Below, one piece after another: positions 1 to 64,000 of a stretch of DNA of 64,000 nucleotides. The number at the start of each line of letters is the position of its first letter. Positions within the stretch are counted from its first letter, which is position 1. The notes under the pieces are model-generated. The model had not been told where the DNA came from. It ran no database searches and saw only the letters and a program-made list of their open reading frames with translations. Origin of the DNA: a virus. The DNA lies in the IMG/VR virus record IMGVR_UViG_3300021364_003460, positions 32,001-96,000 of that record; one strand, 5' to 3'. The translations under genes were made by a program, and so were the position numbers.

Positions 1-9
1 TTTTTTACT

Positions 10-660
10 ATGCACTATTTACTAGAAACAAAAGAATGTGAAGAGTATGGAGGTATAGGATTTATTATCAAAGGTAAACCTAACAGACCTCATTTTCAAC
101 CATCTCAATCAGCATTAGGGTTAACCCATGATATACTAGAACATTCTTATAAACCAATAGGTAATGCTGTAGAAGATGAACTCTTTGCTTTAGGAGCCTT
201 TTACTATATAAGAATACTAGGTTGTTATGATAATGGTTGTAGGTACTCTACAGTACAAGATTTAGGAAGTGAAATAGCAGACTTATTAGGATATCAAAAA
301 GACTATCTGCAAGATCCTAAACAATACTGGACTAAAGATAAATATGTTAATGCTGACTTAAAAGAAGCAGCTAGAAAAGGTATTAAACTTTATAAAGAAG
401 AATACCAAGATGAAGATTACATACCAGACTTTAATCAAAAATATATAATAGGTTGGTTAGCTAAAGGTTACTCCTACACTAAGGTTAGATATAAGAAATG
501 GGATTCTTATGAGTTGGCTTACAAGTTTAAAAGAGTATCTAATCAGCTAGAAAAATTAGTTAAGTCTATAGATTATGAAGGTCAGCAGTTTAAGCTAAAC
601 ATAAACCTGCAAACAGATAAAGTTACTTGGGAGGAATTACATGAAGAAGCTTACTATTAA
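10..660 (+). CDS. hypothetical protein
   Basis: 216-aa ORF; HDILEH could be a metal-binding motif; no family recognised. Confidence 0.6.
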   Translation: MHYLLETKECEEYGGIGFIIKGKPNRPHFQPSQSALGLTHDILEHSYKPIGNAVEDELFALGAFYYIRILGCYDNGCRYSTVQDLGSEIADLLGYQKDYLQDPKQYWTKDKYVNADLKEAARKGIKLYKEEYQDEDYIPDFNQKYIIGWLAKGYSYTKVRYKKWDSYELAYKFKRVSNQLEKLVKSIDYEGQQFKLNINLQTDKVTWEELHEEAYY

Positions 661-766
661 GCAGACGGAAGATAAATTAATTTTAAAGTTTGACAATATT
701 AGTCAACATGAAGCTGATTACTGGGAAGGTATTTATCTCAAGCAGCTTTACTATAACACTATGTAA
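641..766 (+). CDS. small hypothetical protein (41 aa), possibly frameshifted
   Basis: GAGGA before ATG 641, overlapping the previous gene; another frame continues ISSSFTITLCKWLVEVKDRNLL*. Confidence 0.35.
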   Translation: MKKLTIKQTEDKLILKFDNISQHEADYWEGIYLKQLYYNTM

Positions 767-827
767 ATGGCTAGTAGAAGTTAAAGATAGAAATTTATTA
801 TAGTTAACAATCCTGAAAGTAAACAAA

Positions 828-1373
828 ATGACTAGAATAATTACAGTAACAGGTCATAGACCTAAGTATTTTAAAAATGGCTATAGTGAGCAGCATAATA
901 AACTTCTCTATAACTTATTTTATAACTGGCTATTTAAAGCTCACTCTGAGAATACAATAGATATCTACATCTCAGGTATGGCGTTGGGAGTAGATATTCA
1001 GTCAACTAAAGCTGCTTTAGATTTAGAGATACCTGTAATAGCAGGAGTACCATTTAAAAACCAAGATGCTAGGTGGTCAGTTAAACAACAAGCTGAGTAC
1101 AGACATTTGCTAACTTTAGTAAAAGAAGTAGTTTATGTAGATGAGCTAACTGACTCCCAATACTTAGTTAAGAACAGTAAACCAGGTTTATATAATCCTT
1201 ACAAACTGCTATTAAGAAACAACTGGATGATTGACCAATGTACAGAAGTGTTAGCCCTTTGGAACAGAAACCCAGAGGGAGGAACTTATCAGGCAGTAAA
1301 GTATGCTAAAAGTAAAGGGCTAACTATAACTAACTTGTGGGATAAATATGAAACTTACAATCAAAGAAGCTAG
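828..1373 (+). CDS. SLOG superfamily protein (YspA/DUF1273-like)
   Basis: Motifs VTGHRP, ISGMALGVD, RNNWMID, GGTYQAVKYA. Confidence 0.85.
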   Translation: MTRIITVTGHRPKYFKNGYSEQHNKLLYNLFYNWLFKAHSENTIDIYISGMALGVDIQSTKAALDLEIPVIAGVPFKNQDARWSVKQQAEYRHLLTLVKEVVYVDELTDSQYLVKNSKPGLYNPYKLLLRNNWMIDQCTEVLALWNRNPEGGTYQAVKYAKSKGLTITNLWDKYETYNQRS

Positions 1374-1581
1374 ATATCTAGTTAAAGGGTTAGAAGAGTT
1401 AATCAGCAGTATAGATTTACTAGCTGAAATTTATGCACCTACTGACAAAAAAGAAGAGATTGCTGAGATTGTAGAAAAGCAAAGTGAGGGGTTACTTAAA
1501 TTACACAGAGAGTTAAGTGAATATATAACTAAAGTTGAGTGTACAACTCAAATAGAATTTAACTTTGAAGATTACTTATGA
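1348..1581 (+). CDS. hypothetical protein
   Basis: 77-aa ORF overlapping both neighbours. Confidence 0.6.
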   Translation: MKLTIKEARYLVKGLEELISSIDLLAEIYAPTDKKEEIAEIVEKQSEGLLKLHRELSEYITKVECTTQIEFNFEDYL

Positions 1582-1842
1582 ACTTAGAAACTATACAAGT
1601 TTAAAAAAGTGCAATGGGTACAGATATTTATGTACCTTATCTTAGTAATCTAAATAATAAAAAGATAATTTGTGTTACTGTTTCAGATAGTGAAATTAAT
1701 TTAGCTTCTACAAGTACACTTAATAAAACAGGTCAACAAGCTCTACAAGATGGTTTACTTCTAGCTAAGTTGTTACAGAAGTATAATATTGATATAAAAA
1801 GTTAACCTAGAACCTTCTACTATTAAGAGACTTTTAAATTAA
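1578..1842 (+). pseudogene. disrupted hypothetical gene
   Basis: ATG 1578 (ATGA overlap) is in frame with ORF 1614 across TAA 1602-1604; a shift at the A5 run 1796-1800 gives VNLEPSTIKRLLN* ending in a TAATG overlap with the next gene. Confidence 0.55.
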
Positions 1843-2162
1843 TGAATAATTATGCAAATTTAGCAAGAGAAAAAATACGTTCTATTATAAATAGAGAAAA
1901 TAATAGAAGAGAACTGTGGTTAAAAAGTTGCTGTAATAAACTCTACCCTACCCTAAGTATTGAAGAGTTATCTAGAATAATAAAGTGCATGGAGCTAACT
2001 ATCTATAAAGATGTAGATAATGACGTAGAATACTTAGCTTATGCACGTGACTTTGTAGAAGGAAAACATATAGATTACATAGCTAGTTTTTATAAATAAG
2101 GTTATACTTTACCTACTTTTAAAGATGGAGAACTACAGAAAACTAGGCATTACTATGAATAA
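1842..2162 (+). pseudogene. hypothetical gene with probable premature stop
   Basis: After TAA 2097-2099 the frame stays open (GYTLPTFKDGELQKTRHYYE*) until it overlaps the next ATG at 2155. Confidence 0.45.
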
Positions 2163-2760
2163 AGTAGAACAAAAGATTGTGTTTGGGGTAGATGGAGTAG
2201 CTAGAGGTAATTATGCAGGTATCAACATTTGGTGTATATGCTGAATACCTGAAGGAGTTATCTTACCTGTAAAAGACTCTAAGAAGACTAACAAAAAACA
2301 GAGAATAGAGATAGTAAACCAGATTAAGGATAAGTGTATATGGAGTTTAGGTAGTAGCACTCCTCAGCAAATAGATAGTTTTATTAATGGTATAAATGCA
2401 GCAGAACAACTATCTTTAATGTCAGCTTATAAAGTATTAGAAGAAAGAGGATACCAAGTTAAAGAGGTATATGGAGACTTAGGTATGCCTTCTATATCAG
2501 GATTTAAATCTATTAAACTAAAAGATGCAGATGATTCTATTCCAGCAGTCTCAGCAGCTTCTATCTTTGCTAAGTATGCTTTGGATTTATATTGGGAAAG
2601 GGTTCATGAATATTACCCTCAATATGAGTTTACTAAGAATGCTGGCTATGGAGTCAAAGCTAAAGAAAAAATAACTGAGTTTGAGTTGATTGAAGGCGTA
2701 CATAGATGTAGTTACAAACCTTGTAGTAAGTATTTAGAATCATGCTTGAACAAAGTTTAA
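2155..2760 (+). pseudogene. rnhB: ribonuclease HII, disrupted
   Basis: GVDGVARG..AG (canonical GVDEAGRG), VKDSKK, SAASIFAK, NAGYG, HRCSY; in-frame TGA at 2242-2244; ATG 2155 is in frame with ORF 2419. Confidence 0.85.
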
Positions 2761-2960
2761 TCAATTATTTAAATAAGTTGTTACCTATCATTACAAATGA
2801 AGATTTAAACATAGTAGAAATAGTAACTATTTTCCAAGAAATAGACTTACATTTAAGTAGAGAATTAAATAATGAAATAAAAGGTTACTATTCTTCTTAT
2901 GATGAAGAAGAAGGTATTTACTTTATGTATGATAAGTTTTTAGGGTGGCAAGTAATATGA
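2742..2960 (+). CDS. hypothetical protein
   Basis: 72-aa ORF with overlaps on both sides. Confidence 0.55.
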   Translation: MLEQSLINYLNKLLPIITNEDLNIVEIVTIFQEIDLHLSRELNNEIKGYYSSYDEEEGIYFMYDKFLGWQVI

Positions 2961-3424
2961 GAAAAGTAATTAGAGATAACAAAGTTGCAGTCATCTTAGG
3001 TAACAGGTGGTACACCTCTAACAAAGTATTAGAGTGGGCTTTCTTACCAGAATTAGTTGAGTTAATAGAGTCAGTAGCATATCAAGACATGACTGAAGAA
3101 AAGTCTTATTTTTATAGAGAGAAAAAGCAGCAAATGGTGATAGATTGTTTGCTTAAAGTAGGGTATCAGTTTACTGAAAAAGATTTAGATATTAATAATT
3201 ATTTAAGAGAGTCTGATATTGACACACTCTCAAATATAGAAATAAGTGAACCTGTAGTAATTGCTGATAAATATCTTAATAATAAATTAATTAATGGAGA
3301 TAATTTATATATAGAGTGGGCTGATTGTAATAGAGACTTCTCAATTGATTATTCAGACTATGGTGAATACATAATCTATAAAGATAATATTAAGTGGCTA
3401 AATATAGATGAAAAAGATAACTAA
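2957..3424 (+). CDS. hypothetical phage protein, paralogue of 44953..45483
   Basis: Shared N-terminus RK.IRDNKV..I....WYTS......FLPEL.E..ES; ATGA overlap favours start 2957. Confidence 0.65.
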   Translation: MRKVIRDNKVAVILGNRWYTSNKVLEWAFLPELVELIESVAYQDMTEEKSYFYREKKQQMVIDCLLKVGYQFTEKDLDINNYLRESDIDTLSNIEISEPVVIADKYLNNKLINGDNLYIEWADCNRDFSIDYSDYGEYIIYKDNIKWLNIDEKDN

Positions 3425-3983
3425 AGAAGAGCTATTGACCTATACTAAACCTACTATATTTGAAATAACTTCATGTACTGATACTGAAGAAGAAAAACAT
3501 TATCCAGATAGTTTATGTTTATATGTGAGTCCCCATTGTGAATGTGAAGGATTTGGAGCTTACTTAATTGGAGAGTTTCATACAGAGTATAGCTATGAAA
3601 CTCTTTATTTAACAAGAAGTATAAACTGGGTCTGGGTTTATGAAGAACAAGATTTAATTAACTTAAGAAATCTAATTGATGGAGTTTTAAAAGGTATTAG
3701 TGTAATAGATGTAGAGTGTAGGATAATCAATGAAAATAGTTTACTAGTTAGAGGATACTATTTACCTCTGTATATTAAAGAAGAATTAAAGAAAACTAGT
3801 TTACTTATTAAAGCTATTAATAAGGTTTTAGATTATAAGGGCTACAAAGTAATAGGAATTATTAAAGAAGAAATAATTATAGGTGGTTGCTATAACTATT
3901 ACAGTCACCCTTATGATACTTCTTTACTAGATAAAATATTAAGTTTTGAAGGTTGTGAATTTAAAAAATATAAAGGAGAATAA
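3408..3983 (+). CDS. hypothetical protein
   Basis: 191-aa ORF. Confidence 0.6.
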   Translation: MKKITKEELLTYTKPTIFEITSCTDTEEEKHYPDSLCLYVSPHCECEGFGAYLIGEFHTEYSYETLYLTRSINWVWVYEEQDLINLRNLIDGVLKGISVIDVECRIINENSLLVRGYYLPLYIKEELKKTSLLIKAINKVLDYKGYKVIGIIKEEIIIGGCYNYYSHPYDTSLLDKILSFEGCEFKKYKGE

Positions 3984-3986
3984 TAT

Positions 3987-4850
3987 ATGTTTGACACAAT
4001 TGAATCAAGTAATTTACCAGCTAACTGGGATAACTATACATTAGAAGAAAGATTACAATATTTAGATAGACAAGAGGCTGCCAAACAAGTTAGAACTTTT
4101 GATTATCCTTTAGACAGTAGCAAACTTAGTAGAAGAAATCCTACAGTTAATGATAAATATATTAATCTGATAAAAGTATTCTTTGCTATTAGAGAAGAAT
4201 GCCATAGGGGTAACTTGGGTACTACATCCAGAGGACAACTAAAAGAATTAAGGTCTATTGAAAAGTTTGAGAAAGTATTTATGTTAAGGTTTACTAACTG
4301 TAGACCTCAATTCTTTAGCTTCAAAAAAGCTGCTGAACTAACAGGACTTTCTGTAGAAGATATAAATAATATTAAAGCTAAACCAAACGGTAAGTATGAA
4401 GGTATTAGATTTGATATTACAGACTTCTTTAACTTGATTGAAGAAACTACTAAAGCAGACTGGGAACAAGATATCTACTCTGCTACTTTGTTTGATAGTG
4501 ATTTAGAAAGGTTGTTGTATAGAGATGTTTTCTATCAAGATAAGATGGTGCAGCTTAAAGAGCATTACTGTTTTAGAAAGCTGTGTACTTATGAGAATGA
4601 AAGAATCAACCCTAATAAAGTTGAATATGCTAAGTTCACTCCAGAGGATAAACAACTACCTGATTGGTATATTCACTTTAGATATGGTACTTTTGATGAA
4701 CTTAAAAGAAAAGAACAATTAGTAGCGTTCTTTAATAACTATGATGATAGATATGATTCTAATGTAGATTACCAAGTTGAGCCAGCTACAGAAGAGCAAA
4801 TTAAAATACACAGAAGTTGGAAGAATAATAACAAAGAAGTGAAAAACTAA
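3987..4850 (+). CDS. hypothetical protein
   Basis: 287-aa ORF preceded by GGAG. Confidence 0.65.
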   Translation: MFDTIESSNLPANWDNYTLEERLQYLDRQEAAKQVRTFDYPLDSSKLSRRNPTVNDKYINLIKVFFAIREECHRGNLGTTSRGQLKELRSIEKFEKVFMLRFTNCRPQFFSFKKAAELTGLSVEDINNIKAKPNGKYEGIRFDITDFFNLIEETTKADWEQDIYSATLFDSDLERLLYRDVFYQDKMVQLKEHYCFRKLCTYENERINPNKVEYAKFTPEDKQLPDWYIHFRYGTFDELKRKEQLVAFFNNYDDRYDSNVDYQVEPATEEQIKIHRSWKNNNKEVKN

Positions 4851-4866
4851 AGGAGGAACTTTATAT

Positions 4867-5454
4867 ATGTTCAATACTATTGTTAGAGTAGATACAGTTT
4901 TAAGAAACTTAGGAGCAACTATACCTAGTGCAGTATGGAATAATATTAGAAATAAAGATGGAGAAATCTTTAACTATGTAGTAATGAAGGATAAAGAAAC
5001 TGGAGTAGAATATATTCAAGAGTCTGCATTAGGTTTACTTAAATCTATGTATCAAAGATTATATGAAGAACCTAATTATCCTACTACAGAAAACTTAACT
5101 AAGCAAAAAGTTCAGTTAATCACTCAATACAAATATGTAATTGAAGGTAAAGGTTTCAATGACTCAGAAGAATTAAGATTATACTTATCTCAAATGTTGA
5201 GGTCTTATAAAGAGAATCAAAGTTTAACTCAACAAGATAAAGCTTTCTTGGGAGACTTGCTATCTAGGAGTCTTATTGTCAAAGATGAAGTTAATAAATA
5301 TGGTAAAGTAGTTGACTTGATGGTGGCTATTAAACCAGGACACAAGAGTAAAACTTTTCATATAATCTACTCTAATGGTAGAAAGCAGAGTATTAGTATG
5401 AAGAATTATGTTGACCCTGGTAAAGAAGTGTTGGTTAATATTTGGGAAAATTAA
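4867..5454 (+). CDS. hypothetical protein with possible DUF3223-like C-terminal domain
   Basis: AGGAGG RBS; D.AFL.DLL...KSKTFHIIYSNG..QSISMK resembles DUF3223 from memory. Confidence 0.4.
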   Translation: MFNTIVRVDTVLRNLGATIPSAVWNNIRNKDGEIFNYVVMKDKETGVEYIQESALGLLKSMYQRLYEEPNYPTTENLTKQKVQLITQYKYVIEGKGFNDSEELRLYLSQMLRSYKENQSLTQQDKAFLGDLLSRSLIVKDEVNKYGKVVDLMVAIKPGHKSKTFHIIYSNGRKQSISMKNYVDPGKEVLVNIWEN

Positions 5455-6288
5455 ATGAATATTAGAGCTACTGAATATTTAATTAACAATAAAGGTAAAC
5501 AAGGTATTTATTTCTATGGTTCTAAAATCTATAGTTTTGATGTACCTGACCAATTAGCCAGCTATGAGTTTGTCCTGTTTCTAAAAGATAATGAAGGTAA
5601 TGTAGAACCTATTACTTTTATAGATACCTTAAATTTAAGAAATTTACCTACTAAGCAAATTAAATTACGTAAATTCTTAGATACTGATAACCCTATTAAA
5701 ACTATAGTTGACTGGGATACTTTTGTACAACAAACTCAACCTGAACTTTATAAGTACCATAAAAAAAGGTTACTTAGAAAAGCAGCTAAAGTTATACCTT
5801 CTAAAAAAGAGATAGTAGTGCCTTGGCTTAGTGAAGAGGATAAGTTAGATTTCTTAGAGTTTACTAATAACCATGCTTTTAGTTTTGAGCTAGAAAGTAA
5901 ATATGGAGCAGCAGCTTGTATAAGTAGTTCCCAAATATTTGGTTACTCTAATTATCCTTTTGACCTAGCTCCTCTAGAAGAAGTCTGGAGAGATGTAGAT
6001 TTACCCTATGGATTTACTTATAAATCTACAAGAGATAAAGTAATAGACTTTAATAATTTTCCTTTAAATATACAATTAGAGTTAGCTAAAAGGTATATTA
6101 ATTCCATTAAGCACTCAGAGAAGTATTTACCTTACCAGGTTTATCTAGCAGGTACAGATGACTTTTCTTATAGTAAATACTTTTGTACTTTAGAGGAAGC
6201 TGAACAAGAGTTAGATTACTTAAGAATGATGCAACCTTTAGACGTTAAATTAGATATTTTAGATAGAGGATATTTGTTTACTAATTAA
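5455..6288 (+). CDS. hypothetical protein
   Basis: 277-aa ORF abutting the previous stop. Confidence 0.6.
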   Translation: MNIRATEYLINNKGKQGIYFYGSKIYSFDVPDQLASYEFVLFLKDNEGNVEPITFIDTLNLRNLPTKQIKLRKFLDTDNPIKTIVDWDTFVQQTQPELYKYHKKRLLRKAAKVIPSKKEIVVPWLSEEDKLDFLEFTNNHAFSFELESKYGAAACISSSQIFGYSNYPFDLAPLEEVWRDVDLPYGFTYKSTRDKVIDFNNFPLNIQLELAKRYINSIKHSEKYLPYQVYLAGTDDFSYSKYFCTLEEAEQELDYLRMMQPLDVKLDILDRGYLFTN

Positions 6289-6290
6289 CT

Positions 6291-6569
6291 ATGATTGATA
6301 CATTAAACTTATACCCAGACTTTGTAATGTCAGAAGTTTGGAACTATTATCTAACTAAAATTAGAGAGCTCTCTCCTAAGTTAGCTGATATTATTAACAA
6401 ATATGGAATAGGCACTAAAGTTAACTTAGATGGGTATGACTTTGAAAGTGGACAGCTATTAGATGACATTCCTAAAGTTTACAAAAAAGAGATATATGAG
6501 TCTACTGTTTATGATTTAATATGTGAGTTAGCTAATGAATATGGAAATTGGTGTTTACAGCATAGCTAA
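6291..6569 (+). CDS. hypothetical protein
   Basis: 92-aa ORF. Confidence 0.55.
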   Translation: MIDTLNLYPDFVMSEVWNYYLTKIRELSPKLADIINKYGIGTKVNLDGYDFESGQLLDDIPKVYKKEIYESTVYDLICELANEYGNWCLQHS

Positions 6570-6762
6570 CTGCCCTAACTGTAAAAAGTTAGTAATACCT
6601 ACCTCTTCTGGTGGAGTGGGCTATGTACACAAAGAATACTTTTATGAAGAGCAAGAAGTTTGGAGTTACACTTGCCCTGAATGTAACTACTCTGATATAG
6701 ATGATAACTGGAGTATTGAAGAAGGATTTTGTAATTTAGAAGAGAAGGAATATTATACTTGA
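6535..6762 (+). CDS. zinc-ribbon protein
   Basis: CPNC and CPEC pairs. Confidence 0.55.
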   Translation: MNMEIGVYSIANCPNCKKLVIPTSSGGVGYVHKEYFYEEQEVWSYTCPECNYSDIDDNWSIEEGFCNLEEKEYYT

Positions 6763-7181
6763 CTGAACTAATTAAAATAGCTTCAATGAGAGGTAATCTA
6801 TTTCCTGAATTAGGTTATATAAATATTAGAGTAGATAGAGCTTCTGTACTGGGTAATCCTTTTGAGCTAACTAAAGAAGAAGATAGAGATAGAGTATGTG
6901 ATGCTTATGAAGAGTGGTTTCAATTTAACTTAAGTGAAAGTTACAAAGAAAATCACTATATTGATTTATCTTATTGGACTAATAAAGGTTTTAAGATAGC
7001 AGCCAAGTTTAAAGAACCAAGTTGTCAGCAAGTTACTAATGAAGTTAACAGACATGTAGATTTATTGTTTGAGGGTAAAAAGATTAGGTATATTTGTTGG
7101 TGCAAAAAACCTAAAGTAGAAGTTAGATGTCACGCTGACTCCATTAAAAAAGAAGTGTTAAGGAAATATAATACAAACTAA
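6759..7181 (+). CDS. DUF4326 family protein
   Basis: RVDRASVLGNPF and ICWCK....CHAD motifs. Confidence 0.75.
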   Translation: MTELIKIASMRGNLFPELGYINIRVDRASVLGNPFELTKEEDRDRVCDAYEEWFQFNLSESYKENHYIDLSYWTNKGFKIAAKFKEPSCQQVTNEVNRHVDLLFEGKKIRYICWCKKPKVEVRCHADSIKKEVLRKYNTN

Positions 7182-7199
7182 AACAAGAGAATTATTTAA

Positions 7200-7427
7200 C
7201 TTTGTTGTACTAATAAAAAATTCCCATATTGGGACTTTTCTAACTATGCTCCTACAGCAGATAATAAGTTTATTAGCCTCTATTGCTAAGAAGATACAGG
7301 TACTATAGATATTAGTTTACTAGATAATAATATGACTAATATATCAACAGTCTTAGAAGTAGGTGATCGCTCACAGATAACTACAGTGCTAGATATACTA
7401 CTGTTTGCTATAGAAAAAGATGAATAA
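7200..7427 (+). pseudogene. disrupted hypothetical gene
   Basis: Frame LCCTNKKFPYWDF...SLYC*EDTGTID...FAIEKDE* with TAA 7287-7289, ending in an overlap with ATG 7420; start not identifiable. Confidence 0.4.
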
Positions 7428-7602
7428 AACTATGTGGGTTGAAGTTAAAAAGCCAACTACTTTAAATAAGTTTACAGAGTTAATACTCTTACAAGAAGAA
7501 ATAGAAAAGTTATTAAAAGAGTATGCTAACTTAAACAAAGAAGATGCAGAATTCAAAGAAGTATACCTTGAATATGGAAGAAAGGATTTAATAAAAACTT
7601 AG
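7420..7602 (+). CDS. hypothetical protein
   Basis: 60-aa ORF. Confidence 0.5.
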   Translation: MNKTMWVEVKKPTTLNKFTELILLQEEIEKLLKEYANLNKEDAEFKEVYLEYGRKDLIKT

Positions 7603-8067
7603 ATGAATACTTTAAACATCATAAACAAAGATATTCTAACTGTAGAGAAAGGTATCATAGTTCAACAAGTTAATGCTATAGGTAAAACTGGAGCTGGGCT
7701 AAGTGGAGCTATTAATACTAAGTATCCTAACGTTAGAGAACTATACTTAAAGATTAAAGAGTTAGATGGATTACAAATGGGAAATGTTATCTGGTCTAAA
7801 CCAACTAAAAACCTTTTCATAGCTTCTATAGTAGGGCAACAAAATGTAGGAACTTACAAAGTGCAAACTAATTTTGATGCCTTAAGAAAAGGATTACAAG
7901 AAGTAGCTAGGATAGTTAAAAATGGACATGAGGTGTTCATCCCTTACTATTTAGGTTCTGGCTTAGGAGGAGGACCAACTCAACAGACTAAACAAGAAAC
8001 ATGGGAGAAGGTAAGTAACATTATTTGGGAAGAAATACCTGATGCAATCATTTGTAGGAAAGTTTAA
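7603..8067 (+). CDS. macro domain protein (Poa1p/TARG1-like ADP-ribose hydrolase)
   Basis: KDIL, IIVQQVNA.G..GAGLSGAI..KYP, T...ALRKGL, IPY.LGSGLGGG..W. Confidence 0.8.
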   Translation: MNTLNIINKDILTVEKGIIVQQVNAIGKTGAGLSGAINTKYPNVRELYLKIKELDGLQMGNVIWSKPTKNLFIASIVGQQNVGTYKVQTNFDALRKGLQEVARIVKNGHEVFIPYYLGSGLGGGPTQQTKQETWEKVSNIIWEEIPDAIICRKV

Positions 8068-8086
8068 AGATTCTCTTTAGAGAAAG

Positions 8087-8106
8087 CTCAGTTAAAGCTG
8101 ACTGAG
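8087..8106 (+). terminator. putative intrinsic terminator
   Basis: CTCAGT/ACTGAG stem followed by TTTATTTT. Confidence 0.45.
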
Positions 8107-8141
8107 TTTATTTTAATAGTTAAAGTTTAGAAAACATAATA

Positions 8142-8789
8142 ATGACTACAGAAGTAAGACTAAAGAAAACTTACAAGTCTGGCAGCAATGGGGATACTGG
8201 AATGAGTTATGTATTACATAACAGACCTCCTATTCTCAAATCTTCTCCTGCTTGTAAAGTTCAAGGTGAAATAGAAAAAGTAAGGCATAACATAGAAGAG
8301 TTACTGTATTCTTGTACTCTAATTCAAGAAGACTTAACTTATGTTCTTACTTGGTTAGATAGAAATCTATTTTCTCTAGCTAGTTTCTGTTATATGAAAG
8401 GAGAAAGTAGCAATCATGTATTACCTACAGAGTTGTTAGATTTCTTAGATAAGAAAACTGCTGAATTGAAAGTAGAAGTAGGTGATTGCCAAGACTTCTT
8501 AAATCAATCTCACATTAATCTGATTAAGTTAGATGGTATTAGAATTGAAGTTAGACAACTAGAGTCAGCTTATGTAGCTTGGTGGCATACTCAAGAAATG
8601 ATATCTTTCCTTATGGATAGAGATGACTTAATTACAGGAGTAAAACATCATGCAGCTATATTAAATAGATTGTCAGCTTACTTGTTTGAAGCTACTAGAA
8701 TGGAAGCTAAACTAATGAATACTAAAGATATTTATGTAGAGCAAAGACCTTGGCAAGCTAACTTAGAATCTTTTAATCCACCTTTATAA
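8142..8789 (+). CDS. pduO: PduO-type cob(I)alamin adenosyltransferase-like protein
   Basis: TYKSGSNGDTG (cf. YTxTGDxG), K.S...K..G.IE, RIEVRQLE (cf. RtvcRRaER), LNRLSAYLF (cf. LNRLSDxLF); directly upstream of nrdJ. Confidence 0.7.
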   Translation: MTTEVRLKKTYKSGSNGDTGMSYVLHNRPPILKSSPACKVQGEIEKVRHNIEELLYSCTLIQEDLTYVLTWLDRNLFSLASFCYMKGESSNHVLPTELLDFLDKKTAELKVEVGDCQDFLNQSHINLIKLDGIRIEVRQLESAYVAWWHTQEMISFLMDRDDLITGVKHHAAILNRLSAYLFEATRMEAKLMNTKDIYVEQRPWQANLESFNPPL

Positions 8790-8828
8790 TAGAATTTATA
8801 TAAACTTACAATTTAATAACAACTAAAC

Positions 8829-11800
8829 ATGCAGACATTACAAGTAAATACTTTTAAAGCTTACTTTGACTTGCTCTCTCCTAAGTATGTAGATTGGGAA
8901 TTTTATAGTAAATATTTAGACAAAGAGCCTCCTTTTGGTGAATTAGGAGTAATAGTATTTTTAAGAACTTACAGTAGATTTATTGAACAATTAGGTAGAA
9001 GAGAATACTGGAGAGAAGTATGTTTAAGAGTCGTTGAGTACAGCCTGTCTTTAGATAAAGTAACTCCAGTTGAATTAAAAAAAGAAGAAGCTAAAAAGTT
9101 ATTTGATATGATGTTTAATCTTAGAGGATTTCCTGCTGGAAGGACTCTATGGATTGGCAACACTAAGATTACTGAAACAAATGGAACAGCAAATTTTAAC
9201 TGTTCTGCTGCTACTACAGATAGTATTTCTAAGTTTGCAGAATGTTTTTATATGTTACTAGTAGGTGCAGGATATGGCTTTAGTGTAGAAGACAAATACA
9301 TTAGTAACCTGCCCACTTTTTATCCTGGTAAAACTTTAGTCAATAAAGAGTATAACTACAACAAATACTTAAAAGTAGATGATACAGAGATTGAGTTTTA
9401 TAAAGATAATAAATTTCTGTCTTCAGTGGTTTATACAGAAAAGTCTTTATGTATAGAAGAAGATAATAAGTATTTATCTGTACCAGAAGACTGCAATAAA
9501 GTTAATATTCTGGTAGGAGACAGCCGTGTTGGTTGGGTTAACACTCTAAGACTTCTACTTACTTTACATACTTATTCAAATATAAAAGTTGTTGAAGTAG
9601 ATTATGATTATGTTAGACCAGAAGGTGCAATCTTAAAAACATTTGGAGGCAGGTCTAGTGGTCACACTGCTCTAGAGACTTTACTAAATAGAGTTGTAGA
9701 AATTATAAATGAGTTATCTAAACCTGGAAAATTAAGTAGCGTTCAATGTTTAGATATTAAAAATTCTATTGGTATAGCTGTAGTAGTTGGTGGAGTACGT
9801 AGGTCAAGTGAGTTAGTATTAGGAGATTTATTTGACACTAATTTTATTAATTCTAAAAAAGACTTGTGGAGTGATGAAAGTTTAGCTAATAAAAGAGCTA
9901 CTAGAGTTATGAGTAATAACTCAGTAACCTTATATGAAAACCCTGGTTTAGAATACTTTAAACAATTAATGGAAAGTGTTAGAACATCAGGTGAACCAGG
10001 AGTATATAGCATAGGTAACGCTCAAAAAAGAGCAGCTAACAGAAAACTTACCAACCCTTGCTTTACTGGTAGTATGAAACTTCTTACTAGTGAAGGTTAT
10101 GTTGAATTTAAAGAACTAGAAGATAAAGAAGTAGAAGTAATTAATAAAGAAGGTAATATTACTAAAAGTAAAGTTTGGTCTTCTGGAATTAAAGAGTGCA
10201 TTGAATTAAGACTTTCTAATAAAGAGACTCTACAATGCACTCCTGATCATATATGGTTAACAAATGAAGGAGAAATACAAGCTAAAGATTTAAAGAATAA
10301 ACAATTAGTACCTTTTCTAAAAGAACCTGATTTAGATATTAATTATACAAGATATGGTTTTATTCAGGGAGATGGCACTTTAAATAGACTTACTTCAGTT
10401 ATACACAAAGGGTTGGAAGTAAACATAGGATATAAAGATGGAGACATTTATTCTTTATTTGAAGGTTTAAATTATACAAATAAGAGTTATAGAGTTATTT
10501 ATTTAAATGACTCTAAAGACCTAGAGGTGATTAAATCTTTAGGATATCAAGCAGTTAAATTACCTCAAAGAACTTTACCAGATAAATATCCATCTTTCTC
10601 TTTCAAAGAGAAAGCTTCCTTTTTAAAAGGTTGCTATTCAGCAAATGGTTCTGTTCTTAGCTGTGGTAGAGTCACTTATAAAGCAACTTGTAAAGAATTA
10701 TTAGAACAAATTCAAGAATCTTTATATTTAGACTTTGGAATTGAATCTTATATAACTACTAATAAGTCTAAAGAAGTGCAGTTTAGTAATGGTGTTTATA
10801 CCTGTAGAGAAAGTTATGATTTAAATGTAAATAAGTTTACTGATAAAGTTAACTTCTTTAATGAAATTGGTTTTGTTCAAAGATATAAAGTTGAATTATT
10901 AGCTAAACACTTATTAAAATCTGCACCTTATATAACTTCTATTAAAAATATTGGTGAACATAAAGTTTATGATTTTACTGAACCTGAAACTCATTGGGGT
11001 GTAGTAAATCGCTTTATAGCTCATAATTGCGGTGAAATCCTCTTAGACGACAGAGGAGTGTGCAACTTAACTGAAGCTAATGTATTAGCTCATGTTAAAG
11101 AAGATAACACTTTTGATTGGGAAGTTTGGAAAGATACTATTACTTGGGTGACTAGAATGGGATCTAGAATAACCTTAGTTGATATGTGGCATCCTAAATG
11201 GCAAGAAACTCAGCAAAGAGATAGGTTACTTGGAGTATCAATGACAGGTATAGTAGAAGCTTTTGATGCTCTTAATTGGTCAGAAGAAGACATTACTTAC
11301 TTTTATAAAAAGACTCAAAGTATTGTTGATCTTGTTGCAGATAACTATCATAACTATCTAGGTATTCCAAAAAGTTTACTTAAAACTACTATCAAACCCA
11401 GTGGTTCATTGTCGCAATTGCCTACAGTTTCATCTGGTATACATAGACCTTATGCGCCTTATTACTTAAGAAGAATTAGAGTTAGTAAAACAGATCCTTT
11501 AGCTAAAACACTATATGATTTAGGATTAATTCCTGTTCCAGAAAACAGTCAAGGTGATGACTTGTTTGGAGAATACTGTAACACTTGGGTATTTACTTTC
11601 CCAGTTAAAACTAAAGCTAAATTAAATTCAATTGATGAACCAGCTTTAGTTCAGTTAGAAAGATATAAACAAGTAATGCAGCATTATGTTCAACACAACT
11701 GTTCTATTACTGTATCTGTTGCTGAACATGAATGGGAAGAAGTAGCTCAATGGTTGTATGAAAATTATGATTACTATATTGGAATAGCATTCTTGCCTAG

Positions 11801-12008
11801 ATTTGATCCATTAGATAAAGATGGGAAGGTTCTATATCCTAACTTACCTTATCAAACTTCAAATGAAAAAGAATACTTAGAACTTAAAGATAATACTCCC
11901 AATTTAACAGAAGGAGAATTAATTGAATTGTTAACTAAGTATGAAAAACAATATGAAGAATTAGATTTAGGTTCTGATTGTGCCTCTGGAGCTTGCCCCG
12001 TGCGCTGA
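8829..12008 (+). CDS. nrdJ: class II (adenosylcobalamin-dependent) monomeric ribonucleotide reductase, intein-containing
   Basis: VFLRTYSR, PAGRTLW, NFNC, GGVRRS, NP|CGEI, VCNLTE, TTIKPSG, C-terminal CASGACPVR. Confidence 0.95.
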   Translation: MQTLQVNTFKAYFDLLSPKYVDWEFYSKYLDKEPPFGELGVIVFLRTYSRFIEQLGRREYWREVCLRVVEYSLSLDKVTPVELKKEEAKKLFDMMFNLRGFPAGRTLWIGNTKITETNGTANFNCSAATTDSISKFAECFYMLLVGAGYGFSVEDKYISNLPTFYPGKTLVNKEYNYNKYLKVDDTEIEFYKDNKFLSSVVYTEKSLCIEEDNKYLSVPEDCNKVNILVGDSRVGWVNTLRLLLTLHTYSNIKVVEVDYDYVRPEGAILKTFGGRSSGHTALETLLNRVVEIINELSKPGKLSSVQCLDIKNSIGIAVVVGGVRRSSELVLGDLFDTNFINSKKDLWSDESLANKRATRVMSNNSVTLYENPGLEYFKQLMESVRTSGEPGVYSIGNAQKRAANRKLTNPCFTGSMKLLTSEGYVEFKELEDKEVEVINKEGNITKSKVWSSGIKECIELRLSNKETLQCTPDHIWLTNEGEIQAKDLKNKQLVPFLKEPDLDINYTRYGFIQGDGTLNRLTSVIHKGLEVNIGYKDGDIYSLFEGLNYTNKSYRVIYLNDSKDLEVIKSLGYQAVKLPQRTLPDKYPSFSFKEKASFLKGCYSANGSVLSCGRVTYKATCKELLEQIQESLYLDFGIESYITTNKSKEVQFSNGVYTCRESYDLNVNKFTDKVNFFNEIGFVQRYKVELLAKHLLKSAPYITSIKNIGEHKVYDFTEPETHWGVVNRFIAHNCGEILLDDRGVCNLTEANVLAHVKEDNTFDWEVWKDTITWVTRMGSRITLVDMWHPKWQETQQRDRLLGVSMTGIVEAFDALNWSEEDITYFYKKTQSIVDLVADNYHNYLGIPKSLLKTTIKPSGSLSQLPTVSSGIHRPYAPYYLRRIRVSKTDPLAKTLYDLGLIPVPENSQGDDLFGEYCNTWVFTFPVKTKAKLNSIDEPALVQLERYKQVMQHYVQHNCSITVSVAEHEWEEVAQWLYENYDYYIGIAFLPRFDPLDKDGKVLYPNLPYQTSNEKEYLELKDNTPNLTEGELIELLTKYEKQYEELDLGSDCASGACPVR
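10059..11027 (+). mobile_element. intein (323 aa) with LAGLIDADG endonuclease
   Basis: Begins CFTGS and ends VYDF...FIAHN before a +1 Cys; YGFIQGDG and FLKGCYSANG motifs; removal restores TNPCGEI. Confidence 0.95.
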
Positions 12009-12014
12009 TGAATT

Positions 12015-12176
12015 ATGACAGCTTTATTTCCAAACTATGTAATATTATCAACCTTTAGTTTAATTCATTTAAAAGAACTATCCTTATTTTATGGATTAAA
12101 GCTACCTCAGATTTATTACCTAAGTAAGCATCAACTTATTATAGAAATCTTAAAGTATTATTCTTGGTTTAATTAA
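12015..12176 (+). CDS. small hypothetical protein (53 aa)
   Basis: Own translation MTALFPNYV...YYSWFN*. Confidence 0.35.
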   Translation: MTALFPNYVILSTFSLIHLKELSLFYGLKLPQIYYLSKHQLIIEILKYYSWFN

Positions 12177-12184
12177 ACTTTACT

Positions 12185-12240
12185 TAGCCAGCCTAATAGT
12201 TCCTCTTGACAGAGAGAGCTTCCTAACAAGAGGCTGGCTA
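12185..12240 (+). other. bulged stem-loop followed by a U-rich tract (terminator or structured RNA)
   Basis: TAGCCAG/CTGGCTA and CCTCTTG/CAAGAGG helices, then CTTTTATT. Confidence 0.55.
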
Positions 12241-12249
12241 CTTTTATTA

Positions 12250-12513
12250 ATGATAACTAGACGTGGTAATTTTATTCAACTAAACAAACCTGAGTGGTTT
12301 AAAGATAAAGCTTTCTTAAGCTGCCTTGAAAATGAGTGGACTTGGTACAGCATTCAGAAGTCTCCTGAGTTTTGGGATACTATATTTCACTATGAAGAGA
12401 ATGCTGGCAGTCTTGACTATTTACCTCACTATATAGCTGAGGAATTAGAAAGTATATGTAAATCAGAATGTTTAAGAGAAGGATTAATATGGATAACAAA
12501 CCTACCAAACTAA
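12250..12513 (+). CDS. hypothetical protein
   Basis: 87-aa ORF. Confidence 0.55.
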   Translation: MITRRGNFIQLNKPEWFKDKAFLSCLENEWTWYSIQKSPEFWDTIFHYEENAGSLDYLPHYIAEELESICKSECLREGLIWITNLPN

Positions 12514-12761
12514 AGTTTCATAACTTTAAAAATAGACAATATAAAAGACAACCTTATATACTAGAATTTAATATTTGGTATAAGTCTTTTATATTATGTT
12601 TCTATCCTCCTTGTATTGATACAGTTAACACATTTAGAGGAATAGATTATTTTCTTTCATTACCTGGATTTAAGTTTTCTTATAAAGATTACAAAGAATA
12701 TCATTATGAAAACTTAACTGATAATGATTGGTATAACTTACTAGAGGAAGAGCCTTTTTAA
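12468..12761 (+). CDS. hypothetical protein
   Basis: 97-aa ORF; true start may be downstream. Confidence 0.5.
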   Translation: MFKRRINMDNKPTKLKFHNFKNRQYKRQPYILEFNIWYKSFILCFYPPCIDTVNTFRGIDYFLSLPGFKFSYKDYKEYHYENLTDNDWYNLLEEEPF

Positions 12762-12763
12762 TT

Positions 12764-12907
12764 ATGAGAATTGAAATATCTGATTTTGGTAGATTAGAAA
12801 TCTTACTAGGTTCTCTCTACTTTGTTTTCAACTGTAGACCAACTCAATTTAGTGAGTTTGGTTACACTACTGTCTACTGGAATGGTAGACCTGTTTGGTA
12901 CGCTTAA
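12764..12907 (+). CDS. small hypothetical protein (47 aa)
   Basis: Own translation MRIEISDFG...RPVWYA*; fills the intergenic gap. Confidence 0.45.
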   Translation: MRIEISDFGRLEILLGSLYFVFNCRPTQFSEFGYTTVYWNGRPVWYA

Positions 12908-12940
12908 TTTATATTTTTAAATTTATTAAAACTAAATATT

Positions 12941-13375
12941 ATGTATAACAATCAAACTATCTGGTTAACTTTAAAGTCTGATGTTCCTAATAACTTACCC
13001 CAAGTATTTACTTTAGCTGATGGGGGTAAATTAGTTTACTATCCAGATGGTAATATTAATAATTCAAAAGGAGTTAAGAAAATAAATTCTAACTCCTATA
13101 AAATGTACTCTCCTTGTGGTGAGATTGTTGAAGTTACTAATTTAAGTAGCTTTTGTAAAGCACTATTTGGTACTACAGTAAATACTGATAGACCTAAGTT
13201 TGTATCTTCTTTTAGTGATATGTTTACTGGTATTAGAAAGGAAAATAATGTAATGGGCTGGACTAAGTTTCAAGAACCTAATGTTGCTGAACCTCAACAA
13301 CAAGAACCTGACAATCCTAATGGTGAAGAGGAAGAAGAGGATACAGAAGCCTTAGAACTATTATGTGTAGCGTAA
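12941..13375 (+). CDS. protein with a homing-endonuclease-type C-terminal DNA-binding module and acidic tail
   Basis: YKMYSPCGEIVEVTNLSSFCK...GW pattern; no nuclease motif seen; preceded by AACTAAATA. Confidence 0.5.
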   Translation: MYNNQTIWLTLKSDVPNNLPQVFTLADGGKLVYYPDGNINNSKGVKKINSNSYKMYSPCGEIVEVTNLSSFCKALFGTTVNTDRPKFVSSFSDMFTGIRKENNVMGWTKFQEPNVAEPQQQEPDNPNGEEEEEDTEALELLCVA

Positions 13376-13397
13376 GCTAAGTAATACCTAAGTTATT

Positions 13398-14126
13398 TTA
13401 ACTTGGCATCTCCCAACCTATCTTCCAATCTAAAGCAAGTAATCTAGTAATAGCTTCTTTTTCAGTCTCCATTTGAGTCTGCTCAAAAGCTCTAACTACA
13501 TCTAACCATTTACCTCTAGTGCCAGCTATAAAGTTAGCATAGTTAATTAAGTATTCATTAGATTGAAGTATCTGGTTAACTACTGCTAACAACCCAGCTT
13601 TAAACTCAGGTAGATTAGTATCTGTAATACCAGTTCTTACTATATGTTGAGCAGTTAGGTTAGGAGCATCTAAAGAATTTTGGCTAACTGAATATGCTTG
13701 TGCTTCAGGTAATATTGTAGTAGTCCACCTATCTCTTTCAGCATCAGAGTAATCAGATACAGCTTGTCTTTGTAAACTAGATGCGTAACTATAAATATCT
13801 TTTTCTACTTGCAACTTAGCTTCTACTAAAGTTTGAGGAAGTAAGTCTTCAATAACTTGCTGTCTTAACTCTTCTTGTAGTTCTAGGTAAATAGTTATTT
13901 TAGTAATGTAATAATCATATACTTCATTACTAGGATTTAAAGATTCTACAGTACCATTAAAATGTCTTAACTCATACAATACATCAGGATAGTATTCTAC
14001 TTGTTTGATATTAACAGGCAAACTAAAGGTAGATTCTAATTGTAGAAATTCTTCTCTAGTAGACTTTAATGTACTAACTTCATCATAAATCTGAATGTAG
14101 TTATCTCTAATTATAAAGTGTTTCAT
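13398..14126 (-). CDS. tail fibre assembly/chaperone-like protein
   Basis: Follows the tail-collar gene; YSDAER..W....EAQAY...AP.L pattern. Confidence 0.5.
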   Translation of the reverse strand: MKHFIIRDNYIQIYDEVSTLKSTREEFLQLESTFSLPVNIKQVEYYPDVLYELRHFNGTVESLNPSNEVYDYYITKITIYLELQEELRQQVIEDLLPQTLVEAKLQVEKDIYSYASSLQRQAVSDYSDAERDRWTTTILPEAQAYSVSQNSLDAPNLTAQHIVRTGITDTNLPEFKAGLLAVVNQILQSNEYLINYANFIAGTRGKWLDVVRAFEQTQMETEKEAITRLLALDWKIGWEMPS

Positions 14127-14127
14127 C

Positions 14128-15276
14128 TTATTTTACTTTTACTATGTAGTTGAGAACTATATAAGGCTGCATGTTGTTGTGAGCTGCTCCTCCTCCAGTG
14201 TTACTTGTAGGAGTAGAGGAAGAAGAGATAGTAATGCCTGTAGTTGATGTACTTACTAAATCTTTGTCTGCTGAGTTTTTAGAAATATAATCTTTATTTG
14301 TTGGATAAACTCCAGCAACTTCTCCAGCTACAGCAACATCTAAAGATGGTCTTAAAAAAGAATCAACATTTATATCAGAGTTTCCTCCCTCACTTCCTCC
14401 TCCTAACTTCCAAGCATATAAATCATGAGAGTGTCCTGCCCCTTCTTCTACTGTATGGGTATGTTCATTACTATGACTATGTGCAGGTAACTCACTTTCA
14501 GTTAATGTATGTGTAGCTTCACCTCCAGTAGACCCTAAAGCAAATCCAATACCAACTCCTACAGGTATTTTTTGTTCTAAGTTAGGTAAGTTAAAGGTAG
14601 AGCTGCCATCTCCTGCACCATAAGTAGTACCAAATCTACTAAACAAAACATTATAAGTTGTTCTATTAATAGCTTGACCATTAGCAAACATAAAGTTGTC
14701 ATCTGGTACAACACTACCTCCATAAGGGATAATTGCACCTACAGGTAAACTACCCCCTACAGAAGTAATATAACCAACAGTAGCTATTTGATTTGGGTCT
14801 GCCTCAGCTAGAGGAGTAGGAGCTTTAGGAATACCTGTAAAAGTAGGGCTATTAATATTGGCTTTACTGTTTTGTAAGCTAGTAATAGAGTTAGATATAG
14901 AAACTAAACTACTATTGATAGTTGCAATGTTAGTTTCTGCTGTGGTGACTCTTAAAGTGAGGGCAGTCAAATCAGCTTGTAACTGAGTTATCTCTAATAG
15001 TAAATCATTTCTTAAATTGTTAATAAGAACAGATAACTCTCCATCTCCAAAAATAGAGTCTTGTAAGTTAGTTAATTGATTAGTTAATTCAGTACAGCAT
15101 TGTTGAAGTGCAGCAATGAAATCATAGTTTTCTACTGTAGTGTAGAGGTCTGAAATGGTGCTGCTCAGTTGAGTTCCTGTGTGAAGGGATCTGTCAAGTA
15201 CAGCTAGAAAATTGTTATCTAACGTTTGGCAATCTAAGGGCGTATTTTGATTACCTCTTAAAGTTAATACTGGCAT
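14128..15276 (-). CDS. tail fibre protein with phage tail collar domain
   Basis: PVGAIIPYGG..ANGQAINRTTY..LF..GTTYGAGDGSSTFNLPNL; HNNMQPY; coiled-coil N-terminal half. Confidence 0.9.
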   Translation of the reverse strand: MPVLTLRGNQNTPLDCQTLDNNFLAVLDRSLHTGTQLSSTISDLYTTVENYDFIAALQQCCTELTNQLTNLQDSIFGDGELSVLINNLRNDLLLEITQLQADLTALTLRVTTAETNIATINSSLVSISNSITSLQNSKANINSPTFTGIPKAPTPLAEADPNQIATVGYITSVGGSLPVGAIIPYGGSVVPDDNFMFANGQAINRTTYNVLFSRFGTTYGAGDGSSTFNLPNLEQKIPVGVGIGFALGSTGGEATHTLTESELPAHSHSNEHTHTVEEGAGHSHDLYAWKLGGGSEGGNSDINVDSFLRPSLDVAVAGEVAGVYPTNKDYISKNSADKDLVSTSTTGITISSSSTPTSNTGGGAAHNNMQPYIVLNYIVKVK

Positions 15277-15390
15277 GTATACATTTTTATAAAGTTAACT
15301 TACTTCCAGTTAACTAGATTTCACATGAATAAATAAGGCAATAAATTTAACTTGTTAAATTTACACTTTTGTAAACAAAGCAATAATCAC

Positions 15391-16647
15391 ATGGCATTTT
15401 TAAGTATTGAAAGTAGCAATCCAAAGTTCAGTTACATTATTAATAAGAATCCTAGTAACCCTGCTATAGCTAAACCTATTAGGCAAGGTACTGCTATTGG
15501 GTGGTTTGCTAATGAACAGAAGTATTGTGTTAGGTTTGTAGACCCTCCTCAAAAGATGTCTTACAACAAAGCTGAGTATGAATACCTTGATGTGACAGCT
15601 TTGAGTTCACCAGCAGCTTACAGTAATCTTATTAGAGATTTCTTTAATGGATTGTTAAAAAAAGAAAGTGAGTTTGATGTAATTGAGCATGACTTTCATA
15701 AAATAGAATTAGGATTTATTAAATGTAGTAAAAGAAACCTTGAACACTTTACTAAGTTCTTTCCACAAGTTACCTATATAGAACTAGCTAAAAATACTTA
15801 TCAAGTAACCTTTTTTGATAAAAAATTAAGTTCTCTTAGAAAGCTACTTCATTTAACTAATCTATTCTGTATCTTCATGATGGTAGCTGATGATGACTTC
15901 TATGTTGACATTAATGAAGATGTTATCAAAAAGTATCTAGTTTCATTACAAGTTATAAAAGTTCCATACTATATAGCTAACCTATTCAAAATACAGTTTC
16001 TCAAAACTAAAGCTCTGTTTACTAAGTTTGCACCTACCTTACAAGAAGCCTGCACTGAAGAAGTTACCTTTGAGTTTGGTACTGTATTAGATGCTAGAAA
16101 GAGGTGGATTGAAAGTAACCTTTCTTTTAAGAACAATATAGTAGACATTGGTGCAGGAGAAGACTTTAACTACGCTTACCTGTCTAGAAACATTAAAGGC
16201 ATCTATTACCCAGTAGATAGAGATGAAGAAGCTAGAAAGTCTATTACTAGAAAGATTGAGTATAAGAAGTTTGATAAGGTAGCTGAACCTTTAGCTGACT
16301 GGAATGAAATTAAGGAACTATTAGATAGTGACACTGAAGTTATTTTAACTGAGATACTTGAACATAATAGTTTGAAGGAAGCTAGAGCTTTGTTAACAGA
16401 GGTCTTAAGTCATCCACAAGTTAAACGTTTACTTATAACCTTACCTTGGATGCCTTTCAACAAATACTATTTATTAGATACAGAGTTTAGGCATGATGAC
16501 CACAAATGGGAAGCTGATAATGAAGTATTAACTAAACTTTATTATGTTGTCAGATCAGAAAAGAAATATAAAGTTGCAGAAGCTTTTATAGGGGATTTAA
16601 TTTATGGAATATCTCCAACAGTAGGAATAATTATTGAGAAGGTGTAA
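15391..16647 (+). CDS. hen1: Hen1-like 3'-terminal RNA 2'-O-methyltransferase (N-terminal ligase-activating domain plus MTase domain)
   Basis: FSYIINKNP (cf. LGYLLHKHP), VDIGAGE, LTEILEH, FRHDDHKWE (cf. RHxDHxFEW); adjacent to pnkp. Confidence 0.85.
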   Translation: MAFLSIESSNPKFSYIINKNPSNPAIAKPIRQGTAIGWFANEQKYCVRFVDPPQKMSYNKAEYEYLDVTALSSPAAYSNLIRDFFNGLLKKESEFDVIEHDFHKIELGFIKCSKRNLEHFTKFFPQVTYIELAKNTYQVTFFDKKLSSLRKLLHLTNLFCIFMMVADDDFYVDINEDVIKKYLVSLQVIKVPYYIANLFKIQFLKTKALFTKFAPTLQEACTEEVTFEFGTVLDARKRWIESNLSFKNNIVDIGAGEDFNYAYLSRNIKGIYYPVDRDEEARKSITRKIEYKKFDKVAEPLADWNEIKELLDSDTEVILTEILEHNSLKEARALLTEVLSHPQVKRLLITLPWMPFNKYYLLDTEFRHDDHKWEADNEVLTKLYYVVRSEKKYKVAEAFIGDLIYGISPTVGIIIEKV

Positions 16648-16651
16648 TTAC

Positions 16652-19291
16652 ATGACAATTAATATTCAAATACCCATGCACACTGTAGTCACTATGGTGG
16701 CTCCTTCATGCTCAGGTAAATCTCTACTAGTAGAAACATTAGTAAATCAATTAGAAAGAACTTATCAATTAGGTTTAAGTAAACTCAACTTCCATGTAAT
16801 CTCTTCAGATGATATACGTAGAGAGCTTATTGGGGAAGACTTACATAAACATGACAATGAAATGCTTTATGCTTCTGGGGCTGCATTTGATTTACTATTT
16901 TGTAAGTTGAGAAACCTACTTCAGTTTCCTCTTAGTTTAAAGAATGCAGTAGTGTTTGTAGATACTACTGGTTTAAGTAAAGAGTTTAGAGACCAGGTAA
17001 ATAAAGTAGCTGAGAGATATGGTTATAATACAGCAGCCATTGTATTAGACTACAAAGAATATCAAGACTACTTTAAGTTAGCTGAAAATGATGAGAGAGT
17101 AGATAAGTCAGTTGTTAGCAATCATGTAAAAAGACTCAGAACTAAAACTCTACCTCAAATGAGGAGGAAAGACTACTCAGCAGGTATCTTTAAAATTAAA
17201 CAGCTAGATTACCTTTGGCACAACGTTGAAATTCAGTTAACTAATGCAAATGAATATATCAACTGTAGGCTACCTATTAAAACTGCTGAAGGGGAAAGGA
17301 TAGAGTATACTTGTTTAGGGGATAGTCATGGTTGTTATGATGAGGTAATACAAGTATTAACTAAAGCTGGGTTTACTATTGAAGAGGGGTTAATTAAAAA
17401 TCCTGGCAACAAAAGAATTGTTTGTTTAGATGACTACATTGATAAAGGAAGTAAGCAAAAAGAGCTTATTCAATTCTTCTATAACAACCAAGATTACATT
17501 TACCATGTTTTAGCTAATCATGAGGATTTTGTTGTAAGGTACTTTACTGGAGATATCAAACCAGATAAAGACTCTTTACAATACTTTGATTCTATTAGCT
17601 GGCTTAAAGATACTCCTGAGTTGGAAGAATTAAAATGGCTACATTCTCAAGCTAAACCCTTCTTAATTCACCCTGACTTTATCTGTACTCACTCTCCTTG
17701 TAAACTAAAACACTTAGGTAAACTAGATAAGGAATCTAAGAGAGCTCAACTTAAGCATAGACTACCTTCTATCTATGGTAAAGACTTTGATACTGAGGAA
17801 GAATACAAAAATGTACTAGAAACTAATTTAAATTGGTTAAAGGAGCAAGCTGTAGCTAACTTTCCTTTTATCTTCTCTGGTCATCTTTCATTCAGTAATG
17901 TTGTCAGACTAGGTAGCCAAGTAATGTTAGATACTGGAGCAGTCTATGGGAATAAACTTACCGCTTGTACTGTAAAAGGAAGAAAGCTAGACTTTACTCA
18001 AGTTCAAGCTAAAGAAGCATACTACCCTATTAAGTATCTAACAACTATCTTTGATACTAAAGATAAAGTTAACTTAAATAGTCTAGACTCTAGGGAACAG
18101 AGAAGAATTAAGAGAGCTTTAGGAGAGAAACCAATCAACTGGCTATCAGGAACTATGTCACCTAGTGCTAGTAATGATTCTCAGTTAGAACCTATTGAAA
18201 CAGCATTAGAATACTATAAATCTAAAGGTGTTACTGACCTAGTAATGCAATGTAAAGAAATGGGCAGTAATGCTTCCTTCTATTGGCTGCCTAATCCAGA
18301 AGACTGCTACATGGTTAGTAGAAATGGCTATCTTATTAATCAAGTAGACATTAAACCTATAGTAGATAAGTTCCACTCTCTAATTGCAGAAAGGTTTCCT
18401 GATGCTACTCAAGTAATAGTTTTTGGAGAATTGAAACCTTGGTCTGCTTTAGGTAAAGGTTTAATTGACCACCACTTCATCCCTATCTACTCAGGGATGA
18501 AAACTGAGTTAGAGTTCTCTAAAACTAATGGTTTTGATACAGCTTTCTCTAGTTTGTTATCTCAAGCTAAAGAAGAGTTTGCTCATGACAGAGGTAAGTT
18601 ATCTAAAGCTGAGTTAAGGGCTAAGTATGGAGATGCTAAAGTAGAGTGGTATAACAGTGTACTACAAGCTGCTAAGTATGTTAATCCTGTAGATATTGAT
18701 TTAGCTGAGGTAGAAGCCTACAAGGAAGAGTTAGATGGGTATACTCAAGATAGTGAGTTAGATTTCCAACCTTTCCAAGTATTAAAGATTGAAAGAGGTG
18801 ATAAAGTAGAAGTGTTACCTTTTGATAACTATGAAGGGTTTAAACTATTTAACTCTAATCAAATTATAAAATTAGATTTAAATTCTAAGGAAGGTTATGA
18901 TACTGAAGTTTTGTATGCTAGATATGTGTACAAAAACTGGGTATCTGCTCCACAAGACTTCTTTGGTTATACTAAGTTAGAAGGTGTAGTTATTAAACCT
19001 TTAGACCCTAAGCTGACTAATGTAGCTCCTTATATTAAAGTAAGAAATCCTCAGTACCTTAAGTTAGTGTATGGGCCAACTTACAATTTAGAACCTACCT
19101 ATAGTAAACTAGTTAAATCTAAAAGGATTAGTAGAAAGATTAAGTCTTCCATTAATGAATGGCAGCTAGGTTTAGAAATGTTAGGTATTCATTCTAGTCA
19201 GATGACATTAGATAACTCTAAAGCAGTAGACTTAATGATTAAGTTTATTGCAGAAGAAAGGAAAGTGGAAGTGTTAGATCCAAGGTTGTAA
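16652..19291 (+). CDS. pnkp: polynucleotide kinase-phosphatase-ligase (bacterial Pnkp type)
   Basis: Kinase APSCSGKS/SSDDIR; metallophosphoesterase GDSHG, DYIDKG, ANHE, DTGAVYG; ligase CKEMGS, GELKPWS, EGVVIKP, KVRNPQYLKLVYGP, DPRL end. Confidence 0.95.
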   Translation: MTINIQIPMHTVVTMVAPSCSGKSLLVETLVNQLERTYQLGLSKLNFHVISSDDIRRELIGEDLHKHDNEMLYASGAAFDLLFCKLRNLLQFPLSLKNAVVFVDTTGLSKEFRDQVNKVAERYGYNTAAIVLDYKEYQDYFKLAENDERVDKSVVSNHVKRLRTKTLPQMRRKDYSAGIFKIKQLDYLWHNVEIQLTNANEYINCRLPIKTAEGERIEYTCLGDSHGCYDEVIQVLTKAGFTIEEGLIKNPGNKRIVCLDDYIDKGSKQKELIQFFYNNQDYIYHVLANHEDFVVRYFTGDIKPDKDSLQYFDSISWLKDTPELEELKWLHSQAKPFLIHPDFICTHSPCKLKHLGKLDKESKRAQLKHRLPSIYGKDFDTEEEYKNVLETNLNWLKEQAVANFPFIFSGHLSFSNVVRLGSQVMLDTGAVYGNKLTACTVKGRKLDFTQVQAKEAYYPIKYLTTIFDTKDKVNLNSLDSREQRRIKRALGEKPINWLSGTMSPSASNDSQLEPIETALEYYKSKGVTDLVMQCKEMGSNASFYWLPNPEDCYMVSRNGYLINQVDIKPIVDKFHSLIAERFPDATQVIVFGELKPWSALGKGLIDHHFIPIYSGMKTELEFSKTNGFDTAFSSLLSQAKEEFAHDRGKLSKAELRAKYGDAKVEWYNSVLQAAKYVNPVDIDLAEVEAYKEELDGYTQDSELDFQPFQVLKIERGDKVEVLPFDNYEGFKLFNSNQIIKLDLNSKEGYDTEVLYARYVYKNWVSAPQDFFGYTKLEGVVIKPLDPKLTNVAPYIKVRNPQYLKLVYGPTYNLEPTYSKLVKSKRISRKIKSSINEWQLGLEMLGIHSSQMTLDNSKAVDLMIKFIAEERKVEVLDPRL

Positions 19292-19294
19292 ATT

Positions 19295-19486
19295 ATGGAA
19301 ACTTATTATGTCATGTACTTTTATGAAAATGAAGAAGTGCATTCTGTAATAGAATTACAGGCTTCTTATTTACACTCTGATTTGCTAAGTAAAATAGAAG
19401 CAAATGCACCAATGGAAGATTACTATTATCAGGTAGTCACAAAAAAAGTATATGAAGACTATAATTCTAGCAAACCAGAAACCTAA
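19295..19486 (+). CDS. hypothetical protein
   Basis: 63-aa ORF. Confidence 0.5.
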   Translation: METYYVMYFYENEEVHSVIELQASYLHSDLLSKIEANAPMEDYYYQVVTKKVYEDYNSSKPET

Positions 19487-19563
19487 GTACAGTTCTCTTC
19501 ACTTTACTACTCAGTACAAATTTAGTAATCTAATAATATAAACTTTAACTTAACTATATATCT

Positions 19564-19974
19564 ATGAAACTAAATACTACTCCTTACATTGTTCAAGAAC
19601 TCTTAGATAAAGGTTACATTAGTTCTGACAATAAAGATAAAGTAGCTGAAGTGCTTGCTAATGAAGGTAAGCTTAGTAAAGAGTACCAGGTTAAAAGTAA
19701 GATTCTAAACTATCTAGAATACTTCTCTGGTTCTCTAGTTAAAGAAGTAGATGTTAATTCAATTTACTCTAATATCAAAGCTAAATTTAAAGAAGATGCT
19801 GAACTTGAAAATGGTGATATTAGATACCAAGTATTAGATTATCTAAAGAAAGAAAAGAAGTTAAGTCATTATGCTGAATTGAGTGAAACATTAACTGATT
19901 CATTAAAATTAACTACTAATGTAGTTGAAATGTTAAAGCCTTTTCAGGTAGTAGGATATAGGAAAATATTGTAG
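19564..19974 (+). CDS. hypothetical protein
   Basis: 136-aa ORF. Confidence 0.6.
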   Translation: MKLNTTPYIVQELLDKGYISSDNKDKVAEVLANEGKLSKEYQVKSKILNYLEYFSGSLVKEVDVNSIYSNIKAKFKEDAELENGDIRYQVLDYLKKEKKLSHYAELSETLTDSLKLTTNVVEMLKPFQVVGYRKIL

Positions 19975-20040
19975 TAGACTGACCACCTAACTCAAGTTAA
20001 CTAGTCCATTATGGTAAATAATCTTTATTTTAAAACCATA

Positions 20041-20793
20041 ATGGCTAGAAAGAAAAGAGTTACTAGAAGGGCTAAAGTTGAGTATACTGAATCTAAACTT
20101 ACTTATCAAGAAACTGAATACAAGCAGTTTACAGGAAAGATTCAGACTACTAAATTGATTAGACCTCTGAATCCTAGACAAAGAGAATATATTTGGTTAA
20201 TTAAAGAGAAGACTGTTATCATTGCCCAAGGAGATAGCGGCACTTCTAAGAGCTTTCTAGCCCTACATACAGCTATTCAACTGTTCAATAATGAGTCTTC
20301 TCCAATAGAGAAGATTTTTTATATTAGGGCTAATGTAGGACTTAGTGAAGAGAAAGACTTAGGGTACATGAAAGGTGATTTGAAAGAGAAAATATTACCT
20401 CTAGCCTACCCAGTCTTAGACTCTTTAATAGGATTCATGAATGAAAGTCAAGCTAAGTATTTAGTAGAATCAGGTAAAATAGAAGTCTTACCTGTAGCTA
20501 TGGTTAGAGGGCGTACCTTCAACAACTCTATAGTAATTGTTGATGAAGCTCAATCATGTAGTCCTACTAGTATACTCACCTTACTTACTAGAATAGGTCA
20601 GAATAGTAAAATGCTTCTACTGGGTAACTGTTCTAACTACCAAAAAGATACTAAAGCTAATATTAATGATGGGCTTAATGATGCTATTAATAGACTTCAA
20701 GGATTACCTGATGTAGGTTATATCAGATTTAGAAGAGAAGATATAGTTAGAAATAGTGTTATCAAAAACATTTTAGCTAGGTATGAAGATTAA
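20041..20793 (+). CDS. phoH: PhoH family ATPase
   Basis: N.RQ..Y, GDSGTSKS, LGYMKGDL.EK, RGRTF, DEAQ, LTRIG, DIVR; alternative start at 20011. Confidence 0.92.
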   Translation: MARKKRVTRRAKVEYTESKLTYQETEYKQFTGKIQTTKLIRPLNPRQREYIWLIKEKTVIIAQGDSGTSKSFLALHTAIQLFNNESSPIEKIFYIRANVGLSEEKDLGYMKGDLKEKILPLAYPVLDSLIGFMNESQAKYLVESGKIEVLPVAMVRGRTFNNSIVIVDEAQSCSPTSILTLLTRIGQNSKMLLLGNCSNYQKDTKANINDGLNDAINRLQGLPDVGYIRFRREDIVRNSVIKNILARYED

Positions 20794-20810
20794 TAAGTAA
20801 ACAAATCAAT

Positions 20811-20832
20811 AGGAGACTAATTACAGTCTCCT
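20811..20832 (+). terminator. putative terminator hairpin
   Basis: AGGAGACT/AGTCTCCT 8-bp stem after phoH. Confidence 0.6.
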
Positions 20833-20864
20833 TAAACTTTTATTAACTAACATTTATTAAACAA

Positions 20865-21104
20865 ATGAGAACAACATTAATTAAAAAAAAAGATATTCAA
20901 TCTCAAAACTCTGGAGAATACAACTATGAAGATTACAGTAAAACAAAAGCTTTTAAAAGAATTCAAGTGTTGGAGGTCACTGGTGTAAAAAAGCTTAAGT
21001 GGGAGTGGACTGCTCCTACACCTAATGAACTAGGAATACATCCTTACTCTAGAAGAACAATTAGAAAGTATACATTTCATGAACTTACAACAAGCAATTA
21101 TTGA
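20865..21104 (+). CDS. hypothetical protein
   Basis: 79-aa ORF. Confidence 0.5.
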   Translation: MRTTLIKKKDIQSQNSGEYNYEDYSKTKAFKRIQVLEVTGVKKLKWEWTAPTPNELGIHPYSRRTIRKYTFHELTTSNY

Positions 21105-21393
21105 ATTAGAGTGCTGCCTTAGTAAAGTAGTAAAAGTATCTGAATCAGAAGCCTATCAGTTAGCTACTAAAGAGGGTCACTCAAGTTTAGCTACTGACTT
21201 AGAAGATGTTAAACATAACTTAGAAAATACTTTAAATAACTTACAGGACTTGTTAGATATTGAGTTTATAGAATCTTTAGAAATAGATTTAAATGAATGT
21301 GTGCCTTTGACAAAAGAAATGTATGAAAGGGCTACTAAACTTACTAAAAATATGGAAGTTGATTTAAATGAAGATTTAGAAGGAGACTTTTAG
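21079..21393 (+). CDS. hypothetical acidic protein
   Basis: 104-aa ORF. Confidence 0.55.
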   Translation: MNLQQAIIELECCLSKVVKVSESEAYQLATKEGHSSLATDLEDVKHNLENTLNNLQDLLDIEFIESLEIDLNECVPLTKEMYERATKLTKNMEVDLNEDLEGDF

Positions 21394-21395
21394 TA

Positions 21396-21551
21396 ATGGC
21401 TAATAGAAATTATGTACATGAATTAAGTAAATTTCTTAAAGAAAATGTAATGTCTTCTCCTCAAGAACAACATTTTGAAACTATAGTTTATCTTAAAATT
21501 AATAAGTTTCTTTCTGATAATAATTTAGTTATTACTACAAAATGGGATTAA
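21396..21551 (+). CDS. small hypothetical protein (51 aa)
   Basis: Own translation; FLSDNNLVITTK resembles FLQENNLQVINTK in the next gene. Confidence 0.45.
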   Translation: MANRNYVHELSKFLKENVMSSPQEQHFETIVYLKINKFLSDNNLVITTKWD

Positions 21552-21931
21552 CTCTAATGACTAATGAAGAGTTTGCTAAGAAGTTAATAAGTAAATTATG
21601 TAGTAGAAATTATATTAGTTGGCAAGAAGGTATACAAGGAGAAGTAACTCAGTTTCTACAAGAAAACAATCTCCAAGTTATTAATACTAAAGATCAACTA
21701 TTAGGTTACTGTGTTGAAGATGTAATTATCTATTACTTCCAAGAATTAGAGCATTATCAAGAGAAGTATGGAAGTAATATACCATCAGAACTTACTAGAG
21801 AACAAAGTCAGTATTTACTAGAGTTAGCTGATAGATTAAACAGCAAGCATGAATTAACTTTTTGTTGGGATGACATTGATGAAGCAATTGAAGAATGGTT
21901 AGGTGAAAACTATGCTACCTCATTGGACTAA
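21542..21931 (+). CDS. hypothetical protein
   Basis: 129-aa ORF. Confidence 0.55.
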   Translation: MGLTLMTNEEFAKKLISKLCSRNYISWQEGIQGEVTQFLQENNLQVINTKDQLLGYCVEDVIIYYFQELEHYQEKYGSNIPSELTREQSQYLLELADRLNSKHELTFCWDDIDEAIEEWLGENYATSLD

Positions 21932-22103
21932 AGTTAGACTTACTGAAGATATTGCTTGCTCTACAGTAGAAAAAGGTGATGAAGGTGTTGTGATAGATTC
22001 CATTCTAATACCAAACAAAACTTTTTATTTAGTTCAAGTAACAGATAAAGAAGAAATTATTACAGCGGTAGAAGAAAGTTTAGTAAATGTGGATTTAAAC
22101 TAA
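21903..22103 (+). CDS. small SH3-like beta-barrel protein
   Basis: KVRLTEDI...KGDEGVVID...YLVQ pattern. Confidence 0.45.
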   Translation: MKTMLPHWTKVRLTEDIACSTVEKGDEGVVIDSILIPNKTFYLVQVTDKEEIITAVEESLVNVDLN

Positions 22104-22104
22104 T

Positions 22105-22272
22105 ATGACTTTTAAGAAAGGTGACAAAGTAAAGTTAACTAAAGACTTTCCTCCTAAGTATAAACAAGGTGAAGAAGTCAATGTAACAGAAGCTTATGAA
22201 GCGGTAGATTACTCTACTATGTATTATGAAGTTAACGCTGACATTACTGTAGAAGAAGAGGATATTGAATGA
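22105..22272 (+). CDS. small SH3-like protein (55 aa)
   Basis: Own translation MTFKKGDKVKLTKD...; ATGA overlap with nblA. Confidence 0.5.
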   Translation: MTFKKGDKVKLTKDFPPKYKQGEEVNVTEAYEAVDYSTMYYEVNADITVEEEDIE

Positions 22273-22499
22273 TGGATGAATTAGACAACTTATTAGACAA
22301 CTATAGTAAACCTGATTTAGAAATACCTTTAGAAAAAAGATTTGAAATAGCTAAATTTAATAATCTTATTGAAGGTGCTAGTAAAGAGCAAGCTATTGAG
22401 TTAGCTAAACAAGCTTGGAAATTGATGCTTATTAGAGAGCATACTATGAATGAACTACTCAAGTATGAATGGGGATTAACGGATACCAAAGCTGCATAA
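22269..22499 (+). CDS. nblA: phycobilisome degradation protein NblA
   Basis: LEKRFEI..F...I...S.EQA......W..M..RE....ELLKYEWGL aligns without gaps to recalled Anabaena NblA LEQQFSI..F..QV..MS.DQA......Y.QM..RE..YQELLKHQWGL. Confidence 0.9.
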   Translation: MMDELDNLLDNYSKPDLEIPLEKRFEIAKFNNLIEGASKEQAIELAKQAWKLMLIREHTMNELLKYEWGLTDTKAA

Positions 22500-22500
22500 A

Positions 22501-22881
22501 GTGGATATTAAATATGAAGCTCTTAATAAAGGGTTATTTAAACACACTACTAATCCAGGATTAATAAAAGAAGTTCTGTTAGAAAACTACATTGAAAAGT
22601 GTCCTAACAGAACTAGGTTAGTAAAAGAAATAGCTTACTGTCTTGTTACTTCTATTGGAGAAAGAGTTGTTAGGAAAGAATACAGAGTAGCTTACTATAG
22701 CTGCTCCACTACTGATTGGAAATATAAAGTAGTCTTTCCTAGAGTTAAATACTTTAAGTCACTTAATGATTTGATAATAATAGATATCTCTATTTTAGAA
22801 ACAAATAGAGATATATTATTTGATAAATATAGATGGTTTAAAGAAGATTTAATTAAAGAGTTAGAAAACTATGGAGAATGA
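22501..22881 (+). CDS. hypothetical protein
   Basis: 126-aa ORF, GTG start. Confidence 0.5.
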   Translation: MDIKYEALNKGLFKHTTNPGLIKEVLLENYIEKCPNRTRLVKEIAYCLVTSIGERVVRKEYRVAYYSCSTTDWKYKVVFPRVKYFKSLNDLIIIDISILETNRDILFDKYRWFKEDLIKELENYGE

Positions 22882-23104
22882 AAAATATTTTGTATCTCAG
22901 GCGTTATTAGAAAATAATAGTAGTAAACCTTTACTAATTAGAAGCCCAGATTTTCCTGAGTTAAATAATCAAAGTTTACCTGTTGGATTTAGCGGTATTA
23001 TGCAGTTTATTTACCCTAGTGATTTAAAGTTAAGAAAAGATAGCTGGATTAATAGTAAGGGTACTCCTGTGGTCTATTTAGAATTAGTAGATAAAGATTT
23101 CTAA
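22871..23104 (+). CDS. hypothetical protein
   Basis: 77-aa ORF. Confidence 0.5.
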   Translation: MENEKYFVSQALLENNSSKPLLIRSPDFPELNNQSLPVGFSGIMQFIYPSDLKLRKDSWINSKGTPVVYLELVDKDF

Positions 23105-23505
23105 ATTGTACCAACTAAAAACAAAGTTAAATCTATTGCTTCTACAGAAGTATTTCTAATAGTAATAGTATTAGAATTAAGAGTAGTTGGTAATGCAGCA
23201 GGCACTATATTATCTACAAACAGAATAGTACCTTCTACAACTTGAGTACCATAGGTTAACTCTATCTTTTGAGTAGTATCTACAGCTATAGACTTTAGAA
23301 ACTTAATTCCTAAGTCAGCTAATACTACATTAACAATCTGACCAGCAGTTAACAAATAAGGTAGCTTGTAAGATTTACAGTTCTCAATTACATTATCATT
23401 AGCTTGCAGAATGAAGTGTTCTTCTCTTTCTTTATAAGTAGAAGGACTTGTACCGCTAACTTCTTTAGTATTGTAATTTAAATTATATGAGTAAAGTAAA
23501 GACAT
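23101..23505 (-). CDS. hypothetical beta-rich protein
   Basis: 134-aa minus-strand ORF filling the gap between plus-strand genes. Confidence 0.6.
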   Translation of the reverse strand: MSLLYSYNLNYNTKEVSGTSPSTYKEREEHFILQANDNVIENCKSYKLPYLLTAGQIVNVVLADLGIKFLKSIAVDTTQKIELTYGTQVVEGTILFVDNIVPAALPTTLNSNTITIRNTSVEAIDLTLFLVGTI

Positions 23506-24046
23506 GATTTATAATGAAAGTAATGAATACTTATTCTGCCCTGAATACTTTAGACTTAACTGTGCAAGCTATGAAGTAAAGTGTTCTGAGTGTGGAGGCT
23601 GCACTGGTGAAGGTAGTTTAGAGTATATTCCTATTAAACCTTATCCTTTATTAGCTAAGAAAAAACATCCTTATTTACTACATCAAAAGAAAACTAAGAA
23701 AGATGCTACTAGAAAAGAAAAGTTAGCAAAGAGGTCTACTGAAACTAGTAAGATTGTTAAGAAAGCTCTTAGAAGTGAACGCAACAGTCTAAAAAGTATA
23801 GGAGCTAAAGGTACTATTGCTAGTGGAAGGTTTGATGGTTCTGGAGATGGATTTATATCAATCAATGATATCAAATACTATATAGAAGTAAAAACTAGAT
23901 ATTCTGATAATGCTTCTATGTTTCCTACTAGTGCTGAATGGAATAAAGCAACCAACCAAGGCTGCAAGTTATTTGTAGTAGAATCAGCTAGAGGTAGTAC
24001 AGTTACTATGAGTAAAGAAACATTTATGGAGATATTAGGTTTATAA
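23504..24046 (+). CDS. PD-(D/E)xK nuclease (Hjc/restriction-like) with Cys-rich N-terminus
   Basis: GSGDGF...YYIEVKT; C..C..C cluster. Confidence 0.55.
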   Translation: MIYNESNEYLFCPEYFRLNCASYEVKCSECGGCTGEGSLEYIPIKPYPLLAKKKHPYLLHQKKTKKDATRKEKLAKRSTETSKIVKKALRSERNSLKSIGAKGTIASGRFDGSGDGFISINDIKYYIEVKTRYSDNASMFPTSAEWNKATNQGCKLFVVESARGSTVTMSKETFMEILGL

Positions 24047-24048
24047 TT

Positions 24049-24393
24049 ATGCAAACTATAATAATGATGGCTGAGTTTGAAGGTAAATGCTTCTGGCAAC
24101 CTAAAAATGATTACTCAGCAGAATGGAAATTATGGCTACCTACTGGAGCAGCTATTGATATAGAAGACTTACCTTTAAGTTGGGAACTAAATAATCAACT
24201 AACTGAATGGGTAGAGTTCTATGATGAACACTTTGATAATACCAAGTTAATTTCTTTAGCAAAAAAAGAAGTAGCAAAAGATAACTTTGATATTTTAGGT
24301 AAACATTTATGGCAGCTAGTTAAAGAAGAATTAGCTGGTGAATATAATGTAGTTTACTATAGTGAGTTAGAAAAAAAGGTGTTAGATGCTTAA
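24049..24393 (+). CDS. hypothetical protein
   Basis: 114-aa ORF. Confidence 0.55.
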   Translation: MQTIIMMAEFEGKCFWQPKNDYSAEWKLWLPTGAAIDIEDLPLSWELNNQLTEWVEFYDEHFDNTKLISLAKKEVAKDNFDILGKHLWQLVKEELAGEYNVVYYSELEKKVLDA

Positions 24394-24550
24394 TGAAGAA
24401 TTGAAAAAAGAATTAAAAGAACTAATTATACAATTATTAGGAATGGGATTAATATTAACTATTCTTGCTTTAGTTGTAATACCTTTTTGTTTTTTACTAA
24501 CAGTTTTATCTTATTATATAATTACATTTTTAATAGACTTACTATTTTAG
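24386..24550 (+). CDS. small membrane protein (54 aa)
   Basis: Own translation with a long hydrophobic run LLGMGLILTILALVVIPFCFLLTVLSYYII. Confidence 0.5.
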   Translation: MLNEELKKELKELIIQLLGMGLILTILALVVIPFCFLLTVLSYYIITFLIDLLF

Positions 24551-24688
24551 TTATGACTAAAGAAAAGAAAGAAGAGCAGCAGGAAAAAGAAGATAAGAAA
24601 GAAAAGTATGTAAATAAACCTGGTGGTAGAAAGTAATACTTAGAGAAGCTCAGGTAGATAACAACAGTTAAATATACAACTGAATAAT

Positions 24689-25747
24689 ATGTCAGATGAA
24701 ATCACTTCATTGAAAGAATTAAAAGCTTTAGACTCTCAAATGTTTAAAATGTTTGGGGAGGATTATTATGGTATAACTAATAGGAAAAAAAATGTACAAA
24801 AATATACTTTCTTTCCTACTAGATGTCACTCTATTAATAAAGCTTTAGGTGGTAAAGGTATACCAGAAGGGGGAGTAATTAACATAGCAGGTCAAAAATC
24901 CACAGGGAAATCAGCTTTAGCCCAACTAATAATGGCTGATTTCCAAGCTCAGAATAAAATAGTAGCTTATTTTGAAGCTGGTGAAGCTTCCTTTGACCCT
25001 AGAATAGCTAATTCTTTAGGTCTAGATATAAATAAAATGATTTATGTACCTGGACCTGCCTCTGCTGAACAGATATTAGAAGGTATGAGAACAGTAATTA
25101 AAAGTGGGGTAGTTTCTTTAGTTTGTTTAGATTCAGTTAGTGGACTTAGCCCTAGAGTAGAACAAGAAGAAAAGTCCTTAGATGAAGCTACTATGGCTAT
25201 TGTACCTAGATTGCTTAGTAGATTACTAAAAGAAGTGGCTCCTATTTGTAGAAAAAATAAAACCACATTATTATTTATTAACCAAGTTAGGTCTAATTTA
25301 GGAGGTTATGGAAGTAGTGAAGTAGAACCAGGAGGTAATGCTATACCTTTTTATGCAACTATATTAGCTAAAACTAGAAGAGTAGAAATATTAAAGAAAG
25401 GAGCTAATGAAATAGGTATAAAAATAGAACTTAAAACTAACAAAAACAAAGTAGCTCCTCCCTTTACTAAAGGTACTTTTGATATCTTATTTGGGGATGA
25501 GAATGAACCAGGTTGTATAGATATCTATGGAGATGTAATAGATATAGCTTTTGATAAAGGTATAATTAAAGGTAGTAAATCTTGGATGGAATACCCTGCT
25601 GGTAATAAAATTAATGGTAGGGAAAAAATGAGAGAATACTTAAAAGATAACTCTAATATATTTACTCAATTAAGAGAAGAATTAAAACATGACAACACCA
25701 CTACAGAAACCACAGAGGAAAAAGACTACCAAGAAGAGGCAGCTTAA
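24689..25747 (+). CDS. recA: recombinase RecA
   Basis: ALGG.GIP.G, GQKSTGKS, LDSV, FINQVR, PGGNAIPFYA, KNKVAPPF. Confidence 0.97.
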   Translation: MSDEITSLKELKALDSQMFKMFGEDYYGITNRKKNVQKYTFFPTRCHSINKALGGKGIPEGGVINIAGQKSTGKSALAQLIMADFQAQNKIVAYFEAGEASFDPRIANSLGLDINKMIYVPGPASAEQILEGMRTVIKSGVVSLVCLDSVSGLSPRVEQEEKSLDEATMAIVPRLLSRLLKEVAPICRKNKTTLLFINQVRSNLGGYGSSEVEPGGNAIPFYATILAKTRRVEILKKGANEIGIKIELKTNKNKVAPPFTKGTFDILFGDENEPGCIDIYGDVIDIAFDKGIIKGSKSWMEYPAGNKINGREKMREYLKDNSNIFTQLREELKHDNTTTETTEEKDYQEEAA

Positions 25748-26192
25748 TAAACTACCTGCTAGTCTACCTAACTATAAGTATGAAGCTTTTAGTTATAAAG
25801 ATATTCAGAGAGCTGCCAGTTACTTCCAAGCTGAGTTAGCTAAAATTGAAAAGCTTATAGGTAAAGTAACTCAAATTAATAAACCTGAATCAGTTAGATA
25901 TGGTAGTACAGTAAATACTCCAAACTTCTATAATGCTGCTTTTACTCAAGCTACTAATCCTGCTAGTTATCTAGATTTACCTCCTCAACCTCCTAGAGTA
26001 TTCCCTGCTGGTACAGGAATCAATCCATATCAGCCTGGTATTGCTGGAGCTACTTTAGATATGCCAACTGTAGGTGGAGGTATTACTCCTAAAGCAGAAG
26101 TGTATGAGACTTTACAACAACCCGCAATAGTAGATAACAGTGCCGACTTAGAAAGTGAACTAAAAGATATGTTAAATCAGAATGCAAATTAG
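25689..26192 (+). CDS. hypothetical Pro-rich protein
   Basis: 167-aa ORF overlapping the recA 3' end. Confidence 0.55.
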   Translation: MTTPLQKPQRKKTTKKRQLNKLPASLPNYKYEAFSYKDIQRAASYFQAELAKIEKLIGKVTQINKPESVRYGSTVNTPNFYNAAFTQATNPASYLDLPPQPPRVFPAGTGINPYQPGIAGATLDMPTVGGGITPKAEVYETLQQPAIVDNSADLESELKDMLNQNAN

Positions 26193-26364
26193 TTTAAAAG
26201 ATAGTATTGAACACAAGGCAAAGTTAGCTTATCAAGAATTCTATAATGAATACAAACATTCTTTCTGTTTAGGTAGCTGGGAACAGTTAATTGAAGAGCA
26301 GAAGCAACATTATAGAAAAAAAGCTGCTAAACAAATATGGTCTAGTTGGGACTATGAGAAATAA
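26182..26364 (+). CDS. hypothetical protein
   Basis: 60-aa ORF. Confidence 0.5.
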   Translation: MQISLKDSIEHKAKLAYQEFYNEYKHSFCLGSWEQLIEEQKQHYRKKAAKQIWSSWDYEK

Positions 26365-26372
26365 ATAAAAGT

Positions 26373-26398
26373 AAAGCTCTCTAGTAATAGAGGGCTTT
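26373..26398 (+). terminator. putative terminator with GNRA loop
   Basis: AAAGCTCTCTA-GTAA-TAGAGGGCTTT. Confidence 0.6.
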
Positions 26399-26405
26399 TA
26401 AACTT

Positions 26406-27131
26406 ATGTCTAACAAAGGATTAAGTAAACACACTTTAAAAAGCTACAGTAAAAAGAAACCTCAGTTACGTAGGTATATTAAACAAGGTTATGAAGAACA
26501 TACTTTGTTACCTAATAGAAGTATTAGACATAGAAAATGGGATAGAAGAAATCCTTATAAAATAGTTGAAAAGTATTTAGAGTCTAAAGTAGGTTGCAAC
26601 TGGAATGATGTTTACTCAGAACTTAGAAGTAAAATAGGATATTTTAAAGTAGAAGATTATATCAAATCTTTTACTATTAAAAAATATAAAAGACTAACTT
26701 GGAGTAGATATGGTAAAGTTTACTATTCTATAGATAAAAAAATTAAAGGTATTAGACCAGGTGAATTTTATATAGACTCAAATAACTTACTTCAACAAGT
26801 ACCCAAAAAGAGAAAGATAAATAAAGTAAAAAAACCTATAGTTATCAAGATAGATGATAACCATGAGTATAGATATTTAGAGAATAAAGCTAGTTGGTAT
26901 TACTATTACAAAGATATTACTAAAAAAGTAAAGAAAAGATTAGTAGTAGACAGTAAAGGCAAACCTGTTTTTTACAATAGACTTAACTGTAAAATATTAG
27001 ACCCTATGTTGTTAGGTACTCCTATGTTTACTTATCAGACTGTAGAAAAGGTAACTTGGGAAAGAGATCCTATAGATACGTTTGGTAATTATCATAGATT
27101 AAAACTTAGAAATTTAGGAGTGTTCTTATGA
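26406..27131 (+). CDS. basic hypothetical protein
   Basis: 241-aa Lys/Arg-rich ORF; YLESKVG..WNDVYSE motif. Confidence 0.6.
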   Translation: MSNKGLSKHTLKSYSKKKPQLRRYIKQGYEEHTLLPNRSIRHRKWDRRNPYKIVEKYLESKVGCNWNDVYSELRSKIGYFKVEDYIKSFTIKKYKRLTWSRYGKVYYSIDKKIKGIRPGEFYIDSNNLLQQVPKKRKINKVKKPIVIKIDDNHEYRYLENKASWYYYYKDITKKVKKRLVVDSKGKPVFYNRLNCKILDPMLLGTPMFTYQTVEKVTWERDPIDTFGNYHRLKLRNLGVFL

Positions 27132-27140
27132 TAGTAAAAA

Positions 27141-27437
27141 GTGGTCAAGATGATTATGACTGGCATTAGAGAAAAACTCTACTCTGAAATCTTTGTTGAG
27201 TTACCTATATTAGCTAAAGAACAAAAGTGGGCTATAACTGCTGACCACTGTATAGGAAGAATAATTTATGACTCTGTAATGAGTTGTAAGTGGAGTAAGG
27301 TAGTTAAGTCACCTTTCTATAAGAATGCTGAGTTGAGTAAAGTTGAGGAAGCTCTATTAGTGTGCGATCGCCTAAAGGTGGAAGGTAAAATATTAGCTGA
27401 CAAGTTGAATGAAGAGAGTTTGAGATATAGAAAATGA
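27141..27437 (+). CDS. hypothetical protein
   Basis: DHC..RI..D....W......FYK...LN..SL.YR pattern; contains the HIP1 site. Confidence 0.55.
   Translation: MVKMIMTGIREKLYSEIFVELPILAKEQKWAITADHCIGRIIYDSVMSCKWSKVVKSPFYKNAELSKVEEALLVCDRLKVEGKILADKLNEESLRYRK
27364..27371. repeat. HIP1 octamer GCGATCGC
   Basis: Exact match read in the sequence. Confidence 0.8.
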
Positions 27438-28531
27438 TAGATATTTACAGCTTAAATGAGATACCTAAAAAGTTTAATAAACAAGGACTCTGTTATTTTG
27501 GTAAGCTGACTAAAGAAGAGTTGCCTTTAGATTGTGAGCTAGAGTATGTTCCAGGCTATACCAATATATACCTAAACTCATTTGAAGAAGACTTTGTGCA
27601 GTTTGAGTACATGGATGGATTTAGTCCTAACCTTAATAAGAAGCTACACTTAGGTCATCTTAGTAACTTTATCTTTGCTAAAACTTTTCAATCACTGGGA
27701 GTTAGTAAACAAACTATTGCTATCTATGGAGATACCTTAAAAGGAACTGACTACACCAATAAAAATCAGATAATGTTTGACTACAAAGTAGATAAAGAAT
27801 ACTTTGCTAGTCAGATGACACTTAGTGATGACAGTATATTAAGTAATGGTAAGGGTAAGTATGAAGGTGCTAAAGTCTGGCAAGATAATGTAATGATTAA
27901 GTCCAATGGAGGTACTACATACTTCTATCAAGATGTAGCTCTAAGACAGCATCTAAAGTTACCAACTCTATACTTAACTGGACAAGAACAAGTAAATCAC
28001 TTTGCTGAACTTAAAAAGTATGATGGCAATGTTACTCATATAGGATTAGGTTTAGTCAACCTTAATGGCAGCAAGATGAGTTCTAGAGAAGGTAATGTTG
28101 TCTTTATGGAAGAAGTTGTAAGTAAACTAAATGAAGGTTTTAATAACTTAAAGTTAACTTACAATGTGCTGGCTGGTAGTCTTATTAAAAGTAATCCCAC
28201 TACTAATAAGAATATAAACATGACTGACTTAATGGATGTAAAGAAATCATTAGGTCTGTATGTGAGCTATTCACTGGCTAGATTAGATAAGCTACCTATT
28301 GAGTTTGAAAAGGTAGAAATTAGCCCTTTAGTTAAGTATCTGTATGCTAAGTCTAAAATTAAGTTGAATCCTTCTATATTGTTCAATAAGTTAGTAGAGG
28401 TGTGTCAAGCTTTCAATGGAGACTATGAAAGTAAAAGTAGTCAGGAGAATGTTGAGTTGTATTCTCAATATAAGGTAGATGCGGAGTATATGTTTGATAA
28501 GTTAGGGTTGTATAAGGTTGAGAAGGTGTAG
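27434..28531 (+). CDS. argS: compact arginyl-tRNA synthetase-like protein
   Basis: PGYTNIYL, FSPNLNKKLHLGHL (HIGH), KSNGGTTYFYQDVA, YLTG.EQ..HF, KMSSREGNVV, GLYVSYSLARL. Confidence 0.8.
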   Translation: MIDIYSLNEIPKKFNKQGLCYFGKLTKEELPLDCELEYVPGYTNIYLNSFEEDFVQFEYMDGFSPNLNKKLHLGHLSNFIFAKTFQSLGVSKQTIAIYGDTLKGTDYTNKNQIMFDYKVDKEYFASQMTLSDDSILSNGKGKYEGAKVWQDNVMIKSNGGTTYFYQDVALRQHLKLPTLYLTGQEQVNHFAELKKYDGNVTHIGLGLVNLNGSKMSSREGNVVFMEEVVSKLNEGFNNLKLTYNVLAGSLIKSNPTTNKNINMTDLMDVKKSLGLYVSYSLARLDKLPIEFEKVEISPLVKYLYAKSKIKLNPSILFNKLVEVCQAFNGDYESKSSQENVELYSQYKVDAEYMFDKLGLYKVEKV

Positions 28532-28694
28532 ATAGCAAGTATCAAGCTTGTTCAACTTTTCCATTCACCTTTTCAGACTTTTCTTTGAGTCAAATAGGTT
28601 GTAGCCTTTCTATTGAGCAACTAGACAAATAACAAGAGTAAGTTAACCTAAAGATAGTAAGATAAGTAAGACTACTAGAAGTCAACCTAGAATA

Positions 28695-28748
28695 AGACCT
28701 CTAAGTGAGAACCTAAGAGGTCTAAGACTAAGTAGTCTATCTAGATAG
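28695..28748. repeat. cluster of three inverted repeats
   Basis: AGACCTCT(28695-702)/AGAGGTCT(28716-723); AGACTA(28725-30)/TAGTCT(28733-38); palindrome CTATCTAGATAG (28737-48). Confidence 0.75.
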
Positions 28749-28758
28749 CAACCCTAAG

Positions 28759-30234
28759 CTAAGTTATAAGACCTCCCTCTAAGTCTGTAGTTATCCTAAG
28801 TAAGGAAGCTTGCGCCCTAACAGCCTCCTTCATTTTACTCTCTAAAGACTTTACTAAATTACCTTTATTGTAGTGTACTGTAAATCCATCATGCTGAAAG
28901 AGAGTAATAGACATATATTTACTATTCTCTTTAGCTATATCAAAGACTGGCTTAAGTAATACCATCTCCATTAGTTGAGCCTCCTGAGCTAACAAAGACT
29001 TAACACAGTCATGTCTTTCTTTATCAGTATTACCTTCTACTAAAAGTTCTCTACCATCATGCCAGTCTAAAGTTAACTTACCCTCTTCTAAGACTTTAGT
29101 TATCTTAGCTTCTCTGGCTTTATAAAGAGCTGCCATAATGGGACGGGCTAACACATCAGCACCCTTCTTGGCTATCTTTAGTTTCTTAAATCCTTTAGTC
29201 AGTCTAGCTAATAAACATGACTTCTTCATACCATAAATAAGAGAATAAAGACTTTCTTTAAGTAAACCTTTGAGAGCATCAAACCAACCAGGGTTATTTA
29301 ATTTATTGTAAGTATAGTTAATTCCTAAATGAGTAAAGAGGGAAGTCCAGATATGGTTGCCTGATTGTAAGAATTCTTGTACTTCTGTTATGTTCCATAG
29401 TTTAGCTACTATAGCCAACTGACTACTAACTAAATCATACTCATACCAACCCTTACAGATGGCTTTTCTTAGCTTTCTACAAAGAAGTAGTATACTTTCC
29501 CCATGAGGAAATATCCTTACTGTTCTACCAGCACTGCTAGGTTTGTAGTAAGGCTTAGGATTCTCATATATAGATAGAAGTATCTTAGTTTCTATTTCTC
29601 TTAAAGTAGCGTCCTTAGTAGGCTTGAGTTTAGGGTTAGTTTCATTAGACTCTAATCTAGCCAGCACACTAGACACATGGTCAAGGTTTTCTTTAACTTT
29701 GCTAGTAAAAAGATTAGAAGGTAAATTATTTAAGTATTCTAATAAAGGTAGTGCCTCTACAGAAGCATTATCATAGAATCTCTTAACTTCCTCTTCTAAC
29801 TCCTTTCTAATTTCACCAGGAGTATTCTTATTAGCTTTCTTTAAAGTAATAAAGTTGATCATGTTTGTACTGTTACCTATAGGAAAATAACCTAACTCTT
29901 TTTGAATATAATACTGTACTTCTAAAGCAAAGTAAGGAATAGCTGACCTAGCTTTACCTTCTTCATAACTGTACTCTTTAATAGCTAACTTTAAACCTGT
30001 TTCTTCTTGAAATTTAGTTAGATAGTTGCCTGCATTGTAGCGGTGATTTTTAAGTTTCTTATAGCAACCTTCACAACTAGCTAAAGTATGTCTATCTAAA
30101 ACAGTATAGTTTTCTTTGTTCTTACTAAAGATAAGTTTGAGAACTAGCTTTCTGTAACCAGCATTATCTTTAAGAACTGGGTAATGTTCAAGAAGAGAGT
30201 TAGTTAACTCTTGAGATATTAATCTTTTTATCAT
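28759..30234 (-). CDS. minimal family A polymerase-like protein (TV-Pol-like)
   Basis: Minus strand (CAT at 30232-30234; track strand is wrong). Motif A YEYDLVSSQLAI, motif B K...YSLIYG, motif C FQHDGF; no exonuclease domain. Confidence 0.65.
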   Translation of the reverse strand: MIKRLISQELTNSLLEHYPVLKDNAGYRKLVLKLIFSKNKENYTVLDRHTLASCEGCYKKLKNHRYNAGNYLTKFQEETGLKLAIKEYSYEEGKARSAIPYFALEVQYYIQKELGYFPIGNSTNMINFITLKKANKNTPGEIRKELEEEVKRFYDNASVEALPLLEYLNNLPSNLFTSKVKENLDHVSSVLARLESNETNPKLKPTKDATLREIETKILLSIYENPKPYYKPSSAGRTVRIFPHGESILLLCRKLRKAICKGWYEYDLVSSQLAIVAKLWNITEVQEFLQSGNHIWTSLFTHLGINYTYNKLNNPGWFDALKGLLKESLYSLIYGMKKSCLLARLTKGFKKLKIAKKGADVLARPIMAALYKAREAKITKVLEEGKLTLDWHDGRELLVEGNTDKERHDCVKSLLAQEAQLMEMVLLKPVFDIAKENSKYMSITLFQHDGFTVHYNKGNLVKSLESKMKEAVRAQASLLRITTDLEGGLIT

Positions 30235-30361
30235 ATAATTAAAATATATATTGAGATTGGATTGAAATATATAAGTTAGACTTAGTAGTTAAAGAGGGAG
30301 TTATTAGAAGTAGCTGCCTCTATTTTAATGTATACATTTATAGTACCAAAAAGGGCTAGTT

Positions 30362-30511
30362 ATGGCAAGGAGAAAGTGGGTTGAAAAAAGAATTAAAATA
30401 AGCTTTTCACAAACAGAAATAGATAAATTAGAAGCTTATTGTGAAAAGCATGAAAGAGAATATAGTGATGTGATTAGAGAGCTAGTAAGAAATCTAAAAG
30501 TGGAGGATTAA
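30362..30511 (+). CDS. ribbon-helix-helix (CopG-like) DNA-binding protein (49 aa)
   Basis: Own translation RIKISFSQTEIDKLEAYCEKHEREYSDVIRELVRNL; absent from the ORF track. Confidence 0.75.
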   Translation: MARRKWVEKRIKISFSQTEIDKLEAYCEKHEREYSDVIRELVRNLKVED

Positions 30512-30513
30512 AA

Positions 30514-30744
30514 ATGACAACTTACATTGAAGTAGAATCAACCTTAGACTTGCATAATAAAGTAGATGAACTAATAGGAGACTTACCTATTGCTTGGTCT
30601 ACTGCTAACAGATTACAGTATCCCCATGCAGAAGTAACTTATGAAACTTCTTATATTAATGGACTTAAAAAAGCTAAAGTTAGATTAGTTAAAGATGTAT
30701 ATGATGAATCTAAAGTAGAGGAGTATGAGGTAACTTTAAAATGA
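30514..30744 (+). CDS. hypothetical protein
   Basis: 76-aa ORF with GGAGG RBS. Confidence 0.55.
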   Translation: MTTYIEVESTLDLHNKVDELIGDLPIAWSTANRLQYPHAEVTYETSYINGLKKAKVRLVKDVYDESKVEEYEVTLK

Positions 30745-31841
30745 TTAACCTTTACCTTAAAGACAGTTTAACCAACCAACTAAAACTGTTTACTCCTATT
30801 CAACCTAACCATGTAAACATATATGCTTGTGGAATAACCCCTTATGATTTCTCTCATATAGGTCATGCTAGATCAGCTATTACATGGGATATTTTAATCA
30901 GGTATTTAAAGTACCTTGGTTATTCAGTCAACTACATTAACAACGTAACTGACATAGATGACAAGATTATTGAGAAAGCAAAAGTTAATAATGCTCCTGC
31001 TTTAGAAGTTAGTGATTACTACTTTAAAGAATATCAGAAAGAGTTAGCAGCTTTAAATGTGATACCTGCTGATAACTACCCTAAAGTTAGTGAAAATATA
31101 CCTCATATTATTAAGTTTATTCAAGAGTTAATTGCTAAAGAGGCAGCTTATGTGGCAGGAGATGGAGTTTACTTTAACCTCAACTCAGCAGCTAACTACG
31201 GTAAATTATCTAACAGAGATAGTCAAAGTTGCAGCTATCAAGACTTTGCTTTATGGAAATTAACTAAAGATAATGGCTGGGATAGTCTTTGGGGTTATGG
31301 TAGACCCGGCTGGCATATTGAGTGTTCTACATTTATAAAAATTTATATAGGAGATACAGTAGATATACATTGTGGAGGTAGTGATTTAGTATTTCCACAT
31401 CATGAGAATGAAATAGCACAGTCAGAAACCTTAACTGGTAAACCTTTAGCAAACTATTGGTTACATAATGGTATGGTTAAAATTGATGGTAAAAAGATGT
31501 CTAAGTCATTAGGTAATACTATTACTATCAAAGATGTGTTAGCTAAATATCATCCTCACACTCTTAGAATGTTATTCCTACAAACTGGGTATCACAAACC
31601 AGTTAACATTACAGAAGAGTCTTTAAAGGCTGCTGAAAATGCTTATCTTAAATTAGAGAAATCTGCTAACTTATCTCATACTTATATACTATCTGAAGAA
31701 AATCCTTACCTTAAAAAGTTTGAAGAATATATGTCAGACGACTTAAATACAGCTAAGGTATCTGCACTAATGTTTAAGTTAGCTAAAGAAAAAAAGTATT
31801 CTATTTTAAAACAAATAATGAATTTAGTTGGATTACTATGA
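30741..31841 (+). CDS. cysS: cysteinyl-tRNA synthetase-like protein, C-terminally short
   Basis: YACGITPY..SHIGHAR, DIDDKII, DFALWK, GRPGWHIECS, DIHCGG.DL.FPHHENE, KMSKSLGN, DDLNT; 366 aa. Confidence 0.92.
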   Translation: MINLYLKDSLTNQLKLFTPIQPNHVNIYACGITPYDFSHIGHARSAITWDILIRYLKYLGYSVNYINNVTDIDDKIIEKAKVNNAPALEVSDYYFKEYQKELAALNVIPADNYPKVSENIPHIIKFIQELIAKEAAYVAGDGVYFNLNSAANYGKLSNRDSQSCSYQDFALWKLTKDNGWDSLWGYGRPGWHIECSTFIKIYIGDTVDIHCGGSDLVFPHHENEIAQSETLTGKPLANYWLHNGMVKIDGKKMSKSLGNTITIKDVLAKYHPHTLRMLFLQTGYHKPVNITEESLKAAENAYLKLEKSANLSHTYILSEENPYLKKFEEYMSDDLNTAKVSALMFKLAKEKKYSILKQIMNLVGLL

Positions 31842-32044
31842 GTAGAAAGCAAACAATAGAATTAGAGTGGTTTAATATAGAAGATAAAGAACCTGACCCT
31901 TTAACTCCTATAATTACAGATTGGGACTATTCATACATTTTAGTAAAAGAAGAAGATAGTGGATACTATGTTAAGGCTAATGACGTAGATGACTTTTCAA
32001 TAACCAAAAGTGATTTTACAGAGTGGGCTTACTATCCTTTTTAA
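31838..32044 (+). CDS. hypothetical protein
   Basis: 68-aa ORF. Confidence 0.5.
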   Translation: MSRKQTIELEWFNIEDKEPDPLTPIITDWDYSYILVKEEDSGYYVKANDVDDFSITKSDFTEWAYYPF

Positions 32045-32047
32045 AAT

Positions 32048-32323
32048 ATGAATAGTTGGATTGCAGATTACTTTGTAGATAGCTTTAAAAGTATAGCTTC
32101 TGAACTACCTAGCTATTCTCTCTGTAAAATAAATAAAATATTAGTAGATGAAATGCTAAGTAGGTATGATAAACTTAATCAGCAAACTAATCTATCTACT
32201 AAGGAACAAAAAGAGCTGACTCTAATTAAAGACTTTATTAGAAAAGAGGATACTAGAATTGTAGAGTCTGGTAAATTGGAAGATAGAATTAATAAATATT
32301 TGGATGAACATTTACCTAAATAA
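32048..32323 (+). CDS. hypothetical protein
   Basis: 91-aa ORF. Confidence 0.55.
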   Translation: MNSWIADYFVDSFKSIASELPSYSLCKINKILVDEMLSRYDKLNQQTNLSTKEQKELTLIKDFIRKEDTRIVESGKLEDRINKYLDEHLPK

Positions 32324-32471
32324 AACTTATGTTTACAATCTTTATGTTAACTTGTATAGTAGTCTTTTATATGATAGCAATGAATCTATTATCTGATTAG
32401 TATTGCATTCTAAACAAACATAAGCTACTATAGTTAAACATTAAAATAAACAATTAAATATAAAACTAAAT

Positions 32472-32792
32472 ATGGATAGTACATTAGAAAGCCAAGTTAT
32501 TGAAACAGTTTACCCAGAAGGTAGCCCTTGTGCTAGTGGAGCTTGTCCCATGCCTGCTGAATTAGAAGTAGAAGAAACTCTAATTGCTAAAAATGACTTA
32601 GTAATCTTCAATCTTAGAGGTAATGTACGCTCAGGTAAAGTAATATCTAAAGGTAAAGTTCACTTAGGTATTGATACTATTGGTATGAAGTCTAATACTA
32701 AAATTCCTGTTACTACAGAATTAGTTCCTATGACAGTATTTGTAGAGAAAGCTATCTTAGATAGTTTGGAAGCTGAAGTAGAAGCAGCTTAA
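32472..32792 (+). CDS. hypothetical protein carrying an NrdJ-tail-like CASGACP motif
   Basis: CASGACP is identical to the NrdJ C-terminus in this window. Confidence 0.65.
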   Translation: MDSTLESQVIETVYPEGSPCASGACPMPAELEVEETLIAKNDLVIFNLRGNVRSGKVISKGKVHLGIDTIGMKSNTKIPVTTELVPMTVFVEKAILDSLEAEVEAA

Positions 32793-32821
32793 ATATAATT
32801 AGTAAAATACAGTAAACAAAA

Positions 32822-32841
32822 AGCTCTCTATTAAGGGAGCT
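32822..32841 (+). terminator. putative terminator
   Basis: AGCTCTCT/AGGGAGCT stem then ATTTT; resembles the 26373 hairpin. Confidence 0.55.
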
Positions 32842-32847
32842 ATTTTA

Positions 32848-33108
32848 ATGTCTACTAAAGGATACATATACTTCATAGTTGACTATGACAAGAGAGAAGT
32901 TAAAATAGGGTATTCAAAACACCCTCAACAAAGACTAAAAGAACTAAAAACTTCTAACTCTGGTAATCTTGTATTAGCTAAAGTAGTACCTGGAACTAGA
33001 ATAGATGAAAAGAAATATCATAGAGTTTTCTGTCATAGTAGAATACGTAGAGAGTGGTTTCAGTTAACTCTAGAAATAGAAGAGTTTATAAATAGAGAAG
33101 CTGCATGA
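32848..33108 (+). CDS. GIY-YIG family nuclease (T5orf172/MUG113-like)
   Basis: YIYFI....VKIGYS..P.QRL.EL.T...REWF. Confidence 0.8.
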   Translation: MSTKGYIYFIVDYDKREVKIGYSKHPQQRLKELKTSNSGNLVLAKVVPGTRIDEKKYHRVFCHSRIRREWFQLTLEIEEFINREAA

Positions 33109-33338
33109 ATTTAAAAGAGCATTATAAATGGAAAGAGTATATTAATCTACCTTTAATAGAACTTATAAAAGAATATGAAACTTGGATAGATGATATAGCT
33201 AAAGAAGAAATATCTTATAAAATCTATCAATATTATTTAAAACATAAATGTTTAACCGTTAAACAAAAAGAACAAATAGTTGCTAAATTGGTAGACTTAT
33301 ATGTTATATATGATTTAGATGAAGGCATGGTTATATGA
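33105..33338 (+). CDS. hypothetical protein
   Basis: 77-aa ORF. Confidence 0.5.
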   Translation: MNLKEHYKWKEYINLPLIELIKEYETWIDDIAKEEISYKIYQYYLKHKCLTVKQKEQIVAKLVDLYVIYDLDEGMVI

Positions 33339-34402
33339 ATCTAGGTATTTACATATCTAACTTAAAGTGTTTTGAAAAGTATGAAGATGCTAATGTTATC
33401 TTTCAGTTGTCTTCCACTTTTGAACATACTATGTCTAAAAAACTGGATAAGTATGTTGAAAGTAAAGTGCACTACAATTTTGATATAACTAATAATCCTA
33501 AATTTATTACTACATACACAAGAGAATTTGAGAAGACTCAATCTCTACCTACTGTTAATGAAAAATGTAATAAAATGTTTAATTATTACAGACCTACATA
33601 TAACTTAGAAACTGGAGAGTACAACATCTTTCCTGGTAGGGATTATCTTTTACATTACAAACTTCTGTATAGTTATCAAAGTAATAAGCTTAATGCAGCC
33701 TCTAAATTACAGAATCCTAGAGAGATTGATCTACCAGGTATTCCTCATCATTTAATATGGGATAGTTTAAAAGTACCAACTAATCTTAATAAGACTGTAA
33801 TTTTAGGTTATGTAGAAGCTTTCCATGATTTAGAGCCAGATGCTTGGGGAGAGCTTCATTATGATAAGAATTATGAGTTTGGTTGGTGGAATCATGTTAA
33901 TAAACCTATTACTTTATTAGGATGTAATTATAGTTATTGGGGTGATATCTCCTCAGTTCTCATTCATAAGTTAGCTAGCTATGGGGTAGAAAATGTACTT
34001 TACATAGGTAAATTAACTTCACTAAATGGAGTATCTGCTCATCTTAGTTCTATTGTTTCAGGTAACATATCCTATCTTAAAGGAGAAATGATTGATTGGA
34101 ATAGTAATAACTTATGTAGTGAGCTAAACCTACCTCAAGTTAGACACTATACTTTACCCAGTCACATGCTAGAGACTAAAGCATGGGCAGTAAAAGCTAG
34201 AACTATGTTTGATATTACTGATAGTAAGATTGGTTACATGGCTAAACAATCTATTAACTGTGGTATTAATTTTGGCTATATAGGTTTGATTACTAGATAC
34301 CTATTTAATGAAGAGAATGAATTAGATATACATAAGTTTAAAAGTAAGAAAAGAAAGTCATTTAGTAATATAAAAGATTTAGTTAAAAAGCTACCTATAT
34401 GA
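33335..34402 (+). CDS. nucleoside phosphorylase-fold protein, divergent
   Basis: YWGDI...L...G...VLYIGKL, HYTLPS.M.ET, D....GYMA, FGYI.LI. Confidence 0.45.
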   Translation: MNLGIYISNLKCFEKYEDANVIFQLSSTFEHTMSKKLDKYVESKVHYNFDITNNPKFITTYTREFEKTQSLPTVNEKCNKMFNYYRPTYNLETGEYNIFPGRDYLLHYKLLYSYQSNKLNAASKLQNPREIDLPGIPHHLIWDSLKVPTNLNKTVILGYVEAFHDLEPDAWGELHYDKNYEFGWWNHVNKPITLLGCNYSYWGDISSVLIHKLASYGVENVLYIGKLTSLNGVSAHLSSIVSGNISYLKGEMIDWNSNNLCSELNLPQVRHYTLPSHMLETKAWAVKARTMFDITDSKIGYMAKQSINCGINFGYIGLITRYLFNEENELDIHKFKSKKRKSFSNIKDLVKKLPI

Positions 34403-34587
34403 CTACAAAACAACAAATAGAAAAGTTTAGACAATACTGGGGTATTTCTGAAGTAGAAATGTCTAAGTTGCAACAGTTAATTATAGATGATTTTCTAGAA
34501 ATAAAGAAAGCTAAGTTAGAAAAACAGTTAGAAGAATACTGTAGTCAGATTACTTTTACTAACTATCATGGAGAAGTATTGTGGTAG
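34399..34587 (+). CDS. hypothetical protein
   Basis: 62-aa ORF. Confidence 0.5.
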   Translation: MTTKQQIEKFRQYWGISEVEMSKLQQLIIDDFLEIKKAKLEKQLEEYCSQITFTNYHGEVLW

Positions 34588-34600
34588 ATAAAAGGATAAC

Positions 34601-34780
34601 ATGAGTTAACCTTTTAGAAGTGAAGCCTACAGTAAAGAGTTTGATTTAGCAGATGATGGATTAAAGTTAACAGATGTTACTGAGGTGTTTGATTCTGCTG
34701 CTGATGCTATGATAGAAGACTTCAACATTCCTACAGATGAAGAAGTCACAGCAGTGTTTATTAGAGAGGTAAGTGAATGA
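34601..34780 (+). pseudogene. small acidic ORF with a stop at codon 3
   Basis: AAAGGA RBS, ATG AGT TAA(34607-09), then an open frame to a TGA overlapping ATG 34777. Confidence 0.55.
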
Positions 34781-35226
34781 GAGGTACTTTAAGTTTACGC
34801 AACAACACTATAACAGTAAACCAAAAGTATAGATGTACAGATGCTATACTAGTTGATTTTATTACTCACCTTACATTGAACGCCCCTCCAGAGAATACTG
34901 TTACTGCTGACAGAGGTAGCTTTCAAGAGTTAGAGCAATACCTAGCAGCTAACTTTCCTGAGTATACCTTTGGATTTAAGTTAGATAAAGTAGCTCAACC
35001 CGCCAGCTTTGATAAGCTAGATAAACCCTTCTTGATAACAGAAGATTGGGTTTACTTTCAGATGTATCAAGGAGGTTTAAGACAACCTAACTTATTCCTA
35101 CTAGTAATCTCAGAAGCTAAGTCTTTAATAGAAAAAGTTAAAGGTAAACAAAGTTATCTCATCTTGAAATGTGTAGAAGACAAAGGTAAAGTCAAGTTAG
35201 TTGAAGTAAAAGATAACTATTTGTAG
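34777..35226 (+). CDS. hypothetical protein
   Basis: 149-aa ORF. Confidence 0.55.
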   Translation: MRGTLSLRNNTITVNQKYRCTDAILVDFITHLTLNAPPENTVTADRGSFQELEQYLAANFPEYTFGFKLDKVAQPASFDKLDKPFLITEDWVYFQMYQGGLRQPNLFLLVISEAKSLIEKVKGKQSYLILKCVEDKGKVKLVEVKDNYL

Positions 35227-35247
35227 TTAGTTTAAGCTGGCTGAAAT

Positions 35248-35928
35248 ATGTCAGCTATATCATATATGAAAAAAGTAACAATATGGAAAGCTATAGATAG
35301 CACAAAGTTTAGTAATGCAGCAGATTGTATTACTTATGAAAGTAAAATAAACCCTCAATATAAAGAGTACCTTACAATTACAGATTACTTAAAAGATATT
35401 TATGCTAGAGTAACTGTTCAACTTTATAAACACTATCTTACTAAAATGAATAATAGTTGGTCTTGCCTGTTGAGAAGTAGACAAGATTACGGTTACAAAA
35501 TAGCCCACTGGGTAAAGATTTTAGAGAATAATAGAGCTATTTGGGATTACACTAAAGTTCCAGCCAATATACCTTTAAGTGAGTTTATTTATAATAGAAA
35601 TCTTATTCAATCTAATTGTAGTGAGGTAGTTCAAATATACTTACCAAAGAAGCTGCTAACTTTAGACGTATTAGAAGATGTCTCTGAACAAGTAAAGTAT
35701 AAAGTTAATAATATTGAAGGATTTTATAAAGTTAGAATTGAATATGTAAGTTCTACTGTTTTTAGAGGTGCCTCTTTGTACTTATATACTTTAACTAATA
35801 AGAACAAGTTAACTTATGAAATTAGTAGAAGTTTGTATGATGTCTACTCAATCAAAGCTTACGTAAATGACACACCCACTACTTTAAAAGAACAGTATAA
35901 GAAGCTAATTATAGATTTACAAACATGA
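35248..35928 (+). CDS. hypothetical protein
   Basis: 226-aa ORF. Confidence 0.6.
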   Translation: MSAISYMKKVTIWKAIDSTKFSNAADCITYESKINPQYKEYLTITDYLKDIYARVTVQLYKHYLTKMNNSWSCLLRSRQDYGYKIAHWVKILENNRAIWDYTKVPANIPLSEFIYNRNLIQSNCSEVVQIYLPKKLLTLDVLEDVSEQVKYKVNNIEGFYKVRIEYVSSTVFRGASLYLYTLTNKNKLTYEISRSLYDVYSIKAYVNDTPTTLKEQYKKLIIDLQT

Positions 35929-36110
35929 AAGGAAATATAGAAAAGGGTGAACACTATGTTATAGATAGTAAACCTTATGAAGACACTACTTAGTTAGAGA
36001 GAATAGAGTTTAAAGATGGAGAGATAGTTTATACAAAAGACTATGTATTAGTAGATAGTGAAGAGGTTAACTTTCTTATTTTAGATGGAACTATATTAGT
36101 GAATTATTAA
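35925..36110 (+). pseudogene. small ORF with in-frame TAG
   Basis: ATGA overlap at the start; TAG 35991-93; the frame continues 38 codons to TAA 36108-10, just before polA. Confidence 0.55.
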
Positions 36111-36118
36111 AATTGAAT

Positions 36119-37582
36119 ATGCTTCAACTTACAGTTGGAAAGGAAGTAGATTACTTTTACATAACTAATGCTTCTGATTTAATAGAGGCAGTTAACAATA
36201 TTGAAAAAGCATTAGAATCTACAGATAAAATACTTGCAGTAGATACAGAAACCTATCCTTTATATAACATTTATGGAGATAGAGCTGATTTTAGAGACCC
36301 ACACACAACAGCTACTAGATTAATACAGGTCAATGTATCTTATAATAATACTCCTTATATCTTTGACTTCTTAAAAATAGGTAGAGAAGGTTTTCAACCT
36401 TTAGTTGATTTATTAATGAGGAAAGATATAAGAAAAGTAGGTCACAATTTTAAGTATGATATTAAGCAACTTAAAGCAAGTTTAAATGTGTGGCTACCTA
36501 ACTCCTGGTGTACTTTGGTGATGGCAGCTAGAGTTAATGTATGTACTGGATTCAGAGCAGGTCAAATGAGAGGTAACTCTTTAAAAGCATTAGCTAGAGA
36601 TTACTTTGGTATTGATTTATCTAAAACAGAACAAAAATCAGACTGGTCTAATCCTAATCTTGCTTCTGAACAGTTAGAATATGCTGCTTTAGATGTTAGT
36701 AAAGGAAAAAGCCATACTCAACTAAAGCATTCTGTACTGCTAGATTTATATTATCTATTTCACAATCTACTTTATACTCCTGCACCTAAAGGTTTTGGAG
36801 GTCACTGTAAACTTAAAGACTTTAAAGAACCTATTGAAGTAGACCAAGCAGCTAACTCTATACTTGCTAAGATTGAGTATAATGGAATGCCAGTATCTAA
36901 GAAGATGCTAGACCTAATTTACTCTACAGCTAGTAAAGAAGTAGAAGAATTAAAGTTGTATCTTTGTAAGAGCTTTGGTTTACCTATTCAACAAGCACTT
37001 GATTATACAGATGAAGGGGCTAAAGTAATCACTATTCTTAGTGAGGAAACTCAAAAGACTCTCAATAATCCTAAGAAACTAGTACAATTAGTTAATAAGA
37101 CTTTGAAGAAACAAGGGATTGAGTTAACTAATGTATTGTCAGATTCACTAGAGGAAGCTTTGAAGAAACTAAAAGCTAAAGAGTCTGAAGAAGAGCCTGA
37201 TGAAGAAGAGGAGTTTTATTGGGAAGATGAGGAGGAAAGCGTAGAGTGGAATATAGATTTAATAGACAAATTAATTAAGTATAAAGAGTTAAGTAAATTA
37301 GTTAGTATTGACTATAGAAAGTTGATTAACCCTGTTACTGGTAGAGTTCATAGTAGTTATCAATGTATTGGTGCTAGTACAGGTAGAATGAGTAGTGGAG
37401 GTAAAGGTAGCTTTAATGTGCAACAGATTTCGAGTAAAACAGTAGTTATAGAAATAGAAGAAACTGATCATCCTTATATCAGTTCTTCTCAAATAAACTT
37501 TACGCAGCTTTCTGACTTAGAAGATAATCTTGAGATTGATAAAACTGTTGAGCTTTGTCATACTTCCTCTGCATATAAATAG
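36119..37582 (+). CDS. polA: DNA polymerase A, N-terminal part (3'-5' exonuclease and thumb)
   Basis: AVDTET, GHNFKYD, YAALDV, IEYNGMPV, TGRVHSSY, TGRMSS..FNVQQI; TTG at 36113 is an alternative start. Confidence 0.92.
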   Translation: MLQLTVGKEVDYFYITNASDLIEAVNNIEKALESTDKILAVDTETYPLYNIYGDRADFRDPHTTATRLIQVNVSYNNTPYIFDFLKIGREGFQPLVDLLMRKDIRKVGHNFKYDIKQLKASLNVWLPNSWCTLVMAARVNVCTGFRAGQMRGNSLKALARDYFGIDLSKTEQKSDWSNPNLASEQLEYAALDVSKGKSHTQLKHSVLLDLYYLFHNLLYTPAPKGFGGHCKLKDFKEPIEVDQAANSILAKIEYNGMPVSKKMLDLIYSTASKEVEELKLYLCKSFGLPIQQALDYTDEGAKVITILSEETQKTLNNPKKLVQLVNKTLKKQGIELTNVLSDSLEEALKKLKAKESEEEPDEEEEFYWEDEEESVEWNIDLIDKLIKYKELSKLVSIDYRKLINPVTGRVHSSYQCIGASTGRMSSGGKGSFNVQQISSKTVVIEIEETDHPYISSSQINFTQLSDLEDNLEIDKTVELCHTSSAYK

Positions 37583-38381
37583 TAGCACCTACATACAAAT
37601 AATCTAAAAGTTTATTTAAATTAAACCTACCACCAAATCTTATATCAGAAGTATACTCATTACCATTTTTATAAGCAACAACTGAAGAAGTTATATTATG
37701 TTTTTCTAATAAGTAATCTTTAAGTTGATTACAAAATAAACTAGAACTAGTGATGCTTACTCCTGTTTTGTTAAGATCAGTTAAATTATTTATTGTTTTA
37801 GGAATAATTATACATCCGTCTCCATCTAAATAACCTCTTACAAAGTGTCTCATTAAATCAGCAGGAACTCCAATTGGCATTTCTAAGATTTTAGATTTTG
37901 CAGGAATACACCCTTTTGCAATAAGAGATTCTACAAAAGGCTTGTTGTATATACTTAATGTAGTAAAAGGGTTGCCGTTCTTTTCTCCATAACCTGCTGT
38001 TTTATAATAGGTTCTTATATCGCAATTAGATTCTAAACAATCTCTTAAATTATACAACAAGTATTCATCAGATTGAGTTAAGGTTATAGCAAACTTATGA
38101 GTATACTTATGTATGCTAGTATTTCCATCTGCAAAAATTAAACCTAAAAAGTAAGCTTTCTCTTCAGAATCTATTACTTCAAAATAAGTGTAGTTTAAAG
38201 TATGCCAACTACTAGCATCCTGATAACCCTTAATCTTAATACCTCTTCTTTTTAATACACCTAATATAGCTTGAGGAGAAACATTATATTCCCTTGACAA
38301 TTCTACAGACCTTTTTCCAGCTAAATAACTATTTACAATATCAATCTTTTGTTGATCATTCAATCTATTAGGTATTCCCAT
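37500..38381 (-). CDS. free-standing LAGLIDADG homing endonuclease with N-terminal HTH, antisense within polA
   Basis: Minus strand (CAT at 38379-38381; track strand is wrong); KAYFLGLIFADG and FVRGYLDGDG. Confidence 0.92.
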   Translation of the reverse strand: MGIPNRLNDQQKIDIVNSYLAGKRSVELSREYNVSPQAILGVLKRRGIKIKGYQDASSWHTLNYTYFEVIDSEEKAYFLGLIFADGNTSIHKYTHKFAITLTQSDEYLLYNLRDCLESNCDIRTYYKTAGYGEKNGNPFTTLSIYNKPFVESLIAKGCIPAKSKILEMPIGVPADLMRHFVRGYLDGDGCIIIPKTINNLTDLNKTGVSITSSSLFCNQLKDYLLEKHNITSSVVAYKNGNEYTSDIRFGGRFNLNKLLDYLYVGATIYMQRKYDKAQQFYQSQDYLLSQKAA

Positions 38382-38447
38382 AGTACATTTAAATTAAACA
38401 TTAAAGTGTACTTTACATAGAACAAAGTAATATTAAATAGGCAATTA

Positions 38448-39461
38448 ATGAAAAAGAAAACAAGAGTAAGTTTAAGACATGCTTTTGTAGCCCCTAAAGG
38501 TATGCTTATTGCTAGTAGCGATTTCTCTGCTCAGGAATTTCGCAATGCAGGGGCATTATCTAAAGATGTAAACATAGCTAAAATTTACAAACTAGAAAAA
38601 GAATATATAGATAAAATAAGACCTAAACCCATTAACCCTTTAACTAATAAATCTTATGATGACCCTGCCTGTGACCCTCATATTCAAGCAGCAGTACCTT
38701 TAGACAATGAAGTTAAAAGAATAGTATTAGAAGAACCTTGGAGAGCTATAAAAGAAGACCTACATGTAGGACCTTGGAGGCAGAAAGGTAAGGTAATGAA
38801 TTACAGACTTATTTACTTATGTTCTGCTATGTCTTTAGCTCCAGAATTAGGAGTAAGTAAAGAAGAAGCTCAAGCTTTTATAGATAAATATTTCTCATAT
38901 CCTGATGGATTCTATGGTTTAGGTGAATATTTAAAATCAACAGCTCTTATAGGTAGTGAAGTTAGATGGGTTAGAACTGCTACAGGAGAACTTATTTTTG
39001 TGAATGAATCAAACAGCAAGGGTTTATCTGACTCAGGTGCAGCAAGTCGTAAAAGTGTAAATAGTCCAAATCAAGGTTTAGGTTCTACTCAAAAAAAGAT
39101 AGCTTTAGCTTTAGCTGATAAAAAGTTTACTAAATTAAATGATAAATATAGAAATGTAATTAGAGGAAGAGAGGGTGTACTAGGAGGAGAGATCCATGAT
39201 GAGTCGTTAGCTTTTATACCAGGAGAATGTTACTTCCACTTAGTACCTGATGAAAAGTTAAATGAAAAATATAATACTGATATCTATGTTAAACCTCAGG
39301 TAGAGTTTGATGAAAATATAGGGGAACATGCTTTAGCTTTAGAATATGGAGCAGCCTTAAAAAGTTCTATGGAAGAAGCAATGCAAGAAACCTTTGATAT
39401 TATAGGAACTGATATTCCTCCAGGAAGTTCAGTAGAAGTAGCTCCTTGGTGGATTCACTAG
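38448..39461 (+). CDS. polA: DNA polymerase A, C-terminal part (palm and fingers)
   Basis: LRHAFVAP, motif A SDFSAQE.R, motif B RQKGKVMNYRLIY, NSPNQG, motif C IHDE. Confidence 0.92.
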   Translation: MKKKTRVSLRHAFVAPKGMLIASSDFSAQEFRNAGALSKDVNIAKIYKLEKEYIDKIRPKPINPLTNKSYDDPACDPHIQAAVPLDNEVKRIVLEEPWRAIKEDLHVGPWRQKGKVMNYRLIYLCSAMSLAPELGVSKEEAQAFIDKYFSYPDGFYGLGEYLKSTALIGSEVRWVRTATGELIFVNESNSKGLSDSGAASRKSVNSPNQGLGSTQKKIALALADKKFTKLNDKYRNVIRGREGVLGGEIHDESLAFIPGECYFHLVPDEKLNEKYNTDIYVKPQVEFDENIGEHALALEYGAALKSSMEEAMQETFDIIGTDIPPGSSVEVAPWWIH

Positions 39462-39504
39462 ATTAATACTTATTTTACACAACCAACACAAAAAGACAAC
39501 TTAA

Positions 39505-39708
39505 ATGAAGTTTACTTACAATCAATCATTTTTTAGTAAATACACTTTAATTATTAATGATGATGACACTGTATTTTTATCTAATAATAATTATAGTGCC
39601 AAAGACGGGTTGTGTAATGTACCTTTTATACTTCCTTTTTTAAAAGATAGAGGTTTAACTGTAGAAAACTTTACAGGATTAAAAGAATATTTAGAAGAAG
39701 ACAACTAA
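39505..39708 (+). CDS. hypothetical protein
   Basis: 67-aa ORF. Confidence 0.5.
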   Translation: MKFTYNQSFFSKYTLIINDDDTVFLSNNNYSAKDGLCNVPFILPFLKDRGLTVENFTGLKEYLEEDN

Positions 39709-39769
39709 ATGAAGTTTTCTAACTAAGACTTTACCTTTCTTAAGTAAACTAACTTACTCCCATAACTAA

Positions 39770-39814
39770 TACAGTTAACTAACTTATTCTTTATTTAGAG
39801 TTTAGTTAACTGTA
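39770..39814. repeat. 13-bp perfect inverted repeat
   Basis: TACAGTTAACTAA (39770-82) / TTAGTTAACTGTA (39802-14); the last base is the A of ATG 39814. Confidence 0.7.
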
Positions 39815-39984
39815 TGAAAAAAGAAAGTATACTAACATTTATACAATTCTTATTTAGTTTTATAACTATAGTATTCTGTATGTACCAGATTAAACATACT
39901 TCAGGGGATGTATCTGTTTATATATCTTTGATATCAAGCATACTTGGTTATTGGCTACCTTCACCTATAGAAAATAAAAGATAA
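39814..39984 (+). CDS. small two-TM membrane protein (56 aa)
   Basis: Own translation with two hydrophobic segments ending GYWLPSP; TAATG overlap with the next gene. Confidence 0.6.
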   Translation: MKKESILTFIQFLFSFITIVFCMYQIKHTSGDVSVYISLISSILGYWLPSPIENKR

Positions 39985-40427
39985 TGGGAACTTACTATTT
40001 CTTATATAGAAAAGATAATAATACTGCTTTTGACTTAGGTAAAAGTAATTTTGCTACTAACTTTGGATATTCTGTATCTACTAAAGATAATATCCTAAGT
40101 ATTATAGACAAGGAGGATCTTCTAAATTGGGTAGTCTTAGCTTACTCTTACAATGAATTTGTTAATCCTGCTGATTGTTTATTAATAAGAGATAGGTTGT
40201 TAGACTTTTTAAAAGGAGCTTACAAGAGAGATGTATGTTTTATAAGAGATGAAAGTTTAGGAGACCTTTTAGAAAGAAATATTTATGAGATAGTTACTCA
40301 CGATATCTATATTAATAGAGAAGAAATAAGTAAATATGTTTTTATTAGTAATATTGAAGAGTATAGTAAAAATCCTCTTAGTTGGTTTAAGAAAAATAAT
40401 ATAAGTAAATTAGGCAGTAATGACTAA
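39984..40427 (+). CDS. hypothetical protein
   Basis: 147-aa ORF. Confidence 0.55.
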   Translation: MGTYYFLYRKDNNTAFDLGKSNFATNFGYSVSTKDNILSIIDKEDLLNWVVLAYSYNEFVNPADCLLIRDRLLDFLKGAYKRDVCFIRDESLGDLLERNIYEIVTHDIYINREEISKYVFISNIEEYSKNPLSWFKKNNISKLGSND

Positions 40428-40590
40428 AAAAATATTCTTAATTAATGATGACAATCCTAAAGGTAAAAGAGTTTATCAGGAGTTCAAATCTAATGAAGAA
40501 GATATAGCAGATGAAATATTAGAGACTGCTGAAAAAGAAGACTTACCCTTTAGAAAGTTTACTTTATTTACTAATGATAAAAAGAAATAA
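40420..40590 (+). CDS. small hypothetical protein (56 aa)
   Basis: Own translation; overlaps both neighbours. Confidence 0.5.
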   Translation: MTKKIFLINDDNPKGKRVYQEFKSNEEDIADEILETAEKEDLPFRKFTLFTNDKKK

Positions 40591-41194
40591 GCCATATTGT
40601 TTTATTATCTGGGGTTACTCTGATTCAGGTAAAGATACAGTTTATTCTTTATTACAAAAACATATACCTGAATTACAAAATATAAAATGGGTTGCTCCAG
40701 CTAAGAGAATGCTAGAAGATTGGTTGCAAATACCAGTAGGCTCTCTAGATGACAAAAGTTTTAGGAAATATACTAAAGTTAAAAATACTGTTACTGAAGA
40801 GTTAGAAAGTAGAACTTATGGTGATTTAATTGTAAGTTCATTTCATGCTTGGGAACATTTAACCCCAGGAGGCTGGCTAACAGTTGGTCATGTAGTTGAT
40901 CAATTGTTAACTAACTACATAGGTAAAGATAGTAGATTTGATATAGCATTTACTGACACTAGAAAACCTATTGAATTAGAAGCTATCAAAACTAAGTTGG
41001 CATGTCACTATAATTTAGTGTTCATTAATATAGTAGGTAGAGGAGAACAAAAGTCATCTGATAAGTTTCTTAGTGTAGAAGACTTTATGTTTATAGATAA
41101 TATGTACTGGATATTTAATACACCTGATGTAACTTTAGATGAGTTAGAGTCTAAAGTGAAAAGGATATTGAATAACCTACTAAATGAAGAATAA
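40574..41194 (+). CDS. deoxynucleoside monophosphate kinase
   Basis: GYSDSGKDT P-loop, A.AKRM, FTDTR...E, N..TLDEL. Confidence 0.75.
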   Translation: MIKRNKPYCFIIWGYSDSGKDTVYSLLQKHIPELQNIKWVAPAKRMLEDWLQIPVGSLDDKSFRKYTKVKNTVTEELESRTYGDLIVSSFHAWEHLTPGGWLTVGHVVDQLLTNYIGKDSRFDIAFTDTRKPIELEAIKTKLACHYNLVFINIVGRGEQKSSDKFLSVEDFMFIDNMYWIFNTPDVTLDELESKVKRILNNLLNEE

Positions 41195-41349
41195 AGAAGA
41201 AATTTTATATGAAAGAAACTTAGAAGCTATAAGTTTTTTTTCTTACCATATTAATTATCTGTCAAATCGTAGTTAGTCCTTTTGTGGCAGCTTACTTTTT
41301 TGTCAGAATAGAAAGTATAGAAAACCAATGTGATATTAAAACTAAATAA
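41184..41349 (+). pseudogene. membrane protein gene frameshifted in a T8 run
   Basis: Removing one T at 41234-41241 gives ...ISFFLTILIICQIVVSPFVAAYFFVRIES...KTK*. Confidence 0.5.
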
Positions 41350-41361
41350 CAACTAAATATT

Positions 41362-42096
41362 ATGACTATAGAATTGGAAATCAAAAGCTTAGTTGAGAAT
41401 CCCACAAAACTGCAAACTAAAATTGAAAGTAAGTATGATATGAGTCTCTGCACTAAAACTTATAGTGAGCAGTTAAACCATTACTTTAGTGGAGATAAGG
41501 AAGCTTTAATTGAATTATCTACTTATGGCAGACATGCACCTTATCTTATTTTTGATAGCTACTTAGATGAACTTTTATCAGCTAGTAAGTTAGCAGTTAG
41601 AACTAGATGGGACTCTATTCAAGGTACACTACTTATATTTAAATACAGTCTAATTGATGAGAACTCAATTAATGGTACTACTAGAAAAGAACTAGAGTTT
41701 CCTTTACCTATTACTTTAGAAGAGTTAGACAAAAACTTATTACTTGCTGGTTTTACTTACCAATCTAAGTGGAGTAGAAAGAGAACTCAGTACAGTTTTG
41801 ACTCTGGTTGGACTTTATGTTGTGACCAGAATGCAGGTTTTGGAAGCATTCTTGAAGTAGAGTATATAGCTACTGAAGAAGAATATGCTGAGAAGAAAGA
41901 TTACTTGATGTACAAAGCGAAAAGGTTTTTAAAAACATTAGGTTTAATTGAGTTAGATAGTAAGTTATTAGAAAAAATGTTTAATTGGTATTCATCTAAT
42001 TATAATGAGTTCTATGGTACAGATAAGTTAATCTGGAATGACCCAGCTTTTCCCTACAGAAGAGATGGTACTCATAAATATACAGTAATTAGATAA
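41362..42096 (+). CDS. CYTH (triphosphate tunnel) domain protein
   Basis: ELEIK (ExExK), VRTR, RKELE, RKRTQY, LEVE. Confidence 0.85.
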   Translation: MTIELEIKSLVENPTKLQTKIESKYDMSLCTKTYSEQLNHYFSGDKEALIELSTYGRHAPYLIFDSYLDELLSASKLAVRTRWDSIQGTLLIFKYSLIDENSINGTTRKELEFPLPITLEELDKNLLLAGFTYQSKWSRKRTQYSFDSGWTLCCDQNAGFGSILEVEYIATEEEYAEKKDYLMYKAKRFLKTLGLIELDSKLLEKMFNWYSSNYNEFYGTDKLIWNDPAFPYRRDGTHKYTVIR

Positions 42097-42102
42097 TTAT
42101 AA

Positions 42103-42122
42103 AGGCTCCAACTTAGGAGTCT
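42103..42122 (+). terminator. hairpin between CYTH and HD genes
   Basis: AGGCTCC/GGAGTCT stem. Confidence 0.4.
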
Positions 42123-42129
42123 ATTTAAT

Positions 42130-42708
42130 ATGAATGAAACAATACAATTAGTTAACTTTCTAATTGAAGCGGGTAAGTTAGGTAATGTAGAAAGAAAGCT
42201 TCATGCTATAGATTCTACTAGAAGAGAGAATGTAGCAGAACATACTTATCACATGATTCTAACAGCAGTTTTATTGTTAGAAGATAAGTTATCTGCTGAA
42301 GAGTTACTTAAAGTCATTAAAATTATATTAGTACATGACTTAGGTGAGATAGGTGCAGATGACTTGGCTTTTAATAAAAAGACTGCTAATCAAGTAGAAT
42401 TAGAAAAACAAGCTTACAACAATATGGTAAGTTTACTTCCAGTAGATAAACAAAAAGAATACTTTGATTTATGGTTAGAGTTTGAGAATCTATGGAGTAA
42501 GGAAGCTTACTATGCTAAAGCTATAGATAAGTTACAGTCTCAAATAGTTGTTTACTCACATTTAATAAATAAACCTAATTATAAGTATATTAATCAGTCT
42601 ACTGTTAGTGAAACAGAAAGGTTGATATGGGATTATATTAGGTTTATTTTTGAAAGTCAGTTTGAGTTTATTATAGATAAAATAAAACCAAGTTTAGTAC
42701 AGGAATAA
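42130..42708 (+). CDS. HD-domain phosphohydrolase (YfbR-like 5'-deoxynucleotidase)
   Basis: RENVAEH, LVHDLGEI, E..YAKAIDKL. Confidence 0.85.
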   Translation: MNETIQLVNFLIEAGKLGNVERKLHAIDSTRRENVAEHTYHMILTAVLLLEDKLSAEELLKVIKIILVHDLGEIGADDLAFNKKTANQVELEKQAYNNMVSLLPVDKQKEYFDLWLEFENLWSKEAYYAKAIDKLQSQIVVYSHLINKPNYKYINQSTVSETERLIWDYIRFIFESQFEFIIDKIKPSLVQE

Positions 42709-42715
42709 AAATAAT

Positions 42716-43738
42716 ATGTCAGAGCAAGCTTACTTAAATTTACTTCAAGATATTTTAGATAATGGAGTAAAGAAATCTATTTATGCTGAGAATGGTAAAA
42801 CTTTACCAACAGTTGATAAAAATAAATACTATGAAGTAGACAAAAATAGTAAATACCTTTCTTCTGTAGTTGGTAAAATTCTTAGATTTGATTTAACTGA
42901 TAATAAGATTCCTCTTTATACTACTAAAGCAGTTTATTATCCTGGAGCTTTTAAAGAATTTTTATGGTTTCTTAATGACAGAGGTGATGTAAGTAAACTG
43001 CATCAAGCCGGTTTTCCTGGTTGGAATGGTTGGGCTTACAAACATTATCTAAAAAATAAAACTGAAGATGAAATTACTTTAGAATATGCTGATTTTGTAA
43101 ATCATTATCTTAGTATTCCGGGTAAACCTTATTTTGTAGAAGTACCTTATACAGATATGACTGGATGGGAGTATCCAGATTGGGCTGAATCTTTTAGACA
43201 AGGAGTACCTTGTTATAAAAAGGTTGACCAAACAAGATGGTTAATAAAATCAGTTAAAAAAGCTCCAGATAGAAAAAGCTATTTAGTTCAAGCATGGAAT
43301 CCTCTACGTTTATATGAAATGTCTAAGCAGTGTGGTAATGCTTCTGTAGAGTTAGCTGCTTGTCATTATTCTCATCAAGTTATTGTTCAAGGTGGATATT
43401 TAACTTTGATTGTTAATATCAGATCAAATGATATGCCAATTGGAAATCCGTTCAATGTTGCACAATATGGTTTACTAGCTCACATGTATGCAAAATGTAT
43501 TGGATATCCTGCTGGAGAGTTAGTAGTAATGATAGGAGATGGACATTGCTATTCAGATCAAAAAGAAGGAGTGTTAGAACAAATAGATAAACCTATAAAT
43601 AATTTAGCTCCTACATTAACTATTAAAGATAGAGGACAACAATACCTAACTGATTTTAAATATTCTGATTTTAAAGTACATAACTATTTTCCAGAAGAAA
43701 GTATTAGAATGCCTTTGACTATTGTAGGAGGGTTTTAA
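42716..43738 (+). CDS. thyA: thymidylate synthase, divergent
   Basis: YLNLL.DIL.NG, RFDL, EFLWF, AWNP, LAACH, RSND..G.PFNVAQY, GDGHCY. Confidence 0.92.
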   Translation: MSEQAYLNLLQDILDNGVKKSIYAENGKTLPTVDKNKYYEVDKNSKYLSSVVGKILRFDLTDNKIPLYTTKAVYYPGAFKEFLWFLNDRGDVSKLHQAGFPGWNGWAYKHYLKNKTEDEITLEYADFVNHYLSIPGKPYFVEVPYTDMTGWEYPDWAESFRQGVPCYKKVDQTRWLIKSVKKAPDRKSYLVQAWNPLRLYEMSKQCGNASVELAACHYSHQVIVQGGYLTLIVNIRSNDMPIGNPFNVAQYGLLAHMYAKCIGYPAGELVVMIGDGHCYSDQKEGVLEQIDKPINNLAPTLTIKDRGQQYLTDFKYSDFKVHNYFPEESIRMPLTIVGGF

Positions 43739-43881
43739 TTACTACTCCAGATAATAAAGAAATCATAGTTGTTAATTTAAATCAGTTTTGTAAAGAAAAT
43801 AATTTAACTAGCACTAATATGTATAAAGTAGCAAAAGGAAAAACTCCTCATCATAAAAAATACAAATGTAAAATTTTATAA
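43732..43881 (+). pseudogene. relic C-terminal DNA-binding domain of a homing endonuclease
   Basis: Startless frame LITTPDNKEIIVVNLNQFCKENNLTSTNMYKVAKGKTPHHKKYKC overlapping the thyA stop. Confidence 0.7.
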
Positions 43882-43890
43882 TTATAAAAA

Positions 43891-44163
43891 ATGTGGAACC
43901 CTTTTAAGAAACCTAAACCATCCTCCTTGCCTGAAGTAGGAGACCTATTAGGAGATGAAATAATAATAGAAGCTCAACCAACTATGGATTTAGAAAAAGG
44001 TTGGTGGACTAAAGTTACTACTGAAACTATTGAAGGTAAACAGCATGTTTATGAAAGCTGGGTAGATAACCATAAGAATAAAAGAATCTACAGAAAGAGT
44101 AAACATTATAACCCTACTTATAATGCAGAAACAGATAGTAAATTTAAAGTATTTAAGAAGTAA
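43891..44163 (+). CDS. hypothetical protein
   Basis: 90-aa ORF. Confidence 0.55.
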   Translation: MWNPFKKPKPSSLPEVGDLLGDEIIIEAQPTMDLEKGWWTKVTTETIEGKQHVYESWVDNHKNKRIYRKSKHYNPTYNAETDSKFKVFKK

Positions 44164-44176
44164 GTAAACTATATTC

Positions 44177-44197
44177 AGGTCTCTAATACAGAGACCT
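44177..44197 (+). terminator. putative terminator
   Basis: AGGTCTCT/AGAGACCT stem then CTTT. Confidence 0.55.
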
Positions 44198-44204
44198 CTT
44201 TACT

Positions 44205-44477
44205 ATGGAAACAAAACAGAAACATTTAAGACTGTTAGCTAAACATTACTTAACTAATATAGTTGCTGATCCTAACTCTGAAGCTTATTATGTACTAAAT
44301 CCTAATAAAGTTTTTGGTATATATAACAACAGTGTAGAGGAAGACATATTAGAGTTATTAGGTTTTGAAAGAGATGAAGAGTTCCAAGATACTTATCCTT
44401 TTTGGGAAACTGACTATGCTGCTGATTTATATAAAGAGTTAGGTAGCTACTTAAGACAAATAGGAGAAAACTTATGA
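44205..44477 (+). CDS. hypothetical protein
   Basis: 90-aa ORF. Confidence 0.55.
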   Translation: METKQKHLRLLAKHYLTNIVADPNSEAYYVLNPNKVFGIYNNSVEEDILELLGFERDEEFQDTYPFWETDYAADLYKELGSYLRQIGENL

Positions 44478-44669
44478 GTTATAAACAACTTATATTAAAG
44501 ATACAAGCAAACTTCTACAGTAAACTCCAAGAAAAACCTAACTGGAGTAGTGTGGGCTAGACTTTATGATGACTTTGTAGGCACAGTTAATATAGATTCT
44601 AAAACATACATTAATCTCTATGGACAAGTAGTTTGTAACTTTGTTAACAGATTTGAGAGAGTACAATGA
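44474..44669 (+). pseudogene. small gene frameshifted in an A5 run
   Basis: ATGA overlaps at both ends; removing one A at 44532-36 gives ...QENLTGVVWARLYDD...FERVQ*. Confidence 0.55.
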
Positions 44670-44977
44670 TTGACTTAACTAAAATCAAACACCTAGACAT
44701 CTATAGTGATTTATATTATGAACTTCAACTAGACCTAATTGAACTTAATAGAAAACTTCCTTTATTCAATTGGGTAGTAGATAATGAGTATACTAGGTTA
44801 CTAAGAATTAATGCTACTAATACAAGTAAAGATATAAGATTCTATTGGGATGAGGCTGCTAATATTATCTGCACTGTAGATAACTTTGAAGTGGCAGCTA
44901 ACTGTACAATGCAAGAAACTATTAGTGAACTTAAAGATTACTTAGTAGAGCAATGGATAATCAAATTAGAAAACTAA
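44666..44977 (+). CDS. hypothetical protein
   Basis: 103-aa ORF. Confidence 0.55.
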   Translation: MIDLTKIKHLDIYSDLYYELQLDLIELNRKLPLFNWVVDNEYTRLLRINATNTSKDIRFYWDEAANIICTVDNFEVAANCTMQETISELKDYLVEQWIIKLEN

Positions 44978-45483
44978 TTAGAGATAACAAAGTTGGGATC
45001 ATTATATCAGATAGCAAATGGTATACTTCTCATGGAGTAGAACAACTACTTTTCTTACCTGAACTTATAGAAACCTTAGAGTCTGAAGAATATAACAATA
45101 CTTTAAGCGAGTTAAATAAAATAGAAAAACAGGTTAGTGAACTTAAGTTTTATCTAAACAGTACAGGCAATAAATCTCCAGATAAAGTTTTACAACGCAC
45201 TAATAAGCTGAGTAAAGCTATCATAAAGAAATCAGAAGTAGAGTTAACTCTTTATACCTTAATCAAAAAAGCCCTACTAAGTTATCCCTTAATTACAGAT
45301 GATCCAGAAGACAACGTTTACTATGTAAGGTATGCAGAAAAAAATATATACATACCTCTGGGTTTAAAAGTAAAGTGGGTTAGTTTAAATACTTACTTTA
45401 GGGTAATTTATGACTGTGAATATAATGATGAGGAATATTTAGAAATCTTTGACCCTAATGAGTGGATGAAAGTAGAAGAATGA
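44953..45483 (+). CDS. hypothetical phage protein, paralogue of 2957..3424
   Basis: Shared N-terminal block and a W..F.I/V.Y C-terminal block. Confidence 0.65.
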   Translation: MDNQIRKLIRDNKVGIIISDSKWYTSHGVEQLLFLPELIETLESEEYNNTLSELNKIEKQVSELKFYLNSTGNKSPDKVLQRTNKLSKAIIKKSEVELTLYTLIKKALLSYPLITDDPEDNVYYVRYAEKNIYIPLGLKVKWVSLNTYFRVIYDCEYNDEEYLEIFDPNEWMKVEE

Positions 45484-45989
45484 ACTTAATAGCTTGTATA
45501 TCTTTAAATCATTGTATAGGTAAAGAAGGTAAATTAGCTGTCAGAATCCCAGAAGACTTAAAGAGATTCAAGAAGTTAACTACAGGTAACATTGTAGTAA
45601 TGGGAGCTAACACTTTCTTTGGTGATTTAAAAGGGGAGCCTTTACCTAATAGAATTAATATAGTATTAACTACAAGAACTAATGATATAGATTACAAGTT
45701 TACTTTACCTACCAACCTTTACTTTGTAGACTCTATTTCCTCTTTAAATAATTTACTTGGTACTTTTGATAAAACTAAAGAGGTTTTTATCATAGGGGGT
45801 TCACTACTGTATGAACAGTTTGTAAAGTTAGTAGATATTATGTATATTACTCATACTAACTCTATAGTAAAAGATGGTGATAGTTTCTTTAATGTAGACT
45901 GGTCTAGATGGAATGTAGAAGAAGTAGAGTTTGCTGATAGCTGCACCTTTGTAAAATATGTTAAAAAGAACAAAAATATATATACATAA
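45480..45989 (+). CDS. folA: dihydrofolate reductase
   Basis: IG.EGKL...IPEDLKRFKKLTTG..VVMG..TF, PLPNR.NIVLT, FIIGG..LY, DGDSFF. Confidence 0.95.
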   Translation: MNLIACISLNHCIGKEGKLAVRIPEDLKRFKKLTTGNIVVMGANTFFGDLKGEPLPNRINIVLTTRTNDIDYKFTLPTNLYFVDSISSLNNLLGTFDKTKEVFIIGGSLLYEQFVKLVDIMYITHTNSIVKDGDSFFNVDWSRWNVEEVEFADSCTFVKYVKKNKNIYT

Positions 45990-46487
45990 ATGTGGAATAA
46001 ACAAGAAGAAGCTTTAGAGTTATTAGGTGAATTAGGTAAGATTGAGTTAAACCCTACTTCTAAAGTTTATATATTAAAACAAAACATAGGTAAAGTTAAT
46101 TTACCAACTATTCCTGTTGACTTTGCTTATCTATTATTTACTTCAGATAACATTCTTAAGGCTGGTAAGTTAATAGTCTACTTTGAGAAGACAGAGTTAA
46201 ATGCTAACTTAACCTTAGATTATCAATGTTATCTAAGTGAAAAAGCATTAACCCCTGCTACCTTTCCTAAGCTTTATGCAAGTCTTAAAGAAGACTTAAA
46301 GTATTTAAAGTCTTTGATGGAAGAGTATAGAGAGTATGCAGAAAAGTTATTAACAGAAATGATGTCTACTTCCAAAAAAGGTAGTAAGAATGAAGCTACT
46401 AAAACTGAAGTAGATAGATTGGATGCGGTTAGAAAAAGTCTAGAGAATTTAGATATACTTAAAGAGGAAGATAATAATGAAAATTAA
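45990..46487 (+). CDS. hypothetical protein
   Basis: 165-aa ORF. Confidence 0.6.
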   Translation: MWNKQEEALELLGELGKIELNPTSKVYILKQNIGKVNLPTIPVDFAYLLFTSDNILKAGKLIVYFEKTELNANLTLDYQCYLSEKALTPATFPKLYASLKEDLKYLKSLMEEYREYAEKLLTEMMSTSKKGSKNEATKTEVDRLDAVRKSLENLDILKEEDNNEN

Positions 46488-47607
46488 AGTAAATGCTGCT
46501 ACCTGGAAAACAGCAGTTACAAAAGCTAACTCACTGGCAGGTAAAGTATCAGGTAATCCTAATGAATCTTGTGTACAAATTAATATTAAAGAGAATGATA
46601 GTTATTTGTATGTAGTAGAAGCCGGAGTTCACAATACTAAAATTAACTTAACTGATATTGAGATTATTGAAGAAGGTAATTGCTACATTCAAGTTAACTC
46701 TCTATCTAACTTAACTAAAGCTTTGTTTAGTAAAGAGTTGATTATAGAAGCTAATAATAATAAACTAATTTATCATGTAGAGGGGTTAGGAGCTAACAGT
46801 GAGCCTATCTTTCACAATCAAAGTCCCTTTCATGGAATGGTGTTTGCCGCAGAAGATTACAGTTTAGTAGCTGAAGGTGAAACTACATTTAGTAAACTAT
46901 TAAAAAATAACATTAAACATTTTATTGATGACTTAGATAAGAATACTAAAACTTCTATTAATGTAGTTTTAAATGGAGAGTCCTCTGTTATCTCTGGAGA
47001 TGCTTCTTTGTCAGGAGGATTAGTGTACACTTTTACTTCTGAATTAGAAGGTAGTTTTTCTATTAAGACTTCCCTACTAAAAAGTATGTCTTTTATATTA
47101 GAAGATTTAGATAGCTTTAAATTAGAAAAGGGTAATACCACTATTAAAATATCTTCTAGTAAAGGTGAATCTATTCTTACTATTAGTAAAGTTAATGAAA
47201 CATCTCTTAACTATAGAATCAAATCCTTTACTGATACAGAAGACAGTTTAGCTATGGTTAAATCAGAAGAATTATCTAATGCAGTTAGGTGGCAGTCCTA
47301 TAATGCTGAGGATGGTAACTGCATTAGTATTCAATCTCAAGAAGATAAATTATTGATTAAAGGTGATAAGACTGAAGAGGCATCTAGCTTAGAATACAAT
47401 GAGTCTTCTCCCTTCAACTTAATTAAACTAACAGCAGATGGGTTTACTAAAGCTGTAGCTACCTTACCTAAAGATAATGTAGCCACTCTCAAAACTACAT
47501 TGACTGAGATTGTTGGTAGAGATCCTATTAAAAGCATTCTTGTTATCCATGAAACTGATGACTACACAAGTACAGCTTACCTTAGTGAACCAATGCTATT
47601 AAGCTAA
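46477..47607 (+). CDS. dnaN: DNA polymerase III beta-type sliding clamp, divergent
   Basis: 376 aa; N-terminus MKIKVN...W..AV..A..L resembles DnaN; apparent three-domain repeat; dnaX nearby. Confidence 0.6.
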   Translation: MKIKVNAATWKTAVTKANSLAGKVSGNPNESCVQINIKENDSYLYVVEAGVHNTKINLTDIEIIEEGNCYIQVNSLSNLTKALFSKELIIEANNNKLIYHVEGLGANSEPIFHNQSPFHGMVFAAEDYSLVAEGETTFSKLLKNNIKHFIDDLDKNTKTSINVVLNGESSVISGDASLSGGLVYTFTSELEGSFSIKTSLLKSMSFILEDLDSFKLEKGNTTIKISSSKGESILTISKVNETSLNYRIKSFTDTEDSLAMVKSEELSNAVRWQSYNAEDGNCISIQSQEDKLLIKGDKTEEASSLEYNESSPFNLIKLTADGFTKAVATLPKDNVATLKTTLTEIVGRDPIKSILVIHETDDYTSTAYLSEPMLLS

Positions 47608-47615
47608 CTTTCTAT

Positions 47616-47630
47616 GGGAGTCTAACTCCC
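47616..47630 (+). terminator. short GC-rich hairpin
   Basis: GGGAGT-CTA-ACTCCC. Confidence 0.4.
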
Positions 47631-47666
47631 TCTCAGTAAACATTTATTTTAAAAAGAGAAAGATAC

Positions 47667-48356
47667 ATGAAAACTACATTAACTTGGACTGCTGCTTCTA
47701 ACTGCCCTGCTAATCAGTTAACTCAAATTGAACCTAATAGATTTGCTATTATTGCACCTTATTCTACTTATATTAAATCACTATCAGACTCAGATAACTA
47801 TACTTGGGAAGATGGAGAGTTACTAACTAACTTAGACAGCTATTCTCTAATGGGACCTATTCAAGTTCAACAAGGTATCAGATTGGTTAACAAATATCTA
47901 GTTAAGTTCACTGATTCTGCAAGAAGAGAATTAGTTAAATACTTTAATCAAGCTGGCTTTATACAGTTTACTGAAGTTCCTGAAGGTTTCCTACTATCTA
48001 ATAATGTAGACATTAAACAGGTAGAAAAGTTAGATGGTGTTAATGCTGTTGAATCAGTAGCTATGGTGCAAAGAAGAAAGTATAAACCTACTTTAATCAA
48101 TACAGGAGTATTTATTGATAAATTACCTTGGCATCTGCTCAACCAACCAGCTAGTTTTAATCCTTTTAAACTAGCTAGTGATAGAGTAGTAATAAGCTCT
48201 ATAGGTGAATTACAGATTGCTTTGTATCCAACTAATGAAGCTGATTATAGTATTGTAAGAGAAGGTGAAATAATAGCAGAACTAATGTTATTTACTAATA
48301 ACAAAGAAGTTAAGCTAGTTAGAAAAGATAATAATATTACTGCTAATGCTATATAG
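47667..48356 (+). CDS. hypothetical protein
   Basis: 229-aa ORF. Confidence 0.6.
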   Translation: MKTTLTWTAASNCPANQLTQIEPNRFAIIAPYSTYIKSLSDSDNYTWEDGELLTNLDSYSLMGPIQVQQGIRLVNKYLVKFTDSARRELVKYFNQAGFIQFTEVPEGFLLSNNVDIKQVEKLDGVNAVESVAMVQRRKYKPTLINTGVFIDKLPWHLLNQPASFNPFKLASDRVVISSIGELQIALYPTNEADYSIVREGEIIAELMLFTNNKEVKLVRKDNNITANAI

Positions 48357-49119
48357 ATTTGAAGTAGATAAAAAGTGTAATAAATGTACACTTAATTGCA
48401 AAGAGGGAACTGTTAGTGGACAATCTAAAGTTCCCTTTTCTAATGTTAAGTTAATAGTAGTATCAGCTTACCCAGGGAATAGAGAATACAAAACTCAAAT
48501 GTCTCTGGCTAGTAATCCAGATAGAAGAGGAATACCTAACTCTAATAAGTCTCCTGTAGGTGCAGGGGAATTCTTAAGGTTCTGTATGAAGATAATAGAT
48601 AGAGAGCTACCTCAAGAGTACAGACCTATAGAAGACTTTACTTACTTTACTAATGCTATTAAATGCACTCCGCAGCATGGTAAAGATAAGATTACTGTAA
48701 CTGAAAGACATATTAAAACTTGCAGAGATAGTTGGTTACTTAAAGAACTAGATATGTTTCCTCCTAAAGTACCTATCTTTGCTTGTGCTAGTGAAGCAGT
48801 AAAAGGCTTGTTAGGTACTAAAGAATCTCTCTATAACAACAGAAATAAAGTTAACTACTACAAAGAACACCCTGTTATTGTTTCTACTAACCCAGTTGAT
48901 TGGGAAAAATATGTTATGAAATATGTTTCTGACATAGAGGAAAGCAGACAGTATGTAACTAAGCTAATGAAAACATCTTCTTTTAGTAAATATAAAAAGA
49001 AGATAGATGAAGTTATTGGAGTTAAGAAATGGGAAGCTTTACCAGGCAGCCCACTTTACTTTGTTAAACAAGACTTCAAATTAGTAACACAAGAAATTAT
49101 TAAATATATAAATAACTAA
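48346..49119 (+). CDS. uracil-DNA glycosylase family 4-like protein (Fe-S), degenerate motifs
   Basis: C..C.L.C, VSAYPG..E (cf. GEAPG..E), G.AGE.L, TNAIKC.P, I..C...L..EL, STNP (cf. TYHP). Confidence 0.7.
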   Translation: MLYRFEVDKKCNKCTLNCKEGTVSGQSKVPFSNVKLIVVSAYPGNREYKTQMSLASNPDRRGIPNSNKSPVGAGEFLRFCMKIIDRELPQEYRPIEDFTYFTNAIKCTPQHGKDKITVTERHIKTCRDSWLLKELDMFPPKVPIFACASEAVKGLLGTKESLYNNRNKVNYYKEHPVIVSTNPVDWEKYVMKYVSDIEESRQYVTKLMKTSSFSKYKKKIDEVIGVKKWEALPGSPLYFVKQDFKLVTQEIIKYINN

Positions 49120-49131
49120 AAGGAGAAATAT

Positions 49132-50049
49132 ATGTCAGCATTACCTAAAAGACCTCAAACAGTAGATGACTTAACAGAGAGCGAAGCTTATTCTCTTGTT
49201 AAATACAATTGGTATGATTTGCAAAATAAAGTTAATAAAAATATAACTGATAAAAAAGATAAAATTAAAGATATTGAAGAACTTAGAAGAGTTAACGTAA
49301 TAGGCTTACTGTTAGGAATAAAAGCTCCTGCTTGGAAAGAGAATGAACTATATAAACTTATTCAAGGTCAATGGGATTACTTCTCTTCTATTGGAACAGT
49401 AAAAGACTTTACTTACTTACTAAGTTATAAAGCTATTGTTTATTTATTGAGATTATATGGTTACTCTCTAAAAACAAATTATGATCAGATATATTCTGTT
49501 AAAAGAGTAAAGTCAACTAGCTTTAAATATACAGAAGAACAATCCTTAGATATTCTTAAACTTAATAAAGAGAAATTAGAGGAGTCTAGTGGAGTTTCTA
49601 TTTATGAATTAAAGAATACTACTAACCTTACTAAAGCTCTCAAGACTAACCAAACTTACTTATATAGAACTCTTAAAGAAAACCTTGCTGAGTTAGAACT
49701 ATTGGGTTGCTCTAAAACTACCACTTATAATTTAACTTATAGAGGTGTAGTATTCTTATTGCTTAATGCTAAGTATCCTTTAGATTTAGATATTGAGAAG
49801 CAGCCTACAACTAAAGTAGTATATCTAAAATCAAAACAGGTTACTTCTGTAGTAGAATCAACTGTAAATACTAAACCTAACACTGAACAGATTAAAACCT
49901 TCCTCAAAAAAGCTGTTGAGGATAAGAAAGCTAAAGCTCTGGCTGACATAAAGAAAGCTAAAGATAGTAAATTAGAATTACAGATTGTTAATGATGCTTT
50001 GTGGCATATTGAGCAAGCTGAAGAATTACTACAAGAGGTTAATGTGTAA
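49132..50049 (+). CDS. hypothetical protein
   Basis: 305-aa ORF with AGGAG RBS; internal repeat LSYKAIVYLL / LTYRGVVFLL. Confidence 0.6.
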   Translation: MSALPKRPQTVDDLTESEAYSLVKYNWYDLQNKVNKNITDKKDKIKDIEELRRVNVIGLLLGIKAPAWKENELYKLIQGQWDYFSSIGTVKDFTYLLSYKAIVYLLRLYGYSLKTNYDQIYSVKRVKSTSFKYTEEQSLDILKLNKEKLEESSGVSIYELKNTTNLTKALKTNQTYLYRTLKENLAELELLGCSKTTTYNLTYRGVVFLLLNAKYPLDLDIEKQPTTKVVYLKSKQVTSVVESTVNTKPNTEQIKTFLKKAVEDKKAKALADIKKAKDSKLELQIVNDALWHIEQAEELLQEVNV

Positions 50050-50258
50050 TGCACGTTAGATTACAAAGAGCTATTAATGAGGCTATAGAAGAGTTAACTA
50101 TTTGTGAAGAAACTTATTACTCTGCTAGTAAACTTAAAATTGACAGAAAGTTAGCTGAAAAGATATTAGCAGAATGGATAAGTACCTTTCTTTGTAAGTA
50201 TTATTTACAAACAGTAGAGTTAAAATTAATACCTAAAGTTTTATTAGTGATGTTTTAG
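50049..50258 (+). CDS. hypothetical protein
   Basis: 69-aa ORF. Confidence 0.5.
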   Translation: MHVRLQRAINEAIEELTICEETYYSASKLKIDRKLAEKILAEWISTFLCKYYLQTVELKLIPKVLLVMF

Positions 50259-50307
50259 ATAATACAGATCCTTATACGGAAGAAATAGTTAAAGAACAGT
50301 TAGGTTT

Positions 50308-50742
50308 ATGATACATATATTTAGTAGTGAATTTAAAGTAGATATTTTAGATGAAGTTGCTTTAACTATTCTTATAGAAGATAAGTGTAGATTAAAGTTA
50401 CATAAAACAGATAAAGGTAAATATTACTTTACTGGAGATAGTGAAGGCTGGTTAACTACAGTTCCTATTCTCAAACAAGATGCAGATAACTTAGGAATAG
50501 AAAACTACACTTTATTAGATGACTTTAATCCAACTAATCATTCTTTAGTAGAAGTGCTTTTCTTTGATGTAATATGCGCCTTATTAATTAAAAATAGCTG
50601 TATGACCTATTTTGAAGTAGATATAGATTCTCTTCAAACATGGACAACTAGAGTTTGGTCAGAGCCAGAAAATGAAATAACATGTTGTACATCAAAAAAA
50701 GAGGATTTATTTGATGCTATATATAATTCTTATAATAAATGA
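50308..50742 (+). CDS. hypothetical protein
   Basis: 144-aa ORF. Confidence 0.55.
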   Translation: MIHIFSSEFKVDILDEVALTILIEDKCRLKLHKTDKGKYYFTGDSEGWLTTVPILKQDADNLGIENYTLLDDFNPTNHSLVEVLFFDVICALLIKNSCMTYFEVDIDSLQTWTTRVWSEPENEITCCTSKKEDLFDAIYNSYNK

Positions 50743-51008
50743 AAACTAATATTCAAGAAAACTTACAAAAGGTTAAGTCTATTGTTAGGTATCTTATTGA
50801 AAGAGATATTAAAGGAGACTTAATCTCAATAGCTAACTTTATGATTGCTAACAAGAAAGATATACAAGGTAAAGAGTTGTTGGCTTTGACTGCTTTACTA
50901 GCTATTGATGATGCCAAAGAAGGTAAGCCTACTAGTAAAAATGAAAGTTATATGTTTCTATATAACATTGCTAGAGAAGTGTTAAGTGAAACAGTGGAGG
51001 TTAAATGA
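50739..51008 (+). CDS. hypothetical protein
   Basis: 89-aa ORF. Confidence 0.55.
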   Translation: MKTNIQENLQKVKSIVRYLIERDIKGDLISIANFMIANKKDIQGKELLALTALLAIDDAKEGKPTSKNESYMFLYNIAREVLSETVEVK

Positions 51009-51178
51009 ATGCAGAAAAGTTAGCTGAGAAGTTGGCTAATGAAAACAGACCTAGATTCTTTAGAGATTACTTAACTCAAGGAGAAGGAGGTCCAGTTGAT
51101 GTTATTAAAAATGTTATATCTAAAAACTTACATAGTCAGTTAGGTAATTTAGGTATATTTGGTAATAGTGGTACAGGT
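51005..51178 (+). CDS. dnaX: clamp loader ATPase (DnaX gamma/tau-like), exon 1
   Basis: LA.ENRP..F.D...Q; ends FGNSGTG, which joins KSALA of exon 2 to form Walker A. Confidence 0.9.
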
Positions 51179-51221
51179 AGATTAAACAGTTACCTACAAA
51201 ATTAAGTAACTAATATAGTCT

Positions 51222-51255
51222 CATAATAATTACTCAATAAATAGTAATTATTATG
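51222..51255 (+). promoter_or_regulatory. hairpin sequestering the endonuclease start codon
   Basis: CATAATAATTAC/GTAATTATTATG perfect 12-bp stem whose 3' arm ends with ATG 51253-55. Confidence 0.65.
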
Positions 51256-52257
51256 AATAGAAAAGTAAATATTGAAGAACTATTAGGTTTGTGGAATAAA
51301 GGACTTACTAGAGAACAAATTGCTAAAATTTTAAAAGTACATGTAGCTACAGTAAGTAAACATTTAAATTCTAAATTAGATTATATAGAGAGAAGACATT
51401 CTAAAGATAAACTTATTCATCTAGATATGAATAAAGTTAAAGAGTTAAGAGAAAAAGGTTACACAAGTAAAGAAATAGAAACAGAACTAAATATTTCTGA
51501 TAGTTGTTTGTATTTAGCAGGGATGTCAAAATTTCCTTTTAAAAGAAAAGGAATACACACTTACTCAAAAGATTTAGAATTCTTTAATAAAATAGACTCT
51601 TCTGAAAAAGCATATATAATTGGATTTTTACTTACTGATGGTTCAATAAATAAAAGAGGAAATATATCAATAGAAATTAAATCAGAAGATGATTATATTC
51701 TACAAAGTATAAGAGATTTAATCTGCCCTAATAAACCTATACCTAAATCTATCAGAACAAGAACAAGAGGAAAATACACTTGGACTTCTGAAACAAGTAG
51801 ATTAAATATAAAATCTGTAGAGTATATTCAACCCCTATCTAATTTTGGTATTGTACCTAATAAAACTTACAAAGACATACAATTACCAAAATTAGATGAA
51901 AAATATATGCCTGATTTAATAAGAGGTATATTTGATGGAGATGGTTCTATCTGGTCAAATAAAACAAGAAATAGAGGGCATGCTGTTAACTTTACAGGCA
52001 ATTATGTTTTACTAAAAGATATTTTTGATTACTTAAAATCTAACAATATTATAAAAGCCAATACTTCTGTAAAGAAAAAACCTCATCAGGCTGATTCCTA
52101 TTTTGTTTTCTCTTCAAAGAAAGATGTAATTAACTTTGGTAAATATATTTATTCCACAAATTGTTCTTTATATCTAAAAAGAAAATACTTAAAATTTGTA
52201 GATGCAGGTTTGCCTGTTAACTCCATGAATTGCTGGGATAACTTGAAGGCTAGTTAA
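51253..52257 (+). CDS. intron-encoded LAGLIDADG homing endonuclease with N-terminal HTH repeats
   Basis: KAYIIGFLLTDG and LIRGIFDGDG; same family as 37500..38381. Confidence 0.92.
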   Translation: MNRKVNIEELLGLWNKGLTREQIAKILKVHVATVSKHLNSKLDYIERRHSKDKLIHLDMNKVKELREKGYTSKEIETELNISDSCLYLAGMSKFPFKRKGIHTYSKDLEFFNKIDSSEKAYIIGFLLTDGSINKRGNISIEIKSEDDYILQSIRDLICPNKPIPKSIRTRTRGKYTWTSETSRLNIKSVEYIQPLSNFGIVPNKTYKDIQLPKLDEKYMPDLIRGIFDGDGSIWSNKTRNRGHAVNFTGNYVLLKDIFDYLKSNNIIKANTSVKKKPHQADSYFVFSSKKDVINFGKYIYSTNCSLYLKRKYLKFVDAGLPVNSMNCWDNLKAS

Positions 52258-52513
52258 CTACAACATAATCTGTAAAGGTAAGTGTGAATGTTTGAAAATA
52301 ACTAGTTATAAGTCAATCAGCAGCCAAGCTGCCAAGGAATTGGTAGAAGGTTCAACGCATAGTACAAGGAGTCCCAACACTTAATATGTAAGTAGTGGAT
52401 GGTAAAGTACCAAGAGTGTGGAGATTTACTTTAAAAAGTAAATAAGATATATGCTGAACTACTAGGTGACTAGTAGAACTAAAAGATAAAAAGCTTTTAG
52501 GATAACATAATTG

Positions 52514-53584
52514 AAATCCGCTTTAGCTAAGTTATATGCTACATCTACACTCTGTTATAACAGACCTGAAGGAGAGTACGAACCCTGTGGAGAATGTCCA
52601 GTTTGCTTAGGTGAAGATGTCAGCAATATTTCTCACTATACTATTCACAATACTACTTCAGCTTGGGAACCTATTAGAGATTTAGTATTAAAGAGTAAGA
52701 CTGCTCCTGAAGTTAATAGAGAAGGTGTTAGAGCAGACCAATATAGAAGGTTTATTATTCTAGATGAGATACAAAATGCTAGTCCTGAACTGTTAGCTCT
52801 TCTGTATGATGCCTTAGAGTATGCTCCTTCTACTACAACTTGGATAATTATATCTATGGATTTAGATAAGTTAGTTTCCAAGAATGCTGCTACTGCTGAA
52901 GCTATTACAGGTAGGTGTGCTGAATTACATTTACCTAGCTTTGCTGACTCTACTATTGCTACTGCTATAGCTAACAAAACAGACTTGAATTATGAAGCTG
53001 CTTTAGCCATAGCTAAGTTGAGTAAAGGTAACATGAGAAAAGCCTGGACTAACTTAGCTCAATTTAAAACTTTAGTAGAAGAAGAGAGTGAGATAACAGA
53101 AGATTTAGTTCTTTATTCTAGAAGTGGTGGGGCTACTAAAGAAAACAGATTAGCTATGTGGAAAGCATTAGCTAATGGAGATGGTAAAACAGTAAAAAGA
53201 CTTATAGATGACTGGACTGAGAAAGCTGCTGACATTAAATTAGTTGGTAGCTTACTACAAATGGATATTATAGAAAACTTAAATTCTCCATCTAAAGAAA
53301 TACAGTCTTTGTTAGCTGCATTAGGTAGATGGTATACTGGATTTAACTATCCTCTAGTTACTGTTTTTATGAGTCATCTTGGTACTAAAGTTATCCAGTT
53401 TCCTAATGCTGAAGAAAGAGAGTTGAGAAAGCAAGTTAGAGAACAAAAAGTAGAAGCTGTAGTAAATGTAGCTGATGTAGTATCACAGCAGTTGATAAAA
53501 GGTCAAGCTAACACATTTAAGTTACCTCCACTGTTAATAGCTACAGATTATAAAGAGTTAATGCTGCATTATGACAGAAACTAA
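52514..53584 (+). CDS. dnaX: clamp loader ATPase (DnaX gamma/tau-like), exon 2
   Basis: KSALAK, Zn motif PCGECPVC, ILDEIQ (Walker B), GRC (SRC-like), GNMRKA; spliced product 414 aa. Confidence 0.9.
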   Translation, partial: KSALAKLYATSTLCYNRPEGEYEPCGECPVCLGEDVSNISHYTIHNTTSAWEPIRDLVLKSKTAPEVNREGVRADQYRRFIILDEIQNASPELLALLYDALEYAPSTTTWIIISMDLDKLVSKNAATAEAITGRCAELHLPSFADSTIATAIANKTDLNYEAALAIAKLSKGNMRKAWTNLAQFKTLVEEESEITEDLVLYSRSGGATKENRLAMWKALANGDGKTVKRLIDDWTEKAADIKLVGSLLQMDIIENLNSPSKEIQSLLAALGRWYTGFNYPLVTVFMSHLGTKVIQFPNAEERELRKQVREQKVEAVVNVADVVSQQLIKGQANTFKLPPLLIATDYKELMLHYDRN

Positions 53585-53846
53585 AGTAAATAGAGTAATA
53601 AGAATCTTTGATAAGTTCTCTGACTCTTTAGTAGAAGAAATTTATATAAATGTAGAAAATAAATCAAAAGAGTTAGAAATTCTACAAATTCTATTTGGAG
53701 TAGAAAAAGATAATCTCATGTATGATTGCTATCCTATTACTACAGAAGAACAGTTTAGGTTTCTAGCTTTAAATTTTGATGTACCTTTAGATACTTTTGA
53801 TGATGACACTAAAGAGTATTTTCTAGAAGCAGATGCAGTTAATTAA
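53571..53846 (+). CDS. hypothetical protein
   Basis: 91-aa acidic ORF. Confidence 0.55.
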   Translation: MTETKVNRVIRIFDKFSDSLVEEIYINVENKSKELEILQILFGVEKDNLMYDCYPITTEEQFRFLALNFDVPLDTFDDDTKEYFLEADAVN

Positions 53847-54016
53847 GTTTAAAGAACTTCCAGTACCAACTTACTTTACTTATGAAAACATTCATTACCA
53901 AAAGATGACTAAAACTAAAGTAAGAGAGTTTGGTACTACTACAAAAAGGGTAATTAGAAGTGATCCTAAAGTTACTTATTGAAGACAAGACATTAATGAA
54001 ATGTTAATAGGAATTA

Positions 54017-54844
54017 ATGAAAGTAACTGATGCTCCTCTTTCTCTAGTCTCCTATCATATACAGCAAAAGGAAAAGATAATTCCCAACCTGTACAGACCT
54101 GAGACAGAGAAGGAGTTATTAAGTGTACTAAGGTTGGGGACTCCTTATGAACCAACCTTTAGTTTGATAGAGTACAAAGATAAACCACCTGCCAACTTAC
54201 AGGTAAGTGCATTTAATACAGTTTATCTTTGTACTAAAGAAGTAGATAGCTGGAGAGAACTTAATAAGAGTTGGATAGAAATACTAAAGTTATATCCAGA
54301 ACTTTATAAAGAAAACTTAAATAGATTTAAGAAACTATTTGACTTTGAAGCGCAAGATTACTTATGGGAAACCTACAAGAACTATCCCAAGAAGTTAACT
54401 TCAGAAGTAATTAAAATAGTATTAACACACCCTAAAAGAAAGCAGACTATAGAAGACTTAGGTGTAAAGAACCAAAAAGAAGTAAATGTCTTTTTAGATA
54501 TCTGTCTAAACTTAGGAAATGTAGAATACTCTAAAACTATATTTGAGTTATCAGAAAGTTCTCTCAAATTGCTATTTATTGGTAGTGATAAAAAACCTCC
54601 TTATATTTATTACTTTCTAGTAGGTAGTAAAAGGAAAACAGGTAATAACCCAGAGTTATGGCAAGCTGTACAGATATTACAGGAAGCAGTTAATAGTAAA
54701 TACATTCCTATAAATATAGGTGCAGTATTGTTTAACCAATGGGTTAGTAGTGTAACAAAGATACAACTTAATTATAAGAAGTATCAATATCAGTTTGATT
54801 GTAATAATTTAATTGAATTAGAAAGTTTACTTAAAGGATTTTAA
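54017..54844 (+). CDS. hypothetical protein (possible clamp-loader delta-like subunit, by context only)
   Basis: 275 aa next to dnaX; no diagnostic motif. Confidence 0.3.
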   Translation: MKVTDAPLSLVSYHIQQKEKIIPNLYRPETEKELLSVLRLGTPYEPTFSLIEYKDKPPANLQVSAFNTVYLCTKEVDSWRELNKSWIEILKLYPELYKENLNRFKKLFDFEAQDYLWETYKNYPKKLTSEVIKIVLTHPKRKQTIEDLGVKNQKEVNVFLDICLNLGNVEYSKTIFELSESSLKLLFIGSDKKPPYIYYFLVGSKRKTGNNPELWQAVQILQEAVNSKYIPINIGAVLFNQWVSSVTKIQLNYKKYQYQFDCNNLIELESLLKGF

Positions 54845-54858
54845 AAAGGAAATTAATT

Positions 54859-56025
54859 ATGTCAGATTTAGCATTAGTCAACAATGACGCTATTTTAGAT
54901 GAATTAGCTTTGTTATATGGAGTAGAAACAGAAGAACCAGAAAGACATCAAGGTAATAGAATTGTTTATACAAATAAAACTAAAGTAGATGGAATTAGAG
55001 TAGTTAAAGGTAAATCTTGGCAAGAAGGAGACACTTTTAAATGGAATGTTCCCAACTCAGAAGAAATAGAAGACTTTGAAGATGAATTACCTGCTGTACA
55101 TGAAATTGAAGGGTTTATTGTACATAGTGAAATTCAACCTAAACTAGATATAGAAAATGAAGATAACTCAGAAAGAGCTACTAAAACTATTTGTTCTGTA
55201 GTTGGCTATAAAAAAGGAGATAACTATGTTAAAGAATTACCTTCTACTATTAATTTAGGTTACAGAAATGGTTCTGTTTATGGAAGTATGTATGGTGGCT
55301 GGATTAAAACAAGTGAAAAGAGTCATCCAGATCATCTTAAACCTAATGCTGACTTAGAACAATATGGATTCTTAGGAAGTAGAGGTAAATCCTGTTTAGA
55401 TTGCATTAAATGTGGTGAATCTACCTACACTAATAATAAGGGTAAAACTTTTGAGTGTACTCCAGATGCAAGAATCTTTGTCTACGTAACTCACTTTATT
55501 AGAAATAAAAAAAATGAGCAAGTGAGAGTTTCAGTTAAAGACCTCTTAGGTGAAGATGGGGTTATTTTGATGTTTAGCCTATCTCATAAATTAGGTATGG
55601 TGGGTAATTACAACAAAGATAATCCTGAGTTAAACAGAGACTCCTACTTAAGATTCTTATCTAATTTACATAGAGCATTCTGGAGCAAAAAAGCTACTTA
55701 TGCTGAGATTGATCCTAGAGTAAATCACCAAATTAGAATTTCTATCAAACCTCCACTACCTAAAACAAAGAACACTAAAAACTATTTACATTTTACTGAA
55801 ATATTTCCTTGTGACAAAGGAGCTTTAGTGCAGGCAGCTAAGTATTGGAGAACATTATTACCCCCTAAAGAAACAGAAATCTTAGATCCCTCTAACTGGG
55901 TTATTAATGGAGTAGGAGGTACTACAGTCTACTCTTCTGCTAAAGTAGATGACTCTGTAGATTATGAAGTCTATCCTGCTTTACCTGAATCAGAAGATGA
56001 GCCCGATTCAGGTATCCCATTCTAA
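54859..56025 (+). CDS. putative ssDNA-binding or annealing protein
   Basis: Acidic tail ESEDEPDSGIPF resembles the SSB DDDIPF tail; CxxC..C motif; replication context. Confidence 0.45.
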   Translation: MSDLALVNNDAILDELALLYGVETEEPERHQGNRIVYTNKTKVDGIRVVKGKSWQEGDTFKWNVPNSEEIEDFEDELPAVHEIEGFIVHSEIQPKLDIENEDNSERATKTICSVVGYKKGDNYVKELPSTINLGYRNGSVYGSMYGGWIKTSEKSHPDHLKPNADLEQYGFLGSRGKSCLDCIKCGESTYTNNKGKTFECTPDARIFVYVTHFIRNKKNEQVRVSVKDLLGEDGVILMFSLSHKLGMVGNYNKDNPELNRDSYLRFLSNLHRAFWSKKATYAEIDPRVNHQIRISIKPPLPKTKNTKNYLHFTEIFPCDKGALVQAAKYWRTLLPPKETEILDPSNWVINGVGGTTVYSSAKVDDSVDYEVYPALPESEDEPDSGIPF

Positions 56026-56047
56026 ATTAGTCTAGTTTACTAATAGT

Positions 56048-56074
56048 ACACTTAGGTGAACTTCACCTAAGTGT
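56048..56074. repeat. 27-bp interrupted palindrome
   Basis: ACACTTAGGTGAA-C-TTCACCTAAGTGT. Confidence 0.8.
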
Positions 56075-56098
56075 CTTTAACATTTACAACTGAATAAG

Positions 56099-57565
56099 AT
56101 GACTAAAGTAAATATAAGATTTAATGCAGCTATCTGTAAGATAGAAGGTTTAAATAGGGATATTGTAGAAGCTATTAAATATAGATTTAGAGTTGAACTA
56201 ACTGAAGAAAGATATCAAGATTACAAAACTAAAACTAGACTACCTTTAACTAAAGAAAGTGCTAACTATTATTTAGTAGAAGAGTTTGATAAGTATATTC
56301 AGATTCCTACAGGTTTACTTTTAAAGTTAGTTAACTATCTGAAAACTATTAAAGTTGAATATAATTTACATAAACAAATTCAACCTGCTGGTTTAGATAG
56401 AAAACCTTATATATCTCTTAGAGAGGAGCAACAGTTAGCTGTAGATAAGTTTATTGCTAACAAGAGAGGTATTATTAAGGCTCCTACCTCATGGGGAAAA
56501 TCGAGAACAATAGCTGAATTATGTAGACAATTTAGTAATCAAACTAAAATACTTATTTTAGTACCTACAGTTCTTTTGCTTTATCAGATGCAGCAGGATA
56601 TAGTTGACTATATTGGTATGAGTAAAGAAGATATAGGTCTAATTGGAGATGGTAATTACATTACTAGAAATCTTATTACTGTAGCTATACCTGATACTTT
56701 AGCTAGTAAAATACAAAACTTAGACTCTGAAGTAATTAGTTATTTACATTCAGTAAATGTAGTAATAAATGATGAACAGCATACTCATTTAACTCCTACT
56801 ACTTTTGCTATCAGTGATTTTTTAGTAAATACAGAATACAGATTTGGATTATCAGCTACTCCTACTTTAGATAATTTTAGTGAAGCATTAATAGGAACTA
56901 AACTTCATGAGTTCTCTGTAAAAGAAAGTATGAAAAGTAATACTATTGAGACTCCTGAAATTATATTTCATAAGATTACAAAGAAGGTAGATATCACTCC
57001 TAAATTAGCTAACTTTAAGTTTGAACAATTTACCCCTAAAGAAATGAAAATATATAACAATCTTTATGATAAAATAATTTGTTCTAACTCATATAGAAAT
57101 CAGTTAGCAGCTTCAATAGTAGAACAAGAATTAGAAGAAGATAGGATCATATTAGTTTTAGTTAAGAAAGTAGCTACTTCTGGAGGAACAGTTAACCATG
57201 CTGAGATTATGCAAACTTATTTAGCTGCATTAGGAATTAACTTTGAGATTGTGCATGGTAAATCTAAAAACAAACAGGAGCTACTAGATAAGTTAGCTAA
57301 TGAAGAGATTAAAGGTTTAATAGCCTCTGTAGGTATTCTGTCTGAAGGAGTATCTATTAACTCTATATCTAGTTTAGTAAATCTTAGTGCTGGCTCTAAT
57401 GAAAAAGACTTTATACAAAGAGCTGGTAGAACATTAAGAAAAGGAAGACTGCAACCTAGAATACATGACTTTGTAGACTGTCAATATCCTTTTAATAATC
57501 AATCTAAAACTAGATTAGAGATTGCTAAGAAAGAGTATGGTTCAGAAAATGTAATAGTAATTTAA
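56099..57565 (+). CDS. SF2 helicase (UvsW/ResIII-like)
   Basis: EEQ, APTSWGKS, NDEQH, GLSATP, LSEGVSI, QRAGRTLR. Confidence 0.9.
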   Translation: MTKVNIRFNAAICKIEGLNRDIVEAIKYRFRVELTEERYQDYKTKTRLPLTKESANYYLVEEFDKYIQIPTGLLLKLVNYLKTIKVEYNLHKQIQPAGLDRKPYISLREEQQLAVDKFIANKRGIIKAPTSWGKSRTIAELCRQFSNQTKILILVPTVLLLYQMQQDIVDYIGMSKEDIGLIGDGNYITRNLITVAIPDTLASKIQNLDSEVISYLHSVNVVINDEQHTHLTPTTFAISDFLVNTEYRFGLSATPTLDNFSEALIGTKLHEFSVKESMKSNTIETPEIIFHKITKKVDITPKLANFKFEQFTPKEMKIYNNLYDKIICSNSYRNQLAASIVEQELEEDRIILVLVKKVATSGGTVNHAEIMQTYLAALGINFEIVHGKSKNKQELLDKLANEEIKGLIASVGILSEGVSINSISSLVNLSAGSNEKDFIQRAGRTLRKGRLQPRIHDFVDCQYPFNNQSKTRLEIAKKEYGSENVIVI

Positions 57566-57590
57566 TAACTAAATATAAGGAGATTTAAGT

Positions 57591-58871
57591 GTGACTACTG
57601 AATTAGAGTCTATTTCAGGCTGCCCTGGTTCTGGAAAAAGCTTTCTACTTAAACAAAAACCTAATACTTTACTTACTTCAACTACAGGTATCACTGCTCT
57701 TAATTTAGGAGATAGTAATAGAACTATTAACTCTACATTAGGGTTCTTTAATAGAAAAGAGTTAGCTGCAAAGTCTAGCTTAGGAGAAGTGTTTCCTAGA
57801 TTGTTAAAAATTAGTAGTTTATATAAGTATATTGCTATAGATGAAATAAGTATGCAGTCAGGAGAAGTAACTGACTTAATTGTTAAAGAGATAGCTAACC
57901 ATAATAAAATAGTATCTGAGTCAAAAAAATATTCTAAAAAACATAATTTATTAGGTTTAATTTTAGCTGGGGATGCAGGGCAACTCCCTTATGTAGCAGA
58001 CAAAGATGATATTAGAAATGGTATATCTAATAAACCTTATTTTAAAGCAGCTACTTATAAATTCTTTAAACAGACAAATTTAACTGAAATAAAGAGACAG
58101 AATGATAAACAGTTTATTGAAGCTCTTAATTATCTCAGATATGGTAAAGCTAAAGAAGTGGTAGACTGGTTTATAGATAAAGTAGAGTTTAGTAATACTA
58201 TAGATGACAATTGGGAAGGATCTACTTTTTTTGCTATTAATAAAGAAGTAGATGAGTATAATTATGAAAGGTTAGAAAAGTTAAATACTCCTGAGAAAAC
58301 TTACTATGCAGAATACTCAGGTATACCTAATAAAGATTGGGATAGAAACATACCTAATTCTATTACAGTAAAACCAGGTATGAAAGTAATGATTCTAGTT
58401 AACAACTTTGAGGAAATGTATGCTAATGGAGATTTAGGTATTCTAATAGATTGCTTTCCTCAAGGAGTATTAGTTGAGTTAGCTAGAGATAAAAGACAAG
58501 TTTTAGTAAACTACAGAACAGTCTATAATACATCTATCTCTATTAGTAAAAAGACTGGATTGCCTTATGAAAAAAGAATAGGTAGTTGTAATTATCTTCC
58601 TATTAGACAAGGAGACAGTTCAAGTTTTCATAAAGCACAAGGACTTACTTTAGATAAAGTCCAACTATCTATAACTGGCAAAGGTGGAGACTTTTTAAAA
58701 AGACTTAGTGGGGGGCTCTATACAGGCATTACTAGAGTAACTGACTATAAAGGTCTTAGAATAGTAGGTACTAAAGATGACTTTATTAGAGCTTGTTATA
58801 TTAATCCTCTATATCTAGACTACCTACTCAAATTAGACTCACTAAATCAACCTCAACTTATGGCAGCCTAA
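57591..58871 (+). CDS. Pif1/RecD-like SF1B helicase
   Basis: GCPGSGKS, TTGITA, TINS, IDEISM, GDAGQLP, RQND, KAQGLTLD, TGITRV. Confidence 0.9.
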   Translation: MTTELESISGCPGSGKSFLLKQKPNTLLTSTTGITALNLGDSNRTINSTLGFFNRKELAAKSSLGEVFPRLLKISSLYKYIAIDEISMQSGEVTDLIVKEIANHNKIVSESKKYSKKHNLLGLILAGDAGQLPYVADKDDIRNGISNKPYFKAATYKFFKQTNLTEIKRQNDKQFIEALNYLRYGKAKEVVDWFIDKVEFSNTIDDNWEGSTFFAINKEVDEYNYERLEKLNTPEKTYYAEYSGIPNKDWDRNIPNSITVKPGMKVMILVNNFEEMYANGDLGILIDCFPQGVLVELARDKRQVLVNYRTVYNTSISISKKTGLPYEKRIGSCNYLPIRQGDSSSFHKAQGLTLDKVQLSITGKGGDFLKRLSGGLYTGITRVTDYKGLRIVGTKDDFIRACYINPLYLDYLLKLDSLNQPQLMAA

Positions 58872-58900
58872 ATTACCTATAGTTTTAGAGTAATTGTTAT

Positions 58901-60178
58901 ATGTTATCCCCTCAAGAAAGAAAAGAAAGAATACTAAGTGAAATTAAGATTAGCCAAATAGTTAATGTAAAAGATTATGGGAGTTCTACTTGTCCTTGTT
59001 GTGGTAAGTCTAATAAATTTAGTATTCATAGTAATAGAGGTAAATGCTGGTCTAGCTACTGTGAGTTAAACAAATCATTAGATGTAATTAGTCTTTATCA
59101 ATGGAAGCATAACTTAGCTGATAGATGGGAAGCTACTAAAGCTATAGAACAAGAGTTTAATTTACCTGTAGGTAGTAATAAACCTAATGAGAGAAGTCAA
59201 TTATTAGAGCAATGTTTAATTATCTACCAAAAGTATTTATGGTCTAATCAGCAAGCATTAGATTACTTAAGGAATAGAGGCTTTTTAGAAGAAACTATTA
59301 GAGAACTAGGTTTAGGTTATGCACCTGATTTTAGCTGCCTTACTAAACAGGGTATTAAAACTACTGACTTACAAAGAGAAGGATTATATAAAGAAGGTAA
59401 AGAATACTACTCTAAAAGAATCATCTTTCCTATTAGAAATAAATTTGGGCATTTAGTTCACTTTCAAGGCAGATATATATTGCCTATAGCTAAAGATGAT
59501 AAAGGTGAAGATACTATTCCTAAATATAAAGATAGTAGACCTGCTAACAATAAAACTACTAAAGACTTTCTCTATTTAGAAGAACATATAGAAAAATATC
59601 TTAAGTCTAGTAATATGTTATATGTAGCTGAAGGTTGTCCTGATACTATCTCTTTATGGCAGAAAGGATTACCTGTGGTTGGTTCACTAGGTTTAGAGAA
59701 ATTAACTAGTCACATTAATAAACTAAAGAAGTTTGATTACATAGTTTTTATGTTTGACAATGATACTTACCCTTCTCACCATCCTAAATATTCTTTAGAA
59801 TATAAAAGCTGGGTTAGAGTTATACCTCAACTAATAGACTTACAAATAGCTTTACCTACTACTAACTTTTATACTTGCTTAGTTCCTCATCATACTATCC
59901 ATAAACAAAATAAGTATGCTGTTGAGACTAAGGATATTAATGAGTGGTTAACAATAGGACAGCTAACTAAAGATGAAGTAGAAAAGTACATTAATTCTAA
60001 GAAAAAAGAGTTTGTTAGTTCTCTAGTTGAACAAGAAGGTAGTAACATTAGCTATCACTTTAACTTACTTAAACTTATTCAGGTTACTGGTAAACACTAT
60101 CTTAAAGAAGAGCTATTTAGATTCCTACCTCCAATGAAGTCTCCTATAGATTATGCTTGTGAAGTGTTGGCTGCTTAA
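58901..60178 (+). CDS. dnaG: DnaG-type primase
   Basis: Zn finger CPCC...C..C, YL.NRG, LGYAP, RIIFPI, FQGR, KY, EG..D, FDND, KDINE. Confidence 0.92.
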   Translation: MLSPQERKERILSEIKISQIVNVKDYGSSTCPCCGKSNKFSIHSNRGKCWSSYCELNKSLDVISLYQWKHNLADRWEATKAIEQEFNLPVGSNKPNERSQLLEQCLIIYQKYLWSNQQALDYLRNRGFLEETIRELGLGYAPDFSCLTKQGIKTTDLQREGLYKEGKEYYSKRIIFPIRNKFGHLVHFQGRYILPIAKDDKGEDTIPKYKDSRPANNKTTKDFLYLEEHIEKYLKSSNMLYVAEGCPDTISLWQKGLPVVGSLGLEKLTSHINKLKKFDYIVFMFDNDTYPSHHPKYSLEYKSWVRVIPQLIDLQIALPTTNFYTCLVPHHTIHKQNKYAVETKDINEWLTIGQLTKDEVEKYINSKKKEFVSSLVEQEGSNISYHFNLLKLIQVTGKHYLKEELFRFLPPMKSPIDYACEVLAA

Positions 60179-60180
60179 TT

Positions 60181-60807
60181 ATGTTATATGCTTTCTCTTA
60201 CATATTAGATGAGATTAATGTAATACTTCCTTTTAATATAGTTGCTATTAAGATTCCTGAAGATAACAAAAAGGAAGTATACTCTTTAGTAAAAGATTTA
60301 GACTTAAAAAACATTAATTTTAGAACCTCTAAAAGTATACTTACTAAACTTAAAAAAGCTAATATCAAATATAGTTACTTTGAGTTAGGTAAATTTGAGG
60401 TAGAAAAATATGGACTTGAATCAGCTTACTACAGACAGATTAGATATTTTAGTAATTTAGATGACCTAACAGTAAGTAATCTAAATTCTAACCTGTCTAA
60501 CTTTCCTGAAGGTATTACCTACTTTAAAGAGTTTAGTAGTGTACCTGAATTAACAATAAGCTATCTTTACTCAAAGTACATTAGAGAATACTATTTAAAA
60601 AGAATAAATCTACAATATCCAGAACTTCAAATAATTAAACATAAAGGAAAGTTAACCAAACAACATAAGCGTATATTACTTAACTTAAATAATCTACCTA
60701 ACTTTTATAATGAAAGTTTTCTAATTAACTATTTCTTAAGTAAACAGATAGTACCTAAATGGGCTAACAACTATATTAAAACCAATTATGAGCAGCTTAT
60801 TAAATAA
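60181..60807 (+). CDS. hypothetical protein
   Basis: 208-aa ORF. Confidence 0.55.
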   Translation: MLYAFSYILDEINVILPFNIVAIKIPEDNKKEVYSLVKDLDLKNINFRTSKSILTKLKKANIKYSYFELGKFEVEKYGLESAYYRQIRYFSNLDDLTVSNLNSNLSNFPEGITYFKEFSSVPELTISYLYSKYIREYYLKRINLQYPELQIIKHKGKLTKQHKRILLNLNNLPNFYNESFLINYFLSKQIVPKWANNYIKTNYEQLIK

Positions 60808-61183
60808 ACTATTTATAGATTCTTTCTCTTACTTTGAGAAGAAAGAGTTGACTATACCAGAAGCTCTTAAAGTTACCGATATCTTATTGCTAAGTATAAA
60901 TGTAAATACTTCTAAGTCAGATGAGTTTACTTCTTATCTAGATAACTTTATTGAGTTAAACAAACTATTGTCTAATCACTTTCCTAACCTTACAGAAAAG
61001 GAAACAGAGATGTTAGATAACAGTAGGTATGAGTTAGTAAAAACATTAAAGGAAGAAAAGAAACCAGAGGCTTTAGCTAAGATTAAAGAAAGAAGATTAG
61101 AACTTTATAATAAACATCATTCAGAGTTAGTTAGTAAAGTCAAAGAATACAAAAATGAATTAACCAATATTAAAGCAGCATAG
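60788..61183 (+). CDS. hypothetical protein
   Basis: 131-aa ORF ending -KAA. Confidence 0.55.
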   Translation: MSSLLNKLFIDSFSYFEKKELTIPEALKVTDILLLSINVNTSKSDEFTSYLDNFIELNKLLSNHFPNLTEKETEMLDNSRYELVKTLKEEKKPEALAKIKERRLELYNKHHSELVSKVKEYKNELTNIKAA

Positions 61184-61192
61184 AGGAGCATA

Positions 61193-61534
61193 ATGAATGA
61201 CCAGTTTAAACAATTAGTAAATACAGATGAGAGAGTAATAAAAGGTAAACTACCTGTATTACAAAAGTCCAATGACCCAGATCACTATGAAAGGAGAAAG
61301 CAACAGAGAGCTATTACTGAGGAAATGGTAGCTTTATGTCTATCTTATGGTGAAAAGAAAAGGATTAGAGGCGCATTGACTTATACTATTCTAGATAAAA
61401 ACTTGAAAGATACTAGATACCAAAAGTACCTATCTGAATTAAGGGGGTTAAGAGTTGTTTTAAATAAGTTAAATGAAGATTCCTTATTAGGTATCCATAC
61501 AGTTTACTGGGTAGACTCTGTTAGAAAGAAGTAA
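61193..61534 (+). CDS. DUF4258-like protein
   Basis: H..RR.QQRAI........YG...RVV pattern; GAGGAG RBS. Confidence 0.55.
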   Translation: MNDQFKQLVNTDERVIKGKLPVLQKSNDPDHYERRKQQRAITEEMVALCLSYGEKKRIRGALTYTILDKNLKDTRYQKYLSELRGLRVVLNKLNEDSLLGIHTVYWVDSVRKK

Positions 61535-61551
61535 AATATATTACTACTATT

Positions 61552-62124
61552 ATGCCTACTATTATTTCTATTGACCCTGGAGCTAAAGGTTTTATTACTG
61601 TATTAGAATTAGTAAAACAATATCCTGTTGAGTGTATTCCTATTCCCACTATTAAAATAAAGATTAATAAAAGAAATAGAACTAAAATTGATGAGGATAT
61701 GTTATCTAAACAGTTACATATATTAGTAGACAAATACAGACCTATTGAAATAGTTATTGAAAAACAGCAAGTTATCTCAGGCAGTAAAAATAATAAAGGT
61801 GAAATAGTTAATCAAGGTATAGTTTCATCTGCTTCTACTATGGAACACTTTGGTTGGTTAAAAGGTTTTTGTGATGGTAAACAAATTAAGAGAACTGTAG
61901 TAGCTGCTAAAACCTGGCAGACTATATATCCAGAGTATGTAAAGAAAGCAGACAAAGTAACAACTAAAGATAAAAGTAAACTGTATTGCTCTATTTTATT
62001 TCCTGACTTAGACCTTAAAAAGTCTGCTAGAAGTAAAGTAGTTAGTGATGGTAAAACAGATAGCATTCTTATTGGAGTATGGAGAGCAAGACAACTTCAG
62101 TTAGATAACCAAATAGCAGCTTAG
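61552..62124 (+). CDS. ruvC: RuvC-like Holliday junction resolvase
   Basis: ISIDPG..G, IVIEKQ, G.LKG, KTWQ, DG..DSILI. Confidence 0.8.
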   Translation: MPTIISIDPGAKGFITVLELVKQYPVECIPIPTIKIKINKRNRTKIDEDMLSKQLHILVDKYRPIEIVIEKQQVISGSKNNKGEIVNQGIVSSASTMEHFGWLKGFCDGKQIKRTVVAAKTWQTIYPEYVKKADKVTTKDKSKLYCSILFPDLDLKKSARSKVVSDGKTDSILIGVWRARQLQLDNQIAA

Positions 62125-62154
62125 TGTAAACAGCTCAATAAAACTAAATAACAA

Positions 62155-63306
62155 ATGAATATTACTAAGAAAGTAGTTCAGTTAGATAATAAACCTGAGA
62201 TGTATTCAGTTTCCAAGCTTAAAAAGTTTGGTGAATGTAGTCAAGCATATAAGTATACTTACATTGATAAAATTAAAGTATTTAGTCAATCTAACTCAAC
62301 TATTATAGGTTCTTTATTACATGACTCTTTAGAAATCTATTTACACTCAGATAACTCTTTACCTTTTATAGAAGTATTTGAGGAGCAATCTAAAAAGACT
62401 TTTATTAAAAGAAAGTACATTGTAGAAAACCTGGAAGAGGCTACTCTTAATAGACTTTATACTCAGTTAGTAGATTACTCTAGAGACATTAGAACTTTAC
62501 ATTACAGAGCTAGTGCTAACTACACTGGAAAGAATGCTATTAGGACTGCTAAAGGTGATGTACCTTCTAATCCTATGATGACTAGTGGTTGGAAACAGGC
62601 TGCTAAGAATCTTAATTTAGAGAGTAGGTATGAGGCTTTAAAAGAACAGTTTACTTTTATATCCAACTTACCTGAGATTGATTTAGTAGAAGCCTTTACT
62701 GAAGCTTACACACTAGCCTGCAATTATGAAACTCCAGTAGAGATAGTAGAAACTTTACATTTAGAGTTTCCATTATCAGATTACAACTATGAAACTAAAG
62801 AGTTTACTAACCCTGTGTTAATGCCAGATGAGTATGGTGGAGATTCAGGTATCTATCTTAATGGTTACATTGACTGGGTAGGTTATGTTAACTTTCAAGG
62901 TAAAAAGAGGTTTGCTCTTATAGATTACAAAACTAGTAAAGAGAACCTTACTGAAGATAAGTTAGAGTATCATGCTCAATTGTTAGCTTATGTTTATGCA
63001 GTGGAGAAACTATTAGGAATTGAAGTAGAAGTTATTGGGGTTCACTCTCTCAGACATAAGAAGTTAGCTTTAACTTTAGTTGATAGAGAGATACTGCAAG
63101 AAGCTAACAGAAGTCTATTTAGTAAACATAAAAAGATAGCTGCCTGTCAGTTTGAAAAAGATCATTTACCTGATAGCCAATACTCCCCATGTCTAAATAG
63201 TTTTTCCAGAGAATGCCCATACTTGTCACTCTGTTATCCTAAAATCTATAACAAATTACATCCTGAATCTTTAGCTAACCAATTAGAAAGTTTACTGGCT
63301 TCTTAG
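62155..63306 (+). CDS. PD-(D/E)xK exonuclease (RecB/AddB/Cas4-like)
   Basis: S.S.L..F..C...Y, G..LH..LE, GYIDWV, IDYKT, QL..Y, C-terminal C...C...C. Confidence 0.85.
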   Translation: MNITKKVVQLDNKPEMYSVSKLKKFGECSQAYKYTYIDKIKVFSQSNSTIIGSLLHDSLEIYLHSDNSLPFIEVFEEQSKKTFIKRKYIVENLEEATLNRLYTQLVDYSRDIRTLHYRASANYTGKNAIRTAKGDVPSNPMMTSGWKQAAKNLNLESRYEALKEQFTFISNLPEIDLVEAFTEAYTLACNYETPVEIVETLHLEFPLSDYNYETKEFTNPVLMPDEYGGDSGIYLNGYIDWVGYVNFQGKKRFALIDYKTSKENLTEDKLEYHAQLLAYVYAVEKLLGIEVEVIGVHSLRHKKLALTLVDREILQEANRSLFSKHKKIAACQFEKDHLPDSQYSPCLNSFSRECPYLSLCYPKIYNKLHPESLANQLESLLAS

Positions 63307-63404
63307 AAATGCTCACTTTATACTAGTATTTTATAGACATTTAATGCCTACTTAATATACACTTTAGTAATATTAATAATATTATTTTAAAGTTTATATT
63401 AAGA

Positions 63405-63797
63405 ATGGCTAAACCTAATCCAGTATTGAATACTTTTATGAAGTATTTACGTTCAGAGTTTCCTGAACAAGGTAATTTAGATTTGAGTAATGTCTTAGAT
63501 GAAAACTTAAGTAGAGTAAAATTTACTTATCTTGAAGTTAAAGAAGCAATGTTAAAGTTCAAGACAGTAGACCCTGATTTACATAGGTTGCTGGCTTATT
63601 TTTGGCAGAGTACAAGAAGTAGAAATGCTATTGCAGAAGCCTTACACTTTGATCCTTCTACAGTTAAACGTAGAGCTAACAAAGGTATGGGAATCATATT
63701 GAACTATCTAGTAAATAGTGAAGTGACTGCTGACTTAGAACCTATTGATATCTACTGGATTGAAGCTAAAAAAAATGGTACTCTAGCTAACGCTTAG
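63405..63797 (+). CDS. sigma-70 region 4-like HTH protein
   Basis: LL..FW...SRNAIAEALHFDPSTVKRR...G. Confidence 0.55.
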   Translation: MAKPNPVLNTFMKYLRSEFPEQGNLDLSNVLDENLSRVKFTYLEVKEAMLKFKTVDPDLHRLLAYFWQSTRSRNAIAEALHFDPSTVKRRANKGMGIILNYLVNSEVTADLEPIDIYWIEAKKNGTLANA

Positions 63798-63822
63798 AAA
63801 GTAATTAAATAAAACAAAGGAA

Positions 63823-63850
63823 AGGAAGTCTTCTGTAAAGTTGGCTTCCT
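63823..63850 (+). terminator. putative terminator
   Basis: AGGAAGTC/GGCTTCCT stem then ATTTT. Confidence 0.55.
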
Positions 63851-63877
63851 ATTTTAATATTTATTAGAGAATAAAAT

Positions 63878-64000
63878 ATGACAACAGAAAGCTTAAACTT
63901 AGCAACTATTGAGGTTATTGAAGATATCTTTCCTCACCCTGACCCTGAAGTAGAAAGATTAGAGATTGCTAAAGTTCTCAATTTTACTTGTGTAGTAAGT
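63878..64000 (+). CDS. RNA ligase, DRB0094 family (5' partial)
   Basis: Own translation LATIEVIEDIFPHPDPEVERLEIAKVLNFTCVV matches the recalled DRB0094 N-terminal pattern LA.I..I..I.P.P.AD.LE.A.V.GW..VV. Confidence 0.7.
   Translation, partial: MTTESLNLATIEVIEDIFPHPDPEVERLEIAKVLNFTCVVS

Follow-up and report, generated by a model that had tools for sequence, protein, structure and literature searches.

The window, the whole stretch of 64,000 nucleotides analysed here, carries two adjacent genes on the same strand, hen1 and, downstream of it, pnkp, separated by a gap of 4 nt (TTAC; Table 1). The hen1 frame opens with an ATG at 15391 and ends with TAA at 16645-16647; pnkp runs from an ATG at 16652 to a stop codon at 19289-19291, and its start is directly preceded by GAAGGTG, a Shine-Dalgarno-like motif. 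Given the 4-nt gap, pnkp is predicted to be translationally coupled to hen1. Public gene calls place the pnkp start 8 codons downstream, which yields a protein of 871 aa; the starts chosen here for both genes are supported by the N termini of relatives, which share the patterns M-A/S-x-L in Hen1 and M-x-I-x-I-P in Pnkp. The initial annotation had noted a 4-nt distance between hen1 and a downstream three-domain Pnkp and had read the pair as a complete cassette. Its coordinates are exact, and both statements agree with the Pfam domains and with the catalytic motifs found for all four activities.

Table 1. Genes and predicted domains of the hen1-pnkp locus, in window positions.
Feature	Position	Strand	Description
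hen1	15391-16647	+	418 aa; RNA 3′-terminal ribose 2′-O-methyltransferase with N-terminal ligase-activating domain (predicted)
Hen1 N-terminal (ligase-activating) domain	15391-16065	+	about aa 1-225; PF22032 over residues 4-219
Hen1 methyltransferase domain	16066-16644	+	about aa 226-418
pnkp	16652-19291	+	879 aa; single polypeptide with kinase, phosphoesterase and ligase
5′-OH polynucleotide kinase domain	16652-17251	+	about aa 1-200; AAA_33 match
2′,3′-phosphoesterase domain (binuclear metallophosphoesterase)	17294-18046	+	about aa 215-465; Metallophos match
ATP-dependent RNA ligase domain (Rnl/Pnkp-C type)	18083-19288	+	about aa 478-879

Hen1 matches the Pfam Hen1_N domain with 171 bits (E 3e-50) and gives a full-length alignment, including the methyltransferase half, with the Capnocytophaga Hen1 (4xrp_C, E 9e-25). 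The AF2 model (pLDDT 91) is similar to 4xrp_F (TM 0.85). Its N-terminal domain has a fold resembling Hen1-N of 4e6n_B and 4drf_B, and its methyltransferase domain resembles the Hen1 methyltransferase structures of Anabaena and Clostridium, 3jwh and 3jwg (TMt 0.75-0.79). The SAM motif (D252-x-G254-x-G256, with D276) and the metal ligands E321, E324, H325 and H371 occupy columns that are invariant or nearly so in an alignment of 34 homologues.

Pnkp contains, in this order, the Pfam domains AAA_33 (kinase), Metallophos and PNKP_ligase; it matches TIGR04075 with an E value of 5e-45, and its AF2 model has a pLDDT of 86.8. Judged by sequence, the domain matches of Hen1 and Pnkp lie far beyond chance. 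The kinase domain shows a P-loop with K23-S24, the general base D53 with R56, T106 and lid arginines near R161. Residues K23, S24, D53 and R56 correspond to Lys21, Ser22, Asp38 and Arg41 of Clostridium thermocellum, which proved essential when roles were assigned to the Clostridium Pnkp kinase residues (PMC3902929), and their columns are invariant over 12 homologues. The kinase model superimposes on the C. thermocellum Pnk structures 4gp6 and 4jt2 with TMt values of 0.83-0.85. In the ligase domain, the recognizable motifs are motif I (K535-x-M-G-S), R557, E593-L-x-P-W597, E777-G-V-V-I-K782 and K796-V-R798; K535 and motifs Ia to V fall in columns invariant over 12 homologues. This half of the protein aligns with the Rnl ligase 4xru_B over residues 17-394 of 394 (E 2e-36, 28% identity), and its model reaches a TMt of 0.85 to 4xru_E and 0.68 to 4e6n_A. 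The span of that alignment and the higher of the two TMt values indicate that the C-terminal ligase region, which binds Hen1 in known systems, is present.

The phosphoesterase domain aligns with 4j6o_A (E 4e-13; model TMt 0.73) and carries the residues D224, H226, D261, K265, N279-H280, H347, H411 and D427. Nine residues are essential in the C. thermocellum phosphatase: Asp187, His189, Asp233, Arg237, Asn263, His264, His323, His376 and Asp392 (PMC3675462). Eight of them are identical here, and the phosphate-binding Arg237 is replaced by Lys265, at a position that varies over 12 clade members (mostly K, otherwise R, G, T or S). In the Clostridium enzyme, the R237K mutation abolishes the Mn-dependent phosphomonoesterase step and leaves the cyclic phosphodiesterase activity in place (PMC3675462); because the same replacement is found here, full 3′-end healing is not assured. 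In one close relative, P0015, the phosphatase domain is partly missing and has lost several of its metal ligands; this activity may be dispensable, or another enzyme may back it up.

The overall organization is that of the classic bacterial Pnkp-Hen1 system: adjacent, co-oriented genes, a single-chain Pnkp with kinase, binuclear metallophosphoesterase and ligase domains, and a Hen1 composed of a ligase-activating N-domain and an Mn/Mg-dependent 2′-O-methyltransferase. The best structural matches of the kinase and phosphatase are, likewise, C. thermocellum Pnkp domains. However, the sequence is very divergent, the ligase and Hen1 are nearer to those of Capnocytophaga, Arg237 is exchanged for Lys, and the pair is here phage-borne. 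The closest solved relatives of Hen1 and the ligase belong to the Pnkp1-Rnl-Hen1 heterohexamer of Capnocytophaga gingivalis (4XRP/4XRU). In that bacterium Rnl is a separate ligase, Pnkp1 is T4-like but its phosphatase comes from another superfamily, and the hen1 gene is not linked (PMC4411300), whereas here a single frame encodes the ligase together with a classic-type kinase-metallophosphoesterase and hen1 is adjacent. Comparison of Pnkp with chain A of 4xrp gave no match at E<=0.01. The Hen1 and ligase sequences are of the Capnocytophaga subtype, but the fused ligase and the calcineurin-like phosphatase set the pair apart from the Capnocytophaga-type system. Both proteins also fall short of the NCBI equivalog cut-offs (154 against 750 bits for TIGR04075, Pnkp; 25 against 340 bits for TIGR04074, Hen1), as do their clade mates. 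From these comparisons, the pair is assigned to a divergent clade that combines the classic Pnkp-Hen1 architecture with a Hen1 and a ligase like those of Capnocytophaga Pnkp1-Rnl-Hen1.

Members of this clade are found in no fewer than 170 bacterial species; the 80 that are listed are Bacillota, mostly Paenibacillaceae. The chromosomal pairs of Paenibacillus, Brevibacillus, Cohnella, Gottfriedia and Bacillus sp. share the gene order and the fused Pnkp, often with a spacing of 3-4 nt, show 31-35% identity to the window pair and are annotated ‘metallophosphoesterase’. They differ in being chromosomal, and in the tree the Paenibacillaceae cluster tightly as a single clade, separate from the phage clade of the window. 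Five cultured phages (XacN1, RYC, vB_VpaM_sm033, CM1 and RAS14) contain relatives in which Hen1 lies beside an Rnl-type ligase; only the ligase half (residues 470-879) finds a match in them, whereas in the window the fused form is complete. In XacN1, ORF197 is a ligase-only protein of 404 aa and a small kinase is separate; the RYC Hen1 gene, annotated ‘polynucleotide kinase’, exceeds the length of Hen1 alone by about 300 residues; and no calcineurin-type phosphatase was seen at the Hen1 loci of the five phages. A bacterial-type system in a phage, which the initial annotation had presented as new, thus has precedents: PNKP and Hen1 of XacN1 were annotated in print in 2018 (PMC5852040), and, in addition to the relatives in cultured phages, members of the clade are present on at least 17 further large viral contigs of IMG/VR.

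Relatives with 52-80% identity have the hen1-pnkp pair at the same place. Measured against the relative L005, dN/dS is 0.22 for hen1 and 0.16 for pnkp; both genes are under purifying selection. With 77-80% amino acid identity they are more strongly conserved than the neighbouring phoH and tail-collar genes (65-66%). The order RNR, collar (on the minus strand), hen1, pnkp, phoH and recA, with intervening genes outside the collar-hen1-pnkp stretch, is retained in relatives on contigs of 140 kb and 265 kb, and in a more distant relative nblA is also nearby.

The record from which the window derives is 190,865 bp long and belongs to a large cyanobacterial virus (cyanophage). Its major head protein matches phrog_30785 (E 1e-101) and is 41% identical to that of Microcystis phage Ma-LMM01. 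With the portal, baseplate, RIIA, tail collar and nblA genes also on the record, the bacterial chromosome that had been named as the outcome counting against a phage system did not materialize. On this gene content the record is assigned to a Ma-LMM01-like cyanophage; among cultured phages, lytic ones of Microcystis are its nearest relatives. The GC content is uniform and a host-like flank is absent over the whole record, and no tyrosine integrase was found. The cassette lies in the main plus-strand block together with RNR, PhoH, UvsX/RecA, helicase and primase; such replication and nucleotide-metabolism surroundings are what is usually seen for the early or middle genes of lytic phages. No tRNA gene was found in the whole 190,865 bp, nor any RNA family or tRNA-like gene within the window. 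Introns, inteins and homing endonucleases abound in the genome, which also encodes a serine recombinase of 529 aa. IMG/VR labels the record ‘provirus’, and the same Pnkp protein is also present on a contig of 221,872 bp.

Other genes of the window had been joined with the cassette into a ‘translation-rescue arsenal’. The truncated CysRS-like gene (30741-31841) and the second RNA ligase, an Rnl5/NgrRnl-type enzyme whose gene begins at 63878 and continues past the window end, are real; the second ‘aaRS-like’ gene (27434-28531) stays under the cut-off (23.0 against 23.3 bits) and has no PDB match. All three lie 8-45 kb from hen1-pnkp and are not conserved with it as a unit, and the link between them and the cassette is weak and thematic only.

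Motifs and structural models make it very probable that the cassette is an active Hen1-Pnkp repair system. The Pnkp kinase domain would add a phosphate to the 5′-OH, the metallophosphoesterase domain would take off the 2′,3′-cyclic phosphate, the Hen1 methyltransferase would methylate the 2′-OH of the 3′-terminal nucleotide, and the Pnkp ligase would join the break; in characterised systems this ligase is active only when the Hen1 N-terminal domain is bound. Because 2′-O-methylation removes the 2′-OH nucleophile, the junction would resist the same nuclease. Repair coupled to methylation, described by the initial annotation as established for the bacterial complex, is indeed the biochemistry of the family (PMC4411300, PMC3675462): bacterial complexes link repair to immunity in vitro and have a broad substrate specificity, and a generic repair function was proposed for them (PMC4411300). 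In the phage, the pathway would sustain translation when an abortive-infection or CRISPR-associated RNase of the host cuts tRNA or rRNA, in a virus without tRNA genes of its own to replace the cut ones. [quoted passage not shown] T4 differs in its HAD-type phosphatase and Rnl1 ligase and in having no methyltransferase, for which reason the tRNA it repairs can be cleaved again. On balance, hen1 and pnkp probably encode a functional Hen1-Pnkp complex with which a Ma-LMM01-like cyanophage repairs RNA and keeps translation running against host RNases, and by analogy we lean towards counter-defence as its main role.

The broad specificity reported for bacterial complexes (PMC4411300) would also suit a more general maintenance, in which host and phage RNAs are kept intact for as long as a protracted infection lasts, whatever the source of the ribotoxin (bacteriocins, contact-dependent toxins, toxin-antitoxin RNases freed by host shut-off, or competing phages), and nothing is tuned to an anti-phage system. 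The chromosomal members of the clade, for which an anti-defence role is impossible, point the same way. We consider this rather unlikely for the phage, as one of lytic type has little cause to retain, under purifying selection, a 3.9-kb cassette unless RNA cutting is regular in infection, and the only phage RNA repair with a known role, that of T4, counters an abortive-infection nuclease. The replaced arginine raises a further question, namely whether the phosphatase only opens the cyclic phosphate, so that another phosphatase is needed or the protein acts mainly as kinase and ligase, possibly feeding the second, Rnl5-type ligase. The variability of the position in the clade, the R237K phenotype (PMC3675462) and the decay in P0015 are in line with such altered chemistry, as is the second ligase itself, of a type that seals 3′-OH/5′-PO4 nicks (PMC4408790). 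This is nevertheless improbable: a lysine can still contact phosphate, the other eight essential residues are retained, and Hen1 and the ligase, which need a free 2′,3′-diol end, are both under purifying selection along with the phosphatase domain.

Were the phage temperate, the cassette could be lysogenic-conversion cargo that protects the lysogen rather than the lytic cycle. The ‘provirus’ label, the second contig with the same Pnkp and the serine recombinase would fit; the lack of a tyrosine integrase and of a host-like flank in a record of uniform GC, the lytic nature of the nearest cultured relatives and the position of the cassette among replication and nucleotide-metabolism genes make this quite unlikely. 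It is very improbable that the enzymes process the phage's own RNAs, by joining or 3′-end methylation of transcripts or intron-derived RNAs, instead of repairing damage. The abundance of introns, inteins and homing endonucleases could suggest such a use, and eukaryotic HEN1 methylates the 3′ ends of small RNAs in their maturation; but group I introns self-ligate and make a ligase unnecessary, the window holds no detected RNA family or tRNA-like gene, and a complete set of heal-and-seal domains is the hallmark of break repair.

Extending the favoured reading, counter-defence by RNA repair, it is possible, although doubtful, that the fused clade is mainly a phage-borne counter-defence module with its deep diversity in large phages and the Paenibacillaceae operons as one compact offshoot, its carriers, of which the present one lacks tRNA genes altogether, permanently ‘vaccinating’ host tRNAs or rRNA by 2′-O-methylation of the repaired site against anticodon nucleases and HEPN-type RNases. 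If true, this would be viral counter-defence by RNA modification, which is not yet demonstrated for any virus. For annotation, a large Pnkp-Hen1 clade can be recognized among proteins that at present carry no other name than ‘metallophosphoesterase’, ‘predicted kinase’ or ‘hypothetical’, and for the evolution of the family, the clade bridges two characterised systems by joining the classic architecture to a Capnocytophaga-type Hen1 and ligase. A phage Hen1-Pnkp would make repair permanent, unlike that of T4 against PrrC, and since the selective pressure on a phage is easier to guess, it may be where the function of Hen1-Pnkp in vivo comes to light.

The hen1 and pnkp genes form a real, intact and selected pair in a cyanophage and belong to a poorly annotated clade. 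Gene calls, Pfam and NCBIfam agree with the initial annotation on their coordinates, 4-nt spacing and domain content (see table). Hen1 contains a Hen1_N domain (Pfam, 171 bits, E 3e-50), and Pnkp shows the domain order AAA_33, Metallophos and PNKP_ligase (Pfam). A GAAGGTG run lies just 5' of the pnkp start; both starts are backed by the N termini of homologues, and public gene calls place that of pnkp 8 codons later. Scores against the NCBIfam models stay far below the equivalog cut-offs, both for TIGR04075 (Pnkp; E 5e-45, 154 bits versus 750) and for TIGR04074 (Hen1; E 4.5e-6, 25 bits versus 340), and no PHROGs family matches Hen1. A promoter/terminator scan was uninformative: promoter-like sites were rarer than in shuffled sequences, and there was no terminator. 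A third conserved gene was considered and rejected, since the 63-aa ORF directly 3' of pnkp is not kept in the metagenomic relative whose Pnkp is 79% identical, and a 136-aa ORF, 50% identical in that relative, has no family and no relatives in IMG/VR; the cassette thus consists of two genes.

Coordinates of the gene pair and of other features discussed (window positions unless stated)
Feature	Location	Strand	Description
hen1	ATG 15391, stop 16645-16647	+	418 aa
pnkp	ATG 16652, stop 19289-19291	+	879 aa, 4 bases after hen1
RNR and adenosyltransferase-like gene	8829-12008 and 8142-8789	+	1059-aa RNR beside cobalamin adenosyltransferase-like gene
nblA (phycobilisome degradation)	22272-22499	+	75 aa, 34 bits
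aaRS-like candidate	27434-28531	+	365 aa; ArgRS catalytic match 23.0 bits versus cut-off 23.3
CysRS homologue	30741-31841	+	366 aa; Pfam tRNA-synt_1e 373 bits; 8qhp_A E 1e-88
Second RNA ligase	63878-64000 and beyond the window (locus L014:879-1919)		346 aa; 6vt4_A E 1e-22; Pfam RNA_ligase and PHA02142 OB domain
Serine recombinase	G000:C1:118015-119604 (whole-record coordinates)	-	529 aa, Resolvase domain at 63 bits
Split pnkp	L024 and L020 (IMG/VR contigs)		kinase ORF apart from phosphatase-ligase; gap 0.25 kb (L024), 1.4 kb (L020)

The active sites are largely preserved. Clostridium thermocellum Pnk requires Lys21, Ser22, Asp38 and Arg41 (PMC3902929), and the window kinase shows K23-S24 in its P-loop and the motif S51-S52-D53-x-x-R56, in columns that are invariant among 12 aligned homologues. 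In the ligase, motif I (K535-E-M-G-S), R557, E593-L-K-P-W597, E777-G-V-V-I-K782 and K796-V-R798 are invariant. Hen1 keeps, with little or no variation among 34 homologues, the SAM motif D252-x-G254-x-G256, D276 and the metal-binding residues E321, E324, H325 and H371. The Clostridium phosphatase depends on nine essential residues (PMC3675462); alignments to 4j6o_A (E 4e-13) and to the family show that eight of them are identical in the window protein (D224, H226, D261, N279-H280, H347, H411 and D427), the ninth, phosphate-binding Arg237, being replaced by Lys265. This replacement is the sole real caveat to describing the system as complete. Across the clade, position 265 is mostly Lys, and Arg, Gly, Thr or Ser in other members of the 12-homologue alignment. 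The phosphatase domain is decayed in P0015, a Pnkp relative of 52% identity, which retains the kinase and ligase motifs and whose phosphatase shows H226 to Asn, D261 to Asn and H280 to Gln changes and a deletion of about 45 residues; to judge by these changes, it would be a natural phosphatase-dead variant within the same phage clade.

Structure models show the same folds. The Hen1 model (pLDDT 91, pTM 0.85) superposes on full-length Capnocytophaga Hen1 4xrp_F (TM 0.85, E 1e-31); the methyltransferase part of the model aligns with the Hen1 domains of Anabaena and Clostridium (TMt 0.75-0.79), and the N-terminal part with the Hen1-N of the Pnkp-C/Hen1-N heterodimer (4e6n_B). In the Pnkp model (pLDDT 86.8), the kinase resembles Clostridium Pnk (TMt 0.83-0.85) and the phosphatase 4j6o_B (TMt 0.73), and the ligase is closest to the Rnl structure 4xru_E (TMt 0.85, 28% identity), followed by Clostridium Pnkp-C (TMt 0.68).

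Two bacterial systems serve as references (PMC4411300). The classic Pnkp-Hen1 system, known from about 250 species, has a fused Pnkp whose phosphatase is of the calcineurin type, and its two genes share an operon, whereas in the Capnocytophaga Pnkp1-Rnl-Hen1 system (10 species) Pnkp1 is T4-like with a phosphatase of another superfamily, the ligase is a protein of its own and hen1 is unlinked. The window pair shares the architecture of the classic system, but in sequence its Hen1 and ligase resemble the Capnocytophaga proteins far more closely. Indeed, the ligase matches Capnocytophaga Rnl over its full length with E 2e-36, whereas the match to the Clostridium ligase spans 70 residues at E 4e-8, and 4xrp_C is the only PDB sequence match of Hen1. 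This combination of classic architecture with Capnocytophaga-like Hen1 and ligase sequences places the pair in a third, divergent clade.

The clade is widespread. With the window Hen1 as query, 619 clusters (50% identity) are retrieved at E<=0.001 and 255 at E<=1e-30. Bacterial and viral searches used patterns from an 8-sequence alignment, which found relatives in IMG/VR where a single-protein Hen1 scan found no match. The clade occurs in at least 170 bacterial species, and the best 80 of these 170, those listed, are all Bacillota, mostly Paenibacillaceae. Among them, hen1 is followed by a fused pnkp in 10 of the 10 loci shown. A Paenibacillus pair likewise falls short of the TIGR cut-offs, at 185 and 70 bits, and the Gottfriedia and Bacillus copies carry the name 'metallophosphoesterase' at NCBI. 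A recent acquisition from a classic cyanobacterial operon was considered and rejected, given the low TIGR scores and an identity of about 35% to the closest named bacterial protein among the matches. A FastTree of 67 Pnkp proteins (midpoint root, many long branches), for which fused pnkp was taken from 78 of the 80 listed bacterial loci, the best 80 of 170 hits, groups the window Pnkp with eight metagenomic relatives in one fully supported clade. Paenibacillaceae Pnkp forms one tight clade nested among long-branched viral or unassigned sequences. This topology shows that the phage copy was not recently captured from Paenibacillaceae, but says nothing about the direction of transfer.

Within the phage lineage, metagenomic Pnkp proteins are found at 52-80% identity to that of the window. 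On two contigs, of 140 kb and 265 kb, that carry the 79%-identity copy, the genes likewise run RNR, tail collar (minus strand), hen1, pnkp, phoH and recA, other genes intervening after RNR, pnkp and phoH. Relative to this copy, dN/dS is 0.22 for hen1 and 0.16 for pnkp, and amino-acid identity is higher for the pair (77-80%) than for phoH and collar (65-66%). A more distant relative, contig L113 (Hen1 44% and Pnkp 43% identity), carries giant structural-type genes, as well as nblA just after the hen1-pnkp pair.

The record, of which the window is bases 32001-96000, is not a bacterial chromosome. That reading is ruled out, and the phage carrier assumed initially is confirmed, by virion genes elsewhere on the record, namely a major head protein (phrog_30785, E 1e-101), portal and baseplate, found together with RIIA; the window itself holds a tail-collar gene, RNR, PhoH, a UvsX-like recombinase, helicases and a primase. 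GC content is uniform at 30-35% along the record, which has no terminal repeat. The head protein shares 41% identity with its counterparts in Microcystis phages Ma-LMM01 and MaMV-DC, and the host is probably a cyanobacterium, as indicated by nblA, which Ma-LMM01 carries too. The RNR may belong to the B12-dependent class II: its match to the RNR-II insertion domain is below threshold (23.9 versus the Pfam cut-off of 27), and it is broken at about residues 426-733 by an intein that contains a LAGLIDADG domain. At this position the 79%-identity relative has a two-subunit class I RNR instead.

The pair has precedents among phages. Megablast of the cassette DNA found no match among 50,697 phage records, and Hen1 relatives occur in only five of these records (XacN1, RYC, vB_VpaM_sm033, CM1 and RAS14), cultured phages in which similarity to Pnkp is confined to its ligase half. 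At the XacN1 locus (L004, AP018399.1, ORF197-199), ORF197 is a 404-aa ligase-only protein annotated 'metallophosphoesterase', and a 164-aa 'predicted kinase' is a separate gene upstream of Hen1. XacN1 was annotated in print with PNKP and Hen1 in 2018 (PMC5852040); the gene called PNKP there is ORF197, which matches the ligase half only. At the RYC locus (L003, AP014858.1), the Hen1 gene encodes 717 aa, exceeding Hen1 alone by about 300 residues, and bears the annotation 'polynucleotide kinase'. Neither the XacN1 nor the RYC locus showed a calcineurin-type phosphatase. A 2021 comparative survey of conflict systems in jumbo phages covers RNA ligases, kinases and phosphatases and never mentions Hen1 (PMC7824862). 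In IMG/VR, 17 contigs (9-530 kb, 16 of them at least 39 kb) encode Hen1 at 28-33% identity, most with a fused Pnkp directly downstream. Some viral contigs have a split pnkp or genes inserted between hen1 and pnkp, the insertion measuring about 1.4-1.8 kb in L017 and L023.

The initial annotation also linked the pair with aaRS-like genes and a second ligase as a translation-rescue arsenal. The second RNA ligase is real, of the Rnl5/NgrRnl type (Naegleria/Deinococcus nick-sealing), and is followed by 121-aa and 234-aa ORFs without family. So is the CysRS-like gene, which encodes a full catalytic domain and ends at the point at which E. coli CysRS (461 aa) passes into its anticodon-binding domain; the product may be either a truncated CysRS or an MshC-like cysteine ligase. 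For the ORF at 27434-28531, the sub-threshold match, with no PDB sequence relatives found, does not justify the 'aaRS-like' label. Since none of these genes adjoins the cassette or is co-conserved with it, the link is thematic only.

Members of the family heal, methylate and seal RNA, leaving a methylated junction that is immune to re-cutting (PMC4411300). The window pair would do likewise, as its intact sites, folds and selection suggest. A counter-defence role is plausible and just about probable by analogy with T4, in which Pnk/Rnl1 act against PrrC. The same role is suggested by the 2',3'-cyclic phosphate ends that many defence RNases leave, and by the absence of phage tRNA genes, none being found in the window or in the whole 190,865-bp record. 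Competing readings would have the pair serve generic RNA maintenance or the processing of phage RNAs; the Rfam search gave no RNA family match within the window. The pair might also protect a lysogen, and the phage could conceivably be temperate: IMG/VR labels the record 'provirus', and it encodes a serine recombinase, though no tyrosine integrase. Altered phosphatase chemistry is a further reading, for which the R237K Clostridium enzyme is the reference: it keeps its cyclic phosphodiesterase activity, which is even faster, and its Mn-dependent phosphomonoesterase step is abolished (PMC3675462). Two points make the pair of interest: whether a virus uses repair together with methylation to counter host defence lastingly, and the replacement of Arg by Lys in its phosphatase.

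Follow-up and report, generated by a model that had tools for sequence, protein, structure and literature searches.

The window, that is, the whole stretch of 64,000 nucleotides analysed here from a phage genome of 190,865 bp, encodes nine proteins that end in Ala-Ala, most of them replication and recombination enzymes, homing nucleases and an NblA homologue (Table 1). All nine are found where a sequence-only reading of this DNA had placed them, and the three near variants it listed are present as well. That reading had also pointed to varied codons behind the shared ending, and we see GCT, GCA, GCC and GCG for alanine and TAA, TAG and TGA as stops. The phage probably infects cyanobacteria. 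No tRNA or tmRNA gene was found in it, nor was a tyrosine integrase, and the label "provirus" thus goes without the support that the latter would give.

Table 1. Proteins with Ala-Ala or near-variant endings, and the ClpP-family gene. Positions refer to the window unless marked as genome positions.
Feature	Length (aa)	Position	Strand	Ending	Matches and remarks
NblA homologue	76	22269..22499	+	TKAA	Pfam PF04485, 34 bits
RecA	352	24689..25747	+	EEAA	Pfam RecA, RecA_C; acidic low-complexity tail
106-residue protein	106	32472..32792	+	VEAA	Unknown function; no Pfam or PHROG match
Small GIY-YIG / T5orf172 nuclease-like protein	86	32848..33108	+	REAA	Pfam MUG113, T5orf172, GIY-YIG
LAGLIDADG homing endonuclease	293	37500..38381	-	QKAA	Pfam LAGLIDADG_3; between two polA parts
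Pif1/RecD-like SF1 helicase	426	57591..58871	+	LMAA	Weak Pfam matches; ending on ~14-aa extension
DnaG-type primase	425	58901..60178	+	VLAA	Pfam DNAG_N, Toprim_2
131-residue helical protein	131	60788..61183	+	IKAA	Unknown function; AlphaFold2 model, pLDDT 85.5
RuvC-like Holliday-junction resolvase	190	61552..62124	+	QIAA	phrog_1770
144-residue protein (near variant)	144	12941..13375	+	LCVA	
ORF inside dnaX interruption (near variant)	334	51253..52257	+	LKAS	
PD-(D/E)XK nuclease (near variant)	383	62155..63306	+	LLAS	Pfam PDDEXK_1
ClpP-family gene	176	genome 27219-27749			

Of the 270 ORFs in the genome, 11 have a terminal Ala-Ala (the nine in the window and two elsewhere) versus 1.17 expected from the internal frequency of this dipeptide (0.0045). 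The excess is significant (binomial p = 4e-8; 1.7e-5 once corrected for 400 dipeptides), and Ala-Ala is the commonest C-terminal dipeptide in the genome. For the window about 0.5 such endings are expected by chance, in keeping with the earlier estimate of fewer than one. Which start codon is chosen has no bearing on where the stop falls, and any spurious ORFs in the set only dilute the signal. The endings are concentrated in the replication and recombination block at genome positions 54-95 kb (9 of 68 ORFs), as against 1 of 117 ORFs upstream, where the small early genes are nearly devoid of them, and 1 of 85 downstream; composition is uniform along the window. Because none of the endings VA, TA, SA, AS and AV is individually enriched genome-wide, we do not widen the claim beyond Ala-Ala.

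The sequence-only reading had named the proteomes of the host and of other phages as the comparison on which it could fail, and no enrichment appears in a cyanobacterial genome bin or in distant relatives. The bin, which has an uneven GC content (0.445-0.62) and is possibly not that of the true host, has 6 Ala-Ala endings in 863 versus 8.25 expected; its tmRNA tag is ANNIVPFARKQVATAVA, ending in AVA. The more distant relatives have none in 379 ORFs, the ending being absent from G002, G003, G005 and several IMG/VR loci; the relative G001 has five. Bacterial C termini in general are poor in hydrophobic pairs (PMC7246954). Single-protein scans of an annotated phage collection and of IMG/VR gave no close relatives, and those compared below came from searching a large protein database and from a scan based on alignment.

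Comparison with these relatives supports the claim, already made in the sequence-only reading, that selection maintains Ala-Ala at the level of the peptide. Among inner-clade orthologues of the Ala-Ala genes, the last two codons differ at 23 of 64 third positions versus 15 of 128 first and second positions, where other genes differ at 133 of 376 (p = 1.5e-7), and a different stop codon is used in 15 of 32. At 20-50% protein identity the terminal dipeptide is identical in 9 of 25 cases for the Ala-Ala genes versus 9 of 109 for the others (p = 0.001). The tails of the Pif1-like, RecA, RuvC-like and 131-residue families vary in length and sequence and still have Ala-Ala at the end, and relatives have gained the ending independently, as EIAA on a helicase, SLAA on a 20-residue extension, SNAA and LFAA. 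Where Ala-Ala does change in orthologues, the change is mostly from Ala to Val, mainly giving Val-Ala. All this makes it very unlikely that the peptide has no function and that the endings arose in this lineage merely through mutation, through the context of stop codons or through ends inherited from a common ancestor. Such an origin would fit a trait that is limited to one clade and frequently lost, and some of the conserved ends, such as that of DnaG, are possibly just conserved structure; it is disfavoured by the codon-level data, in which alanine is kept while third positions and stop codons turn over, and by the separate appearance of the ending on several unrelated proteins and on extensions that differ in length. 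Nor do the genes that end in Ala-Ala have a DNA motif in common around their stop codons, and the enrichment is confined to one functional module though the composition of the window is uniform.

The ending is not strictly kept gene by gene across relatives. The DnaG-type primase retains it in 10 of 11 homologues at at least 66% identity, the exception being P0011 (IAT); a homologue from a Calothrix assembly ends in GAA, and more distant ones lack Ala-Ala. RecA has it in seven of nine clade homologues, one of these being from a lineage only 40% identical; the G001 protein ends in IQAA, and in P0119 the tail has diverged yet QAA stands at the end. In the Pif1-like helicase LMAA, PMAA or PLAA is retained down to 38% identity with varying Ala codons and stops; the wider family ends in ...YLKW[ILV], and variable extensions that end in Ala-Ala occur only in the closest clade. 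The 131-residue protein has [LS]KAA in six of seven orthologues, two of them at 26% identity, with indels just upstream of the ending. Orthologues of the RuvC-like resolvase have tails of different lengths that end in IAA, KVA, LTA, KAA, EVA and RAA. In the relatives L054, L055 and G001, in this order, the NblA homologue, whose tail in our phage extends 10 residues beyond the domain, ends in KAV, IAA and QLG, and the 106-residue protein in EAA, IVS and EVA; the GIY-YIG / T5orf172 protein ends in QAA (L054) and KVA (L055). The LAGLIDADG endonuclease has no orthologue in the loci of relatives compared. As for the near variants, the 144-residue protein has an orthologue in G001 that ends in LFAA, and the LLAS of the PD-(D/E)XK nuclease is kept in L001 and replaced by IHA in L002.

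Predicted structures bear on how accessible these endings may be. In the AlphaFold2 model of the 131-residue protein, for which a fold search gave no significant PDB match, the chain ends outside any helix, at pLDDT below 50, and its tail is thus predicted to be flexible; an unstructured, accessible ending is likely for the Pif1 extension and for the acidic tail of RecA. The model of DnaG has a confident helix at residues 415-424, and this ending may instead be structural or bind the helicase. The C-terminal tips of SSB, T7 gp2.5 and T7 gp4 act as docking peptides, and Ala-Ala-COOH could likewise dock its carriers onto a partner that is not a protease, such as a phage or host replisome hub, and so bring order to the replication and recombination machinery with no degradation involved. 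The concentration of the tails on replisome and recombination proteins of one module agrees with this, as does the helical end of DnaG, which would suit a helicase-binding end, and the RecA tail ...EEDYQEEAA, which is common to RecA lineages only 40% identical. We nonetheless consider docking unlikely: the same ending is found on NblA and two unrelated homing nucleases, none of which belongs to the replisome, the tails other than that of RecA have nothing in common beyond the last two residues, and no PDZ-type reader was found in the phage.

The reading that we prefer, with a probability of about one half, is that the terminal Ala-Ala is an ssrA-like degron (ClpX C-motif 1) and that its reader is an AAA+ protease of the host, probably ClpXP. 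The resemblance to the tmRNA tag ends that ClpXP reads, to which the sequence-only reading had drawn attention, is real in that the alanines are free at the C terminus and Ala-Ala and Val-Ala alternate in orthologues. Selection would have placed a short C-terminal signal, Ala-Ala and sometimes Val-Ala, on replication and recombination enzymes, homing nucleases and NblA; the host protease that reads the tmRNA tag, in cyanobacteria probably ClpX with ClpP1P2, would bind the free Ala-Ala-COOH end and then unfold and degrade the tailed protein. Potentially harmful DNA enzymes would thereby be short-lived, or their complexes with DNA would be dismantled by the unfoldase. We infer both the identity of the reader and degradation as the outcome. 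The earlier interpretation is borne out as regards selection on the peptide and likeness to ssrA; the proteolytic timer that would clear these enzymes before packaging is speculation. Against the degron reading itself stand the DnaG ending in its predicted helix, the uneven conservation of the trait from gene to gene, its absence from more distant relatives and the lack of an unfoldase or SspB gene in the phage.

In E. coli the strong C-terminal degrons are dominated by Ala-Ala, and a tag ending in ...LVA equals one in ...LAA as a ClpXP substrate (PMC10862746). In that species Ala-Ala is necessary and not sufficient for recognition by ClpXP, and screens favour Leu or another hydrophobic residue at position -3 and disfavour Pro, Gly, His and small polar residues (PMC10862746). 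Of the 11 tails of the genome, 4 have M, L, I or V at this position and the other 7 have K, E or D; cyanobacterial ClpX may follow other rules. Because position -3 is mostly K, E or D and Ala-Ala alone does not suffice in E. coli, some of the tails may work poorly or not at all as degrons. Cyanobacteria possess ClpXP1P2 and ClpCP3R, and their degrons are barely characterised (PMC7966870). The tails might also work as decoys, abundant phage proteins ending in Ala-Ala competing with ssrA-tagged or regulatory substrates of the host until ClpXP is saturated, as in the flooding of Clp that the sequence-only reading had suggested. To this we give the slimmest chance of all: all that speaks for it is the likeness of the ending to the tag and how many proteins have it, and one would look for decoys on proteins that are abundant or dedicated to the task and not on low-copy enzymes such as homing nucleases, a resolvase and a primase.

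If the tails are degrons, the unfoldase would come from the host, since searches with PF07724, PF00004 and PF04386 found no ClpX/A/C-type or generic AAA+ unfoldase and no SspB adaptor in the phage genome. The phage does have an accessory ClpP-family gene, and a host unfoldase might work with this peptidase in a partly phage-encoded degradation system. The gene lies outside any structural module, close to rIIA/rIIB and surrounded by small ORFs of early type, and is 56-67% identical in close relatives at a syntenic early region; the best solved relatives of its product are true ClpPs, and in the alignment with them two residues of the catalytic triad, Ser and His, correspond. None of G001-G005 has the gene, and of the four among them whose endings were counted, G002, G003 and G005 lack Ala-Ala endings. 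We regard such a joint system as quite improbable all the same. In NCBIfam and PHROG the protein best matches ClpP-related head-maturation proteases, although with scores that fall short of the curated cut-off. Some 20 residues of the ClpP N terminus are missing from it, and G001 has its five Ala-Ala endings despite lacking the gene.

If the degron reading holds, protein lifetime would be written directly into the genes of an entire functional module of the phage, a hardly studied level of control over phage development. The tailed proteins would also be the first group of natural candidates for substrates and degrons of cyanobacterial ClpXP, of which almost none are known (PMC7966870), and their tails would give synthetic biology in cyanobacteria a natural series of graded tags (AA, VA, AS, AV). 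A further reading, to which we give a low probability, is that a lineage of large cyanophage-like viruses tags its whole replication and recombination module and its selfish nucleases for degradation or unfolding. Host ClpX-type machinery, possibly with the phage ClpP-like peptidase, would then be a built-in controller of the DNA-metabolism programme, and C-terminal Ala-Ala tagging a general level of gene regulation in phages that has yet to be described. Our full-text literature search found no published description of Ala-Ala tails as a phage programme.

Among known systems, the closest in form is the tmRNA (ssrA) tag and with it C-motif 1 of ClpX substrates (...LAA, ...LVA). Like it, the phage proteins finish in two free alanines, most frequently replaced by Val-Ala, and the tails that carry them are in many cases short, variable in sequence and probably flexible. 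Unlike it, the phage ending is encoded in the genes of a whole module of proteins, the residue at -3 is often Lys or Glu and not Leu, and no tag-like head (ANNIV... of cyanobacteria or ANDENY of E. coli) occurs in the last 30 residues of any Ala-Ala tail. MuA and lambda O are single phage proteins that ClpX handles via a terminal signal, ...RRKKAI at the end of MuA and an N-terminal signal in lambda O. If the degron reading is right, our phage resembles these cases in that DNA-transaction proteins pass to an unfoldase of the host and are remodelled or destroyed, and it differs from them in that, where each of those is one protein with another motif, the same dipeptide stands here on about 10 unrelated proteins.

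Ala-Ala is the commonest C-terminal dipeptide in this 190,865-bp, 31% GC virus record, of which the window spans bases 32001-96000. It ends 11 of the 270 ORFs of the whole genome, where the frequency of the dipeptide inside proteins predicts 1.17 (p = 4e-8; 1.7e-5 when corrected for 400 dipeptides). These endings are unevenly distributed, with nine among the 68 ORFs of the replication/recombination block (genome 54-95 kb), only one among 117 upstream, where the genes are small and early-type, and one among 85 downstream. All nine endings listed by the sequence-only reading are present in the window (Table), its gene identities are broadly correct, and the Ala and stop codons do vary as it described; beyond the ending itself, no common DNA feature was found around the stops. 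The endings are absent from 379 ORFs of distant relatives with the same gene order (G002, G003 and G005) and from eight further IMG/VR loci of distant relatives, and in 1.15 Mb sampled from the cyanobacterial genome bin G006, with nearly twice the Ala content, 6 of 863 ORFs have them versus 8.25 expected. C-termini in 1,582 bacterial genomes are depleted in hydrophobic residues and hydrophobic pairs (PMC7246954). The enrichment is therefore specific to this phage clade; the equal frequency in host or other phages, named in the sequence-only reading as refuting its proposal, was not found in these samples.

Features discussed, with their locations and C-terminal endings
Feature	Location	Ending or other detail
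NblA	window	Ala-Ala; family KAA, KAV, IAA
RecA	window 24689-25747	Ala-Ala; relatives EAA, EAA, EVA, QAA
RecA of sister phage	L054:10001-11092	
GIY-YIG/T5orf172 protein	window	Ala-Ala; family EAA, QAA, KVA
LAGLIDADG gene	window, between two polA parts, minus strand	Ala-Ala
Pif1/RecD-like helicase	window	Ala-Ala; relatives LMAA, PMAA or PLAA, retained to 38% identity
DnaG	window	Ala-Ala
RuvC-like resolvase	window 61552-62124	Ala-Ala; family IAA, IAA, KVA, LTA, KAA, EVA, RAA; tail lengths differ
Two family-less proteins, one the 60788 protein	window; 60788 protein at 60788-61183	Ala-Ala; 60788 family [LS]KAA in 6/7 members, two of them 26% identical; indels lie immediately upstream
ClpP-family peptidase gene, stand-alone	genome 27219-27749 (L097:7219-7749), ~4.3 kb before window start	176 aa
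rIIA- and rIIB-like genes (phrog_612, phrog_609)	genome 15279-18204 (L096)	
Histidine-kinase insert, between Pif1-like helicase and DnaG genes	L002:3950-9867; L003:868-6785; L005:1874-8606	
Inteins and genes for LAGLIDADG or Endonuclease-VII within relatives' replication genes	L103:6508-8976; L104:2737-5564; L055:18528-20368	

In the last two codons of Ala-Ala genes compared within the inner clade, 23 of 64 comparisons show a third-position difference and just 15 of 128 a difference at the first or second position, the latter figure being 133 of 376 in other genes (p = 1.5e-7); the stop codon has changed in 15 of 32. Between proteins that are 20-50% identical, 9 of 25 Ala-Ala comparisons show the same terminal dipeptide, versus 9 of 109 for other genes (p = 0.001). 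A DnaG protein search returned homologues graded from 90% to 34% identity, and DnaG and RecA homologues led to ten syntenic loci (L103, L054, L105, L001, L055, L104, L002, L003, L005 and the 168-kb G001). Ala-Ala ends only 6 of 150 Pif1-family representatives, all within the ten closest; the wider family terminates at ...YLKW[ILV], and the close clade carries 8-14 additional residues of variable sequence ending in Ala-Ala. Two RecA lineages of only 40% identity share the acidic tail ...EEDYQEEAA. Relatives have also gained an EIAA ending on a DEAD-type helicase and a 20-residue extension ending SLAA, and G001 has further replication-protein endings SNAA and LFAA, for five in total versus 0.9 expected. 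Together, these comparisons bear the mark of selection for the very last residues of the protein, an ending that has been gained repeatedly. The proposal of peptide-level selection is upheld by codon turnover with Ala kept and by gains in relatives, and that the endings have no function is very unlikely.

The replication module is mosaic: the sister phage L054 has a DnaG 90% identical and a RecA only 40% identical to those of the window, yet this RecA ends in the acidic ...EEDYQEEAA tail too. Inteins and homing genes interrupt relatives' replication genes that are intact in the window, as in an 822-aa intein-containing Pif1-like helicase and a split ResIII helicase, and therefore selfish-element turnover in this module is heavy. 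In relatives of ~45% GC the module also holds genes for two large histidine kinases with PAS/GAF domains, along with two response-regulator genes and one small ORF.

The host is probably a cyanobacterium, since the phage has nblA, a DnaG homologue occurs in the Calothrix sp. FACHB-1219 assembly, and a related contig belongs to a genome bin with the tmRNA tag ANNIVPFARKQVATAVA. Genes for tRNA, tmRNA or a tyrosine integrase are absent from the record. IMG/VR labels both it and G001 'provirus'; the phage is also present in metagenomes, on contigs 192 and 222 kb long, and part of a 359-kb contig of a Calothrix assembly matches G001.

The reading we favour, with a probability of about 0.5, is that the ending serves as an ssrA-like degron or as a tag that recruits an unfoldase, its reader being a host AAA+ protease and most likely ClpXP. 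Such a tag would shorten the lifetimes of nucleases, resolvase, helicase, primase, recombinase and NblA, or alternatively would let DNA complexes of the tailed proteins be dismantled. Neither an AAA unfoldase, of ClpX/A/C or another type, nor SspB or a PDZ domain is encoded in the phage genome, and therefore any reader would come from the host or be a phage protein that has escaped recognition. In E. coli, strong C-terminal degrons are dominated by Ala-Ala with ClpXP as the main reader, ...LVA equals ...LAA, and Ala-Ala by itself is insufficient, as upstream residues count (PMC10862746). Cyanobacteria have ClpX-ClpP1P2 and ClpC-ClpP3R systems, whose degrons are nearly uncharacterised (PMC7966870). 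The Ala-to-Val alternation across relatives fits the ssrA-like degron family, and the bin's own tmRNA tag terminates in Val-Ala. The residue preceding Ala-Ala is hydrophobic in only 4 of 11 tails, and none of the 11 reproduces the tmRNA-tag head. A non-proteolytic docking peptide, with a shared partner binding the tails, is a less probable reading.

Accessibility of the tails is mixed. Those of Pif1 and RecA resemble variable segments added to the protein. The 60788 protein (131 aa, conserved, part of the replication module; assigned to neither a Pfam nor a PHROG family, and without a significant fold match in the PDB) is an all-helical bundle in its AF2 model (pLDDT 85.5) with non-helical final residues (pLDDT below 50). 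The DnaG ending, ...IDYACEVLAA, is a confidently predicted terminal helix, and its conservation may reflect protein structure or binding to the helicase.

The ClpP-like gene outside the window scores highest with ClpP-related head-maturation proteases, under the curated cut-off. The closest solved relatives of its product are true ClpPs, with catalytic Ser and His aligned, and it is without ~20 of their N-terminal residues. Its neighbours are small early-type ORFs near the rIIA/rIIB genes of this probable cyanophage, not a structural module; close relatives keep the gene in their syntenic early region, and G001-G005 lack it. A degradation system also employing this peptidase is improbable. Least probable is a decoy in which the tails saturate Clp; neither this flooding nor a timer acting before packaging, both suggested earlier, finds support in the data.

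Natural ssrA-like degrons are well known. We found no description, in the literature searched, of module-wide, conserved phage use of them, and the targets here are replication and recombination enzymes and homing nucleases of a probable cyanophage lineage.

Follow-up and report, generated by a model that had tools for sequence, protein, structure and literature searches.

A minimal family A polymerase-like gene with a divergent RHH-like regulator and conserved flanking DNA in a large cyanophage

Organization of the locus

The window, a stretch of 64,000 nucleotides from a virus genome of 190,865 bp (IMG/VR record IMGVR_UViG_3300021364_003460), contains a single long minus-strand ORF, which encodes a polymerase-like protein of 491 aa. 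Divergent from it lies a gene for a small RHH-like protein, and the polymerase gene is followed by a non-coding spacer (Table 1). The neighbouring genes of the cassette in the window are an ArgRS-like gene, the RHH gene, a 76-aa ORF and a CysRS-like gene. The genome also holds a canonical PolA, intein-free but split by an endonuclease, and a Toprim primase-like gene, which bears out the initial annotation in describing the 491-aa protein as a second polymerase beside the phage's own replication genes. DnaB_C is absent from the genome, and no partition or plasmid-replication gene stands beside the cassette to favour the plasmid-state replicon considered in the initial annotation. Homologous loci in relatives are referred to below by L numbers.

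Table 1. Features of the polymerase cassette, with positions in the window
Feature	Position	Strand	Description
3' spacer	28532..28758		227 bp, 3' of the polymerase gene, between two convergent genes
Conserved box	28550..28629	-	~80 nt, unstructured: TCTAGT..C.CAA....AAAGGCT.AAACC....AAGGAAAAGT..AAAA....TTGAAC
TAAG cluster	28639..28804	+	Strand-specific, 15 TAAG (8 CTAAG); enters the last 15 polymerase codons
Extended hairpin	28664..28742	-	Core arms AGACCTCT / AGAGGTCT (28695-28702 and 28716-28723), outer arms 28669-28676 and 28731-28738; then TTATTCT on the gene strand
Polymerase gene	28759..30234	-	491 aa, ATG start; minimal family A polymerase-like
Thumb/palm/fingers body	28762-29808	-	Residues ~143-491
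Winged-helix-like N-domain	29815-30234	-	Residues 1-140
Promoter-like match toward RHH gene	30211..30239	+	TTGAGA, 17 nt, TATAAT; 11/12 positions; consensus match only
Control region	30235..30361		127 bp between the two genes; holds the polymerase promoter-like site and a conserved stem-loop
Stem-loop/palindrome	30293..30321	-	Directly after the -10 box; RNAalifold
Sigma-70-like promoter match, polymerase gene	30322..30349	-	TTGGTA, 16 nt, TAAAAT; 9/12 positions
RHH-like small regulator gene	30362..30511	+	49 aa; divergent from the polymerase gene

A polymerase body of the family A fold

The AF2 model of the 491-aa protein reached a pLDDT of 91 and a pTM of 0.86, and its best Foldseek matches were Klenow, KlenTaq and Pol theta (E ~1e-8). 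In structure comparison the body (model residues 145-491) aligned with Bst Pol I at Z 17.7 (rmsd 4.0, 301 residues aligned; VIA) and also with Pol theta and T7 DNA polymerase, the classical family A enzymes ranging from Z 14 to 17.7. The initial annotation had staked its reading on a PolA-like palm fold; palm, fingers and thumb were all found, without an exonuclease domain, as residues 1-140 resemble winged-helix folds and not exonucleases. The protein thus shares with classical family A enzymes (Pol I Klenow/Bst/Taq, T7, Pol theta) the thumb/palm/fingers arrangement and the colinear motifs A, B and C, but its polymerase domain comprises ~350 residues as against ~420 or more, and it has neither the 3'-5' nor the 5'-3' exonuclease that occur in those enzymes.

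The palm motifs A, B and C that had been read from the sequence are present and conserved across 91 relatives. Motif A contains D267 (in DLVSSQLAI), motif B contains K322, K326, Y330 and G335 (in LKGLLKESLYSLIYGM), and motif C is formed by H448-D449-G450, where classical family A enzymes have HDE instead of HDG. No change was seen across the 91 relatives at R240, D267, K322, K326, G335, D449 and G450, and the set comprising the beta-hairpin Arg (R240), D267, K322xxxK326, Y330, G335 and D449 is invariant or nearly so both in 29 and in 91 relatives. In the secondary structure of the model, R240 lies in a hairpin, while D267 and D449 sit at the ends of strands. These features suggest that the protein is a catalytically active polymerase. 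In one relative, L011, codon 413 is an in-frame stop that precedes motif C, which shows that the polymerase gene can be lost.

Classical family A enzymes carry a steric-gate Glu, which in Klenow is E710 (Astatke et al. 1998, as cited in PMC10201439). Judged from motif A, the corresponding position in the window protein would hold no carboxylate but either A274 or Q272, depending on the alignment chosen; each is at least 90% conserved. Relaxed sugar selectivity would fit the lack of Glu at this putative steric-gate position.

A large family with a possible link to TV-Pols

The 491-aa protein had no match in Pfam, PHROG, NCBIfam or PADLOC models, and neither PDB sequences nor GenBank phages (tblastn) gave anything usable; ~1050 clusters at 50% identity, however, match it at E <= 0.001. 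One locus came from a single-protein search of genome contigs. PF00476 (DNA_pol_A) matched neither the protein nor 29 relatives, and in the whole genome it matched the split PolA alone; a profile comparison with the phage's own PolA returned nothing. The family profile did pick up the MAP_030 family of Ma-LMM01, weakly (hhalign E 0.0017, probability 15%, 105 columns), in an alignment that is colinear, spans motif B to motif C only and includes an identical QHDG at motif C. No hit was obtained when the Ma-LMM01 genome was searched in six frames by HMM. MAP_030, which we take to be the published TV-Pol of this phage, adjoins two transposase genes.

A TV-Pol element has been reported in Ma-LMM01 (Iyer et al. 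2008, PMC2579912). The TV-Pol core is described as a coiled-coil thumb, a beta-hairpin Arg, two catalytic Asp and basic-xxxK fingers, with no nuclease domain; a subset of the family has an extra N-terminal domain, and primase plus polymerase activity has been predicted for the family (PMC2579912). The window protein has in common with TV-Pols the minimal core without a nuclease domain, the extra N-domain, the beta-hairpin Arg, the two Asp and the basic-xxx-Lys fingers, although the latter read KxxxK here and RxxxK in TV-Pols. Two further differences are that TV-Pols are linked to a D5-like helicase or to a recombinase such as a resolvase, integrase or transposase, none of which is found in the window, and that the TV-PolN domain is predicted to be all-helical (PMC2579912), whereas the N-domain of the window protein bears a beta-hairpin wing. 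Of the TV-Pol likeness proposed in the initial annotation, the core features stand, as do the genomic contexts of the family described below, while the sequence link to the presumed TV-Pol is weak.

The N-domain was modelled at a pLDDT of 84. In structure it comes closest to winged-helix DNA binders, but the matches are weak (Z <=5.7) and below the level for safe fold assignment; among them are the iteron-binding initiators Pi, RepE and RepA (Z 4.1-4.8), which score no better than other winged-helix proteins. The resemblance suggests that the N-domain may bind DNA.

The RHH gene and the control region

Family matches of the 49-aa protein are weak (ParG, E 0.009; RHH_1, E 0.033, with 14.6 bits against a cut-off of 20.5 bits). 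It matched phrog_876 'transcriptional repressor' at E 1e-4, and ParG was also best in a PDB profile search (E 0.054). Its homologues in relatives match RHH_1 at E 0.002-0.003. In relatives the gene again accompanies the polymerase, and three arrangements occur: homologues of 47-76% identity adjoin the polymerase in L012, L109 and L111, another was found in L011 by tblastx, L006 has a co-oriented RHH gene, and the Nostoc locus L112 an RHH_1 gene. The divergent gene of the initial annotation, putatively of the RHH type, is thereby supported as a companion of the polymerase, and the protein may act as a repressor of the control region.

Within the control region, a block reading GGTA...ATTAAAAT could be aligned in 8 loci, and both hexamer regions of the polymerase promoter match are kept in relatives, also in those where the genomic context differs. 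The stem-loop directly downstream of the -10 box was predicted by RNAalifold from the 8 loci with 8 pairs, 5 of which show compensatory changes, and the individual sequences fold at -5 to -15.5 kcal/mol; it could be an operator, or else a hairpin in the 5' leader of the polymerase transcript. The promoter-like match toward the RHH gene overlaps the polymerase start codon, and the conserved ATTATATG at the start of the polymerase gene is complementary to its -10 box. If this promoter is real, the polymerase and RHH transcripts overlap head-on.

The cassette in relatives: stable position, mobile-element contexts

Synteny of the cassette is kept in relatives whose polymerases share only 53-83% identity. 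A search around it for terminal repeats and target duplications gave nothing beyond short chance-level matches, and the window contains no recombinase. Taken together, these findings weaken the option, raised in the initial annotation, of a recently embedded mobile element. A search for an 'empty site' found none, all sampled L002-type relatives carrying the gene at the same place, and when viral contigs were scanned with the ArgRS-like and CysRS-like neighbours, the result was empty or limited to distant host-like synthetases. In L002 and L110, which have an unrelated jumbo-phage backbone, the gene is still accompanied by the promoter, the covarying 5' hairpin and the 3' box; by tblastx, the L002 backbone shares essentially only the polymerase gene with the genome studied here.

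More distant members of the family lie in other company. The Nodularia locus (L008) has a KilAC/ANT antirepressor protein, the polymerase and an integrase-like gene; the Nostoc locus has RHH_1, pRha/ANT and the polymerase; Phage_integrase genes occur near the polymerase in L021 and L014, and an ISL3-like transposase in L018. Integrase, transposase and KilA-type neighbours are thus seen across the family and not in the window. These contexts match those described for TV-Pols, which occur in phages and small integrative elements near Bro/KilA-type proteins, integrases and transposases (PMC2579912).

Such contexts invite the view that the cassette is selfish cargo, i.e. what is left of a small integrative element (regulator, polymerase and origin) after loss of the recombinase, passive or self-propagating and without a role in phage replication. 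In keeping with this, the cassette is antisense and has its own promoter in all phage contexts but one, the region is rich in variable accessory and homing-endonuclease-like genes, complete-looking elements with an integrase are found in cyanobacterial and other bacterial contigs, the same cassette sits in the unrelated jumbo-phage backbone, and L011 has its nonsense mutation. We nevertheless hold this view to be unlikely. The syntenic position is the same even where the polymerases are at 53-55% identity, with intact catalytic residues, which points to long retention under selection; all sampled contigs of the second lineage keep the cassette; and recombinase, terminal repeat and target duplication are all missing from the window. 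Moreover, the question it raises concerns benefit to the phage and not biochemistry, so that it overlaps with the reading that we prefer below.

Repeats, a hairpin and a conserved box in the 3' spacer

The spacer aligns with the 3' flanks of relatives. It contains no ORF of at least 30 aa other than chance frames, and scanning the region for Rfam families, tRNAs and tandem repeats gave no relevant match. TAAG occurs ten times within it, always on the plus strand, with no copy of the complement. The densest 230-bp segments, which extend into the last part of the polymerase ORF, contain 15 TAAG (genome mean 1.64, next best 8) and 8 CTAAG (genome mean 0.32, next best 4), making this the highest TAAG/CTAAG density in the genome. 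In relatives, CTTA is likewise in excess on the gene strand (L012, 15 vs 4; L011, 14 vs 3; L108, 18 vs 7), and iteron-like direct repeats of differing sequence follow the stop codon directly in the Nodularia and Nostoc loci and in L108, those of Nodularia being three copies spaced by 26-27 nt. Clustered direct repeats adjoining the polymerase gene recall iteron-type origins, and the spacer may be a replication origin. GC skew, which had been suggested as a check, gave no origin signature; it follows gene orientation and is uninformative here. A 10-nt direct repeat flanks the spacer.

The initial annotation had described the spacer as ~230 bp rich in CTAAG/TAAG with three inverted repeats. The repeat density is borne out, and one of the inverted repeats is a genuine hairpin, with an MFE of -25.6 kcal/mol (z -1.99; matched by 9 of 200 shuffles). 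The remaining two are weak: one is a GTTAAC palindrome, the other a 15-nt pair with 80% complementarity whose loop spans 37 nt. Taken as a whole, the spacer shows no better folding than its shuffles (z +0.47 and -0.55). Conservation of the hairpin had been set beforehand as a test. Its loop varies between the window, L012, L011 and L108, but the arms are invariant in all four and do not covary. The structure may be a terminator or a palindrome to which a protein binds. Neither the hairpin nor the CTTA cluster is present in L002 and L110, even though the N-domains of both (64% for L002) are closer to that of the window protein than is the N-domain of L108 (46%), which has the two features; L109 and L111 share little of the spacer.

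A terminator is what would be expected if the protein were an accessory polymerase for repair or damage tolerance (gap filling, lesion bypass or end joining), its flanks being promoter, leader and terminator only. The T-rich tail of the hairpin fits this explanation, as do the Pol theta and Pol nu structures among the best matches, the missing proofreading domain, a RecA-like gene within a few kb of the polymerase gene in the window, L011 and P0014 contigs, and the dispensability of the gene in L011. The similarity to Pol theta is, however, no higher than that to Pol I or T7 polymerase, and a repair role leaves unexplained the winged-helix-like N-domain, the genome-unique repeat cluster, the recurrent RHH, KilAC and integrase neighbours, and the ~80-nt unstructured box that lies beyond the terminator and is kept in two phage lineages. 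We therefore regard it as quite improbable.

This box could be aligned between the window, L012 and L011, and L002 and L110 have it too. A structured RNA was considered for it and dropped, as RNAalifold predicted no pairs. A small ORF was likewise rejected: a 13-codon frame is common to L002 and L110 only and, as judged by eye, not preserved in the window lineage.

Non-coding DNA so tied to a gene might also be a template. In a conflict system, the enzyme would make a non-genomic product, RNA or DNA, on its own conserved 3' region as template; switched by the RHH protein, this product would act in superinfection exclusion, defence or counter-defence. Many phage accessory systems are likewise antisense, regulated and equipped with a small repressor, the putative steric-gate position has no Glu, the conserved non-coding region is tied to the gene, CCPol-MP, a polymerase discussed below, is able to copy RNA templates (PMC7581432), and a distant homologue cassette in L113 adjoins Hen1-Pnkp RNA repair genes. 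Context is the sole support for this idea; no PADLOC model matches the window protein, the box has neither conserved RNA structure nor an Rfam match, and no effector gene is linked to the cassette. A conflict role thus appears very unlikely.

A proposed regulated replication-start module

We tentatively propose, with a probability of roughly 0.42, that the cassette is a regulated replication-start module of mobile-element kind that is now stable in a large-cyanophage lineage. The host RNA polymerase would transcribe the polymerase gene from its own conserved promoter, and the divergently encoded RHH protein would repress the control region. The N-domain would settle the polymerase on the conserved DNA 3' of its own gene, namely the box, the palindrome and the CTTA/TAAG repeats, where synthesis would begin de novo or from a nick, with the enzyme acting as a primase-polymerase and its product being passed to the phage's own PolA replisome. 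Our best reading of the 491-aa protein is therefore that of a TV-Pol-type primase-polymerase, possibly able to prime, within a module comprising a cis-linked start site and an RHH repressor.

Several observations weigh against this replication-start module. Between convergent genes, the hairpin and TTATTCT could be a plain terminator, and the distribution is patchy, with hairpin and CTTA cluster missing from L002 and L110 and little of the spacer shared by L109 and L111. Arms without covariation, a spacer that folds like its shuffles and a GC skew without an origin signature count in the same direction, as do the stop codon in L011, the N-domain matches below a safe Z, and a TV-Pol link consisting of a weak profile match and the presumed identity of MAP_030. 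Finally, the polymerase CCPol needs the OB-fold protein MP to prime and works together with a helicase (PMC7581432), and the window cassette has neither.

A bolder version would dispense with such partners. The 491-aa protein would then be a one-polypeptide, origin-specific initiator, its winged-helix head reading the 3' DNA and its family A body starting synthesis, possibly with ribonucleotides, without a separate primase, helicase or OB-fold partner. We consider this improbable; if true, it would represent a new class of PolA-fold replication initiator, with more than a thousand uncharacterised protein clusters from phages and mobile elements.

Family A polymerases normally depend on a primer, and to our knowledge CCPol-MP, which needs a partner protein, is the only tested exception. 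The window and its relatives combine a minimal PolA core, a DNA-binding-like domain and conserved cis elements in a large family that is invisible to Pfam, PHROGs, NCBIfam and PADLOC, and this combination makes a TV-Pol-like primase-polymerase role directly testable on defined DNA. Such a role would explain the presence of a second, separately regulated polymerase in large cyanophages with a full replisome. The enzyme itself may prove useful, being small and without an exonuclease, and it may tolerate ribonucleotides.

Two known kinds of replicon resemble the cassette. Like iteron plasmid replicons (RepE, Pi, RepA; CopG-type RHH), it brings together an RHH regulator, a winged-helix-like domain and adjoining repeat-rich DNA, but its repeats are short (4-5 nt) and irregularly spaced. 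Initiators of the RepE/Pi/RepA type lack a polymerase domain and recruit helicase and primase from the host.

Another parallel is the primase-helicase module CCPol-MP-Cch2 of SCCmec (PMC7581432; PMC10061031). CCPol-MP is an A-family polymerase that primes DNA synthesis, and its operon is immediately followed by the putative SCCmec origin, which contains iterons and inverted repeats; CCPol does not prime by itself but requires MP, a small OB-fold protein, and it acts together with a helicase (PMC7581432). In both cases an A-family polymerase without a working exonuclease is encoded next to repeat-bearing non-coding DNA directly downstream, which for CCPol, a mobile-element gene, is the putative origin and preferred priming site. 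CCPol is, however, related to classical PolAs (CHEAP cluster, PMC10201439) and retains three exonuclease helices, whereas the window protein has no exonuclease. Instead of MP and a helicase, the window cassette has the winged-helix-like N-domain and the RHH regulator: the spacer (28532-28758) holds no ORF for an MP-like partner and no helicase gene stands beside the cassette, while small downstream ORFs (121, 89 and 65 aa) occur in distant members only. The SCCmec iteron/priming consensus (ACCACTTA) was also compared with the ACTTA units found here, and we take the resemblance to be coincidental.

A minimal family A polymerase

The 491-aa protein is almost certainly a genuine polymerase of family A, TV-Pol-like in type and lacking an exonuclease, and it is probably active. 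It had no match in Pfam, PHROGs, NCBIfam, PADLOC or the PDB sequences, yet its family is a large one: an exhaustive search returned representatives of 1053 clusters (50% identity) with E <= 0.001, and for 167 of these E is <= 1e-30. Members that carry a name are annotated as 'hypothetical proteins' and come from Nostoc and Nodularia, and the nearest ESM Atlas clusters are unnamed and mostly phage and bacterial. An AlphaFold2 model built from an alignment with 29 relatives (pLDDT 91, pTM 0.86) gave Klenow, KlenTaq, M. smegmatis Pol1 and Pol theta as top Foldseek matches (E ~1e-8, probability 1.0), and VIA-align placed model residues 145-491 on Bst Pol I (Z 17.7, rmsd 4.0, 301 residues aligned). 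The polymerase part of the model spans about 350 residues. The initial annotation had proposed a TV-Pol-like polymerase on the strength of three motifs; these are present in the ORF and conserved in relatives, and the structural matches bear out a PolA-like palm fold.

R240, D267, K322, K326, G335, D449 and G450 are invariant whether 29 or 91 relatives are aligned, and Q272, A274, Y330 and Q420 reach at least 90% conservation. By pattern matching rather than residue-level structural alignment, R240, D267, K322, K326, G335 and D449 would correspond to Klenow R668, D705, R754, K758, G767 and D882, and on the same mapping E883 appears as Gly. The steric-gate Glu of Klenow, E710, seems to have no acidic counterpart in either register (A274 or Q272); since E710A Klenow is described as accepting ribonucleotides (Astatke et al. 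1998, cited in PMC10201439), a relaxed choice of sugar is possible. The N-terminal 140 residues, modelled alone (pLDDT 84), match winged-helix DNA-binding domains only (OmpR/PhoB effectors, LexA, MarR, ORC, DnaD, Pi, RepE and RepA), all at Z <=5.7, which is under the level safe for fold assignment; Pi, RepE and RepA are iteron-binding initiators.

By its features the protein fits the definition of a TV-Pol. Across the whole genome, the Pfam PolA model matches only the canonical split PolA and not this ORF, and profile comparison of the family with that PolA found nothing. A TV-Pol element was reported in Microcystis phage Ma-LMM01 by Iyer et al. (PMC2579912). Its presumed TV-Pol, MAP_030, is a 506-aa hypothetical gene adjoining two transposase genes, and our family profile aligns with it in colinear order (E 0.028), matching at the Arg hairpin, at motifs A and B and at an identical QHDG. 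Against a 7-sequence MAP_030 family profile the match has E 0.0017 and probability 15%; the sequence link between the two is a weak one. TV-Pols were recognised by sequence analysis as long ago as 2008, and there is one characterised distant cousin; what is added here is a new architecture with defined cis elements, and no new principle yet.

Features of the cassette, its surroundings and related loci (window positions unless a contig is named)
Feature	Position	Strand	Remark
ArgRS-like gene	27434-28531		365 aa; tRNA-synt_1d E 4.5e-5, just below cut-off
Direct repeat TAGATAGCAA, copy 1	28529-28538		overlaps ArgRS-like stop codon
3' spacer	28532-28758		227 bp, non-coding
Direct repeat TAGATAGCAA, copy 2	28742-28751		8 nt from polymerase stop codon
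Polymerase-like gene	28759-30234	-	491 aa; among few antisense genes in window
RHH-like regulator gene	30362-30511		49 aa; divergent from polymerase gene
CysRS catalytic-domain gene	30741-31841		366 aa
Canonical PolA	36113-39461		two ORFs; PF00476 matches both halves
ORF between PolA halves	37500-38381		antisense
Primase-like ORF	58901-60178		425 aa; sole Toprim_2 match in genome
In-frame stop, codon 413	L011:7237-7239		before motif C
Fused downstream ORFs	L006:6461-6826; L013:4427-4792		121 aa each
Polymerase with 239-aa gene	L113:7298-9461		two-gene cassette

Control region and 3' spacer

The polymerase gene converges with the ArgRS-like gene. All family scores of the small divergent gene fall below cut-offs; homologues 47-76% identical to it hold the same divergent position in the related loci L012, L109 and L111, tblastx finds another in L011, and conservation is higher among these homologues than for the polymerase. 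Elsewhere a co-oriented RHH gene precedes the polymerase (L006), and in Nostoc an RHH_1 gene comes first, then one for a pRha/ANT antirepressor-like protein and then the polymerase. That an RHH gene keeps turning up with the polymerase, in three different arrangements, speaks for its being part of the module. A promoter-like block, GGTA...ATTAAAAT, is conserved upstream of the polymerase gene (in the window TTGGTA, 16 nt, TAAAAT), directly followed by a stem-loop whose arms vary between loci yet stay complementary, five of its eight pairs having compensatory changes. A sequence strongly resembling a promoter points towards the RHH gene and overlaps the start codon of the polymerase; if it is real, the two transcripts would overlap head-on.

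The non-coding stretch past the polymerase stop has the highest TAAG and CTAAG density in the whole genome, on one strand only (15 and 8 per 230 bp, against genome means of 1.64 and 0.32). Of the three inverted repeats initially claimed there, one stands as a solid extended hairpin (arms AGACCTCT and AGAGGTCT, z -1.99), and the other two were not counted as solid; folding of the whole spacer revealed no unusual structure. The window, L012, L011 and L108 all have the hairpin and the CTTA excess; L002 and L110 have neither, and a C/T-rich tract stands in their place. An unstructured box of ~80 nt downstream of the gene is conserved with it. A perfect 10-nt direct repeat brackets most of the spacer and may be due to chance (~0.05-0.1 expected by estimate).

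A cassette in changing surroundings

Synteny with the window was seen by tblastx for L012 (83% identity) and L011 (82%) and by gene order for the P0014 contigs (53%). L108, L109 and L111 (55-66%) repeat the window's layout: a polymerase gene antisense to those around it, a small divergent gene upstream and 300-600 nt free of genes downstream. The flanking genes differ between relatives: L011 lacks both the ArgRS-like and the CysRS-like gene, L012 has the CysRS-like one, and the two are variable cargo. A 76%-identical polymerase lies in a quite different backbone (contigs of that lineage reach ~300 kb), between tail-fibre-like genes, co-oriented and without the RHH gene; tblastx shows essentially the polymerase gene alone in common with the window's genome. 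Despite this change of backbone, the promoter-like block, the stem-loop and the ~80-nt box are conserved with the gene. A single in-frame stop, due to a recent nonsense mutation or else to an error of assembly, interrupts the L011 homologue, which is otherwise intact.

Among distant members, a 7.2-kb Nodularia chucula contig (L008, NZ_CAWUOL010000150.1, 7170 bp, label coverage 282) encodes a KilAC protein and the polymerase and then, after a gene-free stretch of ~600 nt, has an integrase-like gene (502 aa, HxLRH-type motif, no Pfam match); it may be a multicopy or excised element. It also encodes a collagen-repeat protein, and a second copy of the 18 nt surrounding the start codon lies 80 nt upstream. 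Phage_integrase genes lie close to the polymerase in L021 and L014, and an ISL3-like transposase in L018. Direct repeats differing in sequence by locus follow the polymerase stop codon in Nodularia (three 27-nt units, spacing 26-27 nt), Nostoc and L108. In some other members a small ORF joined to the polymerase stop codon takes the place of the spacer; it measures 121 aa in L006 and L013, 89 aa in both L016 and L022, and 65 aa in L026, and none of these ORFs has a family match. The 121-aa products, 42% identical to each other and encoded where the window has its spacer, are a candidate partner protein. L113, a phage that shares with the window's genome the possession of Hen1-Pnkp genes, has a polymerase of 34% identity and, overlapping it, a 239-aa gene that falls in no known family; this cassette is antisense to its neighbours, 0.9 kb from Pnkp-Hen1 and at a position unlike the window's.

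Possible role of the cassette

In three respects the cassette matches the modules by which small mobile elements replicate: its neighbours in bacteria (integrases, KilAC, RHH), the winged-helix-like head of its polymerase and the conserved DNA with repeats directly behind the gene. The closest precedent is CCPol-MP-Cch2 of SCCmec, whose A-family polymerase primes DNA synthesis in an iteron-containing stretch immediately downstream of its operon (PMC7581432); the likeness lies in the A-family polymerase and the repeat-bearing region directly downstream. On these grounds we favour, at roughly two chances in five, an RHH-controlled primase-polymerase with a cis-linked start site: the RHH protein would control expression of the cassette, and the polymerase would prime and extend DNA from that site. 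Against this reading counts that neither a partner protein nor a helicase is present beside the cassette, that the repeats and hairpin are not kept in every clade, that the hairpin can equally be a terminator, and that L011 carries a nonsense allele. As rival explanations, the enzyme could be a repair or tolerance polymerase, the cassette passive selfish cargo, or its product a conflict-system enzyme.

Genome setting

The full record (190,865 bp) is complete by CheckV and a provirus by IMG/VR class; no terminal repeat was found in it, and DnaB_C had no match across its length. The window, bases 32001-96000 of that record, has a GC content of ~31%, with nearly every gene on the + strand. The phage has no close cultured relative; its RecA-like protein is <=35% identical to any GenBank phage protein. 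In L011, a LAGLIDADG-like gene adjoins PolA. The longest contig carrying the 491-aa protein measures 221,872 bp, ~31 kb beyond the record, and host DNA flanking the provirus may exist.
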